From the NCBI GenBank assembly GCA_043813365.1, contig JBDRLB010000026.1, forward strand, positions 8,587-72,586: a stretch of DNA of 64,000 bases, given 5' to 3'. The notes beneath the pieces were generated by a model. It made no database searches. It was not told the origin of the DNA and worked only from the letters and a program-made list of their open reading frames with translations. Positions within the stretch are counted from its first letter, which is position 1. Each line of letters opens with the position of its first letter. The DNA comes from Candidatus Micrarchaeota archaeon. Its GTDB lineage: Archaea; Micrarchaeota; Micrarchaeia; Norongarragalinales; SBBD01. The position numbers were made by a program, and so were the translations under genes. Below are positions 1 to 64,000 of this stretch, piece by piece.

Positions 1-113
1 GGGTTTCAATAGGATATATAGTACGACAAGCACTTCCAACAATATGAGAGCATCAAGGACATTGTCGGTAAAAGCCATCGGAATCCAGAATAGTTGGGAT
101 CCGAACTTAAAAA

Positions 114-3100
114 ATGTTGGCTATTCCGTTTGCGAAATGGGATACCTTTTTATTCCTTCGAGCATACTCTTTACCCGGTGAGCGGATGGCAGACGCGGAT
201 AGGGGCCTTTACGGCAAATTGGAGGACTCATATTACGGCTTTTGCGATTTTCTCCAGCAGAAAGCCGGCATCCCGATATACGACTTCTTCATCACGCCCA
301 TCGAGACAAAGGGGATGCCATCCTTCCCGATTTTCGTCCTCTTGCTGCTTTTGATCTCCTTGGGCGGCTATTTCGCATTCTTGAATTTCGCACCTTCCTC
401 AACTGATTTGAAAGTAACTGTGATGAAGGAGGGCATACCCCTTTCCGGCGTGCCCGTCTTGCTTGAATTGGACGGAGACGAATTCAAAACACTCGAATCA
501 GATGCTTCAGGAACCGTCACTTTCCAGGGCGTCCCTACGGGGAAGGAAGGAAAAATAACCATACGGAAGGAGGGCTTCGTTGCATTCGAAAAAACGTTCA
601 AAATAGGGCGGCAGAATCCGGAAATTACGGCATCTTTGCAGGCGGAATCCGCTGAAAGCAGGAAGGAGCGCGTGACTGTGAAAATAACCGATTCCAACGG
701 CATACCCCTTTCCGGCGCAACCGTCTCATATTTGGATTCCGAAACCGATGCGTACGACCAGAAAATTTCCGACGCAACCGGGCTTGTGACTATTTTTGCC
801 GCCAGCAGGAATTCGCAGCTTGCGATCACAGTTGAAAAAACCAATTACCAGAAGGCGACCTCCTCGGTTGTTGTATCCGGCGAAAAATCCAAAACCATTG
901 CACTACAAAAGAAGGGCATAACGGCCGATCCGACGGACCCGGAAAAGACCCCCAAAGGGGAAGTATTCGTTACGGTTACGGACGAGGAGGGCAATTACGT
1001 TGACGCGACCGTTGAATTGCGCCTGCTTTCAACTGATGAGGCTCTGGAAAAGAGCCGCACCGGAGACTCTGGGAAAGTAAGGTGGGCTGATGTGAATGCA
1101 GTTGGCGCAAAGGTGTATGTGGTTGTGATGCCCCGCGATCCGGCGCTTTTCCTTACATATGATGGAACGGACGATGCCGCAGCGCTTACTTCCAACGATC
1201 CCCTGGAATTCATGGTGCAGCTTGTGAAGAAAGAGCTTGCAAGGGATTACAACATCACAATAATTGTAACGGACAAGGCAGGCGCTGCAATCCAGGGCGC
1301 TGCCATAAGGTGGTACAACCAGGAAACGAATGCGGCGCTTTCCTCGAATCCCGCCCTGACTGATTCCTTAGGGAAGGCCGTGTTCTCCTCCGACAAGACC
1401 GTTTATGTTACCGTTTACAAGGACACTTACCTTCCAAACATGGAGCTTGATCTGCAGGCAGGCGATTCGAAAACAATTGAGCTCGAAAAAATCACCGATG
1501 ACAATAATGCCGCAATAAAAGTGACCGTTGTTGATTCGGACAGCAATTTCGCGGAAGGCGCGAAAGTGAGCCTTTACACGGAGGACGGCTTCTTCATGGG
1601 CATCCCTTCCCAAACAACCCTGGAGGACGGCACCGTAACTTTCGCGAAAGTGCCTCTCGAGCTTCGCGGGGCCGAGGCAAAATATTTCGTAAAAGCTTCA
1701 AAAGGCAGCGTTTCGGGCACCTCCTCCACGTTCTTCCCCGAATTGGGAGTGGAAAAGGAAGTCGCTGTGAAGCTTGCGCAGGCAACCGGGACCGCCATCG
1801 TGAAATTAAAAGACGCCACAACACAAAAAGCACTGCAAAGCGGCCGCATAATGGCATATTTGCGCGAGGACGAAACCCAGAAAATCGCCGAATGCACGCT
1901 CTCTGCTGGCAGCTGCTCCATGCAGCTTCCGGCCAATAAGCCCATATTCTTCAAAATCACTTCAACCGGCTATATAGACCTCGAGAGCGAGGACATTTTC
2001 GTTGATGCGGACGAGCAGAAAACATTCGAGGCAGGGCTAATCCCTGCTGGCTTGCAGAACGAATTGGTGGTGATCTACGGGGGCATTTCCCCAGTTGAAG
2101 GAACGGAGGCATATTCGGCTGATTTCCCTTCCCTTTCCAAGGGCTCCTTCTATAAGGCCAAATTCACGCTCAACCTTCCTGCTGGAAACTCGAAGGGCGG
2201 CATTTTCCTGAAAATTGCCGGCAGCGACGGCGTGAACGCCGACGATGATTTTGTTGCCATCTCCTCCTACCAGAAACCCGAGAATTCCGTCATCACCAAG
2301 GGGTTCACATACAAGCCATCGGTCAATTGCAGGAACGACATCATTTCCCCCGAGGATGCGAGCAACAAATTGGTTAAATGGCTAAATTACGAATATTCCG
2401 GCCAGCAGGGATCCAAAGTTGTGACGGTCACATTCTTCGTGAAGCCCAAGGCAAAAAGCGGCGATTTCGTCGGAATTGATTTCCGCGGCTATGCGTCCGC
2501 AGGGAAAGTGTTCACGCGCACGCCCGAAGATGCGAGCTTTGGCAACGAGGGGATTTCAGATTCAGCTGACAGCTGCTATGCAAAAACCAACCACACCCGC
2601 ATTGCAATTGCGGACGACCGCTTCACCTGCACTGACAAGGCATGCATCTCCCTCACATTTTCAGAGGATGGCGTGCGAAAGGTTTCCCGCGGGTTCGCAG
2701 TCGAGTCCGGCAAGGAGTTCAACTCATATTTCTCAGTCAGGGCGCTAAAGGATTTCTCAAATTCGCCCTACATAAAAATCTGGGACGACAAGGAATTGAA
2801 ATTCTATTCCTACGCGTTCGGGAGTGAAACCGGCACCGCTGACGGAAAAGGCGAGGCGACTTTCACATTCGACAGCCTCGATGCGGGCAAATCCGCTTCG
2901 GGCATGATATCGATGAAAGGGCTGATCCCGACTTCATTCTCCAAAGTTTACCTCGAATTCGGCGACGGCGACGGCCCGATTTACCAATACAAAACATCCG
3001 TGCAAATCACCGGCACCAACGGGATGGACCTTACTGTAATCCCTAGGGAGATACTCGCGAACGAGGACAAGAAGCTTACTTCGACATTGACGAATTCGCT

Positions 3101-6100
3101 TGACGGCTCCGCAATAACCGATGCGGAAGTTTCAATTGAGGAGGATGACTCCTCCACTTTCGACGGCTACTCCCCGGAGACGATAATTGGCGATGGCACT
3201 GAGGAAACAGGGAAGGGCGGGAAGTACACATTCAAGAGAGTCCACCCATACAGCACCGGCGGCTTTATGGTGATTGCGAAAAGGCCCGGGTTCAAGGATG
3301 CGGAAGAGTATGTAAATGTGACGCTCAACGATTTCCTCGAATCCTCCCCAAAATCACTGGTGCTTTCCTGCGACGGGGCGACGCTTGACCTGAGCAACCT
3401 GCTGAATGCGAGAATAACTGTCAGCACTGCCTCCCAATGCCTGCAAGTGCAGGGAGACGGCGTCACTACTGCGGGCGCCTCAAATTACAACTTCGATCTC
3501 ACCGCGAAAAAAGCGAAATCGCTCATCATCAACCCAATCAAGCAGGGGACTGCATGCGACCTTGATTTTTCCGCAAACGCACCCTCCGGAACTGCCGCCC
3601 ACCTGAAAGTTCCTGTAAGGATAAATTGCGCGAACCTTGCAAAATTCTGCACAACCGATGCGCAATGCGGGGACAATTTTTATTGCGATGAATCATCAGC
3701 AGAATGCAAAAAAGTCATTACTCAGGTGAATTTTGAACCCCTTCCCACCAGCGAAATCACAATTACTCTCGATGAGGATCTGGTTGCATCTGCCTCCTAT
3801 TCCCTAGCTGCCCTGACCGCGGATTCGCGGGTTACGGAGTGCACAATCAAAAGCTCCGATTCTGACGAAGCTTCACAGATGCAGAATTACATCAACGTCG
3901 ATTGCTCGAGCAGCGAGAACGTCCTCTCCCTGGATGCGGATTACAACGGCCATGCATATTACCAGCCGCCCGCACTTGATAATTACCAAAGCGGCCTTAT
4001 CACAACCTCCAATAAGGAAAGTGAAATCAGCTTCTCTTCCGAAAAACCCGTTTCAAGAATTTCGTTCGCCTCAACCGCATCAGATTATTGCGGCAAGGCG
4101 AATGTTGCTGAAGTGCAGAGCTGCACAAACGGCGGATTTGCGGTTGTAAGCAGCGCACTTGGTGGCGGCATCACTTATTACAATTCCGACGGCACCGCAA
4201 GGGCATCGTGCCCGGTTGTATCGCCGGAATCGGAAAGCTCCGTTTGCAGGGAATTATCCTCCCTAAGCTGCGCCGCCATCGCCTGCAATAATGCAGATGC
4301 CGGCACGGTTTCTTCATCCGAAATTGTGCAAACCGGCAGGCTTTATGTAAAATTCTCAAACAAGCCGCAGCTCTCCATCCGCATCATCGTCAAAGGCCCC
4401 AAATCGCCCTATGCTGGAGAGGAAGGCACGCAAATCGTATACATCACGAAATTGGGCTTCGAACCCGCTGAAGTGCACATCCCTGAGAACGGAAAGGTCA
4501 TCTGGATAAATATGGATGACCGCGGAAGGAAGGTAGAATCGCAAGCTGGCTCCGGCAATTTCGTCACCTCGAGCAGGCTTTTCAGCTCGCCCCTGATACC
4601 CGCGAAAGGGAAATATGAATATAAGTTCACCAAAACCGGGGTCTACAATACCCGCGACACCACCCGCACTGCAATAAAGGGAGTGGTTTACGTCGGCGAC
4701 CTCGACATGACCTGCCGCTATAAGAACGCAAACTATTTTGCCCAGAAATTCATCGGCCACCTTGCAAGAAGCCTCACGAGCTTCTTCGATCCCTCCGGAG
4801 GGAAGAGCCAGCAGATAGCATACAGCAGCGTTTACAAGTTCTTTGTAACCCCGAACGGCATCACAGCTGACATCGCTCCAGGCCTTGCGAACAGGAACGC
4901 ATACCCCGGTGTGAACGGCTTGGCGCAGCCATGGTCGCCAACACAGGCAAGCAGGGATTATTATTCGCAAATGTCCGGTGCATTCCCGACCTCGACAATT
5001 TCCGAGGCGCAGGATCAGGGAATCTGCGAAAAGAGCGGCACCGGTTTCAAGTGCAAGGTGTATGTAACACCGCTTCTCCCCTCCAACGGAATGGCGTTTA
5101 CAATAGTGAATGATTATGCGATCTATTCCGCAGCCCCTGAAAAACTCCTGATCAAGGGAACAAGAGGCAGTGACGACATCAAGTACCTTTACGGAGTATA
5201 TGTGGATGAGGCCGGAGTGGACGGATTCATCCGAGGCAAGCTTTCCGACCTGAAAAGCCTTTTCATTGAATCGCCAAGGTACGCAACTTTCCTGCTGCTC
5301 AACAAGCCCAGCATGATGGAATACTACTGGGACGGAAGCCAGATAGGCATCAAATTCCAAGGGAAGCCCGCCGGGGAATCGCTGACACAAAAGCTGGATG
5401 TTGTGTTCCCCTCCAGGCAGCAGGCTTTCTCCATCGAAATAGAGTTTGAAATAAAGAACGATATCGGAAAGTACGCGCTTCTTACGGTGCCAGCTGGCAA
5501 CAAGGTATACTCGAGGACGGGCAGCGATTCGGCACCTGAGCCTTTCTACTTTATCAACAACATTCCAGCAAGCGATTTGAACCTTTCAATTCCGGCAACT
5601 TCTTCGATGGTGAGCGGGAGCATCTCCTCCAGCAGGCTTTATTACACGCAACAGGTGCTTTCTGCAACTTCCCCCAATTCGTTGGGCCTGAGCCTCATCC
5701 GCAAGAAGGTCGTTCCATCGAAGATTGCCATTGCGCTTCCTTCGGCAGTTGCAACCGATTCGAAGCTCAATTATGACCTTATAGGCAACATTGGCGCCGA
5801 CCCTGAAACAAACGGAGTATTTACATGCTCCGCTAACAATTTCTGCACAGTCGGGCAGTATGGCACAACTGAAACTGCAATACAGGCGGAACTCGATGAG
5901 ATGCAAAAGGACATCGTCGTTCAGCGCCTCGATTTCGCGGGCTTTGGCGACTACGCTGCAAGGAGGTTTGCGGAAGCATTTGCGCTGACCATTCGCGATT
6001 ATTTCGCGGATAAAATCCAATATGAATTATGCAAGGGCGTTGATGCCTTGCGGGAAGGAGTATGCAGCCAAACAGCAGCGCCTGACCCGACGGATTACAA

Positions 6101-7700
6101 TTGCTATGGCGGAGGCGCGTACTGCGACAATTCCGTTTCATGGGGAGAACTGGGAAGCATCACAAAGGAGGAATTCGGCCAGGCGGCTTGCGATTCCGAA
6201 CTGCTGAACAATTTCAATTCCCTTGTTGGCAGCCAGAACTGGGATGCGCTGAAGGCAGTGATCATGAACAAGCTCATGTCCAACTCCAACTTCATGCCGC
6301 GCATCCAGTACACAAAGCCGATTGTGGGAACGGACAAATTGCAAATTTCAGTGCTGTTCAAGCGCGCTGCGGATTCCGGCAAAACATCGGGATACGCATG
6401 GAAGAGCTTCAAGGTATTCCAGCAGAACGCTGACACCGGGCTTGGCGAGGAAGGCTACATACCATTTACGGACATCCTCGGAGAGGACGATATCGAAACA
6501 AAAGCGCCGACAGAAACCCTGGCTGTGCCTGCAACAGGGCCGGTTTCCTCGGGCACACTCCTAGGTGTCGGCTTCGAACCCGTTTCCCAGATGGATAAGG
6601 ACAAGAAGGAACCGAGGTATTTCTACATTGATAATTCCTCAACGAATCCGGTCCTCAGGCTCGACCAGCCCGGCACACCCAACCTCCTCACAATGAACAA
6701 GTACCCGCTCGACCTCACAAACGATAAGCTGACGCTTTTCAAGAGCGCATTCGATGCAGATTTGAGTAAATATGTCCTTGAAAGCAAAACTGACGCGCGG
6801 AAAATAACTGTTACGAGCTGCGTCATGACCTTCAAGGATGCTTCAGAGGGAGAATCCCTCGAACTCGTCAAGGACTCCAAACCAGATTCCTGCTTTGGAA
6901 AATTCAATATTGCCGAATACAATGTCCTGATCGGGATAGAGAAATTGGAACAACCTTTCAGCATCATATCGCTCAAGGGCAGTTCTTTGGAAGTGATGGT
7001 TGCCGGAATTTCCAAACCCAATGTGAATGGGGATGAGAAGCTGGCTGAAAATGCAAAGGCGCAATCAAATTATATTGGCGAAGCAAAGGCCGCAGTTGCT
7101 GCTGCACTAAAATACCTCTTCAATGAGCAGGACATGACCTCGCTGAAGGATTACGAACTCATCTTCCGGGGCAATTACCTGATCATTACCCATAATCCCG
7201 AGAAACAAACACCTGTCCAACCATTGGAACCTCCCGGAGAGCTTGATAAACTCCAGCTGACGCCGCCGCCCCAAATTACTCCGCCAGCTGCAGATCCTGA
7301 AACCGTCAAAAAAATCGTCCCCTGGATTTCCGTGAACAAGGGCGAATGCAAATTCCCCGACCCAAGACTTACCGCCGAATCTGGCGGGAGGCGATTCATT
7401 GTTGAAAAAGGATCCAAGTTGTGCGTATTCATAGTAATTGATACCGAAATGCTCGGTGCTGTAGGCGGCAATGTGCAACTTTATGGTGGCGACACGGAAG
7501 ACGCCCTGGAACTTGGCGAGGCAAAGCCCGTAAAAACGTTTTACGGCAAGCAGGTCATCGAAATCCCCTTCACGCTCGATGAAAAAATGACACTGTTTCC
7601 AGTATATGCAAAATTCAATGTGGTAATTCCCAATGGCGCGCCTACTTCGTACGGAAGGTACTGGTTTAATTCCGATAAGGTGCAAATTAAAGTAAAGTGA
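114..7700 (+). CDS. Giant (2528 aa) N-terminally membrane-anchored extracellular protein. Tandem carboxypeptidase-regulatory-like/Ig-like beta-sandwich repeats in the first ~500 aa, then Cys-rich modules and a ligand-less cupredoxin-like segment.
   Basis: Single uninterrupted 7.6-kb ORF. One hydrophobic signal-anchor segment (PIFVLLLLLISLGGYFAFLNF) about 70 aa from the N-terminus. Repeated ~80-aa units (e.g. KVTVMKEGIPLSGVPV...SGTVTF and VTVKITDSNGIPLSGATVSY...TGLVTI). Cys-rich stretch CANLAKFCTTDAQCGDNFYCDESSAECKK. Alternative start ATG at 186 is preceded by GGTGA. Internal antisense ORFs are short. Confidence 0.7.
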   Translation: MLAIPFAKWDTFLFLRAYSLPGERMADADRGLYGKLEDSYYGFCDFLQQKAGIPIYDFFITPIETKGMPSFPIFVLLLLLISLGGYFAFLNFAPSSTDLKVTVMKEGIPLSGVPVLLELDGDEFKTLESDASGTVTFQGVPTGKEGKITIRKEGFVAFEKTFKIGRQNPEITASLQAESAESRKERVTVKITDSNGIPLSGATVSYLDSETDAYDQKISDATGLVTIFAASRNSQLAITVEKTNYQKATSSVVVSGEKSKTIALQKKGITADPTDPEKTPKGEVFVTVTDEEGNYVDATVELRLLSTDEALEKSRTGDSGKVRWADVNAVGAKVYVVVMPRDPALFLTYDGTDDAAALTSNDPLEFMVQLVKKELARDYNITIIVTDKAGAAIQGAAIRWYNQETNAALSSNPALTDSLGKAVFSSDKTVYVTVYKDTYLPNMELDLQAGDSKTIELEKITDDNNAAIKVTVVDSDSNFAEGAKVSLYTEDGFFMGIPSQTTLEDGTVTFAKVPLELRGAEAKYFVKASKGSVSGTSSTFFPELGVEKEVAVKLAQATGTAIVKLKDATTQKALQSGRIMAYLREDETQKIAECTLSAGSCSMQLPANKPIFFKITSTGYIDLESEDIFVDADEQKTFEAGLIPAGLQNELVVIYGGISPVEGTEAYSADFPSLSKGSFYKAKFTLNLPAGNSKGGIFLKIAGSDGVNADDDFVAISSYQKPENSVITKGFTYKPSVNCRNDIISPEDASNKLVKWLNYEYSGQQGSKVVTVTFFVKPKAKSGDFVGIDFRGYASAGKVFTRTPEDASFGNEGISDSADSCYAKTNHTRIAIADDRFTCTDKACISLTFSEDGVRKVSRGFAVESGKEFNSYFSVRALKDFSNSPYIKIWDDKELKFYSYAFGSETGTADGKGEATFTFDSLDAGKSASGMISMKGLIPTSFSKVYLEFGDGDGPIYQYKTSVQITGTNGMDLTVIPREILANEDKKLTSTLTNSLDGSAITDAEVSIEEDDSSTFDGYSPETIIGDGTEETGKGGKYTFKRVHPYSTGGFMVIAKRPGFKDAEEYVNVTLNDFLESSPKSLVLSCDGATLDLSNLLNARITVSTASQCLQVQGDGVTTAGASNYNFDLTAKKAKSLIINPIKQGTACDLDFSANAPSGTAAHLKVPVRINCANLAKFCTTDAQCGDNFYCDESSAECKKVITQVNFEPLPTSEITITLDEDLVASASYSLAALTADSRVTECTIKSSDSDEASQMQNYINVDCSSSENVLSLDADYNGHAYYQPPALDNYQSGLITTSNKESEISFSSEKPVSRISFASTASDYCGKANVAEVQSCTNGGFAVVSSALGGGITYYNSDGTARASCPVVSPESESSVCRELSSLSCAAIACNNADAGTVSSSEIVQTGRLYVKFSNKPQLSIRIIVKGPKSPYAGEEGTQIVYITKLGFEPAEVHIPENGKVIWINMDDRGRKVESQAGSGNFVTSSRLFSSPLIPAKGKYEYKFTKTGVYNTRDTTRTAIKGVVYVGDLDMTCRYKNANYFAQKFIGHLARSLTSFFDPSGGKSQQIAYSSVYKFFVTPNGITADIAPGLANRNAYPGVNGLAQPWSPTQASRDYYSQMSGAFPTSTISEAQDQGICEKSGTGFKCKVYVTPLLPSNGMAFTIVNDYAIYSAAPEKLLIKGTRGSDDIKYLYGVYVDEAGVDGFIRGKLSDLKSLFIESPRYATFLLLNKPSMMEYYWDGSQIGIKFQGKPAGESLTQKLDVVFPSRQQAFSIEIEFEIKNDIGKYALLTVPAGNKVYSRTGSDSAPEPFYFINNIPASDLNLSIPATSSMVSGSISSSRLYYTQQVLSATSPNSLGLSLIRKKVVPSKIAIALPSAVATDSKLNYDLIGNIGADPETNGVFTCSANNFCTVGQYGTTETAIQAELDEMQKDIVVQRLDFAGFGDYAARRFAEAFALTIRDYFADKIQYELCKGVDALREGVCSQTAAPDPTDYNCYGGGAYCDNSVSWGELGSITKEEFGQAACDSELLNNFNSLVGSQNWDALKAVIMNKLMSNSNFMPRIQYTKPIVGTDKLQISVLFKRAADSGKTSGYAWKSFKVFQQNADTGLGEEGYIPFTDILGEDDIETKAPTETLAVPATGPVSSGTLLGVGFEPVSQMDKDKKEPRYFYIDNSSTNPVLRLDQPGTPNLLTMNKYPLDLTNDKLTLFKSAFDADLSKYVLESKTDARKITVTSCVMTFKDASEGESLELVKDSKPDSCFGKFNIAEYNVLIGIEKLEQPFSIISLKGSSLEVMVAGISKPNVNGDEKLAENAKAQSNYIGEAKAAVAAALKYLFNEQDMTSLKDYELIFRGNYLIITHNPEKQTPVQPLEPPGELDKLQLTPPPQITPPAADPETVKKIVPWISVNKGECKFPDPRLTAESGGRRFIVEKGSKLCVFIVIDTEMLGAVGGNVQLYGGDTEDALELGEAKPVKTFYGKQVIEIPFTLDEKMTLFPVYAKFNVVIPNGAPTSYGRYWFNSDKVQIKVK

Positions 7701-7709
7701 TGAGCAATT

Positions 7710-8936
7710 ATGCCTGAAGCCAAAAGACTGTTGATTTTGTGCGTGGATGTGGATGACGACCTCCACGAGAAGGCCGGGATGAAGGGCCCGATCATCGGCA
7801 GGAAGCGCAACATTGAGGCCGCAACAAACTTTTCCATTGCCGACCCCGGGGACACTGACGGCAACACCATCTTCCAGGCGGTCAAAACATATGACGAGCT
7901 GAAAAAGCAAAACTATACGGTCGAGGTTGCGACGATCACCGGCAGCGTCCGGCTCGGCTATTATGCGGATCGGGAAATCGTGAAGCAGCTAGAGCGGGTG
8001 ATTGATGATTTCCGGCCCGAAGCTTGCATTTTCGTTTCGGATGGCGCAAGCGATGAGCAGATCCTCCCATTGATCCAATCGAGGGTGAAGGTGAATTCCG
8101 TAAAGCTGCTTGTTGTGAAGCAATCAAAGGAGCTGGAAAAGACCTATTTCGTGCTTTTGGAGAAGCTAAAGGAGCCCCAGTTCGCGCGGATTGTTTTCGG
8201 GGTTCCGGGAGTTCTGCTCCTGCTGGCATTCCTATTCCAGGAGGCGGGGGTCCGCATTTTCATAGGCCTTTTCGGCGCCTACCTGATATTGAAGGGATTC
8301 GGTGTCGAGGATGCGATAGTGCAGCGCTTCTCGAGGGCGGAATTCTCAACCGAGCGGGTTAGCTTCATCTTCCTGTTTGCTTCGGTTGCGTTCATGGTCA
8401 TTTCCGTTTACCTCGCAATAGACAAAGTATCCCAGAAGCAGGCGGAAGGGATAGAGAATGTGGCGAAGCTAGCTGCAGAGGGGCTGAAGAGCTTCCTGCT
8501 GCTATTCCCAATAGCGCTGATTTTGCTTGTCGGGGGCAACTTCCTCGAAACATGGAACGAGCGCAAATCCTACCTGCTACCCAATTTCGGGATTTCCTTT
8601 TCCGCAGTAATCCTATTCTGGCTCATCGCGAACAACGCGGCAGAATGGGTCATCGGCAACCTGAGCTTCGCGGATTTCTTCTATTCCCTCATCCTTACCA
8701 TCGTCGTGATGTACTTTGTAATTTACCTTGCAAAGCAGTTCAAGAAGAACATCATCTCCCGGATGAAACTTGAAGGAAAAGAGGTTTATACGGAAATCGG
8801 CGGCTTCCTGGGCAAGATAACCAGCATCGACAAGGAGAAGGATTCGCTGATTGTGCAGACCCAGCGGGGCCAGAAGCTCGACCTTTCGTTTGCGAGCATC
8901 TCCAACATCGGCGAGAAGCTGATAATAAAATACTGA
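7710..8936 (+). CDS. DUF373-like archaeal integral membrane protein (N-terminal cytoplasmic domain plus ~7 TM segments).
   Basis: N-terminus LILCVDVDDDLHEKAG resembles the conserved LCVDRDDDLG start of DUF373 proteins. Multiple hydrophobic helices follow. Starts 10 nt after the giant gene. Confidence 0.45.
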   Translation: MPEAKRLLILCVDVDDDLHEKAGMKGPIIGRKRNIEAATNFSIADPGDTDGNTIFQAVKTYDELKKQNYTVEVATITGSVRLGYYADREIVKQLERVIDDFRPEACIFVSDGASDEQILPLIQSRVKVNSVKLLVVKQSKELEKTYFVLLEKLKEPQFARIVFGVPGVLLLLAFLFQEAGVRIFIGLFGAYLILKGFGVEDAIVQRFSRAEFSTERVSFIFLFASVAFMVISVYLAIDKVSQKQAEGIENVAKLAAEGLKSFLLLFPIALILLVGGNFLETWNERKSYLLPNFGISFSAVILFWLIANNAAEWVIGNLSFADFFYSLILTIVVMYFVIYLAKQFKKNIISRMKLEGKEVYTEIGGFLGKITSIDKEKDSLIVQTQRGQKLDLSFASISNIGEKLIIKY

Positions 8937-9010
8937 ACCGCCCAACATTCATTTTTTCCGAGCTGATAATGGTTTATATATTCTACTGTCCAAACAATTT
9001 ATCTGATTCT

Positions 9011-9295
9011 ATGGAAAGGGTTTCAGTGGTCCAAATGAAAAAAGTTGATGCAGCGGAGGTAGAGAAGATTTCAGGCATGCTTGACCTGCTAATCACCGAC
9101 ACCTCCATCCCGAGGAACGTGCGCACGAACCTTCAATCCGCGCAGACGAAGCTGAAGGAGAACAAGGATGCGGATTTGGCGATCGGCTCCGTGATTTACA
9201 CGCTAGACGAGGTAAGCAGCGACATCAACCTGCCGATGCACGCGCGGACGATGATCTGGAACCTGATGAGCGAGCTTGAATCAATGAAAGGCTAA
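9011..9295 (+). CDS. Small UPF0147-like archaeal protein (~94 aa).
   Basis: Size and paired motifs IPRNVRTNL / LPMHARTMIWNL match my memory of the UPF0147 family. The ORF track starts at 8969; internal Met at 9011 used here. Confidence 0.4.
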   Translation: MERVSVVQMKKVDAAEVEKISGMLDLLITDTSIPRNVRTNLQSAQTKLKENKDADLAIGSVIYTLDEVSSDINLPMHARTMIWNLMSELESMKG

Positions 9296-9388
9296 AGGAG
9301 GTTTCAATATCTTTTTATTCTAACCAACCCTAGTCTATTCCATGAACATCTGGCCAGCCTATATCACTTATTCAACCGGTGAACCCTC

Positions 9389-10555
9389 ATGAACATTTGC
9401 ATGCTCAATCCGTTTTTCCATCCCTACCAGGGAGGAACCGAGAAGCATGTCCTGGAGGTTTCCCGCCGCCTTGCAAAGAAGCACGATGTCACCATTCTCA
9501 CTGCAAAAGTCCCAAACACTTTGGAATACGAGAAATTCGAGGGGATGAAGATTAAGCGCGTGAAATGCGCAATTTTCTATGACACCCCGCATCCAGTCCC
9601 GCCGCCAGTGCCGGTTTCGCCGCTCTTCCTTTCAAAGCTGATTGCAGAAATACCCAAGCACGACATTTTCCACATGCATAACAGGTTCTTCTATACGCTA
9701 TTTGATGTTGCGCTCATCAAGAGGTACGGGAAGAAGACCATCGGGCTTACATTGCACAATGCTCGGCTTAAGGGGATTGATTGGACTACGGATACATTCG
9801 GCAACCTATACGACGATTTTATGGGCAAGCAGATAATGAATGCATGCGATGCGCTTGCAGGGGTAAGCAATGACACGCTTACGCAAACCGCACCGGCGCA
9901 TATGCACCCCAAATCCCGCGTGATTTACAACGGGGTGGACATAGAACTCTTCAACCCCACAAACACGGAAGGGACCATCCGGAAAAAATACAATCTGGGG
10001 GAAGATAGGCTGATACTTTCCGTTGCGAGGCTGCAGCCGCAGAAGGGGTTCATCTATTTGCTGCAGGCATTCGCGGAAATAGTGAAGGAGCAGAAGGACG
10101 TGACTCTTGTGATACTCGGGAAGGGGCCGCTCGAGAATTACTCGAAACAATATGCAGCTGACTTGGGTTTGGGGAAGAGCGTCATTTTCATAACGGAGAA
10201 AATCACCGAAGCTGATTTGACTGAGCTATATGCCGCTTGCGAATTCTTCGTCCTCGCATCCGTCTGGGAGCCATTCGGCATGGTTTTCTGTGAGGCAATG
10301 GCAACCGGGAAGCCCGCAATAGGCACCAATGTAGGCGGCATACCCGAAATAATCAGGGAGGAGAGCGGCTTCACCTTCGAGAGCCGGAACGTCCACGAAC
10401 TGAAGGAGAAGATGCAAACCCTGCTGAATGACGAATCCCTCCGGAAGCGCATGGGCGAGAATGCCCGGAAGCGCTGTGTCAGCAATTTCACCTGGGACCT
10501 TTCCGCACAAGGCTATGAGGAGCTCTACAAGGAAGTGTTCGAAGCAAAAAAATAA
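9389..10555 (+). CDS. Glycosyltransferase family 4 (GT-B, retaining).
   Basis: C-terminal EX7E-type motif (FVLASVWEPFGMVFCEAMATGKPAIGTNVGGIPEII). Typical GT4 length. GGTGA precedes the ATG. Confidence 0.8.
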   Translation: MNICMLNPFFHPYQGGTEKHVLEVSRRLAKKHDVTILTAKVPNTLEYEKFEGMKIKRVKCAIFYDTPHPVPPPVPVSPLFLSKLIAEIPKHDIFHMHNRFFYTLFDVALIKRYGKKTIGLTLHNARLKGIDWTTDTFGNLYDDFMGKQIMNACDALAGVSNDTLTQTAPAHMHPKSRVIYNGVDIELFNPTNTEGTIRKKYNLGEDRLILSVARLQPQKGFIYLLQAFAEIVKEQKDVTLVILGKGPLENYSKQYAADLGLGKSVIFITEKITEADLTELYAACEFFVLASVWEPFGMVFCEAMATGKPAIGTNVGGIPEIIREESGFTFESRNVHELKEKMQTLLNDESLRKRMGENARKRCVSNFTWDLSAQGYEELYKEVFEAKK

Positions 10556-10636
10556 CCCGAATTATGGCTGATTACGGAAAAAGACGGATCCGCACTAATT
10601 GTTATTAAAAAAAAATAAAAAAGGAGCCTAAAACGC

Positions 10637-11641
10637 TCACCAATTGAATTCCGCAACCTTCGGGCTGGAAGAGAAGTTCGACTGGTTCGAAATTGTCAGG
10701 TTTGCGGAAACATAGGTTGATTGGCCGGAATACACCGTGAAAGCTGTGAAGTATGGAGTATACCCATCCTTCCTGAATTCAAGGAAATAATTTCCCGGTG
10801 CAAGATGCGTCTGGTAGTACGTGTATCCGAAGAACGGGTAAGGCCACGGGTTGCCTGCCTTATCTATGTAAACTCCTGCTCCGGTTGGGCTGCTGTATGC
10901 GTAAAGCGTCCCATTTGCCGGAATCGGTGTGGGAGTTGCAGTGGGAGTAGGTGTAATAGTCGCATTGGGTGATGGTGAGGGAACCGGAGTCATGTTTACT
11001 ATAAGGTATTCCGTCTGACCTGGATAGACTGTGGAGGTGCCATAGTAATAATTATAGCCTGTTTTTTGCAGGAAAACGTCGTATTGGTTAGCTGGCAAAA
11101 CTATGTTTTTAGGAGTAAGGCCATATGAACTATAGAAATTTGTGCCCGAGATTCTTAGTTGTATCAGTGCACCTGAAGGATTGGTTGTTATTGAAAGAGT
11201 ACCGTTTGGTTGGGGTGTTGGTGAAGGAATGATTGACGGTGAAGGGCTCGGTGAAGGCGTGACATTTAGGATCAAGTTCGCATTAACGGTCAAAGTCCGC
11301 CCTTTGATTATGGTTATGGATTGAACGTATGGCAAGTATCCTGCCTTGGTAAGTTTGAGCGTGTAGGTTCCGGCTGCAACTGAAAACGTCTTTGGTGTTA
11401 TGCCCTTGTAAACCTCATTCAAGTAAATATTTGCGCCTGAAGGATTTGAATACGCTTTGAGAGTTCCGGAACTCACTTTTGGAGCGCTTTGAACGTCATC
11501 TGCAACCGAATCGGTTGTCGTCTGTGTAAGCGCCTTTATTGCCTGCCCGCTGCTGTCCTGCCCCGTAGAAGTGTAAAACAGCACAGCAAAAATCCCCACC
11601 AAAACAATTCCAAATATAATCAGTCCGCGGTTGTCCACCAA
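10637..11641 (-). CDS. PEGA-domain membrane-anchored surface protein with Pro/Ser/Thr linkers.
   Basis: N-terminal TM segment (LIIFGIVLVGIFAVLFY). PEGA-like units (NIYLNEVYKGITPKTFSVAAGTYTLKLTKAGYLP). PSPSPS linkers. Confidence 0.6.
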   Translation of the reverse strand: MVDNRGLIIFGIVLVGIFAVLFYTSTGQDSSGQAIKALTQTTTDSVADDVQSAPKVSSGTLKAYSNPSGANIYLNEVYKGITPKTFSVAAGTYTLKLTKAGYLPYVQSITIIKGRTLTVNANLILNVTPSPSPSPSIIPSPTPQPNGTLSITTNPSGALIQLRISGTNFYSSYGLTPKNIVLPANQYDVFLQKTGYNYYYGTSTVYPGQTEYLIVNMTPVPSPSPNATITPTPTATPTPIPANGTLYAYSSPTGAGVYIDKAGNPWPYPFFGYTYYQTHLAPGNYFLEFRKDGYTPYFTAFTVYSGQSTYVSANLTISNQSNFSSSPKVAEFNW

Positions 11642-11669
11642 ATCACCTGCAAAATAGATGTTAAACCCA

Positions 11670-11683
11670 TTTTATAATATTAT
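11670..11683 (-). promoter_or_regulatory. Palindromic TATA box (TTTTATAATATTAT) for the PEGA gene starting at 11641.
   Basis: AT-rich palindrome centred about 36 bp upstream of the minus-strand ATG. Confidence 0.4.
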
Positions 11684-11741
11684 GCATCGGATTTGAGAAG
11701 AAAAAATCGGGAAAATGCGGCGGGAACGCAGAGTTCGCGCC

Positions 11742-12374
11742 TCAGCCGCTCTTTACTAGAGTCACGGAAACTGTTGTTACCCTTCCCCTTACAACGTCCG
11801 CAGTAGTGTAATAGTTCTCGTAGCCGGCTTTCGTTATCACGACTATGTATGAGTTCGCCTGAAGGCTGAGGCTTACCGGAGTCAATCCCCTATAAAGCGG
11901 ATTAACAAGTACGCCCGGAGGATATACGTCCAATGTCGCATCAACTGGCTTGGTCATTACGGTCAGGGTGCCGTTGGTATTGTTTATGGCTGCTGATGGA
12001 GAAGGCGATGCGGTCACATTCAGCGTAAGGTTTGCATTGACGTAAAGCGTTTCCACCTCCGGCACGGTAATTTGCGCAGTGTAGGGCAAAAAGCCGGCTT
12101 TGCTGAGCTTCAGGGTATATTTGCCCGCCTTGGCGGCAAATGTCTTCGGGGTCGTGCCCTTGTAAACATCATTCAGGTATATGTTCGCTACCAACGGGTT
12201 CGAGTAAACAGAAATCATGCCATTGTAATCCCTTGGTGCAGCGTCGGAATCCTTGGCGTCCTCGACCGCCTTGTACGCTTGACCCCCCGTATCCTTCCCG
12301 GTCGATGTAAGGAACAGGATCACGAATATGCATATCAAAACCAATCCGAAAATGATAGGCCCCTTCTTGTCCAT
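11742..12374 (-). CDS. PEGA-domain membrane-anchored surface protein (paralog of 10637-11641).
   Basis: N-terminal TM segment (IIFGLVLICIFVILFL). Near-identical PEGA unit (NIYLNDVYKGTTPKTFAAKAGKYTLKLSKAGFLP). TATA-like TTTATAATAGG at 12406-12416 upstream. Confidence 0.6.
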   Translation of the reverse strand: MDKKGPIIFGLVLICIFVILFLTSTGKDTGGQAYKAVEDAKDSDAAPRDYNGMISVYSNPLVANIYLNDVYKGTTPKTFAAKAGKYTLKLSKAGFLPYTAQITVPEVETLYVNANLTLNVTASPSPSAAINNTNGTLTVMTKPVDATLDVYPPGVLVNPLYRGLTPVSLSLQANSYIVVITKAGYENYYTTADVVRGRVTTVSVTLVKSG

Positions 12375-12937
12375 CCTTTCACCTGCAGTAAACCAATGCG
12401 AAACATGGTTTATAATAGGATGCGATAAAAAAATGGGCCTGCCGGGAGTTCCACGCCTTGCCCCCTTCTTTCATAAGAAGGTGGCGATTGCGCAGACTTT
12501 ACGTCTGCTGATCGCGCAGCAAGCTGCACGATGGCTCCGCCGCCAAGAAACGCATTTGATTCGCAAATCAAGAATAGTTTTTCTTTTGCGGCGACACCGC
12601 TTTTCTTTTTTCTAAAAAGAAAAGCAAGTCGTTTTGAACCCGGGACATCCAGTTCTCCTAGCCGAACGAAAACGTGTTTCGTCGTCGTATAAGACTAACG
12701 CGCCAAATTCATGGCTGAAGAATGCCTCCAACCTTAAATGGCATGGCGCTCTGGACCAGGCTGAGCTTCTTAAAAGCGGCTGCAAGCAGACGCCATTACA
12801 AGCCCTTCTGAACTTTCATTTCTAAGGCCCGCTATTGTTATGGGCACATGCGTTTTTAAAAGAATTAATCCGGAGCCGCCCTTCCCAACGCCCCACGATT
12901 CCATAAGCCTTTTTAACCAAAGAACCATAACCAGTTC

Positions 12938-13441
12938 ATGATCCACGATGCCGTAGAAAAGCTGGAGGCAAAGGATTTCCTCACCCTTGCGAACGGCGCT
13001 TCGGGCTTCCTTGCAATTTACTATGCTCTCTCATCCAACCCGTTGGCCGCCGTAGTATTCGTGGTCATCTCGGCCATTTTCGATTACCTCGATGGGAGGA
13101 TAGCGCGCGAAACCAGGAAGCCCAACGAATTCGGAAAGGAACTGGATTCGCTTGCGGATGTCATCTCGTTCGGCGTTGCGCCAGCGGCAATTGTGCTTTC
13201 CTCCTCATACTCCTCCTTCGCGCTGATTTTCGCGATTTGCTATGTTTGCGCAGGCCTCATCCGATTAGCAGCTTTCAACATCCAGAAGGAGCAGGGATTC
13301 TACTACGGGCTGCCCATTCCCGCAGCTGCATTGCTCGTTGTCTTTACGTTCTACCTCATCCGCAGCGCTGCACCCTACATGCTGCTTCTCGCAACGGTCT
13401 TGATGGTTTTGAAGGTAAAAATCCGCAAGCCCAGTTTTTGA
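12938..13441 (+). CDS. CDP-alcohol phosphatidyltransferase family protein (archaeal lipid head-group transferase).
   Basis: Motif DGRIARETRKPNEFGKELDSLADVISFG fits D-G-x2-A-R-x8-G-x3-D-x3-D. Multiple TM helices. Confidence 0.65.
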   Translation: MIHDAVEKLEAKDFLTLANGASGFLAIYYALSSNPLAAVVFVVISAIFDYLDGRIARETRKPNEFGKELDSLADVISFGVAPAAIVLSSSYSSFALIFAICYVCAGLIRLAAFNIQKEQGFYYGLPIPAAALLVVFTFYLIRSAAPYMLLLATVLMVLKVKIRKPSF

Positions 13442-13450
13442 TGATCGCAA

Positions 13451-14149
13451 ATGAACAGGATTAAATCCGGGATCCCGGGATTAGACGATTTGATAGAGGG
13501 AGGGTTCCCCGAGAGCTCCAGCATCCTCCTTTCAGGCGGGCCGGGCTGCGGGAAAAGCATCTTTTGCATGCAATACCTCTACAATGGCGCGAAACTTTAT
13601 GGGGAGAAAGGCGCTTACATTACCCTTGAGGAAGGCGCTCACAACCTTTGGTGGAACATGCAGCGCTTCAAATGGGATCTGCTGCCATTGGAGAAGGCGG
13701 ACATGCTCAAAATCTACAAATTCGAGCCATCCTTGAACATGAAGGATGACATTGAAGGCCAGACTAAGCGGATATTGGAGAAGGCGAAGGAGATGGGCGC
13801 AAAGCGGCTTGTAATTGATTCCATCACCGCGTTCTCCCTCTGGTTGGAAGATACGAACAAAATAAGGTTCGCGATGTACAATCTCATCGAGGAATTAAGA
13901 AAGATGGATGTAACAACAATCCTCACCTGCGAAACATCGGGCAAGAAAGATGACCTCTCTCGTTTCGGGGTCGAGGAATTCCTTGTTGACGGTGTAGTCC
14001 TGCTTTATTTCTTCCCTCCCCACAGGTCGATTTTCGTCAGGAAGATGCGCGGCACCAACAATGACAAGCGCGTCCACCCGTTCGAGATTTCGGACAAGGG
14101 GCTTGAGATTGATTCGAGGGAAGAGATGCTGTGGGAATCGTTGAGGTAG
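13451..14149 (+). CDS. KaiC-like/RecA-superfamily single-domain ATPase (RadB/ArlH-like).
   Basis: GIPGLDDLIEGGFPESSSILLSGGPGCGKS Walker A context. VIDSITAF Walker B-like. ~230 aa. Confidence 0.65.
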   Translation: MNRIKSGIPGLDDLIEGGFPESSSILLSGGPGCGKSIFCMQYLYNGAKLYGEKGAYITLEEGAHNLWWNMQRFKWDLLPLEKADMLKIYKFEPSLNMKDDIEGQTKRILEKAKEMGAKRLVIDSITAFSLWLEDTNKIRFAMYNLIEELRKMDVTTILTCETSGKKDDLSRFGVEEFLVDGVVLLYFFPPHRSIFVRKMRGTNNDKRVHPFEISDKGLEIDSREEMLWESLR

Positions 14150-14157
14150 GGCTTTTT

Positions 14158-15042
14158 TTAAATTTCATTCACACTGGCAGTAGCGATTCTTGTTTTTTCG
14201 TGTGTAAGAATTCCAATTATTCCTCTGTTCCCTTCCGCAACATCACTGATTGCATTTAAATGCCCATCTAGCCGAACCATTAAGTTTCTATGAGATTTCG
14301 GGGCAAGCTCAGCAAATTTGGAAAATGTCACATTTTTTCCGCGAATATTATTGTGCTTTAATGCCCCTAATTCACCATTATTTTTAAGTTCTGATACAAC
14401 TATGTTCTCCACGCCGCCTCTATAATCTTCAAGTAAATCGATGAAATCATCGACATATTGGTCAGCTAAAAGTTTATGGCGAAATGTAGTTTCGATTCTT
14501 TGTGCGAGATCTGGAGGCACTTCATGCACATCGTTCGCTATCCTGGCAATTAATTCTCCGAAACCTCCAGAAGTAATATTGCGATATTTCAATAACTGGT
14601 CTATCTTATGCTCCCCCTTTAACTTTCTTAAGACCTTTATTGCATCCAATGACTGATTTCTGAAACGGTTTGCGGCGGTTACTATTCCTCTTACCCTCGA
14701 AGATGGAAGCCTCGCCCCCCCACTTTTTATTGCGAACCGCAAGAATTTTGTTGCCGGCAGATGGTTCTTAACGTCCCGTCCGATTTGCTCAAGCACCGAT
14801 TGATGGTTATCGATGTAATTATCGACAACTGACACATAATTCATCAGAAGCATACTAAGCTCGTATGATCCTTTATTTCTTGATTCTGCTAATGATACCT
14901 GGGCGCATTTTCTCCAAAGTCGGAACAGTGCGGATTTATTTGGGTGAACTCCAATGCCTGCTTCGCGGAGGGCAGGTGTTACTAAACGTCTGCTTTCCAA
15001 GTTAACTAATATTTTTTCTATAAAACGCCTTGTCTTTTCCAC
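14158..15042 (-). CDS. Hypothetical 294-aa protein on a low-GC islet; possibly an Abi/HEPN-like defence protein (speculative).
   Basis: Clean ORF, markedly more AT-rich than its flanks. TATA-like TTAATATTATCA about 25 bp upstream of the ATG, suggesting a leaderless transcript. R-x6-H (RIETTFRH) near the C-terminus. Confidence 0.5.
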   Translation of the reverse strand: MEKTRRFIEKILVNLESRRLVTPALREAGIGVHPNKSALFRLWRKCAQVSLAESRNKGSYELSMLLMNYVSVVDNYIDNHQSVLEQIGRDVKNHLPATKFLRFAIKSGGARLPSSRVRGIVTAANRFRNQSLDAIKVLRKLKGEHKIDQLLKYRNITSGGFGELIARIANDVHEVPPDLAQRIETTFRHKLLADQYVDDFIDLLEDYRGGVENIVVSELKNNGELGALKHNNIRGKNVTFSKFAELAPKSHRNLMVRLDGHLNAISDVAEGNRGIIGILTHEKTRIATASVNEI

Positions 15043-15178
15043 ATTTATCCTTTGTGACCTCTGATAATATTAACCGTTTGGGAACGATTTTCACTCCTAC
15101 TAGTGCAATTATATTCCTGATTTTCCGAATATTTTTAATGGCGATAGATAATGCGAAAAGGACGGGTCGAAGAGTGGA

Positions 15179-15334
15179 TTAAACTAGATCCGTATTGCAC
15201 TTCTTCTGGCCGCAGTTGTTGCAGAACCAGCAGCCGCCGGCGAAATGCATCTTGTGGCCGCAGAGGTCGCATATAATGGAATGGTTGCGTTCCTCTGCAA
15301 CAGGCACATCATCATCCGTTTCCATATGCGGCAT
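15179..15334 (-). CDS. Small zinc-ribbon protein (CxxC...CxxC).
   Basis: CDLCGHKMHFAGGCWFCNNCGQKKC. The longer ORF-track version would overlap the upstream gene, so an internal Met was chosen. Confidence 0.3.
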   Translation of the reverse strand: MPHMETDDDVPVAEERNHSIICDLCGHKMHFAGGCWFCNNCGQKKCNTDLV

Positions 15335-15362
15335 TTGACCCACTATTTTCAAAACTAAGAGC

Positions 15363-16508
15363 TCAAACCACTTTCGCATTGGGGCACCTTGCTGCGCAAT
15401 CGAAGCCGCAGTAAATCGCCCTCGTAAAGCACGTATTCCCGGTTGCATTTGCCTGCGCCTTGTTGCATTCCACATCCTCGATCGTGTTGTCGCAGATATA
15501 ATTGTTCACAAGTATCTCGTTGGAATCCCGGATGTTGATCCCATACTCGTTCTGTATGAAGCTGTTCGACTGGAATACGTTGTCATTTGAAAAGTCGGTT
15601 ATGTGTACTCCGATTCCCCTGCTGTAATAAACCAGGTTGTTCTTGAATACGTTCCCGGAGGAGCCGGCGACGATTTTCAGCCCAGCAGAATTGAAGCTCA
15701 TGTTGTTCCCTTCGAAAAGATTGTCCTTCGACTGCGTCAGCTGCATGCCGAAATTGTTCCTGAATATCTGGTTGTTCCTGATGGTGTTCCTGTCCGAGCT
15801 CACCATCTGCAGCCCGTATTTTATGCTGTTATCCATGAAATTATCGATGATTTTGGAGTCCGTAACCGATGCCATGTAGATGCCCACTTGGGTGCTGTTG
15901 ATGAATGTGCTTTTCTCCACGGACGCGCCCTTCAGCCTTTCGACGAGCACGCCGCCCATATTATTGGAGAAGGTAGATGATTCAACGGAGCTGCCATCAG
16001 CCTTGAATAGCCTTACCCCGATCTCGAACGAGTCGAAGGCGCAATTCTTGACTTTCGTATTGGCATATTCCGTGTATACCCCCGTGGTGTTCTCAGTTGA
16101 TTTGCTGTAAATCGCGAATCCGGCGCAATCAATGGTCACATCTTCCGCGCCCACAACAAAGCACGATTCGCGGGTTGTGATGTCCTTATTCAGCGTCACG
16201 CTCTTGGTGATCCTTCCGCAAGCAACGGGCTCCTTGAATACAATGGTCGGGATGGGCTCATCGGTTGCAGTCGGGGCGATGGTCGGAAGCGGTGCCTGAG
16301 TCGGCAAAGGCGTGGCAGTTGGCGCGTATGTGGGGCTTGGAGACGGCATGCCACTTTCCCTGGATGATTGATAGTAAACGAGGCTGAAAATGATAACGAA
16401 TATCAGCACTACGGCAATTATTCCCCATCTCAGGTAATCCGGCTTTTCAAGCCTGTCAGGCTCCTTTTTTCCCTGCAATTGCGTTCCGGGCACCTGTTCA
16501 TTTGCCAT
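15363..16508 (-). CDS. Membrane-anchored right-handed parallel beta-helix repeat protein (NosD/pectate-lyase-like fold).
   Basis: N-terminal TM segment. Pro/Thr linker (PTATPLPTQAPLPTIAPTATDEPIPT). Repeated units such as NNQIFRNNFGMQLTQSKDNLFEGNNMSFNS. Confidence 0.65.
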   Translation of the reverse strand: MANEQVPGTQLQGKKEPDRLEKPDYLRWGIIAVVLIFVIIFSLVYYQSSRESGMPSPSPTYAPTATPLPTQAPLPTIAPTATDEPIPTIVFKEPVACGRITKSVTLNKDITTRESCFVVGAEDVTIDCAGFAIYSKSTENTTGVYTEYANTKVKNCAFDSFEIGVRLFKADGSSVESSTFSNNMGGVLVERLKGASVEKSTFINSTQVGIYMASVTDSKIIDNFMDNSIKYGLQMVSSDRNTIRNNQIFRNNFGMQLTQSKDNLFEGNNMSFNSAGLKIVAGSSGNVFKNNLVYYSRGIGVHITDFSNDNVFQSNSFIQNEYGINIRDSNEILVNNYICDNTIEDVECNKAQANATGNTCFTRAIYCGFDCAARCPNAKVV

Positions 16509-16558
16509 ATTAGGAAGAAACGTTCAGGGTTTAAATATCTGTTGAGAGTACTGGAATA

Positions 16559-16687
16559 ATGGCAGATTTAATGGATTCGCAGACCGCCGTAATATTTGCA
16601 ATAGCGGCAGTGATCATCATCTGGCTGATGAGCTTCCCCAATTTCCAGAACAAGAAGAAAAAGGACCCTTGGGATTTCCATTTTTAA
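16559..16687 (+). CDS. Putative 42-aa small membrane protein.
   Basis: TTTAAATA about 25 bp upstream of the ATG. One hydrophobic helix (AVIFAIAAVIIIWLM) followed by a KKKK tail. Below the ORF-track length cut-off. Confidence 0.25.
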   Translation: MADLMDSQTAVIFAIAAVIIIWLMSFPNFQNKKKKDPWDFHF

Positions 16688-17358
16688 AATTCGATGCTCT
16701 CGCCAACATCCATCACGTGGACCTGCGCCTTTGTCTCCTTCGCGGCCTTGCGCGCAAATTCGCGGGGATCCGCCCTGATGTTGCTGAACGTATTGTAGTG
16801 CATGGGGATGATGTGGGAAGTGCGGAGCTTCTTTACCGCGGAAAGCGCCCCGATCACATCCATCGTGTACGTTCCCCCAATGGGAATCAGCGAGGCATCC
16901 GCCTGGAATTTGCCCATCCCGAAGAAATCGTAGGTGTCACCTGCGAAGTAAATGCTCCTGTTCCCATCCGAAACGATGTACCCGACGGAATATGCGGATT
17001 GGGGATGCTTTGCCTCGACCACTTTAATGTCGAAACCTTCGTAGCTGAATTCGTCCCCCAAATAAGCGACCACCTTCCGGTTCTCAGGTATTGATATGTG
17101 CTCGAACACGTTTTCAGGCGCGACGATGTGCGCAAAAGTCCTCTCGTAAATCCTTTTCACGTCAACCGGGTCGAAATGGTCGAAATGTTCGTGGGAAATC
17201 ATTATGAGATCTGCGTTTTTCACCTGTTCGGCCGAGTATGCGGGCTGGACAAGCCGCTCCTCCTTCGGATGCGGATTGAGCCACGGGTCAAAAAGTATGC
17301 TCTTGCGGCCGAAATTCGCCTCGAATGCGGAATGCCCCAAATAGGTTAAGGTGACCAT
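16684..17358 (-). CDS. Metallo-beta-lactamase-fold hydrolase.
   Basis: LIMISHEHFDHFD (HxHxDH motif). Confidence 0.7.
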   Translation of the reverse strand: MVTLTYLGHSAFEANFGRKSILFDPWLNPHPKEERLVQPAYSAEQVKNADLIMISHEHFDHFDPVDVKRIYERTFAHIVAPENVFEHISIPENRKVVAYLGDEFSYEGFDIKVVEAKHPQSAYSVGYIVSDGNRSIYFAGDTYDFFGMGKFQADASLIPIGGTYTMDVIGALSAVKKLRTSHIIPMHYNTFSNIRADPREFARKAAKETKAQVHVMDVGESIEF

Positions 17359-17469
17359 GATCGCTCACACCAATATAAGCTGCCAAAACAGAATTAAATA
17401 CCTTATTGTTGCTGCAGGGTAAATATATATGGCGCTCGAAGCAATAATAATGTCCTTTTGGCGGGAAAT

Positions 17470-18366
17470 ATGGGCGTTTCCGATTTTTCCATAATATGGC
17501 TTTTCATTCATTCAATCGGGATTTCCATGGGAATGGTTTTTGGCACTGCTGGCATACCTCTTAGGTGCGAAGGAGGCACTTTGGAGGGAATGCAATGCGT
17601 ATCCGACCTTAAGCTGAAGGCAATGGAGCTGGAGTTCGTCCATAGCGTCAACTTGAAGGAGGAAGGCGCGAAAAAAGTTGCAGACACAGCCGGGAAGTTG
17701 GGGTTGGTGCTTTCAGTTCATGCGCCTTATTACATCAACCTCCTTTCGGAAGAGAAGCATAAGCGCGACGCGAGCAGGATGAGGATAGCCGAGAGCTGCC
17801 GCATCGGCGGGATCGCATCCGCAAGCCGCATAGTTTTCCATCCCGCCTTCTATGGGAAGATGGAAAAGGGAAAGGCGCTTGAAGAGATGAAGGTGCAGAT
17901 TTCGATGATTTTGGATGAGCTTGAGGAAAGGAAAGTCGGCGATGTGGTCCTTGCTCCAGAAGTGATGGGCAAAGTGTCCCAATTCGGCACAATCGGGGAG
18001 AACTTTTCCCTTTCAGCGGAGTTCGGCATCGGCAGTGTAAATCCGTGCATTGATTTCGGCCATCTGCATGCAAGGACAAACGGAGGGCTTAAGAAGAAAT
18101 CGGATTTTGCTGCGATTTTGGATGAGGTAGGGGGGTATGGCAAGAAATATCTCCAAACTCTCCACATCCATTTTGAAGGGATCAATTACACCGAAAAGGG
18201 CGAGAGGAACCACCTGCCAATCTCGAGCAACTCCCCGGATTTTTCGCTTCTTGCGGAGGCGCTGGTTGAAAAGGGCTGCTCCGGCACCATAATCTGCGAG
18301 AGCCCCGAATTGGAGAACGATGCGCTGAAAATGAAGGAAATTTACGAGGGGATTTTGAAGGGCTGA
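17470..18366 (+). CDS. Endonuclease IV-like / xylose-isomerase-like TIM-barrel protein.
   Basis: HAPYYINL, CIDFGHLH and LHIHFEG resemble the three endonuclease IV signatures but are divergent. TATA AAATATATAT at 17421-17430. First ATG at 17470; the ORF track used TTG at 17458. Confidence 0.5.
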   Translation: MGVSDFSIIWLFIHSIGISMGMVFGTAGIPLRCEGGTLEGMQCVSDLKLKAMELEFVHSVNLKEEGAKKVADTAGKLGLVLSVHAPYYINLLSEEKHKRDASRMRIAESCRIGGIASASRIVFHPAFYGKMEKGKALEEMKVQISMILDELEERKVGDVVLAPEVMGKVSQFGTIGENFSLSAEFGIGSVNPCIDFGHLHARTNGGLKKKSDFAAILDEVGGYGKKYLQTLHIHFEGINYTEKGERNHLPISSNSPDFSLLAEALVEKGCSGTIICESPELENDALKMKEIYEGILKG

Positions 18367-18378
18367 AGCTGGATAATT

Positions 18379-19152
18379 ATGGCAATGAAAATGAGCACGC
18401 GGAAGAGGCCTGAGCGGGATGACAAGATGCTCAAGGAGCGGCAGCTGAAATTCTCCGAGCGCACTTTCGACGACTCCACAATTCGCACGCTGAAATTCAT
18501 GATGAACAATGGCATTTTCTCCTCGCTCGATTTCCCGATTCAGCATGGGAAGGAGGCCGCAGTTTACCGGGCAACCAAGGAAATGGATGGGAAAAAGGAA
18601 TTCCTCGCGGTGAAGATTTTCAAATTCGAGGGCCCGTCCTTCATGAAACGGATCGAATACCTCGAGGGTGACAAGCGCTTCCCAAAACCCCGCGGGAGAA
18701 GGGATATGGTCCGGATTTTTGCTGGCAAGGAATTCGCCAACCTGAAAATTTGCGAGCAGGCTAAAGTGCATTCCCCAAAACCCATAAAGCAGAGGGACAA
18801 CATTGTGGTGATGGAATTCCTCGGGGAGGGCGGGGTGCCATCCGACATGCTGAAGGATGTTGAGCTGGATAACCCGGAGGAGGTACTTAGGAGCATCCTT
18901 TCTGACATGCGGAAAATGCATGCTGCAAAAATCGTGCATGTCGACCTTAGTGAATTCAACGTCATGTTCCATAAGGCGAAGCCCTTCATCATAGATGTCG
19001 GTCAGGCGGTCTTGGCCCATCATCCGAGCGCGGAGAGGTACCTTGCCAACGATCTCACCAACATACTCAAATTCTTCGGAAAGCGCGGAGCAGGGCAGGA
19101 TTTCGGGAAAGCGCTCGCTTATATTAAGGGCGAAGCAGAAAATTTCATCTGA
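18379..19152 (+). CDS. rio1: RIO-type serine/threonine protein kinase.
   Basis: RIO-kinase-like lysine context (KEFLAVKIF). IVHVDLSEFNV catalytic loop. ~257 aa. Confidence 0.8.
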   Translation: MAMKMSTRKRPERDDKMLKERQLKFSERTFDDSTIRTLKFMMNNGIFSSLDFPIQHGKEAAVYRATKEMDGKKEFLAVKIFKFEGPSFMKRIEYLEGDKRFPKPRGRRDMVRIFAGKEFANLKICEQAKVHSPKPIKQRDNIVVMEFLGEGGVPSDMLKDVELDNPEEVLRSILSDMRKMHAAKIVHVDLSEFNVMFHKAKPFIIDVGQAVLAHHPSAERYLANDLTNILKFFGKRGAGQDFGKALAYIKGEAENFI

Positions 19153-19177
19153 TTTGCGCAGAAGGAAGGTGAATTGC

Positions 19178-19528
19178 ATGCTTAAGCAGGCGATAGTCAT
19201 AAGGACGGATCTGGAAATGGGCAAAGGGAAGATCGCAGCGCAGGCATCCCATGCCTCCGTTGAGGGCTATATTGAAACCGCCCTCCATAACCCGGAAAAA
19301 TCCGAGGAATGGTGGAGGGAGGGGCAGAAAAAAATCGTGCTGAAAGTCGCATCGGAGAAGGAACTGAAGGATCTTTTCCAGAAGGCGAAATCAAAAGGGC
19401 TTATGGCAATGCTGATACGGGATGCGGGGCACACCCAGATAAAAGCGGGCTCGCTCACGGCGCTTGCAATCGGGCCGGATGATGCGAACAAAGTAGATGC
19501 AATTACCGGCAAATTGAAACTACTGTAG
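19178..19528 (+). CDS. pth2: Peptidyl-tRNA hydrolase, archaeal/eukaryotic type (PTH2).
   Basis: MLKQAIVIRTDLEMGKGKIAAQASHAS is the canonical PTH2 N-terminus. 116 aa. GGAGG/GGTGA upstream. Confidence 0.8.
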   Translation: MLKQAIVIRTDLEMGKGKIAAQASHASVEGYIETALHNPEKSEEWWREGQKKIVLKVASEKELKDLFQKAKSKGLMAMLIRDAGHTQIKAGSLTALAIGPDDANKVDAITGKLKLL

Positions 19529-19538
19529 GCGGTATGAG

Positions 19539-20618
19539 ATGAGGGGATTTCCGCTTTTGGTTTTTTTTTCTCTTCTCCTTCTAGGATGCAATTCACCCCC
19601 GGAGCAACAGCCCGCCAATTCTACCAACCTTGCAAATGCAACCCAGCCGGCCCCTCCTGTGGGCACGAAGGGGCAATTCGCATTCTGCGAAGTATATGAG
19701 GAAAATTCGCTTGAAAAGGACGACTGCATCCTCAATTCCTCGATTTATTACCTCAACCAAAGCGGCTGCATTCTGTTGATGAGCCCAACTTACCATGACA
19801 AATGCCTGGAATATTTTGCGAATTATACGTATAAAATGCTCCTTTGCGACGAATTATTTTCCGCTTCACTAAGGCAGGAGTGCTTCGGCCAATTCGAGGA
19901 AGGGAGGATTGCAAGTGCATGCTTTGCGCTTCCTGCAAATGGCAGGGACAGCTGCTTTCACGAGCTTGCGGTCGAAAAGAACCGGAGCGGTTTCTGCAAC
20001 AGCATCAGGGATCCGGGCAAAATGGATTCGTGCTATTCCGTTTCCGCGAAAAAAAACCTGAATCCGGACCTTTGCCTCGGGGTAGGGCCATGGAGCGACC
20101 GCGATTTGTGCTATTACGACGTTTCGCTGCTTTCGCTCAACAGCACAATCTGTGAAAATATCCGCGGCCAGCTGAAGAACGATTGCTATTTCAGGATCGC
20201 GATTGCGACGAGGAATGCGGGCGTATGCAGCAGCATCGAGGTTGGCGACCTTGCCGCATCCTGCTTCCTGGATATCGCAAAAACGACAAACCAGCCCTCC
20301 CTCTGCGACCTCATACCCGCCATTTTCCCCGAAATGGACGAGTGCTTTTACTATTTTTCAGGGATCGACAGGAACGTCACATATTGCCATAAGATTATTG
20401 ACGCTGGAGTGCGCGACAAATGCCTCGCCTCGGCTGCGAAGATAGGGATGAACCATTCAATATGCCTTTACATCGGCAACACCGACCCCAGAGCCAGGGA
20501 CTTGTGCTTTTACGATGTGGCGGTATCTACGCACAATTACACAACCTGCCTGAACATCATGGATATCATGATACAGAAGAGCTGCTTTGCCATTTATTCA
20601 ACGAGCAGCGGCACGTGA
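19539..20618 (+). CDS. Cysteine-rich tandem-repeat lipoprotein (about 10 repeats of ~28-30 aa, two Cys each).
   Basis: Lipobox LLLGC after an N-terminal hydrophobic stretch. Periodic C-x-D-x-C pattern (e.g. RDSCFHELAVEKNRSGFCNSI, RDLCYYDVSLLSLNSTICENI, RDLCFYDVAVSTHNYTTCLNI). Confidence 0.55.
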   Translation: MRGFPLLVFFSLLLLGCNSPPEQQPANSTNLANATQPAPPVGTKGQFAFCEVYEENSLEKDDCILNSSIYYLNQSGCILLMSPTYHDKCLEYFANYTYKMLLCDELFSASLRQECFGQFEEGRIASACFALPANGRDSCFHELAVEKNRSGFCNSIRDPGKMDSCYSVSAKKNLNPDLCLGVGPWSDRDLCYYDVSLLSLNSTICENIRGQLKNDCYFRIAIATRNAGVCSSIEVGDLAASCFLDIAKTTNQPSLCDLIPAIFPEMDECFYYFSGIDRNVTYCHKIIDAGVRDKCLASAAKIGMNHSICLYIGNTDPRARDLCFYDVAVSTHNYTTCLNIMDIMIQKSCFAIYSTSSGT

Positions 20619-22064
20619 TCAGAAGGGTTCGCTTGCAAACGCAACGGAAGAGATCGTATCCCCCAACCCCACTGTCGCTTTTGGTTTTACGAGGGCTGTT
20701 GGCACCATGATCAGGAAGTGGTCGTCGGCCTCAAAGATTCCATTGAGCAGGAATCTTTTTGCCATTTCCTTATTTTCAATGAATCCGTTCGCAAATTCCT
20801 TCAGCGCTGCAATCCCCTGCTGAGAAATCCGCAGGTGAGGAAGTTTCCTCAGGTCTTTGTAGAAAGGTGTCCTGCCGAAGAACGCCCTTGCATCCGCCAC
20901 CCTAGAGGCAAAAAGGAGCGAATCCGCAAATTCCGCCGGAAGCACCCTTCCCACGTAGTCCTTCCTCAAAAGAAGGAGGAAATAACCCAACGTATGCGCA
21001 TGAAGCCGCTTCAATCTGAATTTATGGAAAATATGCCTGAGCGCCTTGTAGTAATTCACGCTGGATTCATCGCGTTCCAGCGCATCCGCCAGCCCGTAAT
21101 TCCCGAGCCGTTTCAGGAAGTGCACTGTCTCTACCTCGTTTATCCCGAACGAGTCGAACATCCGCAGCACCGAGGGATAAATCACCTTGTCCATGACCGG
21201 GTCGTGGATTGCCACGTACTCCAGATGGAACCTTGCCTTCCTGTTTGCTTTCAGCACCTTCAACTGGCGCCTGAGTTTTTGCAGGCGGTACCTGAAATGC
21301 CTTCCGCCCATCGTCTTCTGGAAGGACTGGAAGCCCGCAAGGAAAAAAACGTCGAATGAATTTGATATATTTATCAGATGCTCCTCAAGATCTTCCGGAA
21401 ACATGGGCACGTATTTTTTAGGCCTGGAAGCGACTATCAGCCGGTTATCCCGCGGGCATACTATGTCGTGACCCCCGAACCTGATCCTGTCCCCCTTCCT
21501 GAATTCGAAAATCCAGTTGGTTTTTGTGGGGTCGCCCTCCCTGTAGGCTGCGCGGGGCTTCTTGAAAACAAGTCGATCATGCTGCATTACCGGGAAATAA
21601 AGGCTCTCCTTATAATAGAGTTTTGATTGTTCCTTCGAAAGTATCGGCGAATAGCAAACAGTATTCACTTGCAGCTGCGCAAGCTGGTTTGCGATTATGC
21701 CCGCCTGACCGCCCATGCGGATTTTTTCCTTGAAAATCAATTTGAACCATTCGAACAGCTTCTGGTTGTAGCACGGAAGCTCGAGCGCCTTCCCCTTCGA
21801 GAAAACGCTGATGAAGCACGCAAAGAAATCCTCCCTGCTCTCGATCGATACGGGCGAAAAATCCCCGAGCAACTTCTTGATTTTTACCGCATCGCTTTTT
21901 CTCAGCTCCTTTTCGTACTCCCCCTTTTCGTAATGCACGACCGCATCGGTGATGGCGTTGAACGCGCAAAAAACCCGCTGCTGGCGCATGTGGCCATGCG
22001 GATGGCCCAAAGCTGCTTCGAGCCTCCTCGCCCAAACGGCCTCCAAATGCGGATCCTTGATCAT
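20619..22064 (-). CDS. ADP-dependent sugar kinase (ADP-PFK/ADP-GK family, ribokinase superfamily).
   Basis: C-terminal GLGDTISS (GxGD) motif and NEVE motif. ~480 aa. Confidence 0.65.
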   Translation of the reverse strand: MIKDPHLEAVWARRLEAALGHPHGHMRQQRVFCAFNAITDAVVHYEKGEYEKELRKSDAVKIKKLLGDFSPVSIESREDFFACFISVFSKGKALELPCYNQKLFEWFKLIFKEKIRMGGQAGIIANQLAQLQVNTVCYSPILSKEQSKLYYKESLYFPVMQHDRLVFKKPRAAYREGDPTKTNWIFEFRKGDRIRFGGHDIVCPRDNRLIVASRPKKYVPMFPEDLEEHLINISNSFDVFFLAGFQSFQKTMGGRHFRYRLQKLRRQLKVLKANRKARFHLEYVAIHDPVMDKVIYPSVLRMFDSFGINEVETVHFLKRLGNYGLADALERDESSVNYYKALRHIFHKFRLKRLHAHTLGYFLLLLRKDYVGRVLPAEFADSLLFASRVADARAFFGRTPFYKDLRKLPHLRISQQGIAALKEFANGFIENKEMAKRFLLNGIFEADDHFLIMVPTALVKPKATVGLGDTISSVAFASEPF

Positions 22065-22142
22065 GAAAATCGAATTTGTTATGGAATGAGGGTTCTTAAG
22101 ACTAATTATGCAGTGGAAAAAAGGACATCCTACCGGAAAGCA

Positions 22143-22610
22143 TCAGCCTTTCTGTTCGTCCGGGGAGTAAATGATGCTTCCATCTGCCTTTTCGTATTCG
22201 AAGATCTCCTCCTTTGCAAAGAACCGCCTGATTTCCTTCTCAGCCGTTTCCTTGCTGTCCGATGCATGCACGATGTTGCTCTGGACGGACATCCCGAAGT
22301 CGCCGCGAATGGTTCCCGGAGGAGCCTTCCTTGCATTCGTGGGGCCGCACATTGCCCTTGCAATTTCGACGCATTCAAGCCCTTCCAGCACCATCGCGAC
22401 TACCGGCGTTCCCTTCATGAATTTTTTTATCCCTGAAAAGAAGGGCTTGTCCTTCAGGTGCGAATAATGCTCATCAAGCAGCTCGTCACGGAGCTGCACC
22501 ATCTTCAGTCCTGCAATTTTCAGCCCGCGTGCCTCGAACCTCGAAATGACCTTCCCCACGAGTTCCCTTTGCACGCAATCCGGCTTCAGCAATATCAGCG
22601 TCCTTTCCAT
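22143..22610 (-). CDS. ndk: Nucleoside diphosphate kinase.
   Basis: ERTLILLKPD N-terminus. NIVHASDS active-site His context. Internal Met at 22610 used rather than the ORF-track start. Confidence 0.8.
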   Translation of the reverse strand: MERTLILLKPDCVQRELVGKVISRFEARGLKIAGLKMVQLRDELLDEHYSHLKDKPFFSGIKKFMKGTPVVAMVLEGLECVEIARAMCGPTNARKAPPGTIRGDFGMSVQSNIVHASDSKETAEKEIRRFFAKEEIFEYEKADGSIIYSPDEQKG

Positions 22611-22740
22611 CTTATTCACCCTAAACATCAATGGCGGATTTAATTGGGAGGGCACAAATTTAAGCCTTCGGTATTTCCGTATTTACCTTACATATTAAAA
22701 TCCGGCCGGATTATTACATCAAGCGTTTCGGTTGGTCCAA

Positions 22741-24009
22741 ATGATTGATGAGGGAAAACTATTTTCGTTGGCAAGGGAATTCGGCTGTTCCCTGGAATTC
22801 TTTTCGCAGGTGGAAAGTTCACTAGTGATGTCTGCAGATAATTTTTCCATCCATGCGAAGAGTGGCGTCAAGACAGGCGGTTTCGGGGTCCGCACCATCA
22901 AGGATGGGAAATTGGGGTTTTACTCTTTCGAGAAGGAATCCGAGCTCAAGCCGGCAGTGAAGCATTCGATTATGCTCTCGAAATTGCAGGAGGGGGCAAA
23001 TTACGCCTTCCCCGGAACAAAGGGCAAAAGTGCAAAATATTTTGACAAGAAAGCCCGAAATTTCGATTCTTGGGCAATACCCCAGCTTGAGGATATGCTG
23101 GATGTGCAGAAGGAAGCGAAAGTGGATGCGGTTCAGAACATTATCGGTGCGAGCATGAACGAGGATCTGCTGGTGAATTCCGAAGGCGGCCTCATCGAGC
23201 AGGAGGCGACCTCCTTCTTTGCGGTTTCCCAATGCGCCTACGGGAGGGCGGAAGGCGATTATTCGGAAAGCGCATCGAAATTCAACTTTGACCCCTCAAT
23301 TGTCTCAAAAAATGCCGCGATGCTGGCAAAATCATCCGCAAACCCGAGGAAAATCCCCGGCGGAAAAACGGACGTGATTTTTTCCCATCACGCACTGCAC
23401 GAATTGCTTGATTTGTTCCTCCCCTTCAATTTTTCCGGCGAATCCCTCCGCAAGAAATTGACCAAATTGGGGAAAGGAACGGAAATTGCCTCCGAAAATA
23501 TTTCCATCATTGACGACCCATCAATTCCAGAGGGATTGAAGCCATCCGAATATGATGATGAAGGCTTTGCGACAAGGAAAAAGTTCCTAGTCAGGAATGG
23601 CTCCGTGGAAGATTTCCTTTTCGACATGCATACTGCAGCCAAGATGCCGAACAAGCCCGCTGCCGGGAACGGCTACAGGAATTCGTTCCATTTCGCGCCC
23701 ATGATCAGCCATTCGGATACGGAAATTACCGGAGGCGATTCCGCCGATATCGTTTCGGAATGCAAGAGGGGGATTTTGGTGCACTCCTTCCTCACGAGCG
23801 GCGCCAACCCGGTTACCGGCGACTTCTCCTTCCCGTTCCTGATCGCGCATAAACTTGAAAATGGCGAGAAAAAGCTCCCGGTGAAGGATGCTATGATGAA
23901 GGGCAACTTCTTTGAGCTGATGAAAACGGCGGAATTCGAGCGCAAAACGGAAATGCACAACGGCCTCAAGGCAGGGAGGATGGGCTGCGAACTGGAGGTA
24001 ATTTCCTGA
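22741..24009 (+). CDS. TldD/PmbA family metallopeptidase.
   Basis: C-terminal TSGANPVTGDFSFPFLIAHKLENGE is typical of TldD/PmbA. TATA CATATTAAAA at 22691-22700. Confidence 0.6.
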   Translation: MIDEGKLFSLAREFGCSLEFFSQVESSLVMSADNFSIHAKSGVKTGGFGVRTIKDGKLGFYSFEKESELKPAVKHSIMLSKLQEGANYAFPGTKGKSAKYFDKKARNFDSWAIPQLEDMLDVQKEAKVDAVQNIIGASMNEDLLVNSEGGLIEQEATSFFAVSQCAYGRAEGDYSESASKFNFDPSIVSKNAAMLAKSSANPRKIPGGKTDVIFSHHALHELLDLFLPFNFSGESLRKKLTKLGKGTEIASENISIIDDPSIPEGLKPSEYDDEGFATRKKFLVRNGSVEDFLFDMHTAAKMPNKPAAGNGYRNSFHFAPMISHSDTEITGGDSADIVSECKRGILVHSFLTSGANPVTGDFSFPFLIAHKLENGEKKLPVKDAMMKGNFFELMKTAEFERKTEMHNGLKAGRMGCELEVIS

Positions 24010-24123
24010 AAAGCCCGCACCGAATCATTATTAAAACACGTTCGACCGCATATAATTTGCGGGACAAAACAACCCTTTAAAAAGCTTTTAATCCGTAACG
24101 ATTACGCTAATTTTCCGTTAATT

Positions 24124-24555
24124 ATGGGTGTAAAAATGAGTTTGGAGGAACAGGAAATGGCGCAGGAAAAGCAGCCTGCGGAAGCCCCGGCCGAAGCCGG
24201 CACAGAGGGCGTATCTGAAGAGGAAGAGGCGAAATTGCCCTTCCCGAATGCCAGGATCGTTGCGATTATTCGTGAAAACCTCAAGCAGCCTCACCAGATA
24301 AAGAAGGAGGTAAAACTCTCTGCAAACTACCTGCTCGCGGAAATATTGAAGGATATTGCCATGAGCATGGACTCCGAGCCTTACAATTCTCTGTCGATGG
24401 ATCACTTCAACAAGGCCTCCCGGAAATACCGGGAGCTCGCGCTGGCGCAGGCACGCATACGAAGGATACAAAAAGTGCTTGAGAAGCAGCGCGCCGAGCT
24501 GGATGAGATCATCACCGAAATTGAGCTTGAGTCCCCGGGAACGGAGCAGGACTGA
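24124..24555 (+). CDS. Histone-fold protein with an acidic N-terminal tail and a C-terminal coiled-coil.
   Basis: LPFPNARIVAIIRENL...LSANYLLAEILKDIA parallels the archaeal histone N-terminus ELPIAPIGRIIK...ARI.LAK.LEE...IA. N-terminal stretch rich in Glu/Ala. Confidence 0.4.
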   Translation: MGVKMSLEEQEMAQEKQPAEAPAEAGTEGVSEEEEAKLPFPNARIVAIIRENLKQPHQIKKEVKLSANYLLAEILKDIAMSMDSEPYNSLSMDHFNKASRKYRELALAQARIRRIQKVLEKQRAELDEIITEIELESPGTEQD

Positions 24556-24573
24556 TTTTAGGAATGGGATTGA

Positions 24574-25425
24574 ATGGCTGAAGAGGAAAAGAAAGTAGAG
24601 GAATTGAAGGAGGAAACTCACAAGAAGAACCTGGAGGTCAGGAAGCTTGCTGACGAGAACCAAAAAAACATAGCGAAGCTCCGCGAACTATTGGATAAGG
24701 CGGACGAGGAAAAGAAGCTCCGCGACGAATTCAATGCGAAAGTGAAGGAGATCTCCGAAAAGCGCAAGCAGTTGATAGACTCCGCAAGGAAAGTTGATTC
24801 AGAACTTAGGGAACTCGAGGCGGAGGCGGCGAAAATAAAGGTGCCCGAGGGCAAGATACCAATTGGCCGCATTAACCGCATGATCGAGCAGCTGGAATGG
24901 AGGCTGCAGACGCAGTCAATGCCCGTAAAAGAGGAGAATGCGATTTCCAAGGAAGTAAAGGCGCTTTTGAAGGAAAAGCAGGCGCAGGAAAAGTCGCAGC
25001 CCTTAAGGAGGCAGATTTACGATTTGAGGAGGAAAAGGCAGGAGCTCAACCTCGAATTCCGCACGCTGGACGAATCGCAGCAGGTAGATGCGAAGGAATC
25101 CGACAAGCACCACGATACGATGTTGAAACTGTACAAGAAGGCGGATGAGGTGCGCACGCAAATCGGCGACTACCTTGAAAAATTAGGGGAGAAGCGCAAG
25201 GATGCGGACGAAACTTATTCCAAACTGAAGGAGGCAAGGCATGAGCGGCACGAGGAGGACACGCGCCATTTCGCTGATGAAAGAAGGGAGAGGAAGCAGA
25301 AGGAGGATGCGAAGCGCGACGAGCTTGAGGAGCGCGCAAGGCAGATCTACATCGACTTCAAGGCCGGCAAGAAAGTGAGCATGAACGAATTGCAGATACT
25401 CCAGATGGCGGGAATTGAGATTTAA
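24574..25425 (+). CDS. 283-aa K/E-rich coiled-coil protein of unknown function.
   Basis: Heptad-like charged repeats throughout. 18 bp after the histone-fold gene, so probably an operon. Confidence 0.4.
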   Translation: MAEEEKKVEELKEETHKKNLEVRKLADENQKNIAKLRELLDKADEEKKLRDEFNAKVKEISEKRKQLIDSARKVDSELRELEAEAAKIKVPEGKIPIGRINRMIEQLEWRLQTQSMPVKEENAISKEVKALLKEKQAQEKSQPLRRQIYDLRRKRQELNLEFRTLDESQQVDAKESDKHHDTMLKLYKKADEVRTQIGDYLEKLGEKRKDADETYSKLKEARHERHEEDTRHFADERRERKQKEDAKRDELEERARQIYIDFKAGKKVSMNELQILQMAGIEI

Positions 25426-25453
25426 TTAATAATTTACTCGTTCACTTCTAATT

Positions 25454-25738
25454 ATGGTCATTAGAGAAGCTGCTTTCGCAACAGGTCTCGGAACAGGTTT
25501 ATTCCTAGGGTTAGAGCTAAAAACTGGCCAAGATGTTACTCAAGAAGGTCTGGGATTGACAATCTTACAGGTTTTTTGCAGTGCCGTTCAGAAGATACCT
25601 AATTCCCCATGCGATTACTTGTGGTTAATTATTGGCATTTTTTTAATCGTGGGCATTTTGACCATTATTTCTGATTACAAGAAGAATGGAATTCTATATG
25701 CAGCTGGGCTATTTCTAGGGATGATTATAGTGCAATAA
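25454..25738 (+). CDS. Small (94 aa) two-helix membrane protein, AT-rich.
   Basis: Two hydrophobic segments. Local GC lower than the flanks. Confidence 0.3.
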   Translation: MVIREAAFATGLGTGLFLGLELKTGQDVTQEGLGLTILQVFCSAVQKIPNSPCDYLWLIIGIFLIVGILTIISDYKKNGILYAAGLFLGMIIVQ

Positions 25739-26257
25739 CTATTCAACCATCCTGAACCTATCAAAGAACAGTTTCGTGGGCTTCAGTTTCTTCGTTGTTT
25801 TGTATTTCTCCCACTGCAGGTATTTCAGGTCAACCAGTTCCTGCACAGCCTCGTAGATGTCGCCCTTGAAGTAGTATTTGAGTTCGGACTGCAGCAGTTC
25901 CTTCTTCTTTGCAATCAGCGCCAATATTTTCTGCGCCTTTTTCGAAAATTCAATCTGCTGCGAGAGGTGCGAAACATGCGGCAGGTACCCCTCATCAACC
26001 TCCAATTTCACCTGCGTGCCCGCCAACTTTCCAGGTTCCTCGAATACGTTCACGACCAATGAGAGGCCCGCATTCCTGAGGTCATCAGATAGCTCAGCAA
26101 CATAGCCATCAATGTCATCCAGCTTGCATTTTGCAGCTATGGACAACTCCTCCATCGAGAGCGGCTTGTTCGCCAAAAAGAGCGCTGCAAGGACCACGTT
26201 CTTCCGGTTGATCTCCTCTGTCTCCGTGTTCTCTCCTTCTGCCATTCCCACACCCAA
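25739..26257 (-). CDS. scpB: ScpB-like segregation/condensation protein (tandem winged helix).
   Basis: NVVLAALFLANKPLSMEELSIAA matches the ScpB N-terminal wH consensus (LEALLF.S..PLS...LA). Confidence 0.55.
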   Translation of the reverse strand: MGVGMAEGENTETEEINRKNVVLAALFLANKPLSMEELSIAAKCKLDDIDGYVAELSDDLRNAGLSLVVNVFEEPGKLAGTQVKLEVDEGYLPHVSHLSQQIEFSKKAQKILALIAKKKELLQSELKYYFKGDIYEAVQELVDLKYLQWEKYKTTKKLKPTKLFFDRFRMVE

Positions 26258-26400
26258 AAAACGTTTTTAAATATGAGTATCTATATCAAAAGAAGGATTT
26301 TAAACCTGATTATGGTTAATTACTCCCTCTAATTAGTTGTGTTCATCACGATTGCTTTTAGGGGCTTAACCTACATAGTAGGAGGTTTGCTTTCAGGATT

Positions 26401-27003
26401 TTGGTTGATATTATGAATCTTTTGGTCCCGCAAGAAAAGTACCTTGGAGCTGGCGTGCATATCGGAACTAGGAACAAGAGCGGAGGGATGAAGGAATACA
26501 TCTACAAGGTGAGGGAGGACGGGCTCCATGTGCTTGATTTGAAGAAGATGGACGGCAGGATCAGGGCTGCTGCGAAGCTCCTCACAAAATACCCCGAGGA
26601 CAAAGTGTTCCTCGTAAGCAACAAGGAGAATGCCAAAATTCCCCTTGCAAGGATGGCCGATGTCACCGGTTTCCAATCATTAATAGGGAGGTTCACCCCC
26701 GGCAGGTTCACAAACCCCCGAAGGGCGGATTTTGTCGAGCCGCAGCTCGTATTCGTCATAGACCCTGGGGCAGACAAGCAATCCGTGAAGGAGGCATATG
26801 ACATAAATGTCCCGGTAATCGCACTCTGCGACACCAACAACCAGACAAAATTCGTCGATCTTGTTGTGCCGACGAACAACAAGGGAAGGAAGGCCATCGT
26901 GCTTATTGTCTGGCTCCTCACGCGCGAAGTGATGAAGCTGAAGGGCAAGGTCGCAAGCGATGATGATTTCACCTACAAGCCCGAGGATTTCGAGGGAATT
27001 TGA
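26401..27003 (+). CDS. rps2: 30S ribosomal protein uS2.
   Basis: LLVPQEKYLGAGVHIGTR. The start may instead be the ATG at 26413. Confidence 0.85.
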   Translation: MVDIMNLLVPQEKYLGAGVHIGTRNKSGGMKEYIYKVREDGLHVLDLKKMDGRIRAAAKLLTKYPEDKVFLVSNKENAKIPLARMADVTGFQSLIGRFTPGRFTNPRRADFVEPQLVFVIDPGADKQSVKEAYDINVPVIALCDTNNQTKFVDLVVPTNNKGRKAIVLIVWLLTREVMKLKGKVASDDDFTYKPEDFEGI

Positions 27004-27162
27004 ATGGCAAGAAACAAGAGCGAATCAAAGAAAAGGAAACTGGTGCATGCAGCAAAGCTGAACCGGAGGATACCGATATTCGCAATTGCAAAAACAAACC
27101 GCAAGCTCGCGTTCAACAGGTTCTCAAGGAATTGGAGGACGAAGAAACTAGGGCTGAAGTCG
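27004..27162 (+). CDS. rpl39e: 50S ribosomal protein eL39 (52 aa); missed by the ORF track.
   Basis: Hand translation gives MARNKSESKKRKLVHAAKLNRRIPIFAIAKTNRKLAFNRFSRNWRTKKLGLKSD, the canonical eL39 pattern. ATG overlaps the uS2 stop. Confidence 0.75.
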
Positions 27163-27178
27163 GATTAAGTGGATATTT

Positions 27179-27685
27179 ATGGCAGGTGTAGAGCAGGCAA
27201 AAGAGGCAAAATTCATACAGCTCCAGGAGAAGAAGGCAGAGGAGCGGAAGGAGATCGACCTCAAGAAGGTTGAGGAGAAGGCGGAAGCTAAACGGGAGGA
27301 GAAAAAGGCTGACGAGCACAAGGGCAAGCAGCCCGAGGACAAGAAGGCAGCAGAAAAGACAGCGCCTCCTGCAAAAAAAACCGAGGAGAAAAAGGAGGAA
27401 AAGAAGGAGGAGCCGAAGAAGCGGGAAATCGTCCTGGAGCGGATTTACACGGTCCCGTTGATTGCGGCATACTCAAAGCCCCTGATGAAGAGGGGAAACG
27501 CGGCGATAACCTTGCTCAGAAGGTTTCTCGAAAGGCACATGAAGGCCGATGAAAAGAAGGTGAAAATCTCGCTCATTCTCAACAACATCATCAGGAAGCG
27601 CGGATCCGGCCGTCCTCTCAAGAAAGTGAAAATCAAGGCCACAAAGGACAAGGAGGGCGTGGTGATTGCGGAGATTTCCGCCTGA
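27179..27685 (+). CDS. rpl31e: 50S ribosomal protein eL31 with ~80-aa Lys/Glu-rich N-terminal extension.
   Basis: Core ERIYTVPL...GVVIAEI matches eL31. No in-frame Met between the ORF start and the core. Confidence 0.75.
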   Translation: MAGVEQAKEAKFIQLQEKKAEERKEIDLKKVEEKAEAKREEKKADEHKGKQPEDKKAAEKTAPPAKKTEEKKEEKKEEPKKREIVLERIYTVPLIAAYSKPLMKRGNAAITLLRRFLERHMKADEKKVKISLILNNIIRKRGSGRPLKKVKIKATKDKEGVVIAEISA

Positions 27686-27726
27686 TTTTTATACGCACAT
27701 TTCCTGTTATTCTTAGGCGAATCCCC

Positions 27727-28392
27727 ATGGGCATAGCAAAACTATCTTTCAACAAAAATCCCCATATTGGATTATTCTTCAGGGCGAATGAGGAACTTGT
27801 GCTAGTGCCGAAGAACATCCATGAGAAAATTCTCCCGCAACTCACAGAAGCACTCCAGGCAGAACTGCTGCCCATTTATTTCTGCCAATCGCCTATCCTG
27901 GGCATCTTCTCAGCGCTCAATTCCAACGGCTGCATAGTGTCCGCGCTTGCGGAGAAGCATGAGGTAAAGCCCCTCAAGGATCGCGGGCTTAACGTCCAAT
28001 TCCTCAACGAGCAGTTCGCCCCCGGGAACAATATCCTTGTTAACGACAAAGCTGCATTGGTGAACCCGAGGATGCCAAAAGCCGATATTAAGAAAGTTTC
28101 CGATTGCCTTGGGGTGGAAGTGTTCAGGCATCCCATCGCGAACCTTCAAACAGTGGGCTCAAACAACGTTGTTACGAACGGCGGCCTTTTTGCGTACTCC
28201 CACATCTCAGATGTCGAGATGAGGATGCTCGAGAAGATTTTCGGCGTGCGGGGCGTGAAGGGCACCGTGAATACGGGAAGCACCGCGAACTCCTATGGCG
28301 TTGTTGCCAACTCGAAGGGCGCAATCATCGGGGAGGCGACATCCGGAAGCGAAACCCAAAAAGTTTACGAGGCGCTTTTCGGCGGGCCCTGA
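27727..28392 (+). CDS. eif6: Translation initiation factor 6 (aIF6).
   Basis: Pentein-fold repeats. N-terminus KLSFNKNPHIGLFFRANEEL. Confidence 0.85.
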   Translation: MGIAKLSFNKNPHIGLFFRANEELVLVPKNIHEKILPQLTEALQAELLPIYFCQSPILGIFSALNSNGCIVSALAEKHEVKPLKDRGLNVQFLNEQFAPGNNILVNDKAALVNPRMPKADIKKVSDCLGVEVFRHPIANLQTVGSNNVVTNGGLFAYSHISDVEMRMLEKIFGVRGVKGTVNTGSTANSYGVVANSKGAIIGEATSGSETQKVYEALFGGP

Positions 28393-28435
28393 ACTTGATC
28401 GGAATATAAACCTAACTTGCGTAAATTTGGTGGTC

Positions 28436-28843
28436 ATGAACATGTCATCCGAAGAGGAATTGCAAAAACTCGCATACGAAGCGCAATACCTCCAATCAAA
28501 TTTACAGGAGATGCAGCGCCAGTACCAGCAGGCGGTTGCAATGATGAACCAGATAGAGCAGACGGAAAAGACAGTAGCTGCATTGAAGGATGCCAAGGAG
28601 GATACGTACTTCCAGCTCGGCGCAGGCGCGTTCATGAAAGGCAAGCCTAATGAGAGGAAGGGCGTCCTGATAGACATGGGTGCGAATGTTTTCATGGAAA
28701 AAACCGCCGAGGAAGCAAGGGAGCTCCTCAAGGCGCGCAAAGCCAACATTGAGAAGGCGGTTGGGAGCATCAAGAAGAACCTCGAGGAGGTCTCCAGGAG
28801 GCTGGAAGAAATCGACTCGCTCGCAGCCGACCTCCAGAAATGA
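28436..28843 (+). CDS. pfdA: Prefoldin alpha subunit.
   Basis: Two beta-hairpin motifs (YFQLGAGAFMKGK and VLIDMGANVFMEKTAEEA) flanked by coiled coils. Start at the internal ATG. Confidence 0.7.
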   Translation: MNMSSEEELQKLAYEAQYLQSNLQEMQRQYQQAVAMMNQIEQTEKTVAALKDAKEDTYFQLGAGAFMKGKPNERKGVLIDMGANVFMEKTAEEARELLKARKANIEKAVGSIKKNLEEVSRRLEEIDSLAADLQK

Positions 28844-28893
28844 CGGAAAACGCAGGTTCTAATTCCTTTGGATGCTAATTTTCAGAGCTGTTA

Positions 28894-30558
28894 GTGGTAG
28901 AAATGTTCGATTTCCTGAAGAAAAAGATCAAGGACTTTGTAGGCACCATCACCCGCAAGGAGGAAACAGCAGCGGAAGAGCAGAAACTGGAAGGGCAGCC
29001 CCTCGAGAAGGAAATCCCCGTTGAAAAACCGGCTGAGCAGCAAAAAGCGGAAGGGGCGGCAATGGAAATAGCTCGCGAACCGGAACCAACCGAACCCCTT
29101 GCTGTTTTGGAAAAAAAAATTTCCGAACCCGTTGAACCTCCTAAGGAAAAACCCGTTGAAACCCTCAAGGAAGAGGCTGCCGAGGCTATTTTGGAGGAAG
29201 TGGAAACAGCCGAAAGCATCGAATTGGGGAAAATTGTCAAGGAGGAGCCGGCACCGGAAAAGGAAATAACCGGGAAGGACATTGCGGCCGAAAAGGAAAT
29301 CCCAATCGAAAAACTTAAGCCGAAAATTGCCTCCATCCCTCAAGTAAAAACTGAAAAAATAATTGAGGTCGCGGTCAGGACTGCTCCGGTGCAGCCTGAA
29401 CAAATTGCCGAAGAGCGCAGGAAACTCGAGGAAAAAGTGCTTGTGGAAGAGATCCAGAAGGAATCGCAGGGGGAGGACAAAGAGGAGAAGGAAATCGAGG
29501 AGCTCGTTGGCGGAACGGTTGAGGGAGAAATCAAGGCGGAGGCAAAAGCAGCCGAGCGCAAAATTGTTGATGACAAGAGGAAGGAAGAGATCGCGAAGAA
29601 GGTCTTCACGAAGGAGAAGGAGGAATTCCTCGCAGGGGGCAAGGAAAGGGAGATGAAGCCCAAGGTGGGGCTGTTCTCGCAGATAAAAGGATTGTTCACC
29701 GGGGAAGTGGAGATCAAGGAGAGCGATACCGGGGAGCTTTTCAAGCAATTCGAAATGGCACTCCTTGAGAGCGACGTCTCATTCCTTACGGCGCAGGCAC
29801 TAATAACCGACCTAAAAAACCGCCTTGTCGGCAGGAGGGTGAAAACGGGGAAAATCGGGGAGGAAGTGAAGAAGGAAATCGCTTTCGCGCTCGCGTCAGT
29901 GCTGCAAACATCAAAATCCAATTTCTATGATAAGATTGCCGCTGCAAAGGAACAAAACCAGCTCCCGTATGTTGTTTTATTCATCGGCCCAAACGGAATG
30001 GGAAAAACAACTACCATAGCAAAGATCGGCCATAACCTGAAGGAGCGCGGCCTGAGCGCGGTGATTTCCGCAAGCGACACATTCCGTGCAGCTGCAATTG
30101 AGCAGGCGGAGCATCACGGGAGCAAGCTGGGGATTAAAGTAATCAAGCACAAGTATGGTGCGGATCCGGCTGCTGTTGCATTCGATGCGATAAAGCATGC
30201 GAAGGCGCACGGGATTGATATTGTTTTGATCGATACTGCAGGCAGGCAGGACACCAACCTGAATCTGCTCCATGAGATGCAAAAGATCGTAAGGGTGGTG
30301 AAGCCTAATCTCAAGGTTTTCATCGCTGAGGCAATTGCGGGCACCTCACTTGTGAACCAGGTGAAGACTTTCCATGAAAAGTTGGGGGTGGATGGCATCG
30401 TGCTCACGAAGCTCGATTGCGATGCAAAAGGAGGGGGCACGCTTTCCATAGCATACGAATGCAAGCTCCCTGTTTATTTCGTTGGCACCGGCCAGGAATA
30501 TGACGATTTGCTGGAGTTCAACGAGGAGTGGATTGTAAAGAACATCATGGCTGAATAG
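28894..30558 (+). CDS. ftsY: Signal recognition particle receptor FtsY with a long acidic/KE-rich A domain.
   Basis: NG domain with GPNGMGKTTTIAKIG, DTAGR and TKLD motifs. ~330-aa low-complexity N-terminal region. Confidence 0.85.
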   Translation: MVEMFDFLKKKIKDFVGTITRKEETAAEEQKLEGQPLEKEIPVEKPAEQQKAEGAAMEIAREPEPTEPLAVLEKKISEPVEPPKEKPVETLKEEAAEAILEEVETAESIELGKIVKEEPAPEKEITGKDIAAEKEIPIEKLKPKIASIPQVKTEKIIEVAVRTAPVQPEQIAEERRKLEEKVLVEEIQKESQGEDKEEKEIEELVGGTVEGEIKAEAKAAERKIVDDKRKEEIAKKVFTKEKEEFLAGGKEREMKPKVGLFSQIKGLFTGEVEIKESDTGELFKQFEMALLESDVSFLTAQALITDLKNRLVGRRVKTGKIGEEVKKEIAFALASVLQTSKSNFYDKIAAAKEQNQLPYVVLFIGPNGMGKTTTIAKIGHNLKERGLSAVISASDTFRAAAIEQAEHHGSKLGIKVIKHKYGADPAAVAFDAIKHAKAHGIDIVLIDTAGRQDTNLNLLHEMQKIVRVVKPNLKVFIAEAIAGTSLVNQVKTFHEKLGVDGIVLTKLDCDAKGGGTLSIAYECKLPVYFVGTGQEYDDLLEFNEEWIVKNIMAE

Positions 30559-30633
30559 TTGGAATAGAATTGAAAAAGATGGAACGATCGGGCCGCATAA
30601 TCATTTCCATATCGAAATTAGGATGAACAAATT

Positions 30634-30972
30634 ATGATGAGGGAAAAGCGCAGGTACCTGCAGCTCCAAATAATCTCCCAGAAGAAATTTTCCGAGGAGG
30701 AGGCAAAGCACCTTATTTATGAATCCGTTTTCCAGCTTCTTGGGGAGCAGGGCGCGTCCGAAGCTGCGCTTCAAGTGAAAGCGTTCGATTTTGAAAACCA
30801 AAAGGCACTCGTCAAATGTTCGCTTTCCTCCTACCAAAAGGTCATTGCCGCATTAGCGCTCAAGGCGAAATTCAGGGACCTTCCGGTTTCAATCCGGCTT
30901 CAAAAAGTTTATGGCACGCTGGAAAAGGCAAAAACCGTTTTCCCTTCCTTGAAGAAAGCAAAAGGATATTAA
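30634..30972 (+). CDS. rnp2: RNase P protein component Pop5 (Rpp14).
   Basis: KRRYLQLQIISQKKFSEEE...LLGEQGAS...VIAALAL fits the Pop5 pattern RRYIAFEVIS...LLGE.G. Confidence 0.6.
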   Translation: MMREKRRYLQLQIISQKKFSEEEAKHLIYESVFQLLGEQGASEAALQVKAFDFENQKALVKCSLSSYQKVIAALALKAKFRDLPVSIRLQKVYGTLEKAKTVFPSLKKAKGY

Positions 30973-30989
30973 GCGAATTTTCCCTAGAT

Positions 30990-31649
30990 ATGGGTATGGG
31001 AATAAAGTCTGCGGCGCTTGCACTCGCAATAATTGCATCATCCGTTTCCGCCCTAGATTACGTTTTAGTGCAGGAATACCTTGCCCCGCCAGAAATCAGC
31101 CAAGCCGCCTTCACCGGCAACAACGTACTCGAGGGGCTTGATTGCCTCGGAAAGATACCTGCATCGCTCTGCGAGGAATACAAAGGATACATCCTATCGA
31201 GCACCGAAAAATACTTCCCCTACAGGTGCGCCTCCAAATTCTCACCCCAGAAATTCGCGGTTGTGATCTACTTCCAGGCGCAGCACGAGAGCGCAAAAAC
31301 CTGGAATAAGAACGCATACCTCGCAGCAGATCCCAAAAAAGGGATTATACTGGCATCCCACGGGCTCATGCAATTCACTGAAGATACTTCAAATTACCTC
31401 GGCATCGGAAAAGCAGGTGCATATGAGCCCCGCATCGCAATTCCAGCTGCAGTGAAATACATGGCCAGCTTCCTCACAAACCCCAAAACCGGCTGCAATT
31501 ACGGGCTCGCGCTTGCCGCCTACAACGCCGGTCCCAAATACATCGGCACCATCCCGCAAAACCGCTGGACCCCGAATTACGTCGGAATGATTTCTAGCGA
31601 AGTGGAGAGCTACTGGAGATCCGTCCAGCTTGCGGCACCGACTGCCTAA
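30990..31649 (+). CDS. Secreted SLT-domain (GH23-like) lytic transglycosylase.
   Basis: Signal peptide MGMGIKSAALALAIIASSVSA. Catalytic-region motifs HES...GLMQF...AYNAGP. Start set at the internal Met after the Pop5 stop. Confidence 0.6.
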   Translation: MGMGIKSAALALAIIASSVSALDYVLVQEYLAPPEISQAAFTGNNVLEGLDCLGKIPASLCEEYKGYILSSTEKYFPYRCASKFSPQKFAVVIYFQAQHESAKTWNKNAYLAADPKKGIILASHGLMQFTEDTSNYLGIGKAGAYEPRIAIPAAVKYMASFLTNPKTGCNYGLALAAYNAGPKYIGTIPQNRWTPNYVGMISSEVESYWRSVQLAAPTA

Positions 31650-31658
31650 TTAGTGTCG

Positions 31659-32621
31659 TTATTTCTTCCCATGGAGCATTATCTGTGCGAGCAGGGCCTC
31701 GAGCTGGATGCGCTCGTTTGCGCCTTCAACGATCCGGAAATCATACTCGCCGACTTTATCGACGAGCAGCACTTTTTCCTTGTCGCCGATGTCCATGCTC
31801 GTCACTTCGCGGAAAATCTGCAAAATTACCTCCTCGCCTGACATCCCATATCTCAGCATTATCTCATCAAGCAGTTTTCGCGCCTCATTGAATGATCCCT
31901 TCAATGCGGCTTTAACCATCTTCTCCACTTCTTCCGGCCGCGCGCGGCTGGCGATTTTGTAGATTTCCTCGGAAGTGATCTTCTCCGAAATCGATGATGC
32001 ACCCTGCAGCGAGTTGATTAATTTTCGTGCATCCCCTTCTGAAATGTAAATAAGAGCTTCCTCTGCCGCCTTATCAATTTTCAATCCTTCTCCCGCTGCA
32101 ATCAATTCCGACATCTTCCTCAAATCTTCCTCCTTCAGCCTAGAGAAGCGGAAAACCGCGCACCTGCTCTGTATTGGTTCGAGAATTCTAGAAGAGTAAT
32201 TGCATGAGAGCACGAATCTCGTTGTGGAGGAATAGCGCTCCATCGTCCTTCTCAAAGCCTGCTGCGCATCCCCGGTCAACGCATCCGCCTCATCGAGGAA
32301 AATTATTTTGAATGGTACTGAGGTAAGTGAAAGCGTGCGGGCAAAATCCTTGATTTTAGTGCGCACAACGTCAATGCCCCGTTCATCGGAAGCATTTAGT
32401 TCAAGGAAGCACTGCGAGAACTCCTCACCGAATAGCTCGTGCGCCATAGCAAGCGCGCAGGATGTCTTTCCCGATCCGGCAGGGCCGGCGAACAGCAGGT
32501 GAGGAGGGTTCTTGTTCTTAACAAATGCGCTAAGCTGCCTCACTATCATCTCGTTTCCCACGACATCCGAAAGCATCTTGGGCCTGTATTTCTCGACCCA
32601 TGGTATAAACTCCTTCATCAA
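31659..32621 (-). CDS. rfcS: Replication factor C small subunit.
   Basis: PWVEKYRP. Walker A FAGPAGSGKTS. DEAD Walker B. SRC motif (QSRCAVFRF). Confidence 0.85.
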   Translation of the reverse strand: MMKEFIPWVEKYRPKMLSDVVGNEMIVRQLSAFVKNKNPPHLLFAGPAGSGKTSCALAMAHELFGEEFSQCFLELNASDERGIDVVRTKIKDFARTLSLTSVPFKIIFLDEADALTGDAQQALRRTMERYSSTTRFVLSCNYSSRILEPIQSRCAVFRFSRLKEEDLRKMSELIAAGEGLKIDKAAEEALIYISEGDARKLINSLQGASSISEKITSEEIYKIASRARPEEVEKMVKAALKGSFNEARKLLDEIMLRYGMSGEEVILQIFREVTSMDIGDKEKVLLVDKVGEYDFRIVEGANERIQLEALLAQIMLHGKK

Positions 32622-32642
32622 AATCCCTCCACAAACCCCCGA

Positions 32643-33137
32643 TTACCTTCTCTTCCTGATTATGGAAATAGCGGCAAATATTATTAATGGGATAAGCAGC
32701 GGCGAGAATTCCGGAATGGTGAACGGCGCGTTGAATGGTTTCCGCGGAACCATGCATGAGGAAGCGGCCGTAACGGCGCCTGCTGCATCCTGGATAAACA
32801 CGCTTATATTGTAATCCTGGTTCAGCTGGGTTGACACCTGTATTAGCCAATTTCCGGGATTGCTTGTAGGATTGCAGAAGCAATTCAGCAGGTCGGTCTG
32901 GTCGCCATTTATCGTTACGTTAAGGCGGTAAGCAGCTGCAGTGGAAGTGCATTGCCTATCCGCACTGCCGAGATCGCCGCAATTCGCCATTGGCGGCGAA
33001 CCGTAGTACATGTTTACGGTGATGTTCGACGCATCCGTGTTGAATACCGTCGGGCACTTCATGAAAAGCGAATCAGCAGATATTCCTTGCGTTAGCAACA
33101 GCAATGCAATAAGCGAAATGAGGCCACGGAAATCCAT
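32643..33137 (-). CDS. Small Cys-rich secreted protein with a PEF-CTERM archaeosortase-type sorting signal.
   Basis: N-terminal signal peptide. C-terminus TIPEFSPLLIPLIIFAAISIIRKRR = PEF tripeptide + TM helix + basic tail. Confidence 0.5.
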   Translation of the reverse strand: MDFRGLISLIALLLLTQGISADSLFMKCPTVFNTDASNITVNMYYGSPPMANCGDLGSADRQCTSTAAAYRLNVTINGDQTDLLNCFCNPTSNPGNWLIQVSTQLNQDYNISVFIQDAAGAVTAASSCMVPRKPFNAPFTIPEFSPLLIPLIIFAAISIIRKRR

Positions 33138-33168
33138 ACTTCAAGAAAGGGAGCGAGATATATAAAGT

Positions 33169-33243
33169 TTACAGCTCGCCGACCCTTCTCTTAAGCTTCT
33201 TCCTCAGCCTGCGCATTTTCTTGCGAACCCATTTCCATCGCAT
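33169..33243 (-). CDS. rpl41e: Ribosomal protein eL41 (24 aa); missed by the ORF track.
   Basis: Minus-strand hand translation gives MRWKWVRKKMRRLRKKLKRRVGEL, the eL41 consensus MRAKWRKKRMRRLKRKRR. Confidence 0.5.
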   Translation of the reverse strand: MRWKWVRKKMRRLRKKLKRRVGEL

Positions 33244-33377
33244 TTTGCCCTTTTTTTTCCACTTTCTTGGCCGAGATCCCATCTAAGAAATTCACCATGT
33301 AAAATAAGACATTCTTTTAGCTCTATATCCTTATAAACGTTCCCCAGCTAAATGTTTTCCTGTTTTTTGGTGATCCT

Positions 33378-34631
33378 ATGAAATACTCAGTAAAGGACAT
33401 GAAACTTGCTTCCGAAGGGAAAAAGAAGGTTGATTTTGCGGAAGAGCATATGCCCGTGCTCATGAAGCTGAAGGAACGCTTCGAGAAGGAAAAACCCCTG
33501 CAGGGAATCAAAATCGCAGCGTGCCTTCACGTAACGAAGGAAACCGCAGTACTGATGAGAACCTTGAGGGCAGGAGGGGCGGAAGTCGCGCTTTGCGCAT
33601 CCAACCCGCTTAGCACGCAGGATGATGTCGCCGCTGCGCTTGCCGAGGAGGGATTTAGCGTTTATGCAATAAGGGGAGTTGACAACACGGAATATTACAA
33701 GCACCTCAATGCCGTACTGGACATGCGTCCCAACATCACCCTTGATGATGGCTGCGACCTGATTTCAACGATACATTCGAAGCGCACCGAATTGATGAAG
33801 GATATCATCGGCGGGCAGGAGGAGACAACTACCGGAGTGATCCGGCTGAAATCCATGTCCAAGGAGGGTGCTTTGAAATACCCCGTAATTGCGGTGAATG
33901 ACACTCCTACGAAGCACATGTTCGACAATGTTTACGGAACCGGCCAATCCACAATTGATGGCATAATCCGCGCAACCAACATTTTCCTTGCAGGGAAGGT
34001 TTTTGTGATTGCAGGCTACGGCCATTGCGGGAAGGGAGTAGCTATGCGAGCCAAGGGGCTGGGCGCAAAAGTCGTAGTAACGGAAATCGACCCGGTTGAG
34101 GGGCTGCGTGCTCATTTCGACGGCTTCCAAGTGATGCCGATGAAGGATGCGGCGAAAATCGGGGATGTTTTCGTCACTGTCACCGGATGCAAGGACGTCC
34201 TTACTACGGAGCACTACCCGCTGATGAAGGAGGGCGCCATAATCTGCAATTCCGGGCATTTCGACGTTGAAATTGATGTGAAGGGATTAAGGAAGATGGC
34301 AAAGAAGGTCGAAACAATAAGATCCAACCTCGAGAAATATTCCCTCTCCAATGGAAAATGGGTCTTCCTTATTGGTGAAGGCCGGTTAGTGAACCTTGCA
34401 GCAGCGGAAGGCCATCCTTCCGAAGTGATGCAGCAGTCATTCGGCTGCCAGGCGCTTGTTTCGGAATACCTTGTGAAGAGCAAGGGCAAGCTGAAGGTCG
34501 GAGTGCACGATGTCCCGAAGGAAATCGATGACACAGTTGCGGCGCTTGCGCTTGATGCGTGGGGCATGAAACTTGACATCCTGACGCCAGAACAGAAGCG
34601 ATACTTGGAGAGCTGGCAGGAGGGAACTTAG
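33378..34631 (+). CDS. ahcY: Adenosylhomocysteinase.
   Basis: 417 aa with an NAD-binding Rossmann glycine motif (VIAGYGHCGKGVAMRAKGLGAKVVVTEIDP) and an N-terminus typical of archaeal AHCY. Confidence 0.85.
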   Translation: MKYSVKDMKLASEGKKKVDFAEEHMPVLMKLKERFEKEKPLQGIKIAACLHVTKETAVLMRTLRAGGAEVALCASNPLSTQDDVAAALAEEGFSVYAIRGVDNTEYYKHLNAVLDMRPNITLDDGCDLISTIHSKRTELMKDIIGGQEETTTGVIRLKSMSKEGALKYPVIAVNDTPTKHMFDNVYGTGQSTIDGIIRATNIFLAGKVFVIAGYGHCGKGVAMRAKGLGAKVVVTEIDPVEGLRAHFDGFQVMPMKDAAKIGDVFVTVTGCKDVLTTEHYPLMKEGAIICNSGHFDVEIDVKGLRKMAKKVETIRSNLEKYSLSNGKWVFLIGEGRLVNLAAAEGHPSEVMQQSFGCQALVSEYLVKSKGKLKVGVHDVPKEIDDTVAALALDAWGMKLDILTPEQKRYLESWQEGT

Positions 34632-34637
34632 GCTGCC

Positions 34638-34660
34638 AAAAGTAGCATTTAAATACTTTT
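34638..34660 (+). promoter_or_regulatory. Inverted repeat AAAAGTA-gcatttaaa-TACTTTT with an embedded TATA-like TTTAAATA, between ahcY and the atp block.
   Basis: 7-bp perfect arms. The T-rich tail could also serve as the ahcY terminator. Confidence 0.35.
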
Positions 34661-34695
34661 TTCGGCTATGTTTTGTCGCTATTGGCTGCATTTTT

Positions 34696-35088
34696 TTGTT
34701 TCAGGCTTTATTGCACAACGTTCAATCCTTAGAGGTCGAACTTCATATGAAAGAGCATGATGATAACGGGGGCAAGGAAACCGCCTTTTCAGAAAGCCTT
34801 GAGGAGCTCAAGCGCAGGGAACTCGAATCCAAAACGGAGATAGAGGATGCGCAAAAACGCAAGGAGGAAATCATCCAGCAGGCCAGGAACGACGCCGCAA
34901 AAATGCTCGACGAGGAGGACGAGGAGCTTGAGGATGAGAAGAACAAGATCATCCAGAAGGGCATCAAGGAAATCGAGAAGGATGTCGAAGCCATAATCCA
35001 AAAGGCGCAGAAGGATGCCGAAAAAATCAGGAAATCCGCGAACCCGAGGAAAGTTGCGGAAAAGCTGCTTCCCGCAGTGCTGAAATGA
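34696..35088 (+). CDS. atpH: A-type ATP synthase subunit H.
   Basis: Small charged coiled-coil protein directly upstream of, and overlapping (ATGA), subunit I. An alternative start at 34747 (MKEHDD) is possible. Confidence 0.55.
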   Translation: MFQALLHNVQSLEVELHMKEHDDNGGKETAFSESLEELKRRELESKTEIEDAQKRKEEIIQQARNDAAKMLDEEDEELEDEKNKIIQKGIKEIEKDVEAIIQKAQKDAEKIRKSANPRKVAEKLLPAVLK

Positions 35089-37010
35089 TTCGAGGAGTGG
35101 AAAAAATGCTGACTCTTGAAACGATGCAAAAGGTGCGGGCATTCGCCAGCCGCGATGACCTACACAATGTCACATCCATCCTTTACGATTTCGGTGCGAT
35201 CCAGGTGCAGGAATGCAAGCTCACGCCGCCGGATTCGCCCATGCAGGATTTCCAGGAAATTTCCGAAATGCTCATAAGGCTCCGGGCCGAGGAAAGGCTC
35301 CTCGAACTGAAGGGCACCGCCGATTGGAAGGAGCTTTCCCTTGGCGATGTGAAAAGCAGGTTTTCCGCCATCCCGTTCTCCCAGGTGGATGAGAATAGGA
35401 AGAAGCTGCAGGAAACCGAATCAAAAATCCAGCAGCTGCTGGAGAGGAAAAATTCACTAATGCCTTTCAAGCGGCTGGGCATAAGGCCGGATGCGATTTC
35501 CTCGGAAAAGCTGCTGTTCTCATATTTCGAGATCAAACCCGGCACCGGCAATGCAATAAGGTCGTTGCTCAGGAAAATCCCTAACGAACTCCTTTTTGTT
35601 GAGGATGGGAAGAAGCATTATGCGCTCCTTGCATTTGATACGAGGCAGAATGAGAAGGTGCAGGCGGTAATCTCAAAGAACGCGCTTACTGTCCATGAAA
35701 TCCCCAAAATAGATAGGAATTTCAACGAGGAACTGCAGAACATAGATGCACAGCTCCTCAGCCTGTCCTCCGAAAAAGGCTCAAGCAAGAGCTGGCTCGA
35801 GTCCTTCAGGAAAAGCCAGGGCGGCGAAATTCTCGAGCTGAAGGAGGCGCTGAACGTGCTTTCGCTCAAGTCGGAACTTCCGTTCAAGTTTGGCCGCACG
35901 GATTATTTCTCCGTAGTGGAGGGCTGGATAGAAAAGAAGAATTACGATGATTTCAAGGCCCGCGTAGAGGCGCTAGGAAGCTGCCATGTTGAGGCAGTGA
36001 AGACGAAAGAAACGCCTCCCTCCAAACTGAACAACCCCAAGCTCATCAGGCCGTTCGAGTTCATGGTTGAGTTCTTCTCCCTCCCCAAAAGCAATGAGCT
36101 CGACCCGACGCTTTTCATTGCGATCACTTTCCCTCTTTTCTTCGGCTCCATCATGGGCGACATCGGCTATGGCATCATCTGCCTTCTCGCGGCAATGCTC
36201 ATCAAACTCAAATCAAAGGAGGATTTGATGAAGCGGATCGGCGGCATGCTCGCGCTTTCAGCATTCAGTGCAATAGTTTTCGGCATCATTTACGGCGAGT
36301 TCTTCGGGCTCGAGCACATGTTCGGCATCGAGCTGCACCCTCTCATACACAGGGCAAAGGAATTTGAGGAGATGGCGAATTTCGCCCTGCTGGTAGGAGT
36401 GCTCCATCTTGCATTGGGGTTCATCATCGGCGCATACACGAATTTCATCCACAAGCACTACAAGCACATGATCGCAAAGCTCGCGTGGCTGGTTTTGGAA
36501 ATCTCCCTCGTTACCATCATCCTGTACGCTCTTGACATTTCGCTTCTCGAAATACTCTCGCCGCTCAAGCACGTCATCCCATTAGAGGTAGCTTTGGGTG
36601 CCCTGCTTGTTTGCGCCTTCCTTATCGGTTACCTTGAGAGCCCGGTTAACCTTTTCGAAATCCCGACCCTTATCTCGAATATTTTCTCATACCTCAGGAT
36701 CGTGGCGCTCGGGCTTTCCGGAGTTGTGCTGGTGCTCATCATCAACCAGCTTCCTGTGGATTTCGACGGGTTTTTCGCGATGGTAACGTTCCAAAAGCCG
36801 TTCGATTTGGGGGCTGCAATAATGTTCGTGCTTTTCGCTACCGTATTGGTGCTGGGGCACATACTCTCGCTCGTGCTCGCAATTCTGGAGTCAAGTGTGC
36901 AAAGCTTAAGGCTTCATTACGTGGAATTCTTCTCGAAATTCTACGAAGGCGGGGGGCTGCCGTTCGTACCCTTGAGGGAAGGCGAAATCAGGAGGAAAAA
37001 ATCAGCTTAA
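35085..37010 (+). CDS. atpI: A-type ATP synthase subunit I (a-subunit homolog).
   Basis: 641 aa with a soluble N-terminal half and a polytopic C-terminal half. Conserved Arg-containing TM (SYLRIVALGLSG). Confidence 0.8.
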   Translation: MIRGVEKMLTLETMQKVRAFASRDDLHNVTSILYDFGAIQVQECKLTPPDSPMQDFQEISEMLIRLRAEERLLELKGTADWKELSLGDVKSRFSAIPFSQVDENRKKLQETESKIQQLLERKNSLMPFKRLGIRPDAISSEKLLFSYFEIKPGTGNAIRSLLRKIPNELLFVEDGKKHYALLAFDTRQNEKVQAVISKNALTVHEIPKIDRNFNEELQNIDAQLLSLSSEKGSSKSWLESFRKSQGGEILELKEALNVLSLKSELPFKFGRTDYFSVVEGWIEKKNYDDFKARVEALGSCHVEAVKTKETPPSKLNNPKLIRPFEFMVEFFSLPKSNELDPTLFIAITFPLFFGSIMGDIGYGIICLLAAMLIKLKSKEDLMKRIGGMLALSAFSAIVFGIIYGEFFGLEHMFGIELHPLIHRAKEFEEMANFALLVGVLHLALGFIIGAYTNFIHKHYKHMIAKLAWLVLEISLVTIILYALDISLLEILSPLKHVIPLEVALGALLVCAFLIGYLESPVNLFEIPTLISNIFSYLRIVALGLSGVVLVLIINQLPVDFDGFFAMVTFQKPFDLGAAIMFVLFATVLVLGHILSLVLAILESSVQSLRLHYVEFFSKFYEGGGLPFVPLREGEIRRKKSA

Positions 37011-37071
37011 AAATGTAATTAACGATAAAATCTCAAAGTTCATGCTTCGTACGAAGCAAAGGTGATAAAAA

Positions 37072-37296
37072 ATGGTTGAATTGGGAACCGGTTTGGTTGC
37101 TCTCGGAGCATCAATCGCAATCGGCGCTGGAGCCATCGCAACCGCTATGGCACAGAAGTCCATCGGAGCTGCAGGCCTTGGGCTGATGGCGGAAAAGGAA
37201 GGCAAGCTTGGGCAGGTCATCGTCCTGCTCGCAATCCCCGAGACGCTGATCATCCTCGGATTCGTCGTCGCATACCTGATCCTCCAAGTGAAGTGA
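37072..37296 (+). CDS. atpK: A-type ATP synthase proteolipid subunit K (c-subunit, single hairpin).
   Basis: 74 aa with two TM helices and a conserved Glu in helix 2 (AIPETLIILG). Confidence 0.8.
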   Translation: MVELGTGLVALGASIAIGAGAIATAMAQKSIGAAGLGLMAEKEGKLGQVIVLLAIPETLIILGFVVAYLILQVK

Positions 37297-37302
37297 TGCC
37301 CT

Positions 37303-37866
37303 ATGGGTTTGGAGGCATTGAAGCAGGAGCTTAACCGCAAGACTGCAAGCGAGGCAAGCCGAATTGAAAACGAAGGCAGAGCGGAAGCCAAACTGATAAA
37401 GGAGGGCGCAAGGAAGGAAATGCAGAAACGCCAGGAGAAGGCGGAAAAGGACGCGGAGAATTTCGTGGAACGCGAGCGGATGCGCATACCCGCAGCGAGG
37501 CTGAAGGCGAAGCGCATAATCCAGGACGCGAAATACAGCCTGGTGGATGCAAGCCTGAAGGAGCTTGCGGAGATGCTTGAGGCTAAAACATCGAACAGGC
37601 GCGAATACGAAAAAACGCTGGAGGCGCTCATCAAGGACGGCCTTTCGGAGGTAGGGAAATCTGCGCTCATACATGTCCGTAAGCAGGACGCCGCATTCGC
37701 AAAGAAGTACGGAAAGGTTGTCGAAATCGGTTGCATGGGCGGCGCGATCATTTCTTCCGAGGATGGGAAGCTGCGCATCAACAACACCTACGAAGCCATA
37801 CTGGAGCGCAAGAGGGACGAGCTGGAACAGCAGGCGTTCGAAGCGATGTTCGGGAAAAAGAATTGA
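37303..37866 (+). CDS. atpE: A-type ATP synthase subunit E.
   Basis: 187 aa with a charged N-terminal helix and a globular C-terminus. Position in the operon. Confidence 0.75.
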   Translation: MGLEALKQELNRKTASEASRIENEGRAEAKLIKEGARKEMQKRQEKAEKDAENFVERERMRIPAARLKAKRIIQDAKYSLVDASLKELAEMLEAKTSNRREYEKTLEALIKDGLSEVGKSALIHVRKQDAAFAKKYGKVVEIGCMGGAIISSEDGKLRINNTYEAILERKRDELEQQAFEAMFGKKN

Positions 37867-37907
37867 ATTCCCCCTATATAGCAAAGTTGGGCCTCATTTT
37901 GGGTTTG

Positions 37908-38930
37908 ATGAATATGTATTCCGGTTACGAGTATTCCACAACGCGAGTAAAGGGAATGAAGAGCAAGCTCCTTACAGAGGGGAAGCTGCGCGAGCTGCTG
38001 GAAGTCAAATCCATTCCTGAAATGATACAGCTGCTTGAGGAATCCGAATACCGCGAGGATTTCATTGCAATGTCCACGAAATATTCGGGCATGGAACTTG
38101 TGATGCGCGCGCTCCACAACAATTTCAAAAGCAGCCTTCAAAAACTGGTTCAAATAAACCCCGAGGAGGGGAAGATCGCACTCAGGATACTGTTGCAGGA
38201 ATACGAGATCCAGAACATCAACACGATAATCGCTGCAAAAGCAACCGAGACGCCAATTTCGGACACCGACCTCCTGGTGCTTGAAAAGAACGAGGCCAAG
38301 CTTGTCGAAAAGCTATTGGCATTGAATTCAGTGCAGGATGTGGTAAAAAAATTGCGCAGCACGGAATACAGCGCTGCCATCAAGAAAGCGGACAAGGAAT
38401 TCGAGAAGCAGCAGGATTTCCGGGTTTACGGAAGGGCACTGAATGGGTATTATTTCGAGAAGCTACAGGGATTGCCCAGGGGCAGCAATGAGCTCCTCTG
38501 GAAGCTGATTGACCTGCGGAACGGCGTTAGGACCATAATGATCATCCTTAGGATAAAGAAAAGCGCGCCCGAAGAGGACGTGCGGAAATACCTGATTGAC
38601 AGGAACGACAAGTTCGGGCTCGAGCTCTCGAAGATGACGGATTTCGAGAAAATCATGGAAAGGGTTGCCCAAAAAAAGCCGGAATTGGCTTCTGCAGTGA
38701 AGCAGTGCCACGAGGAAAATTCCCTCATACCCCTCGAAATAGGGCTGGAGAGGGAATTCGTAAAGAAAGTGCTGAGGCTTCTCAAGCTGGCGGTGCTTGA
38801 TTTCGCAGTGGTTCTTGGGTACCTTTACCTGAAGGAGCTGGAAGTCTCCGCAATAAGGAAAATAGCATATGCAAAGCAATATGATTTCACGGATGAGCTG
38901 AAGGGGATGGTATTCAGCTTCAATGCGTAA
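37908..38930 (+). CDS. atpC: A-type ATP synthase subunit C (V0 d homolog).
   Basis: ~340 aa all-helical protein. Position between E and F. Start at the internal ATG (the ORF-track start overlaps atpE). Confidence 0.7.
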   Translation: MNMYSGYEYSTTRVKGMKSKLLTEGKLRELLEVKSIPEMIQLLEESEYREDFIAMSTKYSGMELVMRALHNNFKSSLQKLVQINPEEGKIALRILLQEYEIQNINTIIAAKATETPISDTDLLVLEKNEAKLVEKLLALNSVQDVVKKLRSTEYSAAIKKADKEFEKQQDFRVYGRALNGYYFEKLQGLPRGSNELLWKLIDLRNGVRTIMIILRIKKSAPEEDVRKYLIDRNDKFGLELSKMTDFEKIMERVAQKKPELASAVKQCHEENSLIPLEIGLEREFVKKVLRLLKLAVLDFAVVLGYLYLKELEVSAIRKIAYAKQYDFTDELKGMVFSFNA

Positions 38931-38944
38931 ATAATGTAAAATGG

Positions 38945-39265
38945 TTGAATAATATGGACAAAATTCTCGTCCTTGGAGACAGGGACATGGTCACAGGGTT
39001 CAAACTCGTTGGGATACGCGACGCGATTGTTTGCAGCGCGGAAACAGCCGACCAGAAATTGGCCGAGCTGCTTGAAAGGCAGGATGCCGGGATAGTGATT
39101 TTCCAGGACGAGTTCTATGGGAACCTGTCGCACAAAACGAAAAAGCTGATTGAGACCGTTCCCAAACCGGTGGTTGTTTCCGTCGGCGTGAAAGCGGCCA
39201 GCTCCACCGAGAACCTGCAGGCGATGATCAAGCGCGCTATTGGGATTTCCCTAGACAAAATGTAG
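38945..39265 (+). CDS. atpF: A-type ATP synthase subunit F.
   Basis: 106 aa. N-terminus KILVLGDRDMVTGFKLVGI is typical of subunit F. Confidence 0.75.
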   Translation: MNNMDKILVLGDRDMVTGFKLVGIRDAIVCSAETADQKLAELLERQDAGIVIFQDEFYGNLSHKTKKLIETVPKPVVVSVGVKAASSTENLQAMIKRAIGISLDKM

Positions 39266-39420
39266 GCCTAGCCCACGCAATATTCGATCGGGATTTTGCT
39301 TGATAAAATGTAATCCGTGCCCACCTACATTGCTTAAACTCCCCAGTTTGCCCACCGCAATATATATTAAACTCAAATTTGTTCAATTACTCACCTGATT
39401 CCTTCCTGATAGGTGATTCG

Positions 39421-40791
39421 ATGAACAAGTTTGCCGCTGTTTTTGGTTTACTGATTCTTCTTTCCATTGAAGCGCTTGCTGCTCCGTCACAGATCGCATA
39501 CTGCCCTTACGGCGACTGCACGCTGAACATCCCGCGCAACAAGATGTTCCAATCGCTTTCGAATCCGAACGATATTTCCCTCATCATTGGGAACAACCAA
39601 ATGTACAACTATTTCAAATCCACTAATTCAGGGGACAGCTGGAGCAACTTTACCGTCCGCCCATTTTTAGGATTGCATTCGGGAATGTCCGGAGACACAA
39701 GCGGCAGCATTTATGTGACGGATGAGAGCATGGGCAGCGTTTATTTCAGGAAAATCAATTCACCTGCAAAATACCCCTCGGATCTCGGGCCGGAGATGTT
39801 CCTTGCAGTCGGCCCCACCGACTTGACGAGATCGGTGGTCCTTGCGCAGGATGCGAGCAACATCTGGGTATTCTACCGAACCGTATTGAACCAGTCTGGC
39901 AACGTAAGGTATTTCCGTTCAACTGACGGCGGAGTAACATTCCCGCAGCAGGGATGGGTGGAAAATACGGGCACGGATAATGTGAGGATTGGCTCTTTCC
40001 TTATAAGCGGCAAGCCCGCGGTAGTAATTTGGTACAGCGAAGACAGCTCTTATGCGGGCTGGGGTTTCCGTTACTTCATCTGGAACGGCAACGCATTTGT
40101 TGCGAACCCCGATTCAACAATAGTGTGGGGGTCGCAGATTTACCTGCGCGAATTCACGATGAATTACGTGAACAACGAAATGCACATAGTGTATGCGGAT
40201 ATGAATGGCAGATTGATGCATTCCTGGAAGGCATACAATAACGGCATAGGCAGCTGGAATCAAGTTGCAATTGAATCGCTTGCATATATGCCAAGGGACT
40301 GGCATCCGATTCTAACCAAGAGGGGGAACGAACTTTACCTGATTTACGTGAGGCAGGAGTCAACAATGGCTGGGAACAACAACCTCTATTACAGGAAGTG
40401 GAATCCTTTAACGAAGAAATGGGGGATTGCGGTTGCCATAACAACCGAAGGTGGCGCCAACCGCTTCCCACAGGTGCCTGCCATCCTAGCTGCCACTTCA
40501 AAAATAATCCCGTTGGCTTGGTCAAAAGACGCTTCTGTGATGTTCAACACAATCAGCATCCCCTTGCCCACTCCTACCCCCATCCCAACCATAAGGCCGA
40601 AATATAAGGAGGAAGCAGTTGCCCTTGAGAATGTGGGAATGGCAGTTGGCATCTCCTCGGGCCCATCCGGGGAAGTATTTTCCGGGATGCTTCTCGGATT
40701 AGCCATCATTGCGCTCGGCCTACTTTTCGCATGGAGGCACGGGCATTTCGAGAGCAAGCCAATGAAAAAGCAAAGGCGCAGGCGGCATTAA
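39421..40791 (+). CDS. Secreted BNR/Asp-box beta-propeller (sialidase-like fold) protein with C-terminal TM anchor; paralog of the N-terminal domain of the 47571 giant.
   Basis: Signal peptide. BNR motifs STNSGDSW and STDGGVTF. About 370 aa co-linear with the N-terminus of 47571-52682 (e.g. FRSTDGGVTFPQQGWVENTGTDNVRIGS vs FHSTDGGITFPQQGWVSDTGYDNVRIGS). PTPTPIP linker, TM helix and RRRRH tail. Confidence 0.65.
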   Translation: MNKFAAVFGLLILLSIEALAAPSQIAYCPYGDCTLNIPRNKMFQSLSNPNDISLIIGNNQMYNYFKSTNSGDSWSNFTVRPFLGLHSGMSGDTSGSIYVTDESMGSVYFRKINSPAKYPSDLGPEMFLAVGPTDLTRSVVLAQDASNIWVFYRTVLNQSGNVRYFRSTDGGVTFPQQGWVENTGTDNVRIGSFLISGKPAVVIWYSEDSSYAGWGFRYFIWNGNAFVANPDSTIVWGSQIYLREFTMNYVNNEMHIVYADMNGRLMHSWKAYNNGIGSWNQVAIESLAYMPRDWHPILTKRGNELYLIYVRQESTMAGNNNLYYRKWNPLTKKWGIAVAITTEGGANRFPQVPAILAATSKIIPLAWSKDASVMFNTISIPLPTPTPIPTIRPKYKEEAVALENVGMAVGISSGPSGEVFSGMLLGLAIIALGLLFAWRHGHFESKPMKKQRRRRH

Positions 40792-40841
40792 ATTTTTAAT
40801 AAGAGTAAGCGTTTTTTAAGGAGGAAGCGGTTAAAATTTCC

Positions 40842-43800
40842 ATGCGGAAATTAATCCTTTTGCTGCTTCTCCTATTCGCACTTGATGTGCCGGCCCCCGA
40901 TGTCACTACTTGCGGCACAATCACGCAGGCGGGCGGCATTTATACCCTCCGGAACGACCTCCACGCACAGGGGGGGTGCATGGTTTTTGCATCCACCGCT
41001 ACCGGAGCAACACTCGACCTGAACGGTTATACCATCTACTACGGAGAGGCGGCGGATGGCACTCCGGCAAATCCCGATTTTGAGAGCTGCAGCGGCGGAA
41101 TCCCTGCCGGATGGGATGTTAGCGCTGCGCCTTCAAGCACATGCATTGTTGGCGATTATTACTACCGGACAGCCTACCTGCTAAATGGGGAAATCGTCCC
41201 CGGTTCGCATTCCTTCCAAATGACCTTTTCAAGCGGGGAGACGAAATCCATACTGTCCAGTCCGGTAAGCCTTGCAGGAGGGGCCATTTACGTACCCCAA
41301 GTGAGGTTTTTGATGCCATCAAGCTACCGTTATGTCACCACCCTCACAACCGCCAATGATCAGAACATCTGGCGCTCCACAAATGGCGGCACATCCTTTA
41401 GTCGCGCAACGCCGGATTTTAACGGCGCCGAGTATCAGAATGCCAAAGCGATCGCGATCAATAGGAACAACAATTACCTTTATGTTATTGAGGACGACGA
41501 GGACGTGTGGCGTTCAACCGACAGGGGCGTAAGCTGGACAAAAATCGCATCCAATTTCAATGGCAGGGCGATCGTAGGAAGCTCGCTCATGGATGCTAAC
41601 CGTGTAAAGGGGGCAGTAGTTGCGAGCGATAACAGCATCATCGCAATTGATGAAGTATCCGACGTTTGGCGATCCACCGATGGAAGCACTTGGACGAAGG
41701 TCAATGACGATTTCAACGGCGGCGAGGCCGACAATTTAAATTCCATGACGATAAACGGGAACAATATAATTTTCGCAATATCGGGTACCTCGAGTGGATC
41801 CAATGTCTGGCGCTCGTCCGATTTTGGGTCCACCTGGGCGCTTGTTGGAGGGATTGCGGGGCTTGTCACTGCAATAGGCGCAGACAGGAGCAACAACCTG
41901 ATCGCATTCAACGATGCAAAAGCAGTTTTCAGATCGACAGACAATGGTGCAAGCTGGCCGTCAATAGGCACTGTCAGCTCTACGGGGGGCAATATCCGGC
42001 AATTGGTGGCGGATTCAAGCAATACTCTCATCATCCTTGCAGACGGTTTGGGCAGAGGCCAGATCTCGCCGGATTCTGAAATTTTCACCTCAACAAATGG
42101 CGGCGCAAGCTGGACTAGAACAAATGATGATTACAACGGCAATAGCGGCTCGCAGGCAGCTTCCATGGCAATTGCCTCCGACAACGAATTGTTCATTGCA
42201 TCAGGCCCGTTATATGAGACTTCCATAACTGGCGGGAATTGGTTCGGGGCATTCGCACGGTACCCGTGGCTTCCATCCGTCACGGATTCGCAAAGCAATA
42301 TCCGGAGGTATACTCTCCTGACAAACGAAGCCGTTTCCGCACGGTTCAGGATTTCAATTATTGCGCCCCAAGGGTCGACGACTCCTGCCTACATAGACGA
42401 GGTCAGGCTGGTGCCTGCAATGTATTATGCCGTGGATGCCCAGTACGCAAGGGGCGTCAAAATAACAAACGGCAATATTGTCCAGGTGAATGACGGATTT
42501 TGGCTGAACAACATCTGGGCCGCCCAAAACGCGGAAATTTCCTACATCCATGGAACTGTGAAGGGCTTGGACAGCTTCAACATCCTTCATGGCTCCGGCC
42601 ACATCCACCATAATGTCTTCGAAAGCCGAGGAGTGTACTCAACTAGTGAACGGCAGTATGTGTATGCTCCTGTTTACATCGCATGCAGCCTAATCAACTC
42701 CTTCCACGACAACCAGATTTATGCAAGGTCGCATGCCGGTGCAAAATTAAGCGGCGATGTGTATAACAACTACGTCCAGATAGATTCGAGGAACAGCAAC
42801 GGCTTTGGCATTTTTTCAGAATCCGGGTGCACGGCAGGAATGCTCGTCCATCACAATACGATCAACGCGATAAATGGCAGGGGTGTGGGCGCAAACGACA
42901 ACGATATAGTTGACAGCAACATCATCACCGCAACCGAACGTTCCAATCAGGAGTATAACCCTTTTGCGAACGGCCTCTACCTGATCTCATATGGGATTCA
43001 AACAGAAACCGATGACAATGTGACCCTCACGAATAATTCAATTACCGTAAGGACCAACCCGATGTATGGCGATGCTGCCGGGTTGCGGATTACGGGCAAT
43101 GTCGGTCTTAGCAGGATCATGAACAATAAAGTAACCGTGATTAAGGAACAGGCGGACAATACGAGGGCAGTTGCGTTGTGGCCTGCCCAGGAGAATGTTG
43201 CGCAACCGGGATTGATGGGCTCTTTATTCAAGAACAACGAGTTCATCTCCAATAATTACTTAATAATGGCCGAAGCAGTCAGCAATGCCTTTCTCGATTC
43301 AAATACCTTCAGGCGCGGGCCGAATCCGATTGGTTTTACATCCCTTTATTTCCGGATAGCAACTTCGAACTTCACTCTCCTCAATTCCACCCTTCTCGAC
43401 GGAGCTTCCCAGGAGGCGACCTTCAACTGCGGCTCGGGCTGCAGCTACAATGTTGAATGGTACCTTATTGTGAGGGCGCAGGACGGGAGCGGGAATGGAA
43501 TTCCTGGCGCAACTGTGCGGATAACCGATTCGACAGGCGCAGTTATAGTCAACGGCCAATCGGTCGCATCCGATGGCACATACACCCGTTCACTCCGCCA
43601 ATTCACAAATGCAGGCACTTCCGGCTCAGGCACAAAAACATATTATACTCCCCACACTGTCAGTGTCACTTCCGGTACCCAAACAATCACAAAATCATTG
43701 ACGATGGATCGTTCTTTTCTCGAGCCTTTCGTTTTCGGGCCCTGCACGAACGGCCAGACGCAAAGCTGCATAACATCACAAAGCTGCCCTGGCACCATGA

Positions 43801-46800
43801 CGTGTTCCGGAGGAACTTGGGGTTCTTGCATAGATAATTCTGGGGACGGCTGCCCCGCGCCCTCCCCGTCCGTTGTTCCGAGCCCTTCCCCCTCACCATC
43901 AGCTAGCCCCTCTGCATCTGCTTCACCAAGTGTTGCTCCCTCGCCTTCCCCTTCGCCCCAACCTCCCGCAGGAAATATTTTCGGCAATATTTACCTTACG
44001 GGCACCCCCCGCGGAGTTGGCGCAGCAAAGAGATGCACCTTATTCACCTCCAACTCAAACATTTACGCAACAGCAATCAATGCCCATTTTGCCGGCAGTT
44101 CCGGAACCTCATGCGCTTTCGGGGTTTACCAGGGAGGGAGTGACAGTCTCTCGATGCTACTCTATTCCAGCAGCGCCTTTTCCGTTACCAGCACAACAGC
44201 AGCCTGGCGCACTCAAACAATAGGAAGCCTCTACCTTCCAGCAGGGCAATACGGCTTATGCGTGATGTGCAACGGCGATTGGGCGTATTCCTCCTATGAG
44301 CCCCCTGCAGGGGTAATGCGCGGGAATTCCATCCTAAGTTTCGAGACCCCATTCACTTCAGCAGGCCAATGGACTGGCGCATACAACACGTCTATTTTTG
44401 TCAACATCACTTCCGGCTTGCCTTCCGCATCTCCCTCACCAAGCCCTTCTCCCCTGCCTGACACAACCCCTGCTGTTTTAAGCAACGGCGCACCTACGGG
44501 CACCCTCCCAATAGGGACAGCAACCGCAACCCTCTCCTTGAATACGAACGAAGCCGCAACCTGCCGCTACAGCACAACCCCCAATGTCGCTTACGCATCA
44601 ATGACGAACACCTTCACAACAACCGGAGGCACTTCCCATTCGCGCTCCTTAACTGGTTTGCAGAATGCCCAAACATACAACTATTATGTCAGGTGCATTG
44701 ATGCAGCAGGGAATGCAAACCCCACGGATTATGCAATAACTTTTTCAGTTGCAGGGGATACCGCTGCTCCAAGTTTAAGCAACGGCGCCCCAACCGGAAC
44801 GCTTCCCCAAGGCACCATATCGACCACACTCTCCCTGAACACAAATGAAGCCGCAACCTGCCGCTACAGCACAACCCCCAATGTCGCATATTCTTCCATG
44901 ACCAACACCTTCACAACAACCGGAGGCACCTCCCACTCGCGCACATTGACCGGTTTGCAGAACGGCCAATCCTACAATTACTATGTAAGGTGCATCGATA
45001 CCGCCGAAAACGCCAATACGGCTGATTATGCGATTTCCTTCAGTGTTGCTGCTGATACGATCCCAGCAATTCTCAGCAATGGCCTTCCAACCGGCACACT
45101 CCCAATTGGGACAACTTCCGCAACCCTTTCCATAAGCACAAACGAAGCCGCAACCTGCCGCTACAGCACAACCCCCAATGTCGCATATTCTTCCATGACC
45201 AACACCTTCACAACAACCGGAGGCACCTCCCATTCGCGCTCCTTAACTGGTTTGCAGAACGGCCAATCTTATGCTTACTATGTAAGGTGCATTGACACAG
45301 CAGGGAATGCCAACCCTACTGATTACGCAATTTCCTTCAGCGTCGCAACAGATACGACTTCCCCGGCTGCAATTACCAATCTCGCTGCCAGCTCCTCAAC
45401 TGATACGCAAGTAACATTGCAATGGACTTCTCCGGGCGATGACGGCTCAGCAGGAATAGCGACCTCTTATGACGTCCGCTATTCAACTTCCGCGATTACC
45501 GCAGCGAACTTCGGGGGAGCAATACCGGCAACAGGCGAACCCAGCCCGCAAGTTGCGGGCTCAACCGAATCTTATACGGTTTCCGGACTTTCTGCTTCAA
45601 CCACGTATTATTTTGCAATAAAAACAGCAGACGAAATTCCCAATTGGTCGGCTCTCTCAAATGTCATCACGAGGACAACTAACCCAACTCCGGATACAAC
45701 CGCGCCGGTGCTTTCCAACCCCAGGCCTGCAAGGAATTACATCTTCCCCTCGGGCACAACCTCAACAGTAATCGGCTTTGATACGAACGAGCCCGCAAGC
45801 TGCAGGTTCAGCACGGTGCAAGGGGTGCCATACAATTCAATGACCAGCTCGTTTATTGCAACAGGAAATTCCCATTCCGCAACTGTTTCATCCCTCCAGA
45901 ATGGCCAATCTTACAATTATTATGCAAGATGCATTGACACTTCGGGGAATTTGAACAATTCCGATTATCCGCTCTCATTCAGCATCGCATTGCCGACGCA
46001 GGATTTGAATCCGGATGTTTACCTGAATTCGCCATCTTCCGGGGCTACCGCTTACAGGGAGAGCATGCTTTTCAATTGCTCTGCAATTGATGATGCCGCA
46101 CTCGCCTCCCTTGAAATGTACGGGAATTTCTTCGGGGAATGGGGCATCATCGGAAATTACCCTGTTTCCGGAAAGCAGGCAACTGCCACATACAATATTG
46201 ACCTTTCATTGGTGCCGGCAGGAACCTACAGGTGGAATTGCCGTGCAACGGACAACGCAACTCACCAAAGCTTTGCCGCATCTAACTTCTCCCTCATGCT
46301 GATAGACCGCATTTACGATTTCATGCTTTCACCAGCAATTGATGCATTCTCTGCTTCAAACGATCCTGGCACCGTCACCAACCGGACCTATACGCTGAGG
46401 AACACCGGCAACCAATACCTTTCCGGATTCTCATGCACTGCAAGCGAGAGCTGGGTTTCCATATTCAATTGCCCAGTAGGTTTGCAGCCGGGGAATTCGT
46501 CAATTGTAATTGCCAGCTACAGTACGGGCAGCTTGCCTGAAGGAGCGCATGCGGTTTCACTCAATTTCTCCCAGCCGAATGCGGATTTCCGCCTCGCATC
46601 GGTAAATGTCAATGTTACCTCCGCACCTTACAATCCGATTCCGGTTATTTCCAATGTTTCCAACTCAACCAGCTATTCCTCCGTGATTATAAGTTGGAAC
46701 ACCGACATAAATAGCAATTCCACTGTGCTCTTTGGCACTAGCAATGCGAGTTTGGATAAAAATTCCTCCATCAATGACAACGTCCTTCTCCACTCCATAA

Positions 46801-47480
46801 ACATACAAGGGCTCTCTCCGCAAACTCACTATTACTTCCGGGTTGAAAGCTGCTCGCTTGGCGGCTGCTCATCCTCCGCGCTTTTTGATTTCATGACATT
46901 GCCGCTTCCTTCCGGGTGCGCCTACTCCAACCCCGCTTGCCCATCCGGATACTCCTGCCAGAGCAATGCATGCGTGGCAAATTATGTGCCTCCTTCCGGC
47001 CCCGGCAGCGTATATTCCCCCCCATCCTACTATCCCGAATCCTCCCCCTCGGCAAAACCCTCCGCCTCGCCGACTGCAACCAATGCTTCCTCCGTGCAGC
47101 AATTCATCGAAGTTTCATTGGAAATAGAGGAACGGCTGCCGGAAATTGATTTTGATACGGAAGGCCAGCAGGATATTGCGGACATGCTCGCGCAGGCAAA
47201 GGAATTGCAAAGGCAGGGAAGGACGGAGCAAGCGCTGGTGCTTCTAGGGAAGGCCAGGGAAAAGCTCAAGCAGACAATCGAGGATTCAAAAACCGAAAGG
47301 GCAGGCTTCACATGGCAAATAGTGGCAATGCTCAGTGTAATGTTCCTGGCTTTACTGATCTATTATGTGAAGAAGACGCACTTCAAAATAACCGAACTGC
47401 AAGGGATAAAATCCGCGCCTCCGGAGGAAAAGAAACCGGGCGCATCCGTATCTGGAAGTTACGAAGAGACGCTGAAATAG
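40842..47480 (+). CDS. Giant (2212 aa) modular cell-surface protein: signal peptide, six BNR repeats, parallel beta-helix, 3 near-identical Fn3-like repeats plus a canonical Fn3, conserved C-terminal module, TM anchor and cytoplasmic tail.
   Basis: Uninterrupted ORF. Six W/F-RSTDxGxSW motifs. beta-helix repeats rich in N/G/I/H. Many N-x-S/T sequons. PS-rich linkers. Hairpin plus T7 terminator at 47486-47516. Confidence 0.8.
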   Translation: MRKLILLLLLLFALDVPAPDVTTCGTITQAGGIYTLRNDLHAQGGCMVFASTATGATLDLNGYTIYYGEAADGTPANPDFESCSGGIPAGWDVSAAPSSTCIVGDYYYRTAYLLNGEIVPGSHSFQMTFSSGETKSILSSPVSLAGGAIYVPQVRFLMPSSYRYVTTLTTANDQNIWRSTNGGTSFSRATPDFNGAEYQNAKAIAINRNNNYLYVIEDDEDVWRSTDRGVSWTKIASNFNGRAIVGSSLMDANRVKGAVVASDNSIIAIDEVSDVWRSTDGSTWTKVNDDFNGGEADNLNSMTINGNNIIFAISGTSSGSNVWRSSDFGSTWALVGGIAGLVTAIGADRSNNLIAFNDAKAVFRSTDNGASWPSIGTVSSTGGNIRQLVADSSNTLIILADGLGRGQISPDSEIFTSTNGGASWTRTNDDYNGNSGSQAASMAIASDNELFIASGPLYETSITGGNWFGAFARYPWLPSVTDSQSNIRRYTLLTNEAVSARFRISIIAPQGSTTPAYIDEVRLVPAMYYAVDAQYARGVKITNGNIVQVNDGFWLNNIWAAQNAEISYIHGTVKGLDSFNILHGSGHIHHNVFESRGVYSTSERQYVYAPVYIACSLINSFHDNQIYARSHAGAKLSGDVYNNYVQIDSRNSNGFGIFSESGCTAGMLVHHNTINAINGRGVGANDNDIVDSNIITATERSNQEYNPFANGLYLISYGIQTETDDNVTLTNNSITVRTNPMYGDAAGLRITGNVGLSRIMNNKVTVIKEQADNTRAVALWPAQENVAQPGLMGSLFKNNEFISNNYLIMAEAVSNAFLDSNTFRRGPNPIGFTSLYFRIATSNFTLLNSTLLDGASQEATFNCGSGCSYNVEWYLIVRAQDGSGNGIPGATVRITDSTGAVIVNGQSVASDGTYTRSLRQFTNAGTSGSGTKTYYTPHTVSVTSGTQTITKSLTMDRSFLEPFVFGPCTNGQTQSCITSQSCPGTMTCSGGTWGSCIDNSGDGCPAPSPSVVPSPSPSPSASPSASASPSVAPSPSPSPQPPAGNIFGNIYLTGTPRGVGAAKRCTLFTSNSNIYATAINAHFAGSSGTSCAFGVYQGGSDSLSMLLYSSSAFSVTSTTAAWRTQTIGSLYLPAGQYGLCVMCNGDWAYSSYEPPAGVMRGNSILSFETPFTSAGQWTGAYNTSIFVNITSGLPSASPSPSPSPLPDTTPAVLSNGAPTGTLPIGTATATLSLNTNEAATCRYSTTPNVAYASMTNTFTTTGGTSHSRSLTGLQNAQTYNYYVRCIDAAGNANPTDYAITFSVAGDTAAPSLSNGAPTGTLPQGTISTTLSLNTNEAATCRYSTTPNVAYSSMTNTFTTTGGTSHSRTLTGLQNGQSYNYYVRCIDTAENANTADYAISFSVAADTIPAILSNGLPTGTLPIGTTSATLSISTNEAATCRYSTTPNVAYSSMTNTFTTTGGTSHSRSLTGLQNGQSYAYYVRCIDTAGNANPTDYAISFSVATDTTSPAAITNLAASSSTDTQVTLQWTSPGDDGSAGIATSYDVRYSTSAITAANFGGAIPATGEPSPQVAGSTESYTVSGLSASTTYYFAIKTADEIPNWSALSNVITRTTNPTPDTTAPVLSNPRPARNYIFPSGTTSTVIGFDTNEPASCRFSTVQGVPYNSMTSSFIATGNSHSATVSSLQNGQSYNYYARCIDTSGNLNNSDYPLSFSIALPTQDLNPDVYLNSPSSGATAYRESMLFNCSAIDDAALASLEMYGNFFGEWGIIGNYPVSGKQATATYNIDLSLVPAGTYRWNCRATDNATHQSFAASNFSLMLIDRIYDFMLSPAIDAFSASNDPGTVTNRTYTLRNTGNQYLSGFSCTASESWVSIFNCPVGLQPGNSSIVIASYSTGSLPEGAHAVSLNFSQPNADFRLASVNVNVTSAPYNPIPVISNVSNSTSYSSVIISWNTDINSNSTVLFGTSNASLDKNSSINDNVLLHSINIQGLSPQTHYYFRVESCSLGGCSSSALFDFMTLPLPSGCAYSNPACPSGYSCQSNACVANYVPPSGPGSVYSPPSYYPESSPSAKPSASPTATNASSVQQFIEVSLEIEERLPEIDFDTEGQQDIADMLAQAKELQRQGRTEQALVLLGKAREKLKQTIEDSKTERAGFTWQIVAMLSVMFLALLIYYVKKTHFKITELQGIKSAPPEEKKPGASVSGSYEETLK
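44458..45357 (+). repeat. Three tandem ~300-bp direct repeats (>90% nucleotide identity) encoding ~100-aa Fn3-like units; followed by a canonical Fn3 (45358-45690) and a degenerate copy (45691-46000).
   Basis: Each unit carries the ...NEAATCRYSTTPNVAY(A/S)SMTNTFTTTGGTSHSR(S/T)LTGLQN.Q(T/S)Y.YYVRCID(A/T)A.NAN..DYAI(T/S)FSVA... consensus. Long identical nucleotide runs are visible at ~44560, ~44860 and ~45160. Confidence 0.8.
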
Positions 47481-47485
47481 TTAAA

Positions 47486-47516
47486 GCGGCCGCCTTATAC
47501 GCGGCCTAATTTTTTT
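47486..47516 (+). terminator. Hairpin (GGCCGC-cttatac-GCGGCC) followed by a T7 run.
   Basis: Perfect 6-bp GC stem immediately downstream of the 40842-47480 stop, followed by TTTTTTT. Confidence 0.4.
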
Positions 47517-47570
47517 ATCTTCTTCGGGAGCATATATATATCAGACCGACCTACTTTTTCCAGTGATTTT

Positions 47571-50500
47571 ATGGCCCGATACCTCCTCTTGCTGCTCTTT
47601 TTAGTGCTTTTCATCCAGCCGCTTCTTGCGGTCCCGACGCAGATCGCCTCCGGCCAAAGCGTCCTTACGATACCGCGTCATAAAATATTCCAATCCCAGA
47701 CGAACCCGAACGAAATTTGGGCGATCTTCCAGGGCCCCGGAACTGGAAATGGCAATAACTTCATCAAAACAACCAATGGCGGCACAACCTGGAGCACTCC
47801 CCTTACAATCAGGTATTACCTCGATTACCATGCCTCCCTTGACGGCGATTCAGCAGGCAACCTTTACATTGCGGATCCCGATTCAGGCGCGGCATATTTC
47901 CGCAAGGTGAATTACCCGGGTGCCAGCACATCCGATTTCGGGCCCGAAATGCATCTCACTTCCGCCTACATCCCTTCGGGTGTGGGCACCCGCAACAACG
48001 TGATTGTGCAAAGCACAAATAGCATTTTCGTTATTGCGCGGACATCCGTGAACGCCGTAGGCAATATCCGATATTTCCATTCCACCGATGGCGGCATCAC
48101 CTTCCCGCAGCAGGGATGGGTTTCCGATACGGGCTATGACAATGTGAGGATCGGCTCCATGCTCGTCAATGGGCAGCCCGCAGTAGTTGTATGGTACAGC
48201 GACGATTCCTCATCAACCGGCTGGGGTTACAGATATTTCATCTGGAACGGCAACTCATTCGTCGCCAACCCCGACTCAACCATAGTGTGGGGATCGAAAA
48301 TCTACAGGAGGGAATACGGGATGAATTTCGTTGATGGCGACATGCACGTAATATATGAGGATAATTACGGCCATCTTCTACATTCATGGAAGCCCTACAA
48401 TGGCGGCACCGGCAGCTGGAACCAAATAACTGTTGAAACCCTCCCATACGACCCGGCTGCCTGGCATCCCTCCCTTACAAGGCACGGCAACGACCTTTAC
48501 TTATTCTACATCAGGCAGGTTACGAGCACTTCCGGGAACAACGCTGTAATGTACCGCAAATGGAACAAGGCAACAAGCTCATGGAGCGCCGCAACCATGC
48601 TCTCAACTACAACCGGAGTCCCCAACGGCTTCCCCCACGGCCCCGCAGCTGTCAACCCTTCCTCCACTTTCATCCCTGTTATTTGGGATTCGGTGGGGGC
48701 AATTATGTTCGAGAAAGTATCAACAACTTCCCAGCCTTCCCCATCCGTTACTGCTTCACCGAGCCCTTCCCCATCACCCAGCCCCTCCCCATCAATTTCC
48801 CCCTCGCCTTCCGCTTCCCCGTCCGCATCACCTAGTGTTGCAGCATCACCATCCCCATCGCCCAGTGTTCCGCCTTCCTCCAATACGATTTTCGGCAACA
48901 TCAATTACATAGGCAGTGCCAAGAGCCTTGGCGCAGCCAAGCGCTGCACATTATTCACCTCCTACTCCAACGTTTACGCAACCGCAATAAATGCGCGCAT
49001 CGCCGGCAGTTCCGGTATATCCTGCTCATTTGGGATTTACCGCGCCTCGAGCAACAGCCTTTCAAACCTCCTCTATTCCAGCCCGACTTTCCCAGTAACC
49101 AGCACAACCGAAGCGTGGTTCATGCAGCCAATAGGCAGCCTATCCCTTGCAGCCGGCCAATACGGGTTATGCACTGTTTGCAATGGCGATTGGGGCTATT
49201 CCAGCCAGGACACTCCGGCTGGCATCATGCGCGGAAATTCCATCCTGAGTTTTGAAGATCCCTTCACTACGGCCGGCCAATGGACCGGTGTTTACAATGC
49301 GACTATTTTCGTAAACGTCTCCACTGGAATTCCAACTGCATCGCCTTCCGTCGCACCCAGCCCGAGCGCATCGCCCTCTCCGGCCGCAAGCCCTTCACCC
49401 TCGCCAATTCCCTCCCCTAGCATTTCACCTTCTCCTTCCCCGAGCCCATCCCCGTCTCCCAGCACAGCGCCGCCATCCGGTCATTTCACCGGCTGCTCTG
49501 ATCCGGCTCTTTCGCCCCTGCTTGGCGGCCGCACATGCGTCCCAGTGACAACTTGCGGAATAACTTTCACCTCAAACCGCTATTACCTTTTAACACAAAA
49601 TGTGCAAAGCGACGGCACCTGCTTCCTCATTGAAAACGCACCCAACACAGTCCTCGACCTGAACGGCTATACCGTTACTTTCGGCCTCAATCCCCCTTAT
49701 GTTGCAAGCTGCGGCGGTTCCAGCGGCTATATTTGCGCTTACGGAATAAGGAACCGCTATAGCGACAACGCGAAGATGACTAACGGGAATATCGTCCAAG
49801 CAAAGGGCGTAAATTTATTGTCCATTAGCAGTGCAGTAAGGGTTGCCGCAAACAATCCTGAAGTTTCCTACCTGAACATTTCCGTTTACAGCAATGACAG
49901 CGGGGTCATCTCCATATTCGGAGGCGGATACGGTTCCGTCCACCACAATGAAATTTACTCCACTGCATCAATCATCACAAATAGGCATTTGGTACGTGCA
50001 GGCATCGAGGTTGGAGACGGATCAAATAGCGTTTCGATTTACAACAACAAGATCATCGGAGTCCCCCAATTCGGGATCTCCTGCGCCTGGCCAAGGGATT
50101 ATGCAACCTACCCGATTGACACTCCGATCAATTGCGACATCCATCACAACTACATCAGCCAGGACGCGTCCCGCACGTCAAACGGCTATGCCATAGGCTC
50201 GGATTCATTCTCGACAATCCACGATAACGTCATCGAAACAGCAGCCGGCCGGGGCATCGGCTTTTCACGCCCATACCTTTTCATTTACAATAACATCATC
50301 AATGTTACCCAGCCGAATACCGGGGAAGGCGGATCCGCAACTGCACATGGGATCCAGCTTGAGGATTTTGCTTCCCATTCCATGATTTACAATAATACCG
50401 TGTTTTCATGGAGCTCCCTACCTGACGGAGGCACAAGCCCGTTGGGGATACATCACTGCGAAGCGAACCTCAATCTTACCATTTATGGCAACACCTTCAT

Positions 50501-52682
50501 TTCCTATTTCAGGGGCGGCCCCGGAGTGAATTTTGCGTTAGGATCGGGATCGGACACCTCCTCCTCCGCATGCGGAGGGGTGAACATTTACGACAACGTT
50601 TTCATGAGCAACAGCCGAGCGATTTCCAGCTATTACGGCGGCGGGATCCGCGGATACAACTTCACCAACAACCGCTTCATCCTCCTGACCCCCACAATCT
50701 CCTCGACAAGGTTCTTCGATATGGCTGGGGAAATTTCGACTGAAAATACCTTCCTCAACACGACCCTTATAGGGTACAGCTACCGCGATATGTATTCCAG
50801 CAACGTTGCCGCTTACACCGTCAGCTGGTTCCTCGACATAAGCGTTTACGACAGCGGTGCAGCTGCAAACGGCGCCCAAGTGCAGGTTGTAAGCGCACGC
50901 GGCAACACCCATTCCGCAACAACCGTGAATGGAAAAGCGCATTTCGAACTTCCGCAAGCGGATTACCGTTATTCCGGAGGGCTCACGACAACGGAATACA
51001 ACAGTTACGTGATTACGGTCACCCTCAACGGCCAAACGCAAACCAGGACCGTAGACTTGACGAGATCCCTGCTTGAGCAGTTCTATTTCACAACGACTCC
51101 CTGCACAAACGGCAACACGCAAAGCTGCACCACTTTGCAAGGCTGCTCCGGATCGCAGACATGCATTTCCGGAACCTGGAACGCCTGCACAGACAACAAC
51201 CCGAATGACAATTGCCCGCCTGACAATGCCCCCACTGTTTTCCTCAATTCCCCGAACAGCGGCTATTCAACATTCGGCAATTCAGTCACATTCAATTGCT
51301 CTGCGAATGATGATTTCGGCCTCACCAACCTTGATTTATTCACCAACACCGCAGGTTCCTGGCAGGCTTCATCAACGAGGTCCGTTTCCGGCACAACAAC
51401 AACCCAGACCTATACGTTAAGCAGCCTCTCTTCTGGTTCCTACATCTGGAACTGCCGTGCAACCGATTCAACCGGAAAAACATCCTTCAGCTCCATCAAT
51501 TACACGTTCTCCGTATTGCAGCCGATCTACAATTTCTCCCTCTCAACCGCATCGGATTACTTCTCAGTGCAGCCGAATTCCATCATAACAAGAACCTACA
51601 CTATTTCAAACAACGGCAACCAGAACCTTGCGGCATTCGCATGCACCTCGAATGCCAGCTGGGCGGCAATTTCAAATTGCCCTCCCTCGCTTCAAGTTGG
51701 GAACAGCACGACCATTTCCGCATCATTCAATACGGCGGGTTTGGCTGAGGGAATTTACGGCGTCCGCTTGGCATTCTCCGAACCCAATGCGGGTGCAAAA
51801 ACAATTGCTATTGTAGTGAATGTCACTTCAACTCCCGTAAACCCGATCCCGGCAATATCCAATGTGAATGCAACCCCCTCCTACAATTCCGCAACAATCA
51901 TTTGGAATACGGACATCAACTCTAACTCAACCGTTTCATACGGCACCAGTCAAGCCAACTTGAACAACTCGGCAAATAACGGCGATAATGTGCTTTCGCA
52001 CTCCCTGTTGCTATCTCCACTCTCGCCCTCCACGCAATATTATTACCGCATAATGAGCTGCTCGTTGGGCGGATGTTCCAGTTCTGCAATCCAGAGTTTC
52101 AACACCACTGCATTGCCCACTGGCTGCGCATACTACAATCCGCCTTGCCCATCCGGCTACTCCTGCCAGAGCAATGCATGCGTTGCGACTTACGTGCCCC
52201 CATCCGGGCCCGGCAACGTGTATTACCCGCCAAGCTACCCGCAAGCTTCCCCCTCAATAAGACCATCCGCCTCCCCATCAACTTCCCCAACAATTTCCCC
52301 CAACCAGCAATTTGTTGAAACCGTATTGGAAATAGAGGAGCAGCTCCCGGAAATTGATTTCGACGTTCAAGGGCAAAAGGATATTGCGGACATGCTCGCG
52401 CAGGCAAAGGAACTGCAGCGGCAAGGCCGAACAGAACAGGCACTGGTGCTGCTTGGGAAAGCAAGGGACAAGCTGAGGCAGACGGCTGATGCCGCAAAGG
52501 ACAGCAAGGCGAGCTTCTCGTGGCTGGTTGTTGCGATAATAATCATCCTGCTCCTCGCTATAGCGATTTATTACGTGAAGAAAACCCATTACAAAATAAC
52601 CGAACTGCAAGGAATAAAATCCGTGCCTCCAGAAGAAAAGAAACCGGACACATCCGCAAGTTACGAAGAGACGCTGAAATAA
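47571..52682 (+). CDS. Giant (1703 aa) modular cell-surface protein, paralog of 40842-47480: N-terminal BNR propeller domain, shared mid module, parallel beta-helix, shared C-terminal module, TM anchor and cytoplasmic tail.
   Basis: TATA GCATATATATATCA about 30 bp upstream. Signal peptide. Co-linear similarity to the 39421 protein (N-terminus) and to 40842-47480 (mid module and ~490-aa C-terminal module, including nearly identical TM and cytoplasmic tail). Confidence 0.8.
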   Translation: MARYLLLLLFLVLFIQPLLAVPTQIASGQSVLTIPRHKIFQSQTNPNEIWAIFQGPGTGNGNNFIKTTNGGTTWSTPLTIRYYLDYHASLDGDSAGNLYIADPDSGAAYFRKVNYPGASTSDFGPEMHLTSAYIPSGVGTRNNVIVQSTNSIFVIARTSVNAVGNIRYFHSTDGGITFPQQGWVSDTGYDNVRIGSMLVNGQPAVVVWYSDDSSSTGWGYRYFIWNGNSFVANPDSTIVWGSKIYRREYGMNFVDGDMHVIYEDNYGHLLHSWKPYNGGTGSWNQITVETLPYDPAAWHPSLTRHGNDLYLFYIRQVTSTSGNNAVMYRKWNKATSSWSAATMLSTTTGVPNGFPHGPAAVNPSSTFIPVIWDSVGAIMFEKVSTTSQPSPSVTASPSPSPSPSPSPSISPSPSASPSASPSVAASPSPSPSVPPSSNTIFGNINYIGSAKSLGAAKRCTLFTSYSNVYATAINARIAGSSGISCSFGIYRASSNSLSNLLYSSPTFPVTSTTEAWFMQPIGSLSLAAGQYGLCTVCNGDWGYSSQDTPAGIMRGNSILSFEDPFTTAGQWTGVYNATIFVNVSTGIPTASPSVAPSPSASPSPAASPSPSPIPSPSISPSPSPSPSPSPSTAPPSGHFTGCSDPALSPLLGGRTCVPVTTCGITFTSNRYYLLTQNVQSDGTCFLIENAPNTVLDLNGYTVTFGLNPPYVASCGGSSGYICAYGIRNRYSDNAKMTNGNIVQAKGVNLLSISSAVRVAANNPEVSYLNISVYSNDSGVISIFGGGYGSVHHNEIYSTASIITNRHLVRAGIEVGDGSNSVSIYNNKIIGVPQFGISCAWPRDYATYPIDTPINCDIHHNYISQDASRTSNGYAIGSDSFSTIHDNVIETAAGRGIGFSRPYLFIYNNIINVTQPNTGEGGSATAHGIQLEDFASHSMIYNNTVFSWSSLPDGGTSPLGIHHCEANLNLTIYGNTFISYFRGGPGVNFALGSGSDTSSSACGGVNIYDNVFMSNSRAISSYYGGGIRGYNFTNNRFILLTPTISSTRFFDMAGEISTENTFLNTTLIGYSYRDMYSSNVAAYTVSWFLDISVYDSGAAANGAQVQVVSARGNTHSATTVNGKAHFELPQADYRYSGGLTTTEYNSYVITVTLNGQTQTRTVDLTRSLLEQFYFTTTPCTNGNTQSCTTLQGCSGSQTCISGTWNACTDNNPNDNCPPDNAPTVFLNSPNSGYSTFGNSVTFNCSANDDFGLTNLDLFTNTAGSWQASSTRSVSGTTTTQTYTLSSLSSGSYIWNCRATDSTGKTSFSSINYTFSVLQPIYNFSLSTASDYFSVQPNSIITRTYTISNNGNQNLAAFACTSNASWAAISNCPPSLQVGNSTTISASFNTAGLAEGIYGVRLAFSEPNAGAKTIAIVVNVTSTPVNPIPAISNVNATPSYNSATIIWNTDINSNSTVSYGTSQANLNNSANNGDNVLSHSLLLSPLSPSTQYYYRIMSCSLGGCSSSAIQSFNTTALPTGCAYYNPPCPSGYSCQSNACVATYVPPSGPGNVYYPPSYPQASPSIRPSASPSTSPTISPNQQFVETVLEIEEQLPEIDFDVQGQKDIADMLAQAKELQRQGRTEQALVLLGKARDKLRQTADAAKDSKASFSWLVVAIIIILLLAIAIYYVKKTHYKITELQGIKSVPPEEKKPDTSASYEETLK

Positions 52683-52739
52683 GCGCGGCGCCCCCATCGA
52701 GCCATAAGCAAAGGAATTGCCTTAGATGAAGGCGCTGGT

Positions 52740-52747
52740 TTAAATAC
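52740..52747 (+). promoter_or_regulatory. TATA box (TTTAAATA) about 26 bp upstream of the ATG at 52770 (leaderless-type).
   Basis: Spacing typical of archaeal leaderless promoters. Confidence 0.35.
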
Positions 52748-52769
52748 GGATAAAAATTAACTTTAAAGC

Positions 52770-53900
52770 ATGGTGGAAAAATTCTGGCTATTGGCACCCT
52801 TGCTGATTTTCGCCGCAATCCCGGCATATGCGCAGGAGGCGCCTCCCTCTCTCCCTCCCGGAGGTTTCGAGGTGAATCTGTTCTTCGTTGATTCCTACAC
52901 TTCGGAGCCGCTGCGTGAGAGGATGGTGCTTGCAATTTATTCGGCCAACGATACGCAGGAGTGGGTGCTGAGGAAAACGGACGGCCGGGGCGTAATCGCG
53001 CTTATAATGGATGGCGGCACCTACGACCTTGTTGGGGAAATCAACGACCGTGCCGCCTCACCCGGAAATGATTTTTTCGCGAGGAAACGGCTTTCCATAG
53101 AATCCAGCCGGAATTTCACCGTGCAGATGATGCCCGTCGGCACTCTCATCGGCACCGTGCTTTTGGACAATTATGCGGTTGAAAACGCACGGATCTCCCT
53201 GAAGTGCGCATCATCACTTTACGACATGGGCGAATTCTACAGGAATGTCAAAACTGACGAGCTCGGCACGTTTTCGCTGAGGAACGTCCCGGCTGAAAGC
53301 TGCGAAATATTTGCCAGCTACAATGGAAAATCGGGCAGGGAAAACATTGCACTGCAGCAAGGGCAGCTGCTCCGGGTGGATATACGACTCGAGCAAAAAT
53401 TATCCGAGAACCCCGGGCCGAACTATTTGGAGATCATCCTGATACTCTTTTCCTTCCTCGTATTGGGCCTGGTGGTTTACAAGAAATATTTCGCGGAAAA
53501 AAAGGTTCATTTCAGGGGCGTTGGAAATAAGGGCATGGAAACTGGCGAAAAAAAATCTGTTGCTGCGGATAGGAAAATTATCCCTAAAAAAATAAATAAT
53601 AAATTGGAGAGTGCGGAGGAATCCGGATCAGGTGATATTGCTGGCAAAGGGGGAAAAGTCCGAGTCAACAAGAAAATGGATGGCATCATACGCACGCTGA
53701 ATGAGAACGAGAGGAAAATAATCGAATTCATCATTGCCCAGAATGGAAGGAGCCGCCAGAACCGGATTTACCATGCGCTGCTGATACCGAAAGTGTCGCT
53801 CTCGCGCGCAATATTTTCGCTGGAGAACAAGAACATCGTGAAAACGCGCTCTCTGGGGAAGGTGAAGGAAGTTGAATTGAGTGATTGGTTTCTCCAGTGA
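52770..53900 (+). CDS. Membrane-anchored one-component regulator: signal peptide + extracellular carboxypeptidase-regulatory-like beta-sandwich + single TM + cytoplasmic winged helix-turn-helix.
   Basis: Signal peptide MVEKFWLLAPLLIFAAIPAYA. CarboxypepD_reg-like unit (GTVLLDNYAVENARISL...DELGTFSLRNVPAESCEIFASYNG). TM helix YLEIILILFSFLVLGLVVY. C-terminal wHTH of MarR/ArsR type (NENERKIIEFIIAQNGRSRQNRIYHALLIPKVSLSRAIFSLENKNIVKT). Confidence 0.55.
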   Translation: MVEKFWLLAPLLIFAAIPAYAQEAPPSLPPGGFEVNLFFVDSYTSEPLRERMVLAIYSANDTQEWVLRKTDGRGVIALIMDGGTYDLVGEINDRAASPGNDFFARKRLSIESSRNFTVQMMPVGTLIGTVLLDNYAVENARISLKCASSLYDMGEFYRNVKTDELGTFSLRNVPAESCEIFASYNGKSGRENIALQQGQLLRVDIRLEQKLSENPGPNYLEIILILFSFLVLGLVVYKKYFAEKKVHFRGVGNKGMETGEKKSVAADRKIIPKKINNKLESAEESGSGDIAGKGGKVRVNKKMDGIIRTLNENERKIIEFIIAQNGRSRQNRIYHALLIPKVSLSRAIFSLENKNIVKTRSLGKVKEVELSDWFLQ

Positions 53901-54006
53901 ATGAGCTAAATAGGCGGAATTTGGCTTATTTTCCTATAAAGAGGTCTATTTAATGTTATTTTTCAGATTTTAAGTAAAATTAATTATTTATAATCAAAAT
54001 GAAGCT

Positions 54007-54030
54007 ATTTGGTACGATTTATTACCAAAT
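54007..54030. promoter_or_regulatory. Perfect palindrome ATTTGGTA-N8-TACCAAAT between the regulator gene and the CARDB gene.
   Basis: 8-bp perfect arms with an 8-bp spacer, 16 bp upstream of a TATA-like TTTAAATA (54046-54053). Confidence 0.3.
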
Positions 54031-54151
54031 TGATCCGCCCAACCTTTAAATATCGCTTGAAGTAATCATAATACCCACTTAGGCAAAATTGCCATGCCAG
54101 AGCAAACCCGGCTTGCCGTTTTGCCAGTTATAGTAAACAAGGTGCGTTTGA

Positions 54152-56971
54152 ATGAATAAGTCGATTGCATTCTTTGTATGTGCGGTTTTCATTTTTTCAT
54201 TGCTTCCTTTTGCATATGCAACAACCCCTACTCCGACAATTTCCCCCTCTCCGACTGTGATTGAAAGCGGAACCGCAACCAGCGGCGGAATAGGAGGGAC
54301 GGCGATCCTAATAAAATCCTATTCCTATACGGTTAATTTCAAGCAAGGCTGGAACCTGTTTTCAGTGCCGCTTACGAACAGCAGGATCATTTCAACTGAT
54401 TGCGTGAAAAAGCCCATATATTATTACAATACGGGGCAAAACCAGTATTATTCACAAGGAGGGTTTGCTGTTGGAACTGAATTGCTAGGTGGTTTCGGCT
54501 ACTGGTACAAATCAGATTACAATTGCAAGGCAACTTTCATGGGCTCCGGCCATTATGCACTTCCGTTTGGAATGGAGCTAGGGGCAGGCTGGAACCAGAT
54601 TGGCGCGCCATACGATACAATTAATTTCAAAGAGATGGCGGGCAACTGCGATGTTGTTTCGGGGCCCTACAAATTCAATACTGCTGCTTACAAATGGGAA
54701 AAAGCAGAAATGCTCCAGAAAGGGGAGGGGTACTTCATCAAAGTGAGGAACGCATGCGCACTCAGTGCACAGCCGCCCAATCCGCCAGAATCCCTGCCAG
54801 ACCTGACAATTTCAGAATTGCCATCGATGCCGTCGCCCAATGCCGGAGATACAATTTCCCTGAAGTACATCGTGAAGAACATTGGCCCTGGCAAAGCGGG
54901 CTCCTCGGTGCTTAAAATCGGAGGCAACACTGGTGGGCTGTATTCAGTCCCTTCATTAGGTGCGGGCGAGCAATATGCGGCGTACCACAAATTCATCGTC
55001 CCTTCCTCGCAAGTGCAGATAATCGTGACTGTTGATTCAAACAACCAGGTTGAGGAAAGCAATGAGAACAACAATCAATTCGTGCAGTACCTATATGTGG
55101 GGAATAACACCCAGAAAGGGTTCGATCCCGGGATCGTGGAGATTTCCCTCTCAAATAGCAACCCTAAGGCGGGCGAAGCGTTTACCATAAATATTCCAGT
55201 AAAGAATTACGGGGATGTGGGCGGCTACATCACTAGCTTCTCACTCGGCCTTACTGGCGGCGGAGAGGGAAATAACCTCGGTGGAGGGTTCGGCATGGCG
55301 GAGGGCGGAAACAGGTACCTCGGTCCCGGGGAAACCTATATTTACCAGGCAAACAGCCAAGTCCTTCCAACTGGGGGAATGTGGACTGCAACCGCAACTA
55401 TTAGCGCAACGAACGACATCAATGCGGGGAACAACGTATACAAAAGAACGCTCTATGTGGCTCCTGCCAGCACCGGATTCGACCTCGGGATATATGTGAT
55501 TTCCATTTCACCCTTATCGCCTAAGGTAGGCGACACCATCACCGTCACTGCCTATCTCTATAATTATGGCGACACGGGCGGTTATCTGAAAGGGCACTCC
55601 TTTTCGATTTCAGGGCCAACTGGTGCCCAAGGCGGAAGCGCTACCTCGCCCGTATCGGGCACGTACATTGGAGGTCACCAATATTATACTCTGAGTTCAA
55701 CATTTTCAAACACTTTCAATGCGGCCGGGAGCTGGAATGTCAAGGCGTCAATCAGCCCGGAGGGCGACATCAATTCCGCAAACAACCAGCTGGATAAGCA
55801 ATTTGCCGTCAGCGAGTCCCCAACCAACTGCGAGTATTATGGTGACGGCTCGAGGTCGGGAATGAAAATCAACTGCAAATGGCATGCAAACAACGGCTAC
55901 ATCGTGCAGCTGAAGGACGTATCCTCATTCGCGCCCCAGAGGGCGCAATTTGATGTGCTGACATCTGCCGGTTCACTCGTAAAGAGGGTGTATTTGGGAA
56001 CAGGTGAAAGCACCGTTGTTACTGAAGCGGGGAATCTTTACCTATACGTAAATAACATGGCATTTTACCAACCCGCCACGAATTCCTATGTTGACCTGAC
56101 AATAAAATCAAACTACCAGCAGAATACTGGCTTCGACCTTGGAGTATATTCAATAAGCATTTCACCGCAGCAGCCGAAAGTGGGCGAATCTGTCACAATA
56201 ACTGCCAATCTCTACAATTACGGGGATACGGGCGGCTACCTGAAGGGGCACAGCTTCAATTTTGAAGGCCCCCAGAGTTCCATGGGTGGCGGCGGGGGCT
56301 CTGCGCCAATAAGCGGTGGAACTGGAATTTACATCGCAAGCCATCAATATTACACAATAACCTCCACGTTTGCAAACACATTCAATACGGCTGGAAACTG
56401 GAAGGTGAAAGTAACAATCAACCCGGAAAATGACTACAATTCTGCAAACAATCTCATGGATAAGACCTTCTACGTCGAAGCGCAAGGGACCAATACGACC
56501 CCCTCGCCATCTATTTCTCCCACTCCTTCAATTACCGCGACTCCGTTCACTCCCCAATTCTTTGACCTTTATATCAGGAATTCGTATTGGGCTTCCCCAT
56601 CACTGATTTCGCTCTTCAATCCTGCCGACAGGTGGAGGTTTGTCGGAACGCAGCAGCTTGCATCCAGCGGGTCATACGTTTCCATTGCCGGAATGGAGGA
56701 TTCGATAAATTTTGACCGCGATTACAACGACATGGCTTTTGACGTGACTTCGGTGAATGATGTCAAGCGCGTCTCGGTCAAGATCAATTCCTGCAATTCA
56801 GCCGCTGCGGATGCAGTTTGGGTAAAATACCTCCAGCCGGGGAATTCAACGGCAATGATAATGGAAACGAACGAATATGTAATCGGGGAATATCCGGAGA
56901 TAATGGTATTTCCCCAATGCTCCGGGAATGAGGGAAAATCCCGGTCCGTGTGGATCTACGGGGCCGCATAA
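54152..56971 (+). CDS. Secreted 939-aa protein with an N-terminal ~180-aa domain shared with the next gene and multiple CARDB-like repeats.
   Basis: Signal peptide. CARDB-like units (LPDLTISELPSMPSPNAGDTISLKYIVKNIGPGKAG...). Two long near-identical internal repeats (GFDLGIYVISISPLSPKVGDTITVTAYLYNYGDTGGYLKGHSF... vs GFDLGVYSISISPQQPKVGESVTITANLYNYGDTGGYLKGHSF...). GGTG SD 8 nt before the ATG. Confidence 0.65.
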   Translation: MNKSIAFFVCAVFIFSLLPFAYATTPTPTISPSPTVIESGTATSGGIGGTAILIKSYSYTVNFKQGWNLFSVPLTNSRIISTDCVKKPIYYYNTGQNQYYSQGGFAVGTELLGGFGYWYKSDYNCKATFMGSGHYALPFGMELGAGWNQIGAPYDTINFKEMAGNCDVVSGPYKFNTAAYKWEKAEMLQKGEGYFIKVRNACALSAQPPNPPESLPDLTISELPSMPSPNAGDTISLKYIVKNIGPGKAGSSVLKIGGNTGGLYSVPSLGAGEQYAAYHKFIVPSSQVQIIVTVDSNNQVEESNENNNQFVQYLYVGNNTQKGFDPGIVEISLSNSNPKAGEAFTINIPVKNYGDVGGYITSFSLGLTGGGEGNNLGGGFGMAEGGNRYLGPGETYIYQANSQVLPTGGMWTATATISATNDINAGNNVYKRTLYVAPASTGFDLGIYVISISPLSPKVGDTITVTAYLYNYGDTGGYLKGHSFSISGPTGAQGGSATSPVSGTYIGGHQYYTLSSTFSNTFNAAGSWNVKASISPEGDINSANNQLDKQFAVSESPTNCEYYGDGSRSGMKINCKWHANNGYIVQLKDVSSFAPQRAQFDVLTSAGSLVKRVYLGTGESTVVTEAGNLYLYVNNMAFYQPATNSYVDLTIKSNYQQNTGFDLGVYSISISPQQPKVGESVTITANLYNYGDTGGYLKGHSFNFEGPQSSMGGGGGSAPISGGTGIYIASHQYYTITSTFANTFNTAGNWKVKVTINPENDYNSANNLMDKTFYVEAQGTNTTPSPSISPTPSITATPFTPQFFDLYIRNSYWASPSLISLFNPADRWRFVGTQQLASSGSYVSIAGMEDSINFDRDYNDMAFDVTSVNDVKRVSVKINSCNSAAADAVWVKYLQPGNSTAMIMETNEYVIGEYPEIMVFPQCSGNEGKSRSVWIYGAA

Positions 56972-56989
56972 TTTTAAATGAGGTGTTTT

Positions 56990-58783
56990 ATGAACAAATA
57001 CGTTGTGATTTTTGGGGCGATGCTTCTGGTTGCAAGCATGGTATTTGCCACTAACGAATCTGCCACGCCTACGGTTTCATCCGCGTCTTCGGGCGGAGGG
57101 AGCGGAGGGGGAGTAGCTGTTGCAATTAAGGCTACTACTACTTCCGAGAAAATGGTTCCGATATTCCCCTGTTCGAGCAAATATGCGAATCCCTCGAATT
57201 GCATAGTGGATGATGAGATGCCGCCATTGCCGGATGATGATTCGGCATCCGCATATTCTATTACGCTCAATTTGCGCAAGGGCTGGAACATGATTTCCTT
57301 CCCCTACCTTATGCGCCTCTATTACGAGAATGGCGGCGGATCCTACCCTACAATCAAAATTGTGAGGAACACATGCGATTCCACACAACTTATGCACTAC
57401 GATCCGGGAAATTCGGCAAAATGGGAGACGTGGGTGCTTGGAGGCACGGGGACTGGTGCGCCTTTCCTTGGCTATTGGTACAAGGCGAGCAGGGACTGCA
57501 GCATCACCATCGAGGGAAACGAGAAAGTTGATGCTAACTCCAAATACCTTTATGCGGGCTGGAACCAGATTGGTGCATCTTCGAGCGAGGTCACCTTCAG
57601 TTTAATGACCGGCACATGCACGATCACTTCCGGGCCATGGAAATACAATGCATACGCGAAGCAGTATGAAAAAGCGTCCACGCTGATTCCCGGAATAGGG
57701 TATTTCGTGAAAGTAGCTGCCAATTGCATGCTTTCAGAAAACGAAGAAATGCCGCCCTTCCCGACTGAGCAGCCAATCGTGACGGTTTACCCGACAATAC
57801 GGCCCACTTATTACCCGACAATTTATCCCAGCCCTCAGCCATACAAGCCAACCATTCTCCACCGGACAATAAGGGACTGCACAACTGACCGTATAATGAC
57901 GCAGGCGGAGTCACTGAACATTGATGTGAACTCTGCGGAATACAAGGGGCTCACGCTTGATGATCCCGTGAAGAACATCCAGACGATCGATTTGCGCGTC
58001 ATCCAGGGGGGGCAATACGGCAATTACATGTGCAAGAGCAGGAAGCTAGAGCAGTGCGAGCTGGTGCAAACTACCGCCCAGAAACAGCTGATGCTGGACC
58101 TCAATTTCGACGAAGGCTCAGGCAACGTGCTGAAATCCTCCACCAACAGCCTTCAGGCAACTGCTACGAATCCCATATGGGTGGAAGGAAAATCCGGGAA
58201 AGCACTGATGTTCAATGGCAACTCCTACGTAAGGATTCCAAGCAACCCCGCGCTTAATTTGGGCGACCGTTACCTGATCGAATTGTGGTTCCAGCCGATT
58301 ACGGACCCCAACACGTGGTCAGGAAGCTACCAGACAATGGTCAGCAAGGAAGGAGAATATATTTTCAGGTTTGCCAACGGCCATGATGAGAAGGGCAATG
58401 GGAGGATACTCAGCACCATAGATTTCGGCGCAGGGATAGACCAGCATGCGAATGCGTACCTTCCGGGCTTCAGGTACGGAGGGGGCAGTTATGCAGGCCA
58501 CGAAACAGGGGACATCGAATTCGTTCCGGGCAACTGGTACAAGATGGAAATGGAATATGACGGCGCCTACCTCAACCTTAGAGTGAACGGGCAGACGATT
58601 TCGAGGACGAAAACGAGCAGGAACAAAGTATCCGGCAATAATGACCTGTACATTGGCTCGCACATCAACGGCATCGACCGGCTTATAGGCATAATAGATG
58701 AAGTGAAAATCTGGAGCACAAGCGCTTCAATGTACGACCCGAAAGACATCTACTACGATGAATGGTGCGAATACGGGCGCTGA
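56990..58783 (+). CDS. Secreted protein with a shared N-terminal domain and a C-terminal concanavalin A-like/LamG lectin domain.
   Basis: Signal peptide MNKYVVIFGAMLLVASMVFA. N-terminal domain homologous to 54152 (GWNQIGA, GYWYK, GYFVKV motifs). C-terminus LDLNFDEGSGNVLKSS...ALMFNGNSYVRIP...YLIELWFQP...LYIGS...IDEVKIW is typical of Laminin_G_3. Confidence 0.65.
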   Translation: MNKYVVIFGAMLLVASMVFATNESATPTVSSASSGGGSGGGVAVAIKATTTSEKMVPIFPCSSKYANPSNCIVDDEMPPLPDDDSASAYSITLNLRKGWNMISFPYLMRLYYENGGGSYPTIKIVRNTCDSTQLMHYDPGNSAKWETWVLGGTGTGAPFLGYWYKASRDCSITIEGNEKVDANSKYLYAGWNQIGASSSEVTFSLMTGTCTITSGPWKYNAYAKQYEKASTLIPGIGYFVKVAANCMLSENEEMPPFPTEQPIVTVYPTIRPTYYPTIYPSPQPYKPTILHRTIRDCTTDRIMTQAESLNIDVNSAEYKGLTLDDPVKNIQTIDLRVIQGGQYGNYMCKSRKLEQCELVQTTAQKQLMLDLNFDEGSGNVLKSSTNSLQATATNPIWVEGKSGKALMFNGNSYVRIPSNPALNLGDRYLIELWFQPITDPNTWSGSYQTMVSKEGEYIFRFANGHDEKGNGRILSTIDFGAGIDQHANAYLPGFRYGGGSYAGHETGDIEFVPGNWYKMEMEYDGAYLNLRVNGQTISRTKTSRNKVSGNNDLYIGSHINGIDRLIGIIDEVKIWSTSASMYDPKDIYYDEWCEYGR

Positions 58784-58816
58784 TTTATAAGCTGGCGCAG
58801 CCAAATTTCAAACAAA

Positions 58817-59083
58817 GTGATAATCATGAACGCCGCATTGGTTTTGTTAGCTACATCCCTGCTGCTTGTAGGATGCATGGAGCCAGTCACGCCTACTCCC
58901 ACAATTCAGCCGGAAATAACCGTCTCGCCTGCAGCTACAATTGCAGTCAGCCCTCCGATAATCACCCCTTCACCGAGCGACGACTTGCCCCCATTGCCCC
59001 CTTCTGACAATTCACCAACTGCAACACCATTAGCAACTATCCCGCCGGGTGGTTCGGATGATCTTCCCCCATTGCCTGCATAG
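58817..59083 (+). CDS. Small Pro/Thr-rich lipoprotein.
   Basis: Lipobox LLLVGC. PTPTIQP and DDLPPLP repeats. Confidence 0.4.
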   Translation: MIIMNAALVLLATSLLLVGCMEPVTPTPTIQPEITVSPAATIAVSPPIITPSPSDDLPPLPPSDNSPTATPLATIPPGGSDDLPPLPA

Positions 59084-59106
59084 GCAATTGATTCCGATCG
59101 ATGTTT

Positions 59107-60207
59107 TTATTTTTTCCCTACCTGCTTTTCAATCAGCAATAGTATTTCCCTCTCGATCGCGGGGATTGCGGTTGAATTCGCTTGCAATGCAGCAGCAGCG
59201 GAATGGCCGCCGCCGTTCTGGATTTCACTCCCGAAAATAATTTTGAGCTCGTTTATGAGCGCATTCGCATCAAAGCCCATTTCCAAAACCGGCTTGTTGG
59301 CCCTGAATGATATGGAATCCTCGATGATGCCGAGGCAGACTATGGGCTTCCCCCCAAGCTCCTTTCCCTTCTTTGCGATAATCTCGTTCATTATTTTCCC
59401 CCGCGGCGGGTAATCGCCTTTCTTGAGGAATTTTGATATTTTGACAATAACCGCGGAATAGCCGCCGAAATCCCTTGTTTCCGTATAATGCTCCGATTGC
59501 AGGAGCGCTTTCCCGATTTTCTCCTTTGCCTGCAAATAAGCCTCATCAACCATTTCCTTGTTGTCAAATGCGCCGTCGTAAAAAGGGAGGTCGAGCTCCT
59601 CGAAAGTGGAGATGTAATCAATTGCAACGGCCTCCTTATGCTCAATTCCCTTATCGGCGAATTCGCTTTTATCCGACTGGAGCGAGTATTTCACTATTTT
59701 CTCATCGACCCCTTCAGGATCAAGCAGTTTTGCAAGTTCGTAGCAAAGAAGCCCCGCGGTATGGGAAGAATTGCCGCCGGCCATCATTGGAGAGATGAAG
59801 AAGGACGCGAGTTTTTCAGCCTGCCTATCGAAAGGATGGTGGTCGAGGATGATGATTTCTGCACCGGCTTCCCGGAGCATTTTCAAGGAAGCGATGCTTT
59901 CGGGGTTGGCGCCGTGGTCAACCAGGATGAAAACCGTGTCACGCGGGTCATTCAGCCTTCCGAGCTCGTCATATGCCCTGCCCCTTTCATAAACCGCGAT
60001 CTGCGATGGGAATGACTGTATGACGCATTCCGGGTCTAGCGCTTTTAACGCCCTGTAGAGCAGGACGCCGGCGCATATGCCGTCGCAATCATTATGGTAC
60101 CGGATCGCGAAGAATTTCCCCCCCTCAACCGCACTCCTTAAATGCGCAGCTAGCGCCTCCAGTTTGGGAAGCAGCTTCCGCATGCATTCATCATCAACCA
60201 GCATCAA
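59107..60207 (-). CDS. DHH/DHHA1 family phosphoesterase (NrnA/RecJ-like nuclease).
   Basis: HNDCDGICAG (motif I). IILDHHP (DHH). C-terminal GGGHSAAAA (DHHA1 GGGH). Confidence 0.65.
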   Translation of the reverse strand: MMLVDDECMRKLLPKLEALAAHLRSAVEGGKFFAIRYHNDCDGICAGVLLYRALKALDPECVIQSFPSQIAVYERGRAYDELGRLNDPRDTVFILVDHGANPESIASLKMLREAGAEIIILDHHPFDRQAEKLASFFISPMMAGGNSSHTAGLLCYELAKLLDPEGVDEKIVKYSLQSDKSEFADKGIEHKEAVAIDYISTFEELDLPFYDGAFDNKEMVDEAYLQAKEKIGKALLQSEHYTETRDFGGYSAVIVKISKFLKKGDYPPRGKIMNEIIAKKGKELGGKPIVCLGIIEDSISFRANKPVLEMGFDANALINELKIIFGSEIQNGGGHSAAAALQANSTAIPAIEREILLLIEKQVGKK

Positions 60208-60296
60208 ATCGGCACCTTTTTATAGCTTAAATCGAACAATAGAAAGGCTAGTTATTAGCGCATTATACCTTTATACTTATTTCGAGGTGTTCAAAG

Positions 60297-60554
60297 ATGA
60301 AGGCAGTTATAAGCAATTACAGGAGAAGCAGGCATTCGCAGAAAACTACGCATATGATACTCATAGTTGATGGCGTGAAGAGCCGCAAGGAGGCGGAAGC
60401 GCTTAAGGGAAAAACTGTGACTTTCACTACCGAAGGAAAGAAGCTGATCAAGGGCAAAATCGCAGCTGCGCACGGCAGCAAAGGCGCTATCAGGGCGATT
60501 TTCGAGCGCGGATTGCCCGGCCAGGCGCTTGGAGCCAAGGCTGAAATTGCGTAA
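60297..60554 (+). CDS. rpl35ae: 50S ribosomal protein L35Ae.
   Basis: VISNYRRSRHSQ...GKIAAAHGSKGAIRAIFERGLPGQALGAKAEI matches the L35Ae consensus closely. Confidence 0.8.
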   Translation: MKAVISNYRRSRHSQKTTHMILIVDGVKSRKEAEALKGKTVTFTTEGKKLIKGKIAAAHGSKGAIRAIFERGLPGQALGAKAEIA

Positions 60555-60601
60555 AGCAGAATCTAATTGAATGGAAGGAACACATTGCCCAATTTAATTA
60601 T

Positions 60602-61564
60602 TCAGAATCTCATCGAGAGCAGGCCGATGATTTCAAGTATATTTCCGAATAGGATCCCTATTACCAACGCTATGAATATGTAGGGCCCGAACCTTGGCAG
60701 CACCTTGCTGATGGGGAATAATTTCATCCCCTCCTTCTTCTGTATTTCCGAAAGCTTCTTCACCTGCTTCTGTGTCAGGACCCTCTCCAGGCCGTATTTC
60801 CTGACAATTTCCGGGGGCATCTTCTCCATTGCCAGGATGTCCTCATCCTCTATTTTTGGGATCGGTATCCTCTGGATGACGATTTCATCCAGGATCTGCT
60901 GCCTGAAAGTGAGGAAGAATGCCGATGAAAGGAAAAGCAGCATGAACATTGCGGAGGCGATCGATACCCCGAAGTAAAAGTAGAGGAATACCGCGCCTAA
61001 GAACAGCCCGATGATGCTTGCCGTCCCTACAAGCATATTCGGCTTCAGGCGCTTTTTGGATTCCACAAGCGCAATTGCATACTGCATTGATGAGCCTATT
61101 GTTGCAAGGAACGAGCTCGCGAGGAAAATGGTGAGCAGGAAAAGGAAGTGCTTGAATACGTTCAGGTATCCGATGAGGAACCAGTTGTCACCTGAAAATT
61201 CGGAAAGTGCGGAAAAATCAAGCCCGAATGAAATGGGGTTCAGGAAGCGCAAACTAAGGGGCGCAAGCGGGAGAAGCTGCTGAATCGCGACGAAAAGGAG
61301 CACGTCGCCCATCCCCAGCTGGCCTTTCCTGTAAAATACATACCCTAGCGCAAGGATGACTATGGAAACGATCAGCGCGTACACTATGAGGTAGGAATTT
61401 TCCGTGATGAACGGGAGGAAATTGAGGACCAACGCAACAAGCAGCATCAAGTAGATGATTTTCTCATCAATGAATGAGGTTTTGTAATCCTGGTATGCAG
61501 CCGCACCTACCCCTATGAGGGCAACTGCGATCCTGATGTATTCCAGATTAAGCGCTTCCATCAA
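60602..61564 (-). CDS. Polytopic membrane protein, possible A24-family prepilin/preflagellin peptidase.
   Basis: About 8 TM helices. GMGD motif (LGMGDVLLFVAI) and an earlier Asp (AAAYQDYKT), resembling the two catalytic Asp of A24 peptidases. Confidence 0.4.
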   Translation of the reverse strand: MMEALNLEYIRIAVALIGVGAAAYQDYKTSFIDEKIIYLMLLVALVLNFLPFITENSYLIVYALIVSIVILALGYVFYRKGQLGMGDVLLFVAIQQLLPLAPLSLRFLNPISFGLDFSALSEFSGDNWFLIGYLNVFKHFLFLLTIFLASSFLATIGSSMQYAIALVESKKRLKPNMLVGTASIIGLFLGAVFLYFYFGVSIASAMFMLLFLSSAFFLTFRQQILDEIVIQRIPIPKIEDEDILAMEKMPPEIVRKYGLERVLTQKQVKKLSEIQKKEGMKLFPISKVLPRFGPYIFIALVIGILFGNILEIIGLLSMRF

Positions 61565-61570
61565 ATCAGC

Positions 61571-62590
61571 TTACCCCAAGTCTATTACTTGCTCGCCCTT
61601 ATGGAGGATCACTTCCTCCTTCGCAATGATTTTTCCGATCCTTTGCGACTTGAACCGGTGCTTCGCACAGATTTCAATGACCTTGTTGGCGTCCTTGGGG
61701 TCGCACGCTATGCAGAATCCTATGCCCATATTGAATGTGCGGTACATTTCCCTGTCTGAGATGTTCCCCTCCTTCTGTATCAGCTTGAAAACATGCGCAG
61801 GCTCGGGCATGCTGTCCAGCAGGAACCCCTTCTTCGCGAATTTCCCGATCCTCAATAATTTCGAGAATGCGCCGCCGGTGATGTGCGCCATCCCCCCTAC
61901 GCTCTTCACTTTTGAAATCACTTCCAATACCGCATTCGAGTAAATGTATGTTGGGGTGAGCAGCTCCATCAGCAGCTCCTCGTTCAGGAGGTTGCGGTCG
62001 TTGAGGAGCACCTTCCTCGCAAGGCTGTAGCCGTTCGAATGCAAGCCGGAACTCTCTATTCCGACAATCACGTCGCCTACTTTCATGTCCTTCCCTGTAA
62101 TAATTTTTCCCTGCACTTCCCCCACAACGCTAACAGAAAGATCGAAACCCCGTTCGGTGAATCCCTTGATGAGGTCTGGCACTGCTGCCGTTTCCCCGCC
62201 GACTATGGGGCAGCCGGCTATTTGCGCCCCTTGCGCGACTCCCTTCATGATCTCGTAAATCTGGTTCTCATCTGTTGTTTCAATCGCCAAATAGTCCATC
62301 AATGCGATCGGCTTTGCGCCTATGCATACGATGTCGTTCACGTTCATCGCAACCGCGTCAATGCCAATGGTGTCGAATTTCTCGAGCAGCTGCGCAATCA
62401 GCACCTTCGTACCGACCCCATCGGTATGCATTGCAAGCAGCTTATTGCCGAATTTCATCACTCCCGCATAATGCCCCGCAGGCAGCACCACGTTCTTGTT
62501 CAGGGTAGGCTGCATGAGGTCCGCTATCCCTCCCTGTATGCCCTTCAATTTCCATACATTCACGCCTGCTTTGGCGTATGTAAAGCCCAT
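61571..62590 (-). CDS. purM: Phosphoribosylformylglycinamidine cyclo-ligase (AIR synthetase).
   Basis: MGFTYAKAGVNV N-terminus. DGVGTK motif. ~340 aa. Internal Met start chosen, with a TATA-like element about 50 bp upstream. Confidence 0.8.
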   Translation of the reverse strand: MGFTYAKAGVNVWKLKGIQGGIADLMQPTLNKNVVLPAGHYAGVMKFGNKLLAMHTDGVGTKVLIAQLLEKFDTIGIDAVAMNVNDIVCIGAKPIALMDYLAIETTDENQIYEIMKGVAQGAQIAGCPIVGGETAAVPDLIKGFTERGFDLSVSVVGEVQGKIITGKDMKVGDVIVGIESSGLHSNGYSLARKVLLNDRNLLNEELLMELLTPTYIYSNAVLEVISKVKSVGGMAHITGGAFSKLLRIGKFAKKGFLLDSMPEPAHVFKLIQKEGNISDREMYRTFNMGIGFCIACDPKDANKVIEICAKHRFKSQRIGKIIAKEEVILHKGEQVIDLG

Positions 62591-62686
62591 CTTATCACCC
62601 ACAAACTGCATTAACAACGAATAGAGGGTTTTTAAGGGATTTCTTAGAGAATAGGCTTTTAATATTTCGAAAAATATCGTATACTC

Positions 62687-63085
62687 ATGGTTGAAGACCA
62701 CCCAGCACGACTAATCCGTATGTTTCACGGCGATCTGTTTGCCGGAGAAAGCTCCTGGCCCCATGAAAAATATGGAAAGCCATCATATTCAAGGAATTTT
62801 ACCGGTACACTCGGAAGCAGGGGCGTAAAGCTTCGGGGACCGGCTTTTCCTGCGGTTTACTCGGAAAATATCCCATCGTTATTGAAGGAAAAACCCCAGC
62901 TCCTAGCTGGAATTTGCCTCTTCGGGGCAGGCAATCTCCGAGCGGTTCAAAAAATTGGGAATAATTTTTTTCCATTAACATTGGCCAGGAAATTCCTAAA
63001 GAAATCAGCCCTAAGAGTAAAATTTCTTTTCAGGAATGGTTTGACAATAAAACATTCGATCCGGAGGGAGGGGTTCCGAAATTGA
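62687..63085 (+). CDS. Hypothetical 132-aa protein (weak).
   Basis: ORF with a 4-nt ATGA overlap with the next gene. No recognisable motif. Confidence 0.2.
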   Translation: MVEDHPARLIRMFHGDLFAGESSWPHEKYGKPSYSRNFTGTLGSRGVKLRGPAFPAVYSENIPSLLKEKPQLLAGICLFGAGNLRAVQKIGNNFFPLTLARKFLKKSALRVKFLFRNGLTIKHSIRREGFRN

Positions 63086-63972
63086 ATTTGGAAGGAAAGT
63101 GGAAATTCAAAGGAATTACCGATCCTGGAATCACATTGGGGAAAGTTGCTAAAATATTCAGGTATTTTGAAATTGCCCGCGCTATGACAAGCCCGTTGAA
63201 ATTCGTCCTTCCAACAGTCGAATATTCCCTTATTGCCGAGGAAAATGCGGAAAAACTCGGAATAGACCCTAAGGAGGTTCGAAAAGCCGTTGTAAAAGTT
63301 GGCGTGCAGTACCAGGACATTATTGAACGAATTCAGAAACGTTTTTTCAGTGAAATTAAAACCGAAATAGTTCAAACACACGAAGCAGAAGTGGATGGGC
63401 AACTTGAACGGGAAATCTCAAGACCTGTCGTTAAAAAGTCCATTCGGGAAACGGAGGGCTCGTACATGGGAAAAGTGTTCACGTCGACGAAAGCTAAAAG
63501 AAGGTCGGAGGCAAGATTTATTGCAATCTTTTCCAGGGAACTCAGCCAGCCAAGCATATGGTTGTTGAATGGCAGGGATGTAGATAGCGTTTTTCCATTT
63601 AGTGTAAAAATCGGCACTCGAATGGGAATAGATGTCAGGAAAAACCTGGGCATAATCGGGGTTCCGGGCGACCCCGCAATAAGGGATTGGGGGCCAAAGG
63701 AGCAGGCAAATTTCCTAATTTATCGGAACAGGCTAGCATTTGGAGATGATTATTTTGGACGGTATCCGTATCAAACGGCGAATCTGAATGAGCCGCTTAA
63801 GATGAATGACCTCTTAAGGGATGATAAGGGGAAATTGGTGCTTGAGCACTATATCCGGGCGTTGGGGCCGTATGTCGGGTTAAACGAACCGAAGCCTGGA
63901 AAAGAAGCTTGGCAATTCAAGACTGTTTTCACGCGGCTGCAGCACCAGTTAGGGATCCGGAAGCTTGCCTGA
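63082..63972 (+). CDS. Hypothetical 296-aa protein in a lower-GC patch.
   Basis: Clean ORF. AT-richer than the window average. No recognisable motif. Confidence 0.4.
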   Translation: MNLEGKWKFKGITDPGITLGKVAKIFRYFEIARAMTSPLKFVLPTVEYSLIAEENAEKLGIDPKEVRKAVVKVGVQYQDIIERIQKRFFSEIKTEIVQTHEAEVDGQLEREISRPVVKKSIRETEGSYMGKVFTSTKAKRRSEARFIAIFSRELSQPSIWLLNGRDVDSVFPFSVKIGTRMGIDVRKNLGIIGVPGDPAIRDWGPKEQANFLIYRNRLAFGDDYFGRYPYQTANLNEPLKMNDLLRDDKGKLVLEHYIRALGPYVGLNEPKPGKEAWQFKTVFTRLQHQLGIRKLA

Positions 63973-64000
63973 TCATTGGAAACCGATTGTGATGGTTTTA

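Follow-up and report, generated by a model that had tools for sequence, protein, structure and literature searches.

What would an archaeon do with an exported lytic transglycosylase? We know of no murein synthesis in Micrarchaeota, which belong to the DPANN archaea, yet a 64-kb stretch of DNA from a tiny, symbiotic-type Candidatus Micrarchaeota archaeon (64,000 nucleotides, hereafter the window) carries a gene for such a protein, wedged between two genes of core information processing. The features that bear on the question are these, with residues counted from the ATG at 30990:

30634..30972, + strand: RNase P protein Pop5/Rpp14 (Pfam PF01900, E 2.7e-15)
30960..30972, + strand: possible BRE/TATA-like promoter (AAAAGGATATTAA) that overlaps the stop codon of Pop5 and lies 24-30 nt before ATG 30996
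30990..31052, + strand: Sec-type signal peptide, residues 1-21, predicted cleavage between VSA and LD (hydropathy, -3/-1 rule)
30996..31649, + strand: SLT-domain gene, GH23, family-1 lytic transglycosylase-like (ORF, Pfam SLT)
31053..31079, + strand: family-specific motif LDYVLVQEY at the predicted mature N-terminus (alignment A1)
31128..31646, + strand: catalytic lysozyme-like domain, residues 47-219 (invariant columns in alignments A1 and A2, AlphaFold, Foldseek, profile matches)
31287..31289, + strand: Glu100 codon GAG, predicted catalytic acid/base (sequence, alignment, model)
31659..32621, - strand: replication factor C (RFC) small subunit (Pfam Rep_fac_C and AAA)

The protein has 217 residues if read from the ATG at 30996 (the NCBI start) or 219 from the ATG at 30990, and its frame closes with a TAA codon at 31647-31649 on the + strand. 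A mechanical ORF list extends the frame upstream to 30816, where it overlaps Pop5 in a different frame, and all homologues begin at the signal peptide. Pop5 lies on the upstream side on the same strand with a gap of 17-23 nt, and the RFC gene is convergent on the downstream side with a gap of 9 nt. An identical protein in NCBI (P0001) is titled 'lytic transglycosylase domain-containing protein [Candidatus Micrarchaeota archaeon]', and the contig of the metagenome-assembled genome that encodes it is 99.85% identical to the window. No second SLT gene or further wall hydrolase was found within the 64 kb.

The initial annotation had described a signal peptide-bearing SLT (GH23-like) protein with a catalytic glutamate and ES, GLMQF and AYNAG hallmarks, encoded between Pop5 and RFC in an archaeal genome, and each of these points is borne out, the neighbours by their Pfam matches and the signal peptide by inspection and hydropathy. 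Pfam SLT (PF01464) matches at 39.3 bits, above its gathering score of 21.3 (E 5.3e-10); a match to it is seen in seven of seven family members, and in the window protein it is the sole domain detected by Pfam and NCBIfam. The four motifs of family-1 lytic transglycosylases are all present, namely E100-S101 (residues 100-101, codons 31287-31292), G125-LMQ (within GLMQF, 125-129), A177-YNAG (177-181) and TPNY197V (T194-P-N-Y197-V). In the AlphaFold2 model (mean pLDDT 87.9, pTM 0.80, core ~97), Glu100 closes helix 86-100 on the C-terminal side, and a family profile search aligns it with the ES glutamate of MltF, MltD and a phage tape-measure transglycosylase. The family profile matches solved lytic transglycosylases with E-values from 9e-10 to 6e-06 (Slt70, LtgA, MltC, MltD, MltE, MltF and phage transglycosylases). 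Foldseek matches in the PDB comprise LtgA, DslA, Slt, MltF, MltD, MltE and a GH23 chitinase, the best of them all being lytic transglycosylases or lysozymes.

The chitinase match raises the alternative that the protein hydrolyses chitin, chito-oligosaccharides or a further polymer of beta-1,4-linked GlcNAc, in which case it would be a GH23 hydrolase and no lytic transglycosylase. The enzyme in question, from Ralstonia sp. A-471 (3w6b), stands at rank 36 among the fold matches, which also include MltD crystallised with chitotetraose (8rhi). However, the chitinase matches weakly (E 0.12), the strongest sequence and profile similarity is to true murein transglycosylases, and the ES, GLMQ, AYNxG and Y motifs are of the family-1 lytic transglycosylase type, all of which make a chitin-type substrate improbable. 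A different concern is that the SLT fold has outlived its activity, leaving a protein that is no longer catalytic, or has been repurposed, and binds glycans as an adhesin. Some relatives have a degenerate motif III (AYHVG, GFHMG, AYVVG), which implies that activity is not required of all family members, and the family evolves fast. Against this, the window protein is canonical in all four motifs, and an alignment of 54 SLT proteins, every family member among them, shows no variation at E100-S101, G125, Q128 and Y157. Loss of activity thus appears very improbable, and the window protein is predicted to be catalytically competent.

The signal peptide, called from inspection and hydropathy only, consists of MGMGIK, then SAALALAIIASSV, then VSA with cleavage before the following L, and combines one basic residue with a hydrophobic core of 13-14 residues (Kyte-Doolittle ~2.4) and small residues at -3/-1. 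Each of the six relatives likewise begins with a hydrophobic segment whose end is AxA-like (alignment A1), so that the feature is common to all family members. By inspection, a class III (pilin-type) signal peptide was rejected, as no K/R-G/A cleavage motif precedes the hydrophobic stretch, and a lipobox likewise, Cys being absent near the cleavage site. Four cysteines (residues 52, 61, 80 and 169) are conserved across the family (alignment A1); invariant cysteines are typical of extracytoplasmic proteins and support export, and the protein is probably disulfide-stabilised. We conclude that it is probably a Sec-exported protein with a predicted extracytoplasmic location.

Beyond the predicted cleavage site the family shows a motif of its own, with the consensus LTYVxV(R/Q)EY, which is confined to the SLTs that the window and related loci encode. 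It is followed by a variable linker that spans residues 31-46 here and reaches up to ~120 Pro/Thr- or Asn-rich residues in relatives. The AlphaFold pLDDT over the motif is 50-60, i.e. this region is not modelled. The arrangement suggests a role in surface tethering, in which motif and linker would act as a flexible tether that holds the catalytic domain on the archaeal surface. Tethering of this kind would favour contact-dependent nicking of an adjoining wall over free diffusion.

How such a gene came to lie among housekeeping genes depends on the extent of its family. A word-indexed search with the single protein returned only the query itself; an exhaustive search of representatives revealed a family that is rare and confined to Micrarchaeota, with 7 representatives among 1.84 billion proteins. 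Metagenome-assembled genomes in which it occurs are GCA_043808505.1, GCA_041305345.1, GCA_043803465.1, GCA_016212475.1 and GCA_053535475.1. The third-ranked sequence in that search (P0003, 1949 aa) was set aside as irrelevant, being a pentapeptide-repeat protein in which Pfam detects no SLT domain. The coherence of the family rests on synteny, the shared Cys pattern, the N-terminal motif and a gap in bit scores, since bacterial SLTs reach <=87 bits against the family profile whereas members score 243-299. A bacterial origin of the SLT domain is likely. In a neighbour-joining tree (Kimura distances, 148 columns) the family is monophyletic in 38 of 200 bootstraps, with distances >1.3 substitutions per site, and a tree so weakly supported allows neither a donor lineage nor strict monophyly of the SLT core to be claimed.

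For the comparison of related loci, 80 loci anchored on the RFC neighbour were scanned with the family HMM. The position between Pop5 and RFC is common to every family member looked up, and more divergent orthologues are found there in the loci L011 and L012. Six independent assemblies share the gene order Pop5 / SLT / RFC / Cys-rich protein / SAHH / V-ATPase, and Pop5, RFC, FtsY and SAHH are neighbours in all loci. (A PEF-CTERM archaeosortase signal considered for the Cys-rich neighbour was rejected, as no NCBIfam model matched.) The GC3 of the SLT gene, 0.61, falls inside the range of its neighbours (0.56-0.69). Given the constant position and the matching composition, the gene is, on this sequence evidence, old, vertically inherited, fixed and compositionally ameliorated within one Micrarchaeota clade, and the earlier impression of an odd, recent insertion among core genes does not hold. 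The synteny in independent assemblies and native GC3 also led us to reject recent horizontal transfer, contamination or a prophage. No viral or prophage surroundings, and no fusion of the SLT gene to a tail or tape-measure protein, were found in this conserved core-gene context, and PHROG matches of the protein are no stronger than its Pfam match.

The gene probably also has its own conserved promoter-like element, which is predicted from sequence. In five related loci CGAAAG(G/T)(G/A)TAAAAAA occurs 22-29 nt upstream of the SLT start, and in one of the loci (L008) the called Pop5 gene ends ~130 nt upstream of that start, so that the element there appears to lie outside the Pop5 coding sequence.

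These properties bear on a self-directed alternative, in which a housekeeping enzyme would remodel the archaeon's own envelope glycan layer, for example for pili or division, in the manner of specialised bacterial transglycosylases. The housekeeping-gene position and vertical inheritance fit such a role equally well, and the native composition and the probable promoter-like element speak for it too. However, no murein-like polymer is known to us in Micrarchaeota, and there are no Mur, MraY or PBP genes within the 64-kb window. Nor is the gene adjacent to pilus or secretion genes, the nearest pilus-related gene being that for a prepilin peptidase, 29 kb away. Furthermore, the SLT gene is absent from the Pop5/RFC site in the closest species-representative relative by RFC identity (L010), and hence is dispensable. 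Finally, the protein diverges very fast, in overall sequence and in motif III, which would be unusual for a constant self substrate; SLT identity is 30-52% in genome pairs in which RFC retains 84-88% and SAHH 73-87%. Such divergence would be expected of a protein facing other organisms. A self-directed enzyme is accordingly assigned little probability, and less still attaches to the specific version in which a MurNAc/GlcNAc-type glycan layer, built by the clade or by an obligate archaeal host, requires such an enzyme; the search for wall-synthesis genes covered 64 kb of the genome. Were it true, it would explain the vertical inheritance, the locking of the gene between Pop5 and RFC and the conserved promoter-like element, and would mean that a DPANN archaeon has a murein-like polymer.

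Because the micrarchaeal producer, as far as known, makes no murein, the substrate must be foreign, and the function that we regard as most likely, with somewhat better than even confidence, is extracellular cleavage of bacterial peptidoglycan. Sec export and cleavage of the signal peptide would place the enzyme outside the archaeal cell, where Glu100, as single acid/base, would cut the beta-1,4 MurNAc-GlcNAc bond, the predicted products being most likely 1,6-anhydro-MurNAc ends. The predicted target would be the walls of bacteria to which the archaeon adheres or which are its prey or competitors, or else the debris of bacterial walls. What counts against an attack on peptidoglycan is that Pfam and NCBIfam detect no peptidoglycan-binding module (LysM, PG_binding, SPOR) in the SLT protein. 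To our knowledge, all cultured Micrarchaeota live on wall-less Thermoplasmatales hosts, and a bacterial partner for the SLT-carrying clade is hypothetical; a bacterial target, if true, would point to a lifestyle unlike that of the cultured members.

The initial annotation also allowed for pseudomurein, which would direct the enzyme at a methanogen host (Methanobacteriales or Methanopyrales), and its only argument was that the producer is an archaeon; none of the results obtained here speaks for this substrate. The backbone of pseudomurein contains beta-1,3-linked N-acetyl-L-talosaminuronic acid, which bears a carboxylate at C6 instead of a hydroxyl, so that a lytic transglycosylase cannot form its 1,6-anhydro product. 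We know of no cleavage of pseudomurein by lysozyme-type enzymes; the known pseudomurein lysins, PeiW and PeiP, are peptidases. As the sequence and fold neighbours of the SLT protein, moreover, all act on murein or chitin, pseudomurein is an extremely improbable substrate.

A less drastic departure from wall attack is scavenging, in which the exported enzyme would solubilise peptidoglycan debris left by dead bacteria and thereby supply the metabolically reduced archaeon, or its partner, with amino sugars and peptides for uptake. The enzymology would be identical, and the lack of any wall-binding or toxin-delivery module suits a simple digestive enzyme. The related assemblies are environmental metagenome assemblies, one record bearing the name Hain_H43_02um. 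On the other hand, neither salvage genes for anhydro-muropeptides and amino sugars (AnmK, MurQ, NagZ, NagA/B) nor a muropeptide transporter were found in the 64-kb window, which is part of the genome only. A lone cutter of glycan strands would yield large cross-linked fragments rather than small nutrients, and the N-terminal motif and linker suggest retention at the surface. Scavenging therefore seems unlikely, if the most serious of the alternatives. We still consider it most plausible from the sequence that the enzyme acts on a foreign wall, be it in predation, defence or interaction with a partner, and this reading is already in the literature. An adhesin repertoire nearby had been brought forward as part of such a lifestyle, and giant surface proteins with Ig-like, CARDB, fn3 and BNR domains are indeed encoded in the window, but they lie 9-25 kb from the SLT gene and the association amounts to co-occurrence within 64 kb.

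Secreted lytic transglycosylases are already known in DPANN archaea, Micrarchaeota included, and the present protein is already so annotated by NCBI. Three Micrarchaeota genomes were reported to encode secreted lytic murein transglycosylases that were proposed to target bacteria (Chen et al. 2018, PMC5864196). Phylum, domain annotation, proposed Sec export and anti-bacterial role are alike, but the likeness is one of annotation, since that paper gives no synteny, motifs or family limits. Giant extracellular SLT proteins of Woesearchaeota and Pacearchaeota (fam00969; PMC8204110; Vigneron et al. 2022, PMC9723730) are likewise DPANN proteins, predicted to be extracellular and proposed to bind or degrade bacterial walls. 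They are multidomain proteins of up to ~3000 aa that are specific to those two lineages, whereas the window protein has 219 aa and a single domain and is Micrarchaeota-specific. The idea of wall attack by DPANN archaea had been published earlier still (Rinke 2013; Castelle 2015; both as cited in Castelle 2021, PMC8204110). The SLT gene is thus a solid but not a new hint that DPANN archaea attack or feed on bacteria, and current concepts are unchanged by it. Physical or antagonistic interaction between DPANN archaea and bacteria is still largely unsettled experimentally, and a small, single-domain protein with an obvious catalytic-dead control (E100Q) is among the easier DPANN candidates for tests on sacculi. 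In one Micrarchaeota clade the gene has kept its place while its sequence diverged fast, which suggests that it has long been used against external targets that change.

With bacterial family-1 lytic transglycosylases (PF01464/GH23; Slt70, LtgA, MltC-F and Bacillota SLTs of ~200 aa) the archaeal protein shares the fold, the ES, GLMQ, AYNxG and Y motifs, the single catalytic Glu at a helix end and, by prediction, the extracytoplasmic location. It differs from them in coming from a producer without murein, in lacking a lipobox, superhelical domain, LysM and ABC-like accessory domain, and in having four conserved Cys, a motif behind the signal peptide and a variable linker. Transglycosylases of the VirB1, EtgA and FlgJ type sit in the gene cluster of their machine, which the SLT gene of the window does not. 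The second-best fold match, the GH23-like DslA of Bdellovibrio (Bd0314, PDB 6ta9), is a small secreted lysozyme that a predator uses on foreign walls, but with ~15% identity, specificity for deacetylated peptidoglycan and a different active-site arrangement the likeness is at fold level only.

That archaeal peptidoglycan hydrolases can kill bacteria has been demonstrated experimentally for Woldo and Danwoldo of Halogranum salarium (PMC12352652), and a GH25 muramidase of Aciduliprofundum boonei acts on bacterial peptidoglycan (Metcalf et al. 2014, as cited in PMC12352652). These secreted archaeal enzymes set a precedent for such genes as weapons. They differ from the SLT protein in being an M23 peptidase, a glucosaminidase and a GH25 enzyme, modular with PG-binding domains and recently acquired by horizontal transfer; a fusion of the catalytic domain to a peptidoglycan-binding domain was not found in the window protein by Pfam and NCBIfam. 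The haloarchaeal enzymes carry Tat signals, whereas the signal of the window protein is of the Sec type. A peptidoglycan-binding module is carried by many wall hydrolases that are exported, and also by the archaeal ones assayed in that study (PMC12352652).

The open reading frame described in the initial annotation is real and lies, as stated there, between the genes for Pop5 and RFC:

30634-30972, plus strand: RNase P protein Pop5/Rpp14, flanking gene
30990/30996-31649, plus strand: lytic transglycosylase-like (SLT) protein
31659-32621, minus strand: replication factor C (RFC) small subunit, flanking gene

It starts at ATG 30990 or at a second in-frame ATG at 30996 and ends with TAA at 31647-31649, giving 219 or 217 residues (numbered here from ATG 30990). 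The N-terminus, MGMGIK followed by a hydrophobic core of 13-14 residues and VSA|L, shows the n, h and c regions typical of Sec signal peptides, as judged by hydropathy and the −3/−1 rule only. The three quoted motifs are in place (ES, 100-101; GLMQF, 125-129; AYNAG, 177-181), and Pfam assigns the SLT domain PF01464 with 39.3 bits against a curated cut-off of 21.3 (E 5.3e-10). An NCBIfam scan gave a sub-threshold match to MltF only, and a search of PDB sequences with the single sequence gave no significant match. Profile searches of the same PDB sequences gave clearer results than the structural comparison described below. A profile built from the family alone matched a phage tape-measure transglycosylase domain (9e-10), MltD, MltF and LtgA, with its ES glutamate aligned to theirs, and a broader profile reached Slt70, MltC, MltE, T7 gp16 and goose-type lysozyme. 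The protein is a member of the SLT/GH23 family and carries no wall-binding module.

The fold agrees with this identity, on which the initial annotation was correct. AlphaFold2, run on an alignment of seven family members and 47 other SLT proteins of bacterial or unknown source, returned a model with a mean pLDDT of 87.9 and a pTM of 0.80, the pLDDT being ~97 for residues 46-219 and 50-60 for residues 1-45. Foldseek matched this model mostly to lysozyme-fold wall enzymes in the PDB (Neisseria LtgA; Bdellovibrio DslA; Pseudomonas Slt, MltF and MltD; E. coli MltE), and also to a GH23 chitinase and i-type lysozymes. None of the 54 aligned sequences departs from E100, S101, G125, Q128 and Y157, and AYNxG and the tyrosine of T..YV are almost invariant. 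In the model E100 ends helix 86-100, and it is at such a helix end that the catalytic acid/base of family-1 lytic transglycosylases is expected. Because of these invariant residues and the placement of E100, the domain looks catalytically intact; the outcome that the initial annotation named as refuting its reading, a lack of any SLT profile match with the catalytic Glu, did not occur. Between motif I (ES) and motif II (GLMQ), the window protein and its closest relative, P0002, share an insertion of ~7-9 residues, ADPKKGI-I/T (residues 112-120, about nt 31323-31349), which other family members lack; AlphaFold confidence drops there, and the shape of the substrate groove could be affected.

Among 1.84 billion representative proteins searched exhaustively with phmmer, only 46 matched at E <= 1e-3, and seven of these form a distinct family: the window protein's own record (P0001), P0002 (52% identical to it) and P0004, P0005, P0006, P0007 and P0009 (31-34%). 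All members for which a source is named are from Candidatus Micrarchaeota or Candidatus Norongarragalinales. On the family profile the members reach 243-299 bits, and bacterial SLT proteins at best <=87 bits. A further high-ranking match, P0003 (1949 aa), was rejected as an unrelated pentapeptide-repeat protein. Members share a predicted signal peptide, a motif following cleavage, a variable linker and an SLT domain in which the cysteines C52, C61, C80 and C169 are invariant. The motif, LTYVxV(R/Q)EY, is conserved directly after the predicted cleavage site in every member (LDYVLVQEY in the window protein, 31053-31079, plus strand) and is absent from all other open reading frames of the window and the related loci. 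The linker that follows is 16 residues long in the window protein and ranges from ~10 to ~120 across the family; in relatives it can be Pro/Thr- or Asn-rich, with PT repeats in P0005 and P0007 and an Asn-rich stretch in P0002.

NCBI lists the window protein, identical except for the last residue, as 'lytic transglycosylase domain-containing protein [Candidatus Micrarchaeota archaeon]', on a 9.3-kb MAG contig (GCA_043808505.1) that is 99.85% identical to window 24203-33499; the window is thus a genome fragment of Micrarchaeota (DPANN). Farther neighbours of the gene encode ribosomal protein S2, aIF6, prefoldin alpha, FtsY, SAH hydrolase and V-ATPase subunits. The location is not the oddity that had been implied, since all six family members with retrieved contigs have the gene in the same place and orientation, in the order FtsY, Pop5, SLT, convergent RFC, a Cys-rich surface protein (164-178 aa), SAH hydrolase and V-ATPase, and its composition (GC 0.526, GC3 0.609) is that of its neighbours (GC3 0.56-0.69). 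This conserved position and native composition identify the gene as an old, ameliorated acquisition that one Micrarchaeota clade has passed on vertically and occasionally lost. The shared synteny and the matching GC3 led to the rejection of a recent transfer, a prophage origin and an assembly artefact; PHROG matches were no better than Pfam.

A wider survey, in which 80 loci anchored on RFC in GTDB species representatives were scanned with the family HMM, marks the limits of the arrangement. Two loci (L011 and L012; RFC 74-75% identical, GC 0.56-0.61) have a much more divergent SLT gene at the same position, scoring 27-31 bits with the cysteine pattern unchanged. The locus with the closest RFC among these representatives (L010, 77%) has an unrelated 93-aa open reading frame in the slot (4971-5249, minus strand), which indicates that the SLT gene was lost or replaced in that lineage. 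Where RFC is <=66% identical, the Pop5/SLT/RFC arrangement is no longer shared.

Within the conserved block the SLT protein diverges far faster than its neighbours: between the window and five related genomes its identity is 30-52%, against 84-88% for RFC, 73-87% for SAH hydrolase, 66-75% for FtsY, 60-73% for Pop5 and 43-49% for the Cys-rich protein. A distance-based tree of the SLT core is saturated; it groups the family as monophyletic in 38 of 200 bootstraps and gives no resolved donor lineage. A bacterial origin of the domain is likely, as the papers cited here describe SLT as almost universal among bacteria and rare among archaea. Over the conserved C-terminal stretch IPQN..TP.YV, the window protein and P0002 are closer than the other members to SLT proteins of unknown, probably bacterial, source, a resemblance that could reflect slower divergence or partial replacement.

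Upstream of the gene, the sequence CGAAAG(G/T)(G/A)TAAAAAA is conserved 22-29 nt before the SLT start in five relatives (L002, L003, L006, L007 and L008). Its counterpart in the window (30960-30972, plus strand), AAAAGGATATTAA, lies 24-30 nt before the second ATG (30996); across the loci the element is CGAAAGGGTAAAAAA-like. It resembles a BRE/TATA promoter that would serve a leaderless mRNA, and its position favours 30996, the start that NCBI also chose. The element overlaps the Pop5 stop codon in most loci; in L008, where the called Pop5 gene stops ~130 nt short of the SLT start, it appears to be outside the Pop5 coding sequence.

In family-1 lytic transglycosylases the ES glutamate donates a proton to the glycosidic oxygen in the MurNAc-(beta-1,4)-GlcNAc bond and then activates the C6 hydroxyl of MurNAc to yield 1,6-anhydro-MurNAc. 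The Micrarchaeota protein is predicted to be exported, and its conserved cysteines could form stabilising disulfides. The producer is not known to make murein, and no Mur, MraY or PBP genes are present in the 64 kb of genome covered by the window. That the enzyme has a housekeeping function, acting on a murein-like polymer which the archaeon itself or an archaeal host makes, is in our judgement very improbable. Pseudomurein, which the initial annotation had admitted as a substrate, is unlikely on chemical grounds: the backbone has beta-1,3 linkages, and its talosaminuronic acid lacks a C6 hydroxyl. Given an enzyme predicted to be exported and a producer without known murein or, in the window, the genes to make it, extracellular cleavage of bacterial peptidoglycan is the best-supported explanation; the target would be debris of bacterial walls or the wall of bacteria that the archaeon contacts or competes with. 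The layout, a conserved mature N-terminus and then a variable linker, resembles that of a tether-linker-enzyme protein. The N-terminal motif is in a segment that AlphaFold does not model with confidence; it may tether the protein to the surface, in which case the catalytic domain would be exposed on the outside of the archaeon and act through contact. The fast divergence of the protein fits one that faces other organisms.

The earlier proposal of an attack on a partner's wall seems reasonable as a hypothesis and is not original, the concept of secreted transglycosylases in DPANN archaea being already published. Extracellular SLT-domain proteins of up to ~3000 aa were described in Woesearchaeota and Pacearchaeota (Castelle et al., 2021, PMC8204110, which credits earlier sightings to Rinke 2013 and Castelle 2015). 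Genes of this kind underlie the case made for 'vampiristic' Woesearchaeota (Vigneron et al., 2022, PMC9723730) and were also noted in oxygen-deficient-zone DPANN (PMC10936187). A lytic murein transglycosylase in three Micrarchaeota genomes was proposed to be exported by Sec and to act against bacteria (Chen et al., 2018, PMC5864196), and archaeal modular peptidoglycan hydrolases have been shown experimentally to kill bacteria (Strock et al., 2025, PMC12352652). The protein belongs neither to the giant Woesearchaeota/Pacearchaeota family nor to the modular hydrolases that carry binding domains, the transglycosylases encoded within secretion or pilus operons or the virion-associated enzymes. As far as the searchable literature shows, three things are new: the definition of a single-domain family that is small, specific to Micrarchaeota and marked by an N-terminal motif and a cysteine pattern of its own; the strict synteny of its gene with Pop5 and RFC; and the high rate at which it diverges.

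Several other features of the region deserve mention. FtsY, the SRP receptor (28894-30558, plus strand), has a Glu/Lys-rich low-complexity N-terminal extension of ~250 residues before its SRP54_N and GTPase domains, and its total length is 365-642 aa among relatives. Directly beyond RFC, and at the same position in all related loci (42-47% identity), is the 164-aa surface protein (32643-33137, minus strand), which has no match in Pfam or NCBIfam; it has a signal peptide, six invariant cysteines, several N-x-S/T sequons and a C-terminus (F-T-V-P-E-F, a hydrophobic helix and RKRR) resembling an archaeosortase-type sorting signal. Between this gene and SAH hydrolase, three related genomes have an inserted DUF559/MTES_1575 (endonuclease-like) gene on the minus strand (L002, 10444-11250; L006, 4689-5495; L008, 4633-5442), absent from that spot in the window, L003 and L007. 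The nearby adhesin repertoire of the initial annotation exists as five very large predicted surface proteins, but these are 9-25 kb away from the SLT gene:

114-7700, plus strand: surface protein, 2528 aa
40842-47480, plus strand: surface protein, 2212 aa
47571-52682, plus strand: surface protein, 1703 aa
54152-56971, plus strand: surface protein, 939 aa
56978-58783, plus strand: surface protein, 601 aa

Their domains include CarboxypepD_reg, Big_1, Sortilin/BNR, fn3, Pur_ac_phosph_N-like, CARDB/DUF11 and Laminin_G_3. Further cell-surface machinery is represented by two adjacent PEGA-domain proteins (10637-11641 and 11742-12374, both minus strand) and, 29 kb from the SLT gene, a homologue of type IV prepilin peptidase (Peptidase_A24; 60602-61564, minus strand).

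What the first reader, a model, noticed from the sequence alone, without database searches (positions are those of the whole stretch)
39379..58783. A ~19-kb cell-surface island has replaced the catalytic half of the A-type ATPase operon and carries its own membrane-anchored regulator
The atp block H-I-K-E-C-F ends at 39265. Where atpA/atpB/atpD normally follow, there are instead five secreted or surface genes plus one regulator. These are a 470-aa BNR propeller protein, two tandem giants of 2212 and 1703 aa, a TM-anchored wHTH regulator, a CARDB-repeat protein and a LamG lectin protein. The giants and the 470-aa protein share co-linear modules, so the locus has grown by duplication and module shuffling. 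Abundant N-x-S/T sequons and PS-rich linkers suggest a glycosylated S-layer or adhesin-type array. In a compact archaeal genome this much dedicated surface machinery, with a cognate regulator, resembles a host- or substrate-attachment system of the kind expected in episymbiotic small-genome archaea.
Basis: partly seen in the sequence, partly recalled or inferred. Interest (0 to 1): 0.7.

Follow-up and report, generated by a model that had tools for sequence, protein, structure and literature searches.

The report
Micrarchaeal surface-protein locus with membrane-anchored regulator
Next to half of an ATP-synthase operon, a tiny DPANN archaeon carries an old, conserved trio (a membrane-anchored DNA-binding regulator plus two secreted adhesin-like proteins) and a newer 13-kb insertion of three giant surface proteins; the island did not displace the missing ATP-synthase genes, because the operon was already split in all relatives.

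Summary
The ORFs, coordinates and most domain calls are correct. The headline interpretation is not. The window comes from a Micrarchaeota (DPANN) archaeon. In five independent related genomes atpF is followed directly by the regulator homologue, then CARDB and LamG genes, then DHH and the prepilin peptidase. None has atpA/B/D after atpF. So the operon split is ancestral to this clade, and regulator+CARDB+LamG (52770-58783) is a conserved module rather than an island.

Only p470, g2212 and g1703 (39421-52682, about 13.3 kb) are specific to this lineage. They lie between atpF and the conserved regulator promoter. All three are intact type-I membrane proteins built from shuffled modules: a sialidase-fold propeller head, an Asp-box propeller nested in a beta-helix, a cassette flanked by PS linkers, and a shared stalk/anchor.

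The regulator has a signal peptide, two pilin-like beta-sandwiches, a TM helix, a linker and a C-terminal wHTH. Homologues in eleven distinct loci, in at least four genomic contexts, all precede a secreted-protein gene. In ten of those eleven, GGAAC-type half-sites sit beside the target's TATA box: GGAACG-N14-CGTTCC, exact or nearly so, in seven.

N-glycosylation sequons are depleted, not abundant. The surface locus is ordinary for DPANN. The regulator-operator pair is new.

The parts
34696..39265 (+). atpH-atpI-atpK-atpE-atpC-atpF, the membrane/stalk half of the A-type ATP synthase. It is context, not part of the surface module.
   Evidence: Pfam V_ATPase_I, vATP-synt_E, vATP-synt_AC39 and ATP-synt_F, with a weak V-ATPase_G match for atpH. 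The 74-aa c-subunit ORF lies at 37072-37296. The same order and the same end point are seen in five relatives.
39242..39337 (+). Tandem 48-nt duplication of the atpF 3' end. Copy 1 contains the real stop codon; copy 2 is a degenerate 'GILLDKM*'.
   Evidence: 27 of 35 positions identical, and 0 of 200 shuffles reach this. Absent from relatives, whose atpF ends ...DKL*.
39360..39371 (+). TATA-like box (ATATATATTAAA) of p470. A GGTGAT Shine-Dalgarno sequence lies just before ATG 39421.
   Evidence: Read directly from the sequence.
39421..40791 (+). p470 (456 aa from the ATG). Signal peptide, six-bladed sialidase-fold propeller (about aa 23-380), short PT linker, C-terminal TM helix, basic tail.
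   Evidence: AlphaFold2 pLDDT 86.8, pTM 0.81. Foldseek hits to GH145, PL42 and GH33 sialidases. Two Asp boxes. The family has 123 representatives, including bacterial T9SS and dockerin proteins. TM segment.
40842..47480 (+). g2212 (2212 aa). Signal peptide, beta-helix cap (aa 21-86), nested Asp-box propeller (about aa 165-480), rest of the beta-helix (529 to about 870), Ig domain, Cys knot, PS linker, 150-aa cassette (1046-1195), PS linker, 3 x 99-aa repeats, FN3, shared C-terminal stalk module (1721-2150), TM helix (2154-2179), tail.
   Evidence: Pfam Sortilin-Vps10, fn3, Pur_ac_phosph_N. Five strict Asp boxes and the cap alignment to g1703 659-716 at E 8e-9. Modules. 3 x 297-nt repeat at 44458-45351. 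Linkers. TM helix.
47571..52682 (+). g1703 (1703 aa). Signal peptide, p470-like propeller head (19-384), PS linker, 150-aa cassette (440-589), PS linker, beta-helix plus Ig plus Cys knot (640-1216), shared C-terminal stalk module (1218-1650), TM helix (1644-1674), tail.
   Evidence: blastp module map. Pfam Pur_ac_phosph_N and Big_3. Linkers. TM helix. Few homologues anywhere.
52739..52746 (+). TATA box (TTTAAATA) of the regulator gene, about 24-31 nt upstream of its ATG, which suggests a leaderless or short-leader mRNA.
   Evidence: Conserved in the atpF-to-regulator spacer of all five relatives (alignment A2). It marks the right-hand limit of the insertion.
52770..53900 (+). reg376, a single-pass transmembrane transcription regulator. 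Signal peptide (1-22), two beta-sandwich ectodomains (33-209), TM helix (219-242), disordered linker (247-294), C-terminal winged helix (301-375).
   Evidence: AlphaFold2. Foldseek matches the ectodomain to Gram-positive pilin (CnaB/prealbumin-like) folds. Pfam CarboxypepD_reg and DUF7343, both below the curated cut-off. PF24034 is precomputed on most family members. The wHTH is the most conserved region (alignment A1).
54011..54036 (.). Candidate operator, GGTACG-N14-TGATCC. This is a degenerate copy (3 of 12 core positions changed) of the clade's inverted repeat GGAACG-N14-CGTTCC.
   Evidence: Orthologous by alignment A4. The repeat is exact in L002, L003, L004, L005 and L016. L007 and L017 carry a short-spacer variant. 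On its own the window copy is not distinguishable from chance: 34 matches against 26.5 expected.
54045..54052 (+). TATA box (TTTAAATA) of the CARDB-LamG unit, 8 nt downstream of the repeat.
   Evidence: Alignment A4 and direct reading of the sequence.
54152..56971 (+). cardb939. A secreted protein with a signal peptide and no anchor, an N-terminal module shared with the LamG protein (56-212), and CARDB/DUF11-type repeats.
   Evidence: Pfam CARDB 84.8 bits. Shared module at 34% identity. Orthologues in all relatives.
56978..58783 (+). lamG601. A secreted protein with the shared N-terminal module (92-260) and a C-terminal LamG/ConA-like domain (413-582). The gap after cardb939 is only 6 nt, so co-transcription is likely.
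   Evidence: Pfam Laminin_G_3 46.4 bits. Gap. Orthologues at 48-55% identity in L003 and L006.

Best explanation
The 19-kb stretch consists of two units of different age in a Micrarchaeota (DPANN) genome.

(1) An ancestral, clade-conserved module. It begins with a single-pass transmembrane transcription regulator, in this order: cleavable signal peptide, two extracellular pilin-like beta-sandwich domains, TM helix, about 50 disordered residues, cytoplasmic C-terminal winged helix. This is followed by an operon for secreted CARDB and LamG proteins. I infer that the regulator dimer, tethered to the membrane, binds the inverted repeat GGAACG-N14-CGTTCC. That repeat abuts the BRE/TATA of the downstream promoter. 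In this way an extracellular cue sensed by the ectodomain would be coupled to expression of the secreted adhesin-like proteins.

(2) A lineage-specific insertion of about 13.3 kb, lying between the atpF stop codon and the regulator's promoter. It carries three paralogous, independently promoted, C-terminally membrane-anchored surface proteins. They were built by duplication and recombination of modules, probably through the repetitive PS-linker DNA. Their heads are sialidase-fold or Asp-box propellers plus beta-helices, so they most likely bind or cut acidic glycans on a partner cell or on a polymer.

The ATP-synthase operon is split after atpF in the whole clade. The island did not displace atpA/B/D.

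Shown: anatomy, synteny, module map, folds, conservation and placement of the repeat. Inferred: DNA binding by the regulator, the signal it senses, and glycan binding or cleavage.
For: Synteny and polarity.
- tblastn shows FtsY-SLT-RFC-SAHH-atpHIKECF-regulator-CARDB-LamG-DHH-prepilin peptidase in L002-L006 and L011, with no hit to p470, g2212 or g1703 at this position in any of them.
- An NJ tree of six conserved proteins nests the window beside L003 and L006, so insertion is the parsimonious polarity.
- An independent assembly reproduces the left junction at 100% identity.
- The right junction retains the conserved regulator promoter.

Regulator.
- AlphaFold2 gives SP / two beta-sandwiches / TM / linker / wHTH.
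- The wHTH is the most conserved part of the family.
- The gene after the regulator encodes a large secreted protein in four contexts: after atpF, after a GT4 glycosyltransferase (L016), after ribosomal protein L16 (L007), and elsewhere (L017, L045). In L019 an SLT_2 gene overlaps the regulator's stop by four nt, and the repeat lies after it, in front of the third gene, which is cut by the contig end.

Repeat.
- GGAACG-N(4-24)-CGTTCC occurs exactly once per relative locus, always 8-10 nt upstream of the target TATA box. There is only one other exact match in 300 kb (alignment A4).
- It tracks the target promoter even where opposite-strand genes separate it from the regulator (L004, L017).
- L019 shows a symmetric half-site change, and L045 has three direct GTTCCGC half-sites around the TATA box.

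Inserted proteins.
- Intact ORFs with a signal peptide and a TM anchor.
- Module map.
- p470 model and Foldseek hits to GH145, PL42 and sialidases at TM 0.58-0.67.
- 11 invariant residues in the head family, including five Arg, Lys or His.
- Bacterial homologues carry T9SS tails or dockerins.

Literature.
- In the micrarchaeon Mia14 the atp genes run K-E-C-F-A-B-D-G-H-I contiguously, and strain-specific propeller/CARDB/LamG surface proteins are described on genomic islands (PMC5498576).
Against: - No experiment links the regulator to the repeat. The link rests on conserved co-occurrence.
- The window's own copy of the repeat has 3 of 12 core mismatches and is not significant on its own, so the circuit may be weakened or retuned here.
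- The Pfam hit of the window protein to DUF7343 (24.5 bits) is below the gathering score of 27.6.
- No solved wHTH ranked among the 50 listed Foldseek hits, because the ectodomain dominates the search.
- The location of atpA/B/D in this genome could not be determined. The source contig has about 9 kb outside the window, and the assembly was not searchable.
- The head domains have a glycosidase-like fold, but catalytic residues were not mapped.
- The composition of the inserted genes is host-like, and no tRNA, integrase or flanking repeat marks the insertion. The mechanism and source of the insertion are unknown.
Confidence: 0.7

Rival explanations
1. One reading: a single ~19-kb surface island, with its own regulator, was inserted into a complete atpHIKECFABD operon and displaced or replaced atpA/B/D.
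For: atpA/B/D are absent from the window. The canonical archaeal order, and that of the micrarchaeon Mia14, places A-B-D directly after F (PMC5498576).
Against: Five independent relatives have atpF followed directly by the regulator-CARDB-LamG block without the three giants and without atpA/B/D. The break is therefore older than the insertion, and two thirds of the 'island' genes are ancestral. In L016 the regulator block has moved away from atpF altogether.
Confidence: 0.04
2. Assembly artefact: the atpF/p470 junction is a metagenomic mis-join, or the giant ORFs are chimeric.
For: The giant genes contain internal repeats and PS-linker repeats that break short-read assemblies. The second assembly's contig ends inside g2212. 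g1703 itself is missing from the protein database, while g2212 and reg376 from the same 72,978-bp contig are present.
Against: The left junction is reproduced at 100% identity in GCA_043808505.1. Both flanks are syntenic with relatives. Both giants are complete from signal peptide to TM anchor, with no frame break.
Confidence: 0.03
3. The three genes are ancestral at this site and were lost in the relatives, so the difference reflects deletion rather than insertion.
For: Surface-protein genes turn over fast. The inserted genes have host-like GC and GC3, and no mobility marks were found.
Against: This needs at least two independent, precise losses, one on each side of the NJ tree. Each loss would have to leave a spacer of roughly 90-140 nt and an intact regulator promoter. 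The distant homologue P0013 lies about 100 kb away on the L003 contig, not at this site.
Confidence: 0.1
4. The conserved inverted repeat is not the regulator's operator. It could be bound by another factor, or be a DNA/RNA hairpin. The TM-wHTH protein would then have another role, such as a membrane-tethered scaffold or a different regulon.
For: There is no binding data. The symmetric change in L019 would also preserve a hairpin. The window copy is degenerate although the wHTH is intact. The metagenome scan found no further sites that could define a regulon.
Against: The repeat lies upstream of the TATA box, so it is outside the target transcript. It follows the target promoter rather than the regulator's 3' end (L004, L017). 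It co-occurs with the regulator gene in four genomic contexts, across regulators only 26-31% identical. L045 has direct rather than inverted half-sites, which fits a protein site and not a hairpin.
Confidence: 0.22
5. g2212 and g1703 are the structural S-layer lattice or stalk proteins of the cell, rather than accessory adhesins or enzymes.
For: The architecture resembles SlaB or tetrabrachion-type anchors (from my own knowledge): beta-sandwich domains, a helical stalk segment, a C-terminal TM anchor, and PS-rich linkers that may be O-glycosylated.
Against: They are absent from this position in five related genomes, and homologues are very few among 5.8 billion proteins. Enzyme-like propeller and beta-helix heads are not typical lattice formers. 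The window encodes another giant (114-7700) that is conserved in relatives and is a better structural candidate.
Confidence: 0.12

Closest known systems
Transmembrane transcription regulators (TTRs): bacterial ToxR/CadC/TcpP and archaeal ArnR/ArnR1 of Sulfolobus acidocaldarius (PMC10269533, PMC6396743)
   Same: A one-component design, with a DNA-binding domain and a TM segment in one polypeptide. The regulator is encoded next to surface-structure genes; ArnR controls archaellum and type-IV-pili genes. It presumably acts on DNA from the membrane.
   Different: The topology is inverted relative to ToxR and CadC: cleavable signal peptide, N-terminal ectodomain, then a C-terminal cytoplasmic wHTH. 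There is no OmpR-type Trans_reg_C domain and no HAMP domain. The ectodomain is a tandem pilin-like beta-sandwich. The family is tiny and restricted to Micrarchaeota-like groundwater archaea. The DBD is DUF7343-like, a family with no literature in the searched library.
Strain-specific surface-protein islands of the micrarchaeon 'Ca. Mancarchaeum acidiphilum' Mia14 (Golyshina et al. 2017, PMC5498576)
   Same: Same phylum. Large secreted proteins combine beta-propellers, PKD/Ig-like domains and CARDB. LamG proteins are expanded. The genes lie near type-IV-pilus genes; here a prepilin peptidase lies at 60602-61564. They are proposed to mediate host contact.
   Different: Here CARDB/LamG are conserved core genes of the clade rather than island genes, and only the three anchored giants are lineage-specific. 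A dedicated membrane regulator and operator are present, which were not described for Mia14. In Mia14 the atp operon is contiguous (K-E-C-F-A-B-D-G-H-I).
Sialidase-fold six-bladed propellers: GH145 (BT3686, BACCELL_00856), PL42 FoRham1, GH33 sialidases
   Same: The fold of the p470/g1703 head: Foldseek E about 2e-9, TM normalised to target 0.65-0.67 for GH145. Asp-box motifs are present. A conserved set of Arg, Lys and His residues suggests an acidic-sugar site.
   Different: Sequence identity is only 9-14%. The window protein has no Pfam or NCBIfam family hit. Catalytic residues were not mapped. The head is fused to a membrane anchor or to giant stalks rather than being a free enzyme.
Canonical archaeal A1Ao ATP synthase operon atpHIKECFABD
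   Same: H-I-K-E-C-F are present in canonical order.
   Different: The operon ends after F in this whole clade, and A/B/D must be encoded elsewhere. Norongarragalinales MAGs are reported to have the A-ATPase, and one incomplete MAG yielded only A, B, D and I (PMC8561730).

Membership tests
Contiguous A-type ATP synthase operon (atpHIKECFABD) | Genes for H, I, K, E, C and F in one co-oriented block | tested here: met
   Pfam hits and the 74-aa c subunit, 34696-39265.
Contiguous A-type ATP synthase operon (atpHIKECFABD) | atpA, atpB and atpD directly downstream of atpF | tested here: not met
   Absent from the window and from all relatives' loci. The split is ancestral in the clade.
Transmembrane transcription regulators (TTR, sensu Demey et al. 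2023) | A predicted DNA-binding domain plus at least one TM region in one protein | tested here: met
   The AlphaFold2 model has a TM helix at 219-242 and a wHTH at 301-375. Hydropathy agrees.
Transmembrane transcription regulators (TTR, sensu Demey et al. 2023) | Sequence-specific DNA binding and control of target transcription from the membrane | not testable with these tools
   Only indirect evidence is available: the conserved inverted repeat at the neighbouring promoter.
ToxR/CadC-type regulators | N-terminal cytoplasmic OmpR-type wHTH (Trans_reg_C), TM segment, C-terminal periplasmic sensor | tested here: not met
   There is no Trans_reg_C hit. The domain order is reversed, with a signal peptide and a C-terminal wHTH.
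Pfam DUF7343 (PF24034) wHTH | Score above the gathering threshold of 27.6 bits | tested here: inconclusive
   The window protein scores 24.5 bits. PF24034 is precomputed on 7 of the 8 homologues in the first search, but not on the window protein itself, and on 8 of the 12 proteins in the profile search.
BNR/sialidase-fold six-bladed propeller | Six-bladed beta-propeller fold | tested here: met
   p470 model with pTM 0.81. The Foldseek top hits are GH145, PL42 and GH33.
BNR/sialidase-fold six-bladed propeller | Asp-box (S-x-D-x-G-x-x-W/F) repeats | tested here: met
   Two in p470, two in g1703 and five in g2212. Pfam BNR_2/BNR matches in 7 of 41 family members, but not in p470 itself.
GH33/GH145/PL42 enzymes | Catalytic residues in place: the Arg triad with a Tyr/Glu nucleophile, or the catalytic His | not tested
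   Invariant R39, K41, H86, R153, R189 and H255 exist in the family alignment. They were not superposed on known active sites.
CARDB domain proteins | Pfam PF07705 above the cut-off | tested here: met
   84.8 bits against a cut-off of 22.7.
LamG/ConA-like lectin superfamily | Pfam Laminin_G_3 above the cut-off | tested here: met
   46.4 bits against a cut-off of 27.6.
Mobile genomic island | Integrase or transposase, tRNA target, flanking direct repeats, deviant composition | tested here: not met
   No tRNA. No repeats flank the 13.3-kb block. GC and GC3 lie within the host range. No integrase domain was found in any ORF scanned.
N-glycosylated archaeal S-layer or surface glycoproteins | Enrichment of N-x-S/T sequons | tested here: not met
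   Sequons are depleted relative to composition in g2212, g1703, the CARDB protein, the LamG protein and g2528.

The most novel reading that the evidence does not exclude
The SP-ectodomain-TM-wHTH protein is a contact or ligand sensor. Its pilin-like ectodomain would detect a partner cell or a surface glycan. From the membrane it would directly switch on the adjacent secreted CARDB/LamG adhesins through the GGAACG-N14-CGTTCC operator. That would be the first defined signal-to-gene circuit for surface remodelling in DPANN archaea, and a TTR class with inverted (N-out, C-in) topology.
Probability: 0.15. Interest if true: 0.7.

Novelty: new variant of a known kind. Interest (0 to 1): 0.42.

Why it matters
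Almost nothing is known about how DPANN archaea regulate the surface proteins thought to mediate attachment. The result gives a concrete, testable pair:
- a roughly 75-residue wHTH that can be expressed on its own;
- a 26-bp inverted repeat conserved next to the TATA box across nine loci.

It also gives a natural comparison: the window's operator is degenerate, while relatives keep a perfect one.

The result corrects an attractive but wrong story. The ATP-synthase operon was not broken by the island; the split is a clade trait. The atpF/regulator boundary is also a recurrent rearrangement point, with an insertion here and a translocation in L016.

The three inserted proteins are a clear example of surface-protein evolution by cassette exchange at PS-linker DNA and by nesting one domain inside another.

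Tried and rejected
- Locating atpA/B/D in the same genome. The source contig (72,978 bp, locus tags ABIG96_) is not in the look-up index. tblastn with conserved A/B cores, written from memory, against the window and about 370 kb of related loci gave nothing better than E = 0.25. The question therefore rests on synteny and literature (PMC5864196, PMC5498576, PMC8561730).
- Scanning metagenome contigs for the operator (ATGGAACG-N14-CGTTCC-NCNCAA). There were 25 hits. Three were the already known genomes and 22 were chance matches with no regulator or TATA box. No extra regulon sites or lineages were found.
- Searching for the operator upstream of p470, g2212, g1703 and of the regulator gene itself. 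None was found.
- Pfam and NCBIfam on p470 gave no hit. The PDB sequence search gave only spurious 'Pizza' designed-propeller matches to one 30-residue stretch.
- Sequence search of the wHTH alone against the PDB gave only marginal Z-alpha-like hits, with a best E-value of 0.088.
- AFDB Foldseek for the regulator architecture was not possible because the library is not available.
- Rfam on the region gave no families. No tRNAs were found. The sigma-70 promoter scan was not applicable to archaea, and the call failed on length.
- Looking for compositional evidence of foreign origin of the insertion. GC and GC3 are host-like. The strong negative GC skew at 44-52 kb coincides with the C-rich third positions of g2212 and g1703 and with their PS-linker coding DNA.

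Full report
**1. What is in the sequence**

Upstream, atpH, atpI, atpK, atpE, atpC and atpF are confirmed. atpK is a 74-aa c subunit at 37072-37296. The block ends at 39265.

No ORF in the 64-kb window resembles atpA, atpB or atpD. Every ORF of 400 aa or more has another identity. tblastn with the highly conserved A and B cores found nothing.

The gene content is archaeal: RFC small subunit, eIF-6, ADP-dependent sugar kinase, A-type ATPase. The closest genomes are Micrarchaeota (DPANN) MAGs, one of them labelled Norongarragalinales.

**2. The island is two units of different age**

I mapped the window's proteins by tblastn onto five independent related genomes (L002-L006; L011 is the same genome as L004). 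All give one order: FtsY - SLT - RFC - small secreted protein - SAHH - atpH-I-K-E-C-F - regulator - CARDB protein(s) - LamG protein - DHH (opposite strand) - prepilin peptidase (opposite strand).

In every relative atpF is followed, after a spacer of roughly 90-140 nt, by the homologue of the 376-aa regulator. None has atpA/B/D there. None has a homologue of p470, g2212 or g1703 there.

A neighbour-joining tree of six conserved proteins places the window beside L003 and L006. L005, L002 and L004 form the other branch. The simplest history is one insertion of about 13.3 kb (39421-52682) in the window's lineage.

The insertion's right edge lies upstream of the regulator's own TATA box (TTTAAATA, 52739-52746). 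That box aligns with the atpF-regulator spacers of all relatives.

The left junction is not an assembly artefact. A contig of a different assembly (GCA_043808505.1) carries atpC-atpF-p470 and the start of g2212 at 100% identity.

So the break of the ATP-synthase operon after atpF is a trait of this clade, older than the three-gene insertion. In the micrarchaeon Mia14, from a different order, the genes run K-E-C-F-A-B-D-G-H-I contiguously (PMC5498576). Acidophilic Micrarchaeota and Parvarchaeota genomes carry A, B and D (PMC5864196, supplementary table). Norongarragalinales MAGs are reported to have the A-ATPase, and one incomplete MAG yielded only A, B, D and I (PMC8561730). This fits two separate loci. 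I could not locate A/B/D of this genome with the tools available.

**3. The three inserted genes**

All three are intact: signal peptide at the N-terminus, one TM helix near the C-terminus, and a short charged tail.

p470 most likely starts at ATG 39421 (456 aa). A GGTGAT ribosome-binding site and a TATA-like box (39360-39371) precede it.

The module map comes:

| Shared module | Position in first protein | Position in second protein | Identity |
|---|---|---|---|
| Propeller head | p470 33-393 | g1703 19-384 | 52% |
| Cassette | g2212 1046-1195 | g1703 440-589 | 69% |
| Beta-helix plus Ig | g2212 529-1005 | g1703 724-1216 | 29% |
| Stalk and anchor | g2212 1721-2212 | g1703 1218-1703 | 58% |

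- The 150-aa cassette is flanked by (Ser-Pro)n linkers in both proteins.
- The last 30 nt of the two stalk/anchor modules are 93% identical.
- The cassette and the beta-helix are in opposite order in the two giants. The proteins are related by shuffling, not simple co-linearity.
- g2212 residues 21-86 align with g1703 659-716 (E 8e-9). This is the N-terminal cap of the beta-helix. In g2212 an Asp-box propeller of about 440 residues is therefore nested inside the beta-helix domain. It has five strict Asp boxes and a Pfam Sortilin-Vps10 match.
- g2212 also carries three tandem 99-residue repeats (44458-45351) and FN3 domains.

p470 has no Pfam or NCBIfam hit. An exhaustive search found 123 representative relatives. 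Using 40 sequences aligned with p470 (39 of those relatives plus the g1703 head), AlphaFold2 gave a confident model with pLDDT 86.8 and pTM 0.81. Its nearest solved folds are:
- GH145 rhamnosidases (5MVH, 5MUM, 5MUK, 4IRT; TM to target 0.65-0.67);
- the PL42 rhamnose-glucuronate lyase (7ESK, 7ESN);
- GH33 sialidases.

The family has 11 invariant residues, including R39, K41, H86, R153, R189 and H255. Bacterial members carry type-IX-secretion tails or dockerins. This favours a glycan-binding or glycan-cleaving head over a purely structural role. Catalysis was not tested.

Homologues of the giants are very rare: 12 hits among 5.8 billion proteins. The one in a relative (P0013) sits about 100 kb from that genome's atp locus.

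GC and GC3 of the inserted genes are host-like. No tRNA, integrase or flanking repeat marks the block. Its source and mechanism are unknown.

**4. The conserved module: regulator, candidate operator, CARDB and LamG**

The AlphaFold2 model of the 376-aa protein (pLDDT 80) shows these parts:
- a signal peptide;
- two beta-sandwich domains (33-209) whose best structural matches are Gram-positive pilin domains;
- a TM helix (219-242);
- a disordered linker (247-294);
- a C-terminal helix-helix-strand-helix-helix-hairpin winged helix (301-375).

The winged helix is the most conserved segment of the family. It matches Pfam DUF7343, below threshold for the window protein but on record for most relatives.

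The family is tiny: 9 proteins by single-sequence search and 12 by profile search.

The gene after the regulator encodes a large secreted protein in four genomic contexts:
- after atpF (window, L002-L006);
- after a GT4 glycosyltransferase (L016, a close relative of L004, where the regulator block has been rearranged away from atp);
- after ribosomal protein L16 (L007);
- elsewhere (L017 and L045).

L019 is arranged differently. An SLT_2 gene overlaps the regulator's stop codon by four nt, so the two are probably co-transcribed. The repeat lies after it, in front of the third gene, which is cut by the contig end.

The linkage is therefore with the surface-protein gene, not with the ATPase.

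In the spacer before that downstream gene there is an inverted repeat:
- GGAACG-N14-CGTTCC is exact in L002, L003, L004, L005 and L016.
- L006 has one mismatch.
- The distant L007 and L017 have a shorter spacer.
- The repeat always ends 8-10 nt upstream of the TATA box.
- In 300 kb of held sequence the exact pattern occurs only once elsewhere, inside a coding region.
- Where opposite-strand genes lie between the regulator and its neighbour (L004, L017), the repeat stays with the neighbour's promoter.
- L019 carries GGACCG-N14-CAGTCC, a symmetric change in both half-sites.
- L045 has three direct GTTCCGC half-sites around the TATA box.

This is the pattern expected of the binding site of a dimeric wHTH protein abutting the BRE/TATA. 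Binding itself is inferred.

In the window the orthologous site (54011-54036) reads GGTACG-N14-TGATCC. Three of twelve core positions are changed, and on its own it is not distinguishable from chance. The circuit may be weakened or retuned in this lineage.

No such site precedes p470, g2212, g1703 or the regulator gene. The regulator is therefore the partner of the CARDB-LamG unit and not of the giants.

cardb939 and lamG601 are secreted, with a signal peptide and no anchor. They are separated by 6 nt. They share an unannotated N-terminal module of about 160 residues (34% identity) that is also found in the relatives' orthologues.

**5. Claims that fail**

- Sequons are not abundant. In 2000 shuffles per protein the observed counts are lower than expected for g2212 (21 against 37.2), g1703 (19 against 28.9), cardb939 (4 against 12.7), lamG601 (1 against 5.9) and the other giant g2528 (5 against 17.6). 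PS-rich linkers are confirmed and could be O-glycosylation sites, which is an inference.
- The episymbiont reading is plausible for a DPANN archaeon and matches what was described for Mia14 (PMC5498576). However, Norongarragalinales have been proposed to be weakly host-dependent or free-living (PMC12892359). Substrate or polymer attachment is an equally good reading.

**6. Comparison with known systems and verdict**

The surface-protein block is a new member of a kind already described in Micrarchaeota.

The regulator belongs functionally to the transmembrane transcription regulators, which are widespread in archaea (PMC10269533). ArnR is one that controls surface structures (PMC6396743). It differs in three ways:
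- it has the inverse topology to ToxR and CadC;
- its ectodomain is pilin-like;
- its DNA-binding domain belongs to an uncharacterised family, for which no paper was found in the searched library.

The regulator-operator pair is, to my knowledge, undescribed.

Interest is moderate and rests on the testable regulator-operator pair.

Noticed in passing
window 39242-39337: The last 24 nt of atpF plus 24 nt downstream are tandemly duplicated (48-nt unit; best 35-nt stretch 27/35 identical; 0 of 200 shuffles reach this). The second copy encodes a degenerate 'GILLDKM*'. The window's atpF ends ...DKM*, whereas all five relatives end ...DKL*. This may be a recombination scar at the left edge of the insertion, but both copies lie on the same side of the inserted block.
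   Followed up: partly
window 40842-58783 and 114-7700: N-x-S/T sequons are significantly depleted relative to amino-acid composition in every large secreted protein (for example 5 observed against 17.6 expected in the 2528-aa protein). This could mean selection against N-glycosylation sites, or absence of an AglB pathway in this organism.
   Followed up: partly
window 114-10555 and locus L016 1-9220: The block of a 2528-aa secreted giant (CarboxypepD_reg, Big_1), DUF373 and a GT4 glycosyltransferase is conserved in L016. There it lies directly next to the regulator-CARDB block. So about 29 kb that separates the two blocks in the window, including the atp genes, is elsewhere in that genome. 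The atpF/regulator boundary is a repeated rearrangement point.
   Followed up: partly
window 40905-42425 (g2212 aa 21-528): An Asp-box (Sortilin/Vps10-like) propeller of about 440 residues is nested inside a right-handed beta-helix domain, between its N-terminal cap and the first coils. g1703 has only about 8 residues at the same place.
   Followed up: yes
window 47450-47479 and 52652-52681: The cytoplasmic tails of g2212 and g1703 are nearly identical (YYVKKTH[FY]KITELQGIKS.PPEEKKP...SYEETLK; the last 30 nt are 93% identical). This is much more conserved than the rest of the shared module (58% protein identity). It suggests gene conversion or a conserved cytoplasmic partner.
   Followed up: no
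window 47571-52682: g1703 itself was not returned by the protein database search, although g2212 and reg376 from the same 72,978-bp NCBI contig were. It may be unannotated or flagged as a pseudogene in the deposited record, although the ORF is intact here.
   Followed up: no
window 58826-59083: A small ORF (85 aa from the ATG) lies just after the LamG gene. It has a lipobox-like signal peptide (LLLVGC) and a Pro/Ser/Thr-rich body with a repeated DDLPPLP motif. It is possibly a small lipoprotein of the same surface unit.
   Followed up: no
window 30816-31649; also L019 1143-1997: A secreted protein with a lytic transglycosylase (SLT) domain is conserved in this archaeal clade. In L019 an SLT_2 gene directly follows the regulator homologue. 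A peptidoglycan-cleaving domain in a wall-less archaeon hints at interaction with bacteria.
   Followed up: no
window 54053-54151; alignment A4 columns 60-95: Downstream of the CARDB promoter's TATA box a block (consensus ...GTAA..ATAGTCCGCAGGC...) is conserved across relatives. In the window the corresponding block begins GTAATC and is followed by GC-rich complementary stretches before the ATG at 54152. It could be a conserved initiator or 5'-UTR element. No Rfam family matches.
   Followed up: partly
L004/L011 11104-11740; L017 1090-1673: In two relatives small opposite-strand genes have been inserted between the regulator and its target promoter. In L017 these are a PIN/RHH toxin-antitoxin pair. 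The inverted repeat stays with the target promoter.
   Followed up: partly
window 10637-12374, 15363-16508, 32643-33137: Further secreted or surface genes are present: two PEGA-domain proteins, a NosD-like beta-helix protein and a small SP+TM Cys-rich protein. Counting the island and the 2528-aa giant, nearly half of the 64-kb window encodes envelope proteins.
   Followed up: no

Follow-up and report, generated by a model that had tools for sequence, protein, structure and literature searches.

ToxR, TcpP and CadC of Vibrio and enterobacteria are type II membrane proteins, in which an N-terminal cytoplasmic OmpR/PhoB-type winged helix-turn-helix (wHTH) domain is joined to a C-terminal periplasmic domain. 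The archaeal regulator ArnR likewise has its HTH at the cytoplasmic N-terminus, followed by C-terminal transmembrane (TM) helices and essentially no ectodomain. DPANN archaea are symbionts with tiny genomes that encode few regulators, and their way of life depends on a cell surface whose control is little known; to our knowledge, no regulator of an S-layer gene has been described in archaea, and our literature search found no report connecting an S-layer gene of DPANN or Micrarchaeota with a regulator. Transmembrane transcription regulators (TTRs), a one-component class defined by a DNA-binding domain together with one or more TM segments, occur in 367 of the 404 archaeal species covered by a survey, at about 4 per genome, and 56% of them are single-pass (Demey et al. 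2023, PMC10269533). Among the characterised TTRs listed there, ArnR/ArnR1 of Sulfolobus acidocaldarius is the only archaeal membrane-bound regulator, cited as a one-component membrane-bound activator of the archaellum/pili with binding sites upstream of the promoter (PMC10269533).

Here we analysed a 64-kb stretch of DNA from a Candidatus Micrarchaeota archaeon (hereafter the window), which encodes a 376-aa protein with a predicted wHTH and a TM helix at residues 219-242. It thereby has both structural features of a TTR, in the commonest form with a single TM helix; the conserved promoter element beside its gene is indirect evidence that it may also bind DNA and control transcription from the membrane. 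With ToxR, TcpP and CadC it shares the single pass, an extracytoplasmic sensor, a flexible cytoplasmic linker and a wHTH predicted to bind a promoter, whereas its order is reversed (signal peptide, N-terminal ectodomain, C-terminal MarR/ArsR-like wHTH). A sequence relationship to these type II proteins is absent, with no Trans_reg_C match at E ≤ 10; with the domain order reversed as well, the first-pass annotation was fair in describing the protein as ToxR/CadC-like in logic but unrelated in sequence. Like ArnR, it is archaeal, one-component and membrane-bound, with a cell-surface structure as its predicted target; it differs from ArnR in its ~190-residue ectodomain, its C-terminal wHTH and its occurrence in DPANN lineages. 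We consider it fairly probable that the protein is a type-I membrane-tethered one-component transcription regulator of the adjacent surface-protein operon.

Domain architecture and topology

The coding sequence spans positions 52770-53900 of the plus strand (ATG start, stop codon included), exactly as first annotated, and on sequence comparison it is a genuine conserved gene; an identical protein (P0001) has been deposited from a Candidatus Micrarchaeota MAG, annotated as hypothetical, and full-length homologues share 29-44% identity with it. A TATA-like box read from the sequence (TTTAAATA; 52739-52746, plus strand) is a putative promoter element of this gene, and TTTAAATA or a similar sequence is found at the equivalent position upstream of the orthologues in loci L001, L006 and L007. 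Because the box lies only ~24 nt 5' of the ATG, a leaderless transcript, or one with a very short leader, is suggested.

The N-terminal hydrophobic stretch (residues 1-21; 52770-52832, plus strand) is predicted from hydropathy and a conserved A-x-A-Q motif to be a signal peptide. It ends in AYA followed by QE, with cleavage predicted between the two; A-x-A-Q is conserved across the family, and an N-terminal hydrophobic segment is present in 135 of 153 relatives. Two tandem beta-sandwiches follow on the plus strand, both modelled by AlphaFold with pLDDT >90, the first (residues 33-120; 52866-53129) having no Pfam match and the second (residues 122-209; 53133-53396) being CarboxypepD_reg-like; the pair resembles Gram-positive pilin and adhesin domains. 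A single carboxypeptidase-regulatory-like domain of ~190 aa had been proposed here. Its beta-sandwich nature is borne out, but there are two sandwiches rather than one domain, and the CarboxypepD_reg match (PF13620) covers residues 127-208 only (E=3e-7; 31.1 bits, gathering cut-off 32.3). Precomputed Pfam assigns PF13620.13 to P0001, 78 of 120 relatives have CarboxypepD_reg matches, and C146 and C178 of the second sandwich are near-invariant (conserved in at least 90% of 150 sequences). The ectodomain had also been placed in the same fold class as the repeats of the giant surface proteins encoded upstream, for which we found no sequence support: Pfam detects no CarboxypepD_reg in either giant at E ≤ 0.01, and the ectodomain family HMM finds nothing else in the window at E ≤ 1. 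A tblastn search was equally empty, and we dismissed the proposed relatedness.

A single TM helix occupies residues 219-242 (53424-53495, plus strand; Kyte-Doolittle peak 2.48, with the AlphaFold helix at the same residues), and 152 of 153 relatives have an internal TM segment. In the 376-aa protein the helix is flanked by 2 K+R on its N-side and 5 on its C-side. Across the 152 relatives, the 15 residues after the TM segment contain a mean of 5.6 K+R compared to 1.75 in the 15 before it, the C-side count being higher in 147, equal in 5 and lower in none. Because of this positive-inside bias the wHTH is assigned to the inside of the cell, not the outside, and the protein is, on this sequence criterion, a type-I (N-out/C-in) single-pass protein. 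The topology proposed in the first-pass annotation (signal peptide, beta-sandwich ectodomain, one TM, cytoplasmic MarR/ArsR-like wHTH) holds. Of the two outcomes named there as refuting it, neither was observed: the charge bias does not place the wHTH outside, and the C-terminal domain does adopt a wHTH fold.

Between membrane and wHTH lies a basic cytoplasmic linker that is disordered in the model (residues 243-298; 53496-53663, plus strand; pLDDT <50), with a net charge of +7 over residues 241-305 and a variable length that appears as gaps in the family alignment. The wHTH itself (residues 299-376; 53664-53897, plus strand) has its recognition helix at residues 341-353 (PKVSLSRAIFSLE) and its wing at 357-370. 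Modelled alone, it reaches a pLDDT of 94.9, with the order H-H-b-H-H-b-b and then a short H, and its best Foldseek matches are MarR proteins (MftR, HpaR) and ArsR/SmtB proteins (CzrA, CadC-pI258, SqrR; TM 0.67-0.76, prob 1.00); TFIIE, PH1932 and the centromere-binding wHTH proteins AspA and TubR are further neighbours. The DUF7343 match (PF24034; E=2.5e-5, 24.5 bits) lies below its gathering cut-off of 27.6 bits, and precomputed Pfam gives DUF7343 for 7 of the 8 homologues P0002-P0009. Among 120 relatives, DUF7343 was detected in 79 (E ≤ 1e-3; best E=4.8e-15), MarR_2 in 27 (weakly) and TrmB in 22; the 376-aa protein has no MarR or MarR_2 match at E ≤ 10. The wHTH is the most conserved region in the family alignment, and across 150 sequences just two residues are invariant, among them R346 of the recognition helix.

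DUF7343 and the soluble MarR/ArsR/TrmB-type wHTH regulators of archaea are close in domain, through the DUF7343 match, and in fold, with MarR, ArsR/SmtB and PH1932 the nearest solved structures. MarR proteins span ~140-150 residues and dimerise through N- and C-terminal helices, whereas the cytoplasmic fold here has ~78 residues, lacks those helices, and is fused to a TM helix and ectodomain instead of a ligand-binding/dimerisation module. A Z-alpha (Z-DNA-binding wHTH) identity was ruled out, as the Asn and Tyr that contact Z-DNA are absent, with S345 and F349 in their places; the likeness to PKZ Z-alpha is weak (phmmer E=1.1; Foldseek 33% identity over 58 columns).

Family and conserved gene pair

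The family is large and unannotated, and both it and its predicted target are previously undescribed. At E ≤ 1e-30, a profile search found at least 375 cluster representatives (50% identity), and the best 150 of its matches align end to end. The members that carry a name all come from Micrarchaeota or Woesearchaeota and are annotated as "hypothetical", a taxonomy that rests on few named members, as a look-up of ten cluster representatives gave no names. A word-indexed homologue search with a 120-sequence profile returned the same 9 proteins and one more, scans of metagenomes and GTDB with narrow peptide patterns gave 6 and 7 loci, respectively, and no paralogous TM-wHTH gene was found in the window. 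Our literature search found nothing on DUF7343, and the accessible parts of the text and supplements of the TTR survey mention neither CarboxypepD_reg nor DUF7343 nor Micrarchaeota (PMC10269533). To call the architecture unusual for archaea, as was done at first pass, overstates its rarity, given that TTRs are common across archaea (PMC10269533) and given the size of this family; membrane-bound regulators are already known as common in archaea, and the present family is a variant of them.

Directly downstream of the regulator gene, the same strand carries a gene for a large signal-peptide protein, both in the window and in 16 relative loci (L001, L002, L004, L006, L007, L011, L012, L013, L016, L018, L019, L022, L023, L024, L025 and L026). 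In the window, this predicted target gene 1 (54152-56971, plus strand) encodes a secreted protein of 939 aa, in which a signal peptide and a conserved 'GWNLFSVP' domain near the N-terminus are combined with CARDB and DUF11 (Pfam); its homologues are found directly 3' of the regulator gene in L001, L002, L006, L007, L011 and L012. Predicted target gene 2 (56978-58783, plus strand), for a 601-aa secreted LamG-domain protein (Pfam Laminin_G_3), starts about 6-7 nt after gene 1, and since the gap is only 6 nt the two are probably co-transcribed. Its homologues occupy the equivalent place in relatives (54% identity to L001). The downstream surface proteins are homologous within clades, and those of L004, L013 and L022 score above the Pfam cut-off for S_layer_C. 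Upstream, the neighbours vary (A-ATPase operon, glycosyltransferase, ribosomal L16, radical SAM, archease). The adjacency of regulator and surface gene is thus kept across two phyla while all other neighbours change; one further family member, in L021, has no same-strand downstream gene.

In relatives, the regulator gene directly follows the A-ATPase operon, and the giant genes and a 470-aa ORF of the window have no counterpart there. On this comparison the upstream giants are a lineage-specific insertion outside the conserved unit. The protein had been put forward as the regulator of the whole island, a role that we revise: its conserved partner is the downstream CARDB-LamG pair, the giants are absent in relatives, and a scan with the promoter matrix described below found no giant promoter with the element.

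A regulator with the same target might work through regulated proteolysis, in that a signal at the ectodomain would cause an inactive membrane form to be cleaved in the linker or TM helix, setting free a soluble, operator-binding wHTH of ~80-130 residues, much as happens to anti-sigma factors or membrane-bound transcription factors under RIP control. The long, disordered and variable linker is a plausible protease substrate, and the wHTH forms a compact domain that is complete in itself. Within the Micrarchaeota clade, moreover, a gene for a GxGD-type aspartyl peptidase (Peptidase_A24; 60602-61564, minus strand) is syntenic a few genes away; this enzyme is the ordinary prepilin/archaellin peptidase, and it is unlinked in the Woesearchaeota loci. 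We found no gene for S2P, rhomboid or another intramembrane protease adjacent to the regulator gene, the alignment contains no conserved cleavage motif in TM or linker, and characterised TTRs such as ToxR, CadC and ArnR work membrane-bound (PMC10269533). We therefore regard release by proteolysis as distinctly improbable.

The element at the downstream promoter

The putative promoter of the downstream operon has a TATA box (TTTAAATA; 54045-54052, plus strand) that forms an invariant A/T block in an alignment of seven loci. Immediately before it, alignment of the orthologous spacers and a PWM delimit a conserved operator-like element (54006-54044, plus strand). Its left half-site GGTACG (54011-54016; consensus GGAACG) is separated by a 14-nt spacer from the right half-site TGATCC (54031-54036; consensus CGTTCC), and GCCCAACC (54037-54044) then abuts the TATA box. 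The consensus, which likewise directly adjoins the TATA box of the downstream gene, reads AAATGGAACG-N14-CGTTCC(G/A)CCCAA, or in another form AAATGGAACGAT-N10-ATCGTTCCGCCCAA.

In L001, L002, L007 and L011, the exact GGAACG-N14-CGTTCC occurs once per 7-21 kb locus, solely at the downstream promoter. L016 has an exact copy at the promoter of its downstream gene and L006 a copy with one mismatch at the equivalent position, and a variant element with GTTCC copies at 10-11 bp phasing is found in L004, L018, L013, L019 and L022. Over 13 promoter windows, 28 GTTCC/GGAAC pentamers were observed against 2.46 expected, an enrichment whose P-value overstates independence, because the loci are related and the position of the windows was fixed with the motif already known. 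GTTCC[GA]C adjoining a TATA box is unique to the downstream promoter in each locus. Four more distant Woesearchaeota loci are without GTTCC and have in common only AAATGGGCA and CCCACC[CT]AA-TATA. With conserved half-sites, a spacer of variable sequence and copies at 10-11 or 20 bp phasing, the element has the pattern of a protein-binding site.

When both strands of the 64 kb were scanned with a PWM built from 7 relatives, the window itself being left out, 54006-54044 was the lone outlier (25.2 bits compared to 9.8 for the next best). Its site is at the same time the most degenerate of the clade: both half-sites are changed, and no exact GTTCC/GGAAC pentamer remains although the wHTH is unchanged. 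The palindrome ATTTGGTA-N8-TACCAAAT at 54007-54030, which the first-pass annotation had singled out for binding assays, is present and overlaps the element but holds only its left half-site and spacer. Taken alone it does not exceed chance, as 385 of 2000 dinucleotide-shuffled versions of the 251-nt spacer (19%) contain an inverted repeat at least as good; nor is it conserved in relatives, and we rejected it as an independent operator. Conservation covers 54011-54036 together with 54037-54052.

Inverted repeats of this kind could also act as RNA, either as a terminator hairpin of the regulator gene or as a structured leader. A hairpin folds in some loci (L002, -10.2 kcal/mol, z=-4.3; L001, z=-2.1), whereas L012 gives no fold (z=+0.7) and the window folds only in another register (z=-1.5). 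As the repeat lies upstream of the downstream gene's TATA box, it falls outside that gene's transcript. No T-run follows it, other clades have direct instead of inverted repeats, and in L002 and L018, which have extra small ORFs inserted, it is found at the downstream promoter and not beside the 3' end of the regulator gene. The sequence of its arms is conserved, and compensatory changes are missing. Neither Rfam nor tRNA scans gave a hit in the region, and a bacterial promoter/terminator scan was uninformative for archaeal DNA. With a register that is inconsistent among loci and no covariation, we dismissed the hairpin, and consider an RNA element very improbable.

The protein might, alternatively, not be a gene-specific regulator at all, serving instead to tether the nucleoid or a plasmid-like partition site to the membrane, as an RNA- or protein-binding factor, or as an anchor of the surface layer via its ectodomain, with the element read by another factor or being simply the BRE, part of the core promoter, of a surface gene expressed at a very high level. 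The centromere-binding AspA and TubR, and also TFIIE, among the structural neighbours are in keeping with this, as are the degenerate half-sites of the window and the missing target next to the L021 member. CCRCCCAA, to which the deepest conservation within the element is confined, moreover lies directly against the TATA box, in the position of a BRE. However, the remaining promoters of these loci, that of the regulator gene among them, lack CCRCCCAA before the TATA box, so that it is not the general BRE. The conserved, phased half-sites with their varying spacer and the gene adjacency kept across two phyla likewise speak against this explanation, and the type of recognition helix (PKV[ST]LSR compared to PRTSLAR/PRTSLSR) tracks the type of promoter motif. 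Taken together, we consider a role other than gene-specific regulation unlikely.

Several observations count against the regulator model. The wHTH is without MarR/ArsR dimerisation helices, yet it would have to occupy two half-sites 20 bp apart. The window has the most degenerate site of its clade, the four distant Woesearchaeota loci are without GTTCC, the L021 member has no same-strand gene downstream, the CCRCCCAA block could be a BRE of a strong promoter, and both Pfam matches of the 376-aa protein fall just short of their gathering cut-offs.

Proposed regulation of the surface-protein operon

In the regulator model that we favour, a Sec signal peptide would export the two tandem beta-sandwich domains, one helix would anchor the protein in the membrane, and the basic disordered tether of ~55 residues would let the small cytoplasmic wHTH reach DNA. 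Its predicted target is the promoter of the downstream CARDB/DUF11 secreted protein gene, and through it the LamG gene. There, the wHTH would bind the bipartite element GGAACG-N14-CGTTCC; the proximal half-site of this element stops 7-8 bp short of the TATA box, beside the TFB site. The ectodomain could in this way couple the state of the envelope or the surroundings to the output of the cell's own surface-protein operon. The analysis shows the architecture, the topology bias, the wHTH fold, the family size, the conserved gene pair and the conserved promoter element. The assignment of the wHTH as binder of the element is guilt by association, and it is likewise an inference that the protein acts from the membrane, as are the direction of control and the nature of the signal.

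A more specific and rather doubtful proposal is that the family provides a dedicated feedback regulator of the main S-layer-like surface protein in DPANN archaea. Its adhesin-like ectodomain would sense unassembled surface protein or host contact on the outer side of the membrane, and the tethered wHTH would hold the promoter at the membrane, so that transcription, translation and Sec export of a protein of ~900-1500 residues could be spatially coupled and tuned to envelope demand.

For the locus itself, the reading is corrected in that the upstream giants stand apart from the conserved unit of regulator and surface gene. What emerges is a testable module comprising an unannotated family, a predicted target operon (S-layer-like or CARDB) and a predicted operator. 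If the regulator model is true, an archaeal surface-layer-type gene would for the first time have a regulator assigned to it, and the protein would be a type-I counterpart of ToxR/CadC-style signalling in archaea. Should the feedback proposal also be true, the family would also represent a kind of signalling device that is rare in such organisms, whose transcription factors are very few.

Architecture of the putative membrane-tethered regulator

The regulator gene is an ATG-initiated open reading frame on the plus strand (52770..53900; 376 aa), exactly where the first-pass annotation had placed it. Its product is identical to a protein deposited as hypothetical from a Candidatus Micrarchaeota MAG (P0001), and eight further homologues align over their full length at 29–44% identity. 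A profile of these nine proteins, searched against 1.84 billion cluster representatives, matched 2073 at E ≤ 1e-3, 760 at E ≤ 1e-10 and 375 at E ≤ 1e-30, with the best 150 matches (258–435 aa) all aligning end to end. Given these full-length homologues and profile matches, the frame is a real gene belonging to a large family. Its named members, from Micrarchaeota or Woesearchaeota, are all annotated as "hypothetical" or "uncharacterized membrane protein".

We assessed the topology from hydropathy and from charge distribution (positive-inside rule). The N-terminus (MVEKFWLLAPLLIFAAIPAYA/QE) comprises a hydrophobic core and then A-x-A, and "A-x-A-Q-x-x-P-P-x-L-P" is kept in the close family. AlphaFold places a single long helix at residues 219–242, flanked by two K+R on its N-side and five on its C-side. 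Across the family, 135 of 153 representatives show an N-terminal hydrophobic segment and just one internal TM. Over 15 flanking residues, K+R average 5.6 after the TM versus 1.75 before, and of 152 representatives, 147 have the larger count on the C-side and none the smaller. On the basis of this excess, the wHTH is predicted to be cytoplasmic, whether the N-terminal segment is cleaved off or stays on as an anchor.

The full-length AlphaFold model (mean pLDDT 80) begins with a short helix, followed by two tandem beta-sandwiches (residues 33–120 and 122–209; pLDDT >90), and ends in a disordered stretch (247–294; pLDDT <50) and a compact C-terminal domain (301–375). CarboxypepD_reg (Pfam) matches residues 127–208 just under its cut-off (E=3e-7, 31.1 versus 32.3 bits) and is found in 78 of 120 relatives. 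The ectodomain, previously described as one CarboxypepD_reg-like domain of ~190 aa, therefore consists of two sandwiches, of which the second alone bears the Pfam signature. With Foldseek, the tandem matched Gram-positive pilins and adhesins at E of about 1e-7. It had also been related to the repeats of the giants, the two very large surface proteins encoded upstream; since an HMM of the ectodomain family had no further match within the window (E ≤ 1), and neither giant has a Pfam CarboxypepD_reg match, this kinship is unsupported.

Modelled alone, the C-terminal domain folds with high confidence (pLDDT 94.9, pTM 0.83) in the order H-H-b-H-H-b-b. Its best structural neighbours in the PDB (TM 0.67–0.76, probability 1.00) are of MarR type (MftR-DNA, 8ylg; HpaR-DNA, 7el3) and ArsR/SmtB type (CzrA, CadC-pI258, SqrR, HlyU), together with archaeal PH1932. 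The proposed wHTH fold is thus borne out; fold and cytoplasmic placement were the two points on which the first-pass annotation had staked its reading, and both came out in its favour. DUF7343 (Pfam) matches residues 311–365 just under its cut-off (E=2.5e-5, 24.5 versus 27.6 bits), and Pfam matches to this region among 120 relatives comprise DUF7343 (79), MarR_2 (27), TrmB (22) and HTH_24 (10). An HMM of the wHTH family likewise had no second match within the window (E ≤ 1). Because it lacks the dimerisation helices of the MarR and ArsR families, the protein falls outside those families proper. Only two residues are invariant among 150 sequences, and R346 of the recognition helix is one of them. 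The domain also resembles the Z-alpha domain of fish PKZ (PDB 4kmf/2rvc; 33% identity over 58 columns, sequence E-value 1.1), a likeness we rejected as not meaningful because S345 and F349 (residues 345–349, 53802–53815) stand in place of the Asn and Tyr through which PKZ contacts Z-DNA. The regulator thus spans the membrane in type-I orientation, its adhesin-like ectodomain outside and its wHTH in the cytoplasm on a basic, disordered tether of ~55 residues.

Coupling to a downstream surface-protein gene

Among loci of relatives carrying family members (L001–L026), L001, L002 and L006 have the regulator gene directly 3′ of an A-type ATPase operon (I, c, E, C, F). There it is followed by genes for a secreted protein of ~900–1000 aa and a second large secreted protein, and further on by DHH, A24 peptidase and AIR synthase genes on the opposite strand. 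The window's atpF (38954–39262) is 82.5% identical to that of L001; between it and the regulator gene lie a 470-aa ORF and the two giants (2212 and 1703 aa; 39379–52682), for which five relatives, their atpF lying immediately 5′ of the regulator gene, have no homologues within 10 kb of that gene. The same five relatives do have, within that distance, homologues of the downstream CARDB (54152..56971; 939 aa) and LamG (56978..58783; 601 aa) proteins. The giants therefore stand outside the conserved unit, and from sequence comparison the ~13 kb block of surface-protein genes appears to be an insertion specific to this lineage, separating the ATPase operon from the regulator gene. The earlier assignment of the regulator to the giants was thus mistaken.

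Elsewhere the upstream neighbour varies (glycosyltransferase in L007, ribosomal L16 in L004, radical-SAM in L022, archease in L024, and others). The next gene downstream, on the same strand after a spacer of 60–700 nt, encodes a large signal-peptide protein in 17 of the 18 separate genomes covered, the sole exception being L021. These downstream proteins are homologous within clades: those of L004, L013 and L022 match S_layer_C (Pfam) at 31.5–37.6 bits, above the gathering cut-off of 23.9, and those of the Micrarchaeota clade share an N-terminal "GWNLFSVP" domain together with CARDB/DUF11. This unnamed domain occurs in all Micrarchaeota-clade downstream proteins, C-terminally in that of L012, and in the window is common to the CARDB (residues 59–216; 54326–54799) and LamG (residues 78–270; 57209–57787) proteins.

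Several further features of these neighbourhoods were observed. A Peptidase_A24 (prepilin/archaellin peptidase) gene on the minus strand (60602–61564) remains syntenic with the module across the whole Micrarchaeota clade, and DHH and AIR-synthase genes are kept alongside it. A small Heavy_Cys_CGP gene follows the surface-protein genes in L001 (16590–17084), L002 (20223–20690) and L007 (17126–17548) and is apparently missing from the window, where just 324 nt separate 58783 from 59107. Positions 114–10555 (giant protein, DUF373, GT4 glycosyltransferase) are syntenic with L007 1–9220, directly upstream of the L007 regulator gene, so the same blocks are differently arranged among Micrarchaeota genomes.

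A phased-repeat element at the downstream promoter

Aligning the spacers between the regulator and downstream genes across loci revealed a conserved block, AAATGGAACG-N14-CGTTCC(G/A)CCCAA, with a TATA box 1–3 nt later and far less conserved flanks. GGAACG-N14-CGTTCC occurs once per locus (7–21 kb, both strands), only at the downstream-gene promoter; it is exact in L001, L002, L007, L011 and L016 and has one mismatch in L006. Other clades show related forms: L004 and L018 carry GGAACG-N5-CGTTCC and a third AGTTCC, L012 retains the proximal half and AAATGG, and L022 has an inverted pair and two more copies. The Woesearchaeota-type loci L013 and L019 have 3–4 direct TGTTCCGC copies with 10-nt phasing, one of them 23 nt on, past the TATA box. 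In every locus, GTTCC[GA]C adjoins a TATA box at the downstream-gene promoter only. Across 13 promoter windows of ~80 nt, GTTCC/GGAAC pentamers number 28 versus 2.46 expected (Poisson P about 3e-20, for related loci and windows anchored after the motif was seen).

When both strands of the full 64 kb were searched with a position matrix from seven relatives, the window excluded, the top match was 54006–54044 (25.2 bits versus 9.8 for the next best). This copy, the most degenerate of its clade, comprises left half-site GGTACG (54011–54016), right half-site TGATCC (54031–54036) and GCCCAACC (54037–54044), followed by TTTAAATA (54045–54052). The palindrome singled out earlier as a binding probe, ATTTGGTA-N8-TACCAAAT (54007–54030), is present and overlaps the element, but spans just its left half-site and spacer; in L002 and L011, the homologue of its right arm is the spacer "CACCAAAT". 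In isolation the palindrome was equalled or bettered in 385 of 2000 shuffles. The window's only other CCGCCCAA-plus-A/T-run, GAACCGCCCAACATTCATTTTTT (8938–8968, just past the DUF373 gene), resembles the promoter-proximal half and could be a second weak site or a coincidence.

Several features favour reading the element as an operator: the half-sites are conserved and the spacer variable, inverted and direct copies alike are phased at 10–11 or 20 bp, and the element sits 5′ of the TATA box. In two genomes small minus-strand ORFs separate it from the regulator gene (L018 1133–1790; L002 11104–11740), and there it has remained at the downstream promoter. An RNA hairpin was considered and rejected: the repeat folds well in some loci only, the window folds in a different register (z=-1.5), L012 does not fold (z=+0.7), and Rfam and tRNA scans of the element region gave no match. 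Nor is CCRCCCAA a generic BRE, because other promoters in the same loci, the regulator's own included, lack it.

GTTCC is missing from four more distantly related Woesearchaeota loci, which keep AAATGGGCA and [TA]CCCACC[CT]AA-TATA; their recognition helices read PRTSLAR or PRTSLSR versus PKV[ST]LSR. In these few lineages, the sequences hint at co-variation of protein and site.

Relation to known regulators and proposed mode of action

The protein combines a predicted DNA-binding domain with a TM and so counts as a transmembrane transcription regulator (TTR) as operationally defined by Demey et al. (PMC10269533). As these occur in 367 of 404 archaeal species, at about four per genome and 56% single-pass (PMC10269533), the general architecture is not unusual for archaea, and its earlier description as such was overstated. 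ArnR is the only archaeal entry in the table of characterised TTRs (PMC10269533). ToxR and CadC have an OmpR-type wHTH, which the regulator lacks; with its reversed domain order and type-I topology, it is not a member of that group. ArnR is likewise unlike it, its HTH reportedly being N-terminal and its TM helices C-terminal. We found no paper on DUF7343 in the literature, and none tying any regulator to DPANN surface-layer genes. Of the first-pass annotation, the architecture and the idea of a regulator stand, with its novelty, link to the giants and palindrome revised. The family is an undescribed, DPANN-wide group of membrane-tethered wHTH proteins of type-I topology, for which both a target and an operator are predicted.

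Across two DPANN phyla, the regulator gene is genetically coupled to a surface-protein gene with a conserved phased-repeat promoter. The wHTH, with its invariant R346, would bind this element from the membrane, as ToxR, CadC and ArnR do, and the ectodomain would modulate binding; the flexible tether would account for the tolerance of inverted and direct half-site layouts. The proximal half-site stops 7–8 bp short of the TATA box, on the upstream border of the BRE, a frequent binding place of archaeal activators. The extra copy that L013, L019 and L022 carry past the TATA box would fit repression better, and this TATA-flanking geometry suggests TBP/TFB occlusion. The copies concerned in these Woesearchaeota-type relatives (3–4 TGTTCC(G)C, direct or mixed; L013 5922–5984, L019 4074–4176, L022 6021–6126) flank the TATA box with a fixed 23 nt between the copy before and the copy after. 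The operator prediction is directly testable, and the protein may prove to be the first regulator for an S-layer-type gene in archaea.
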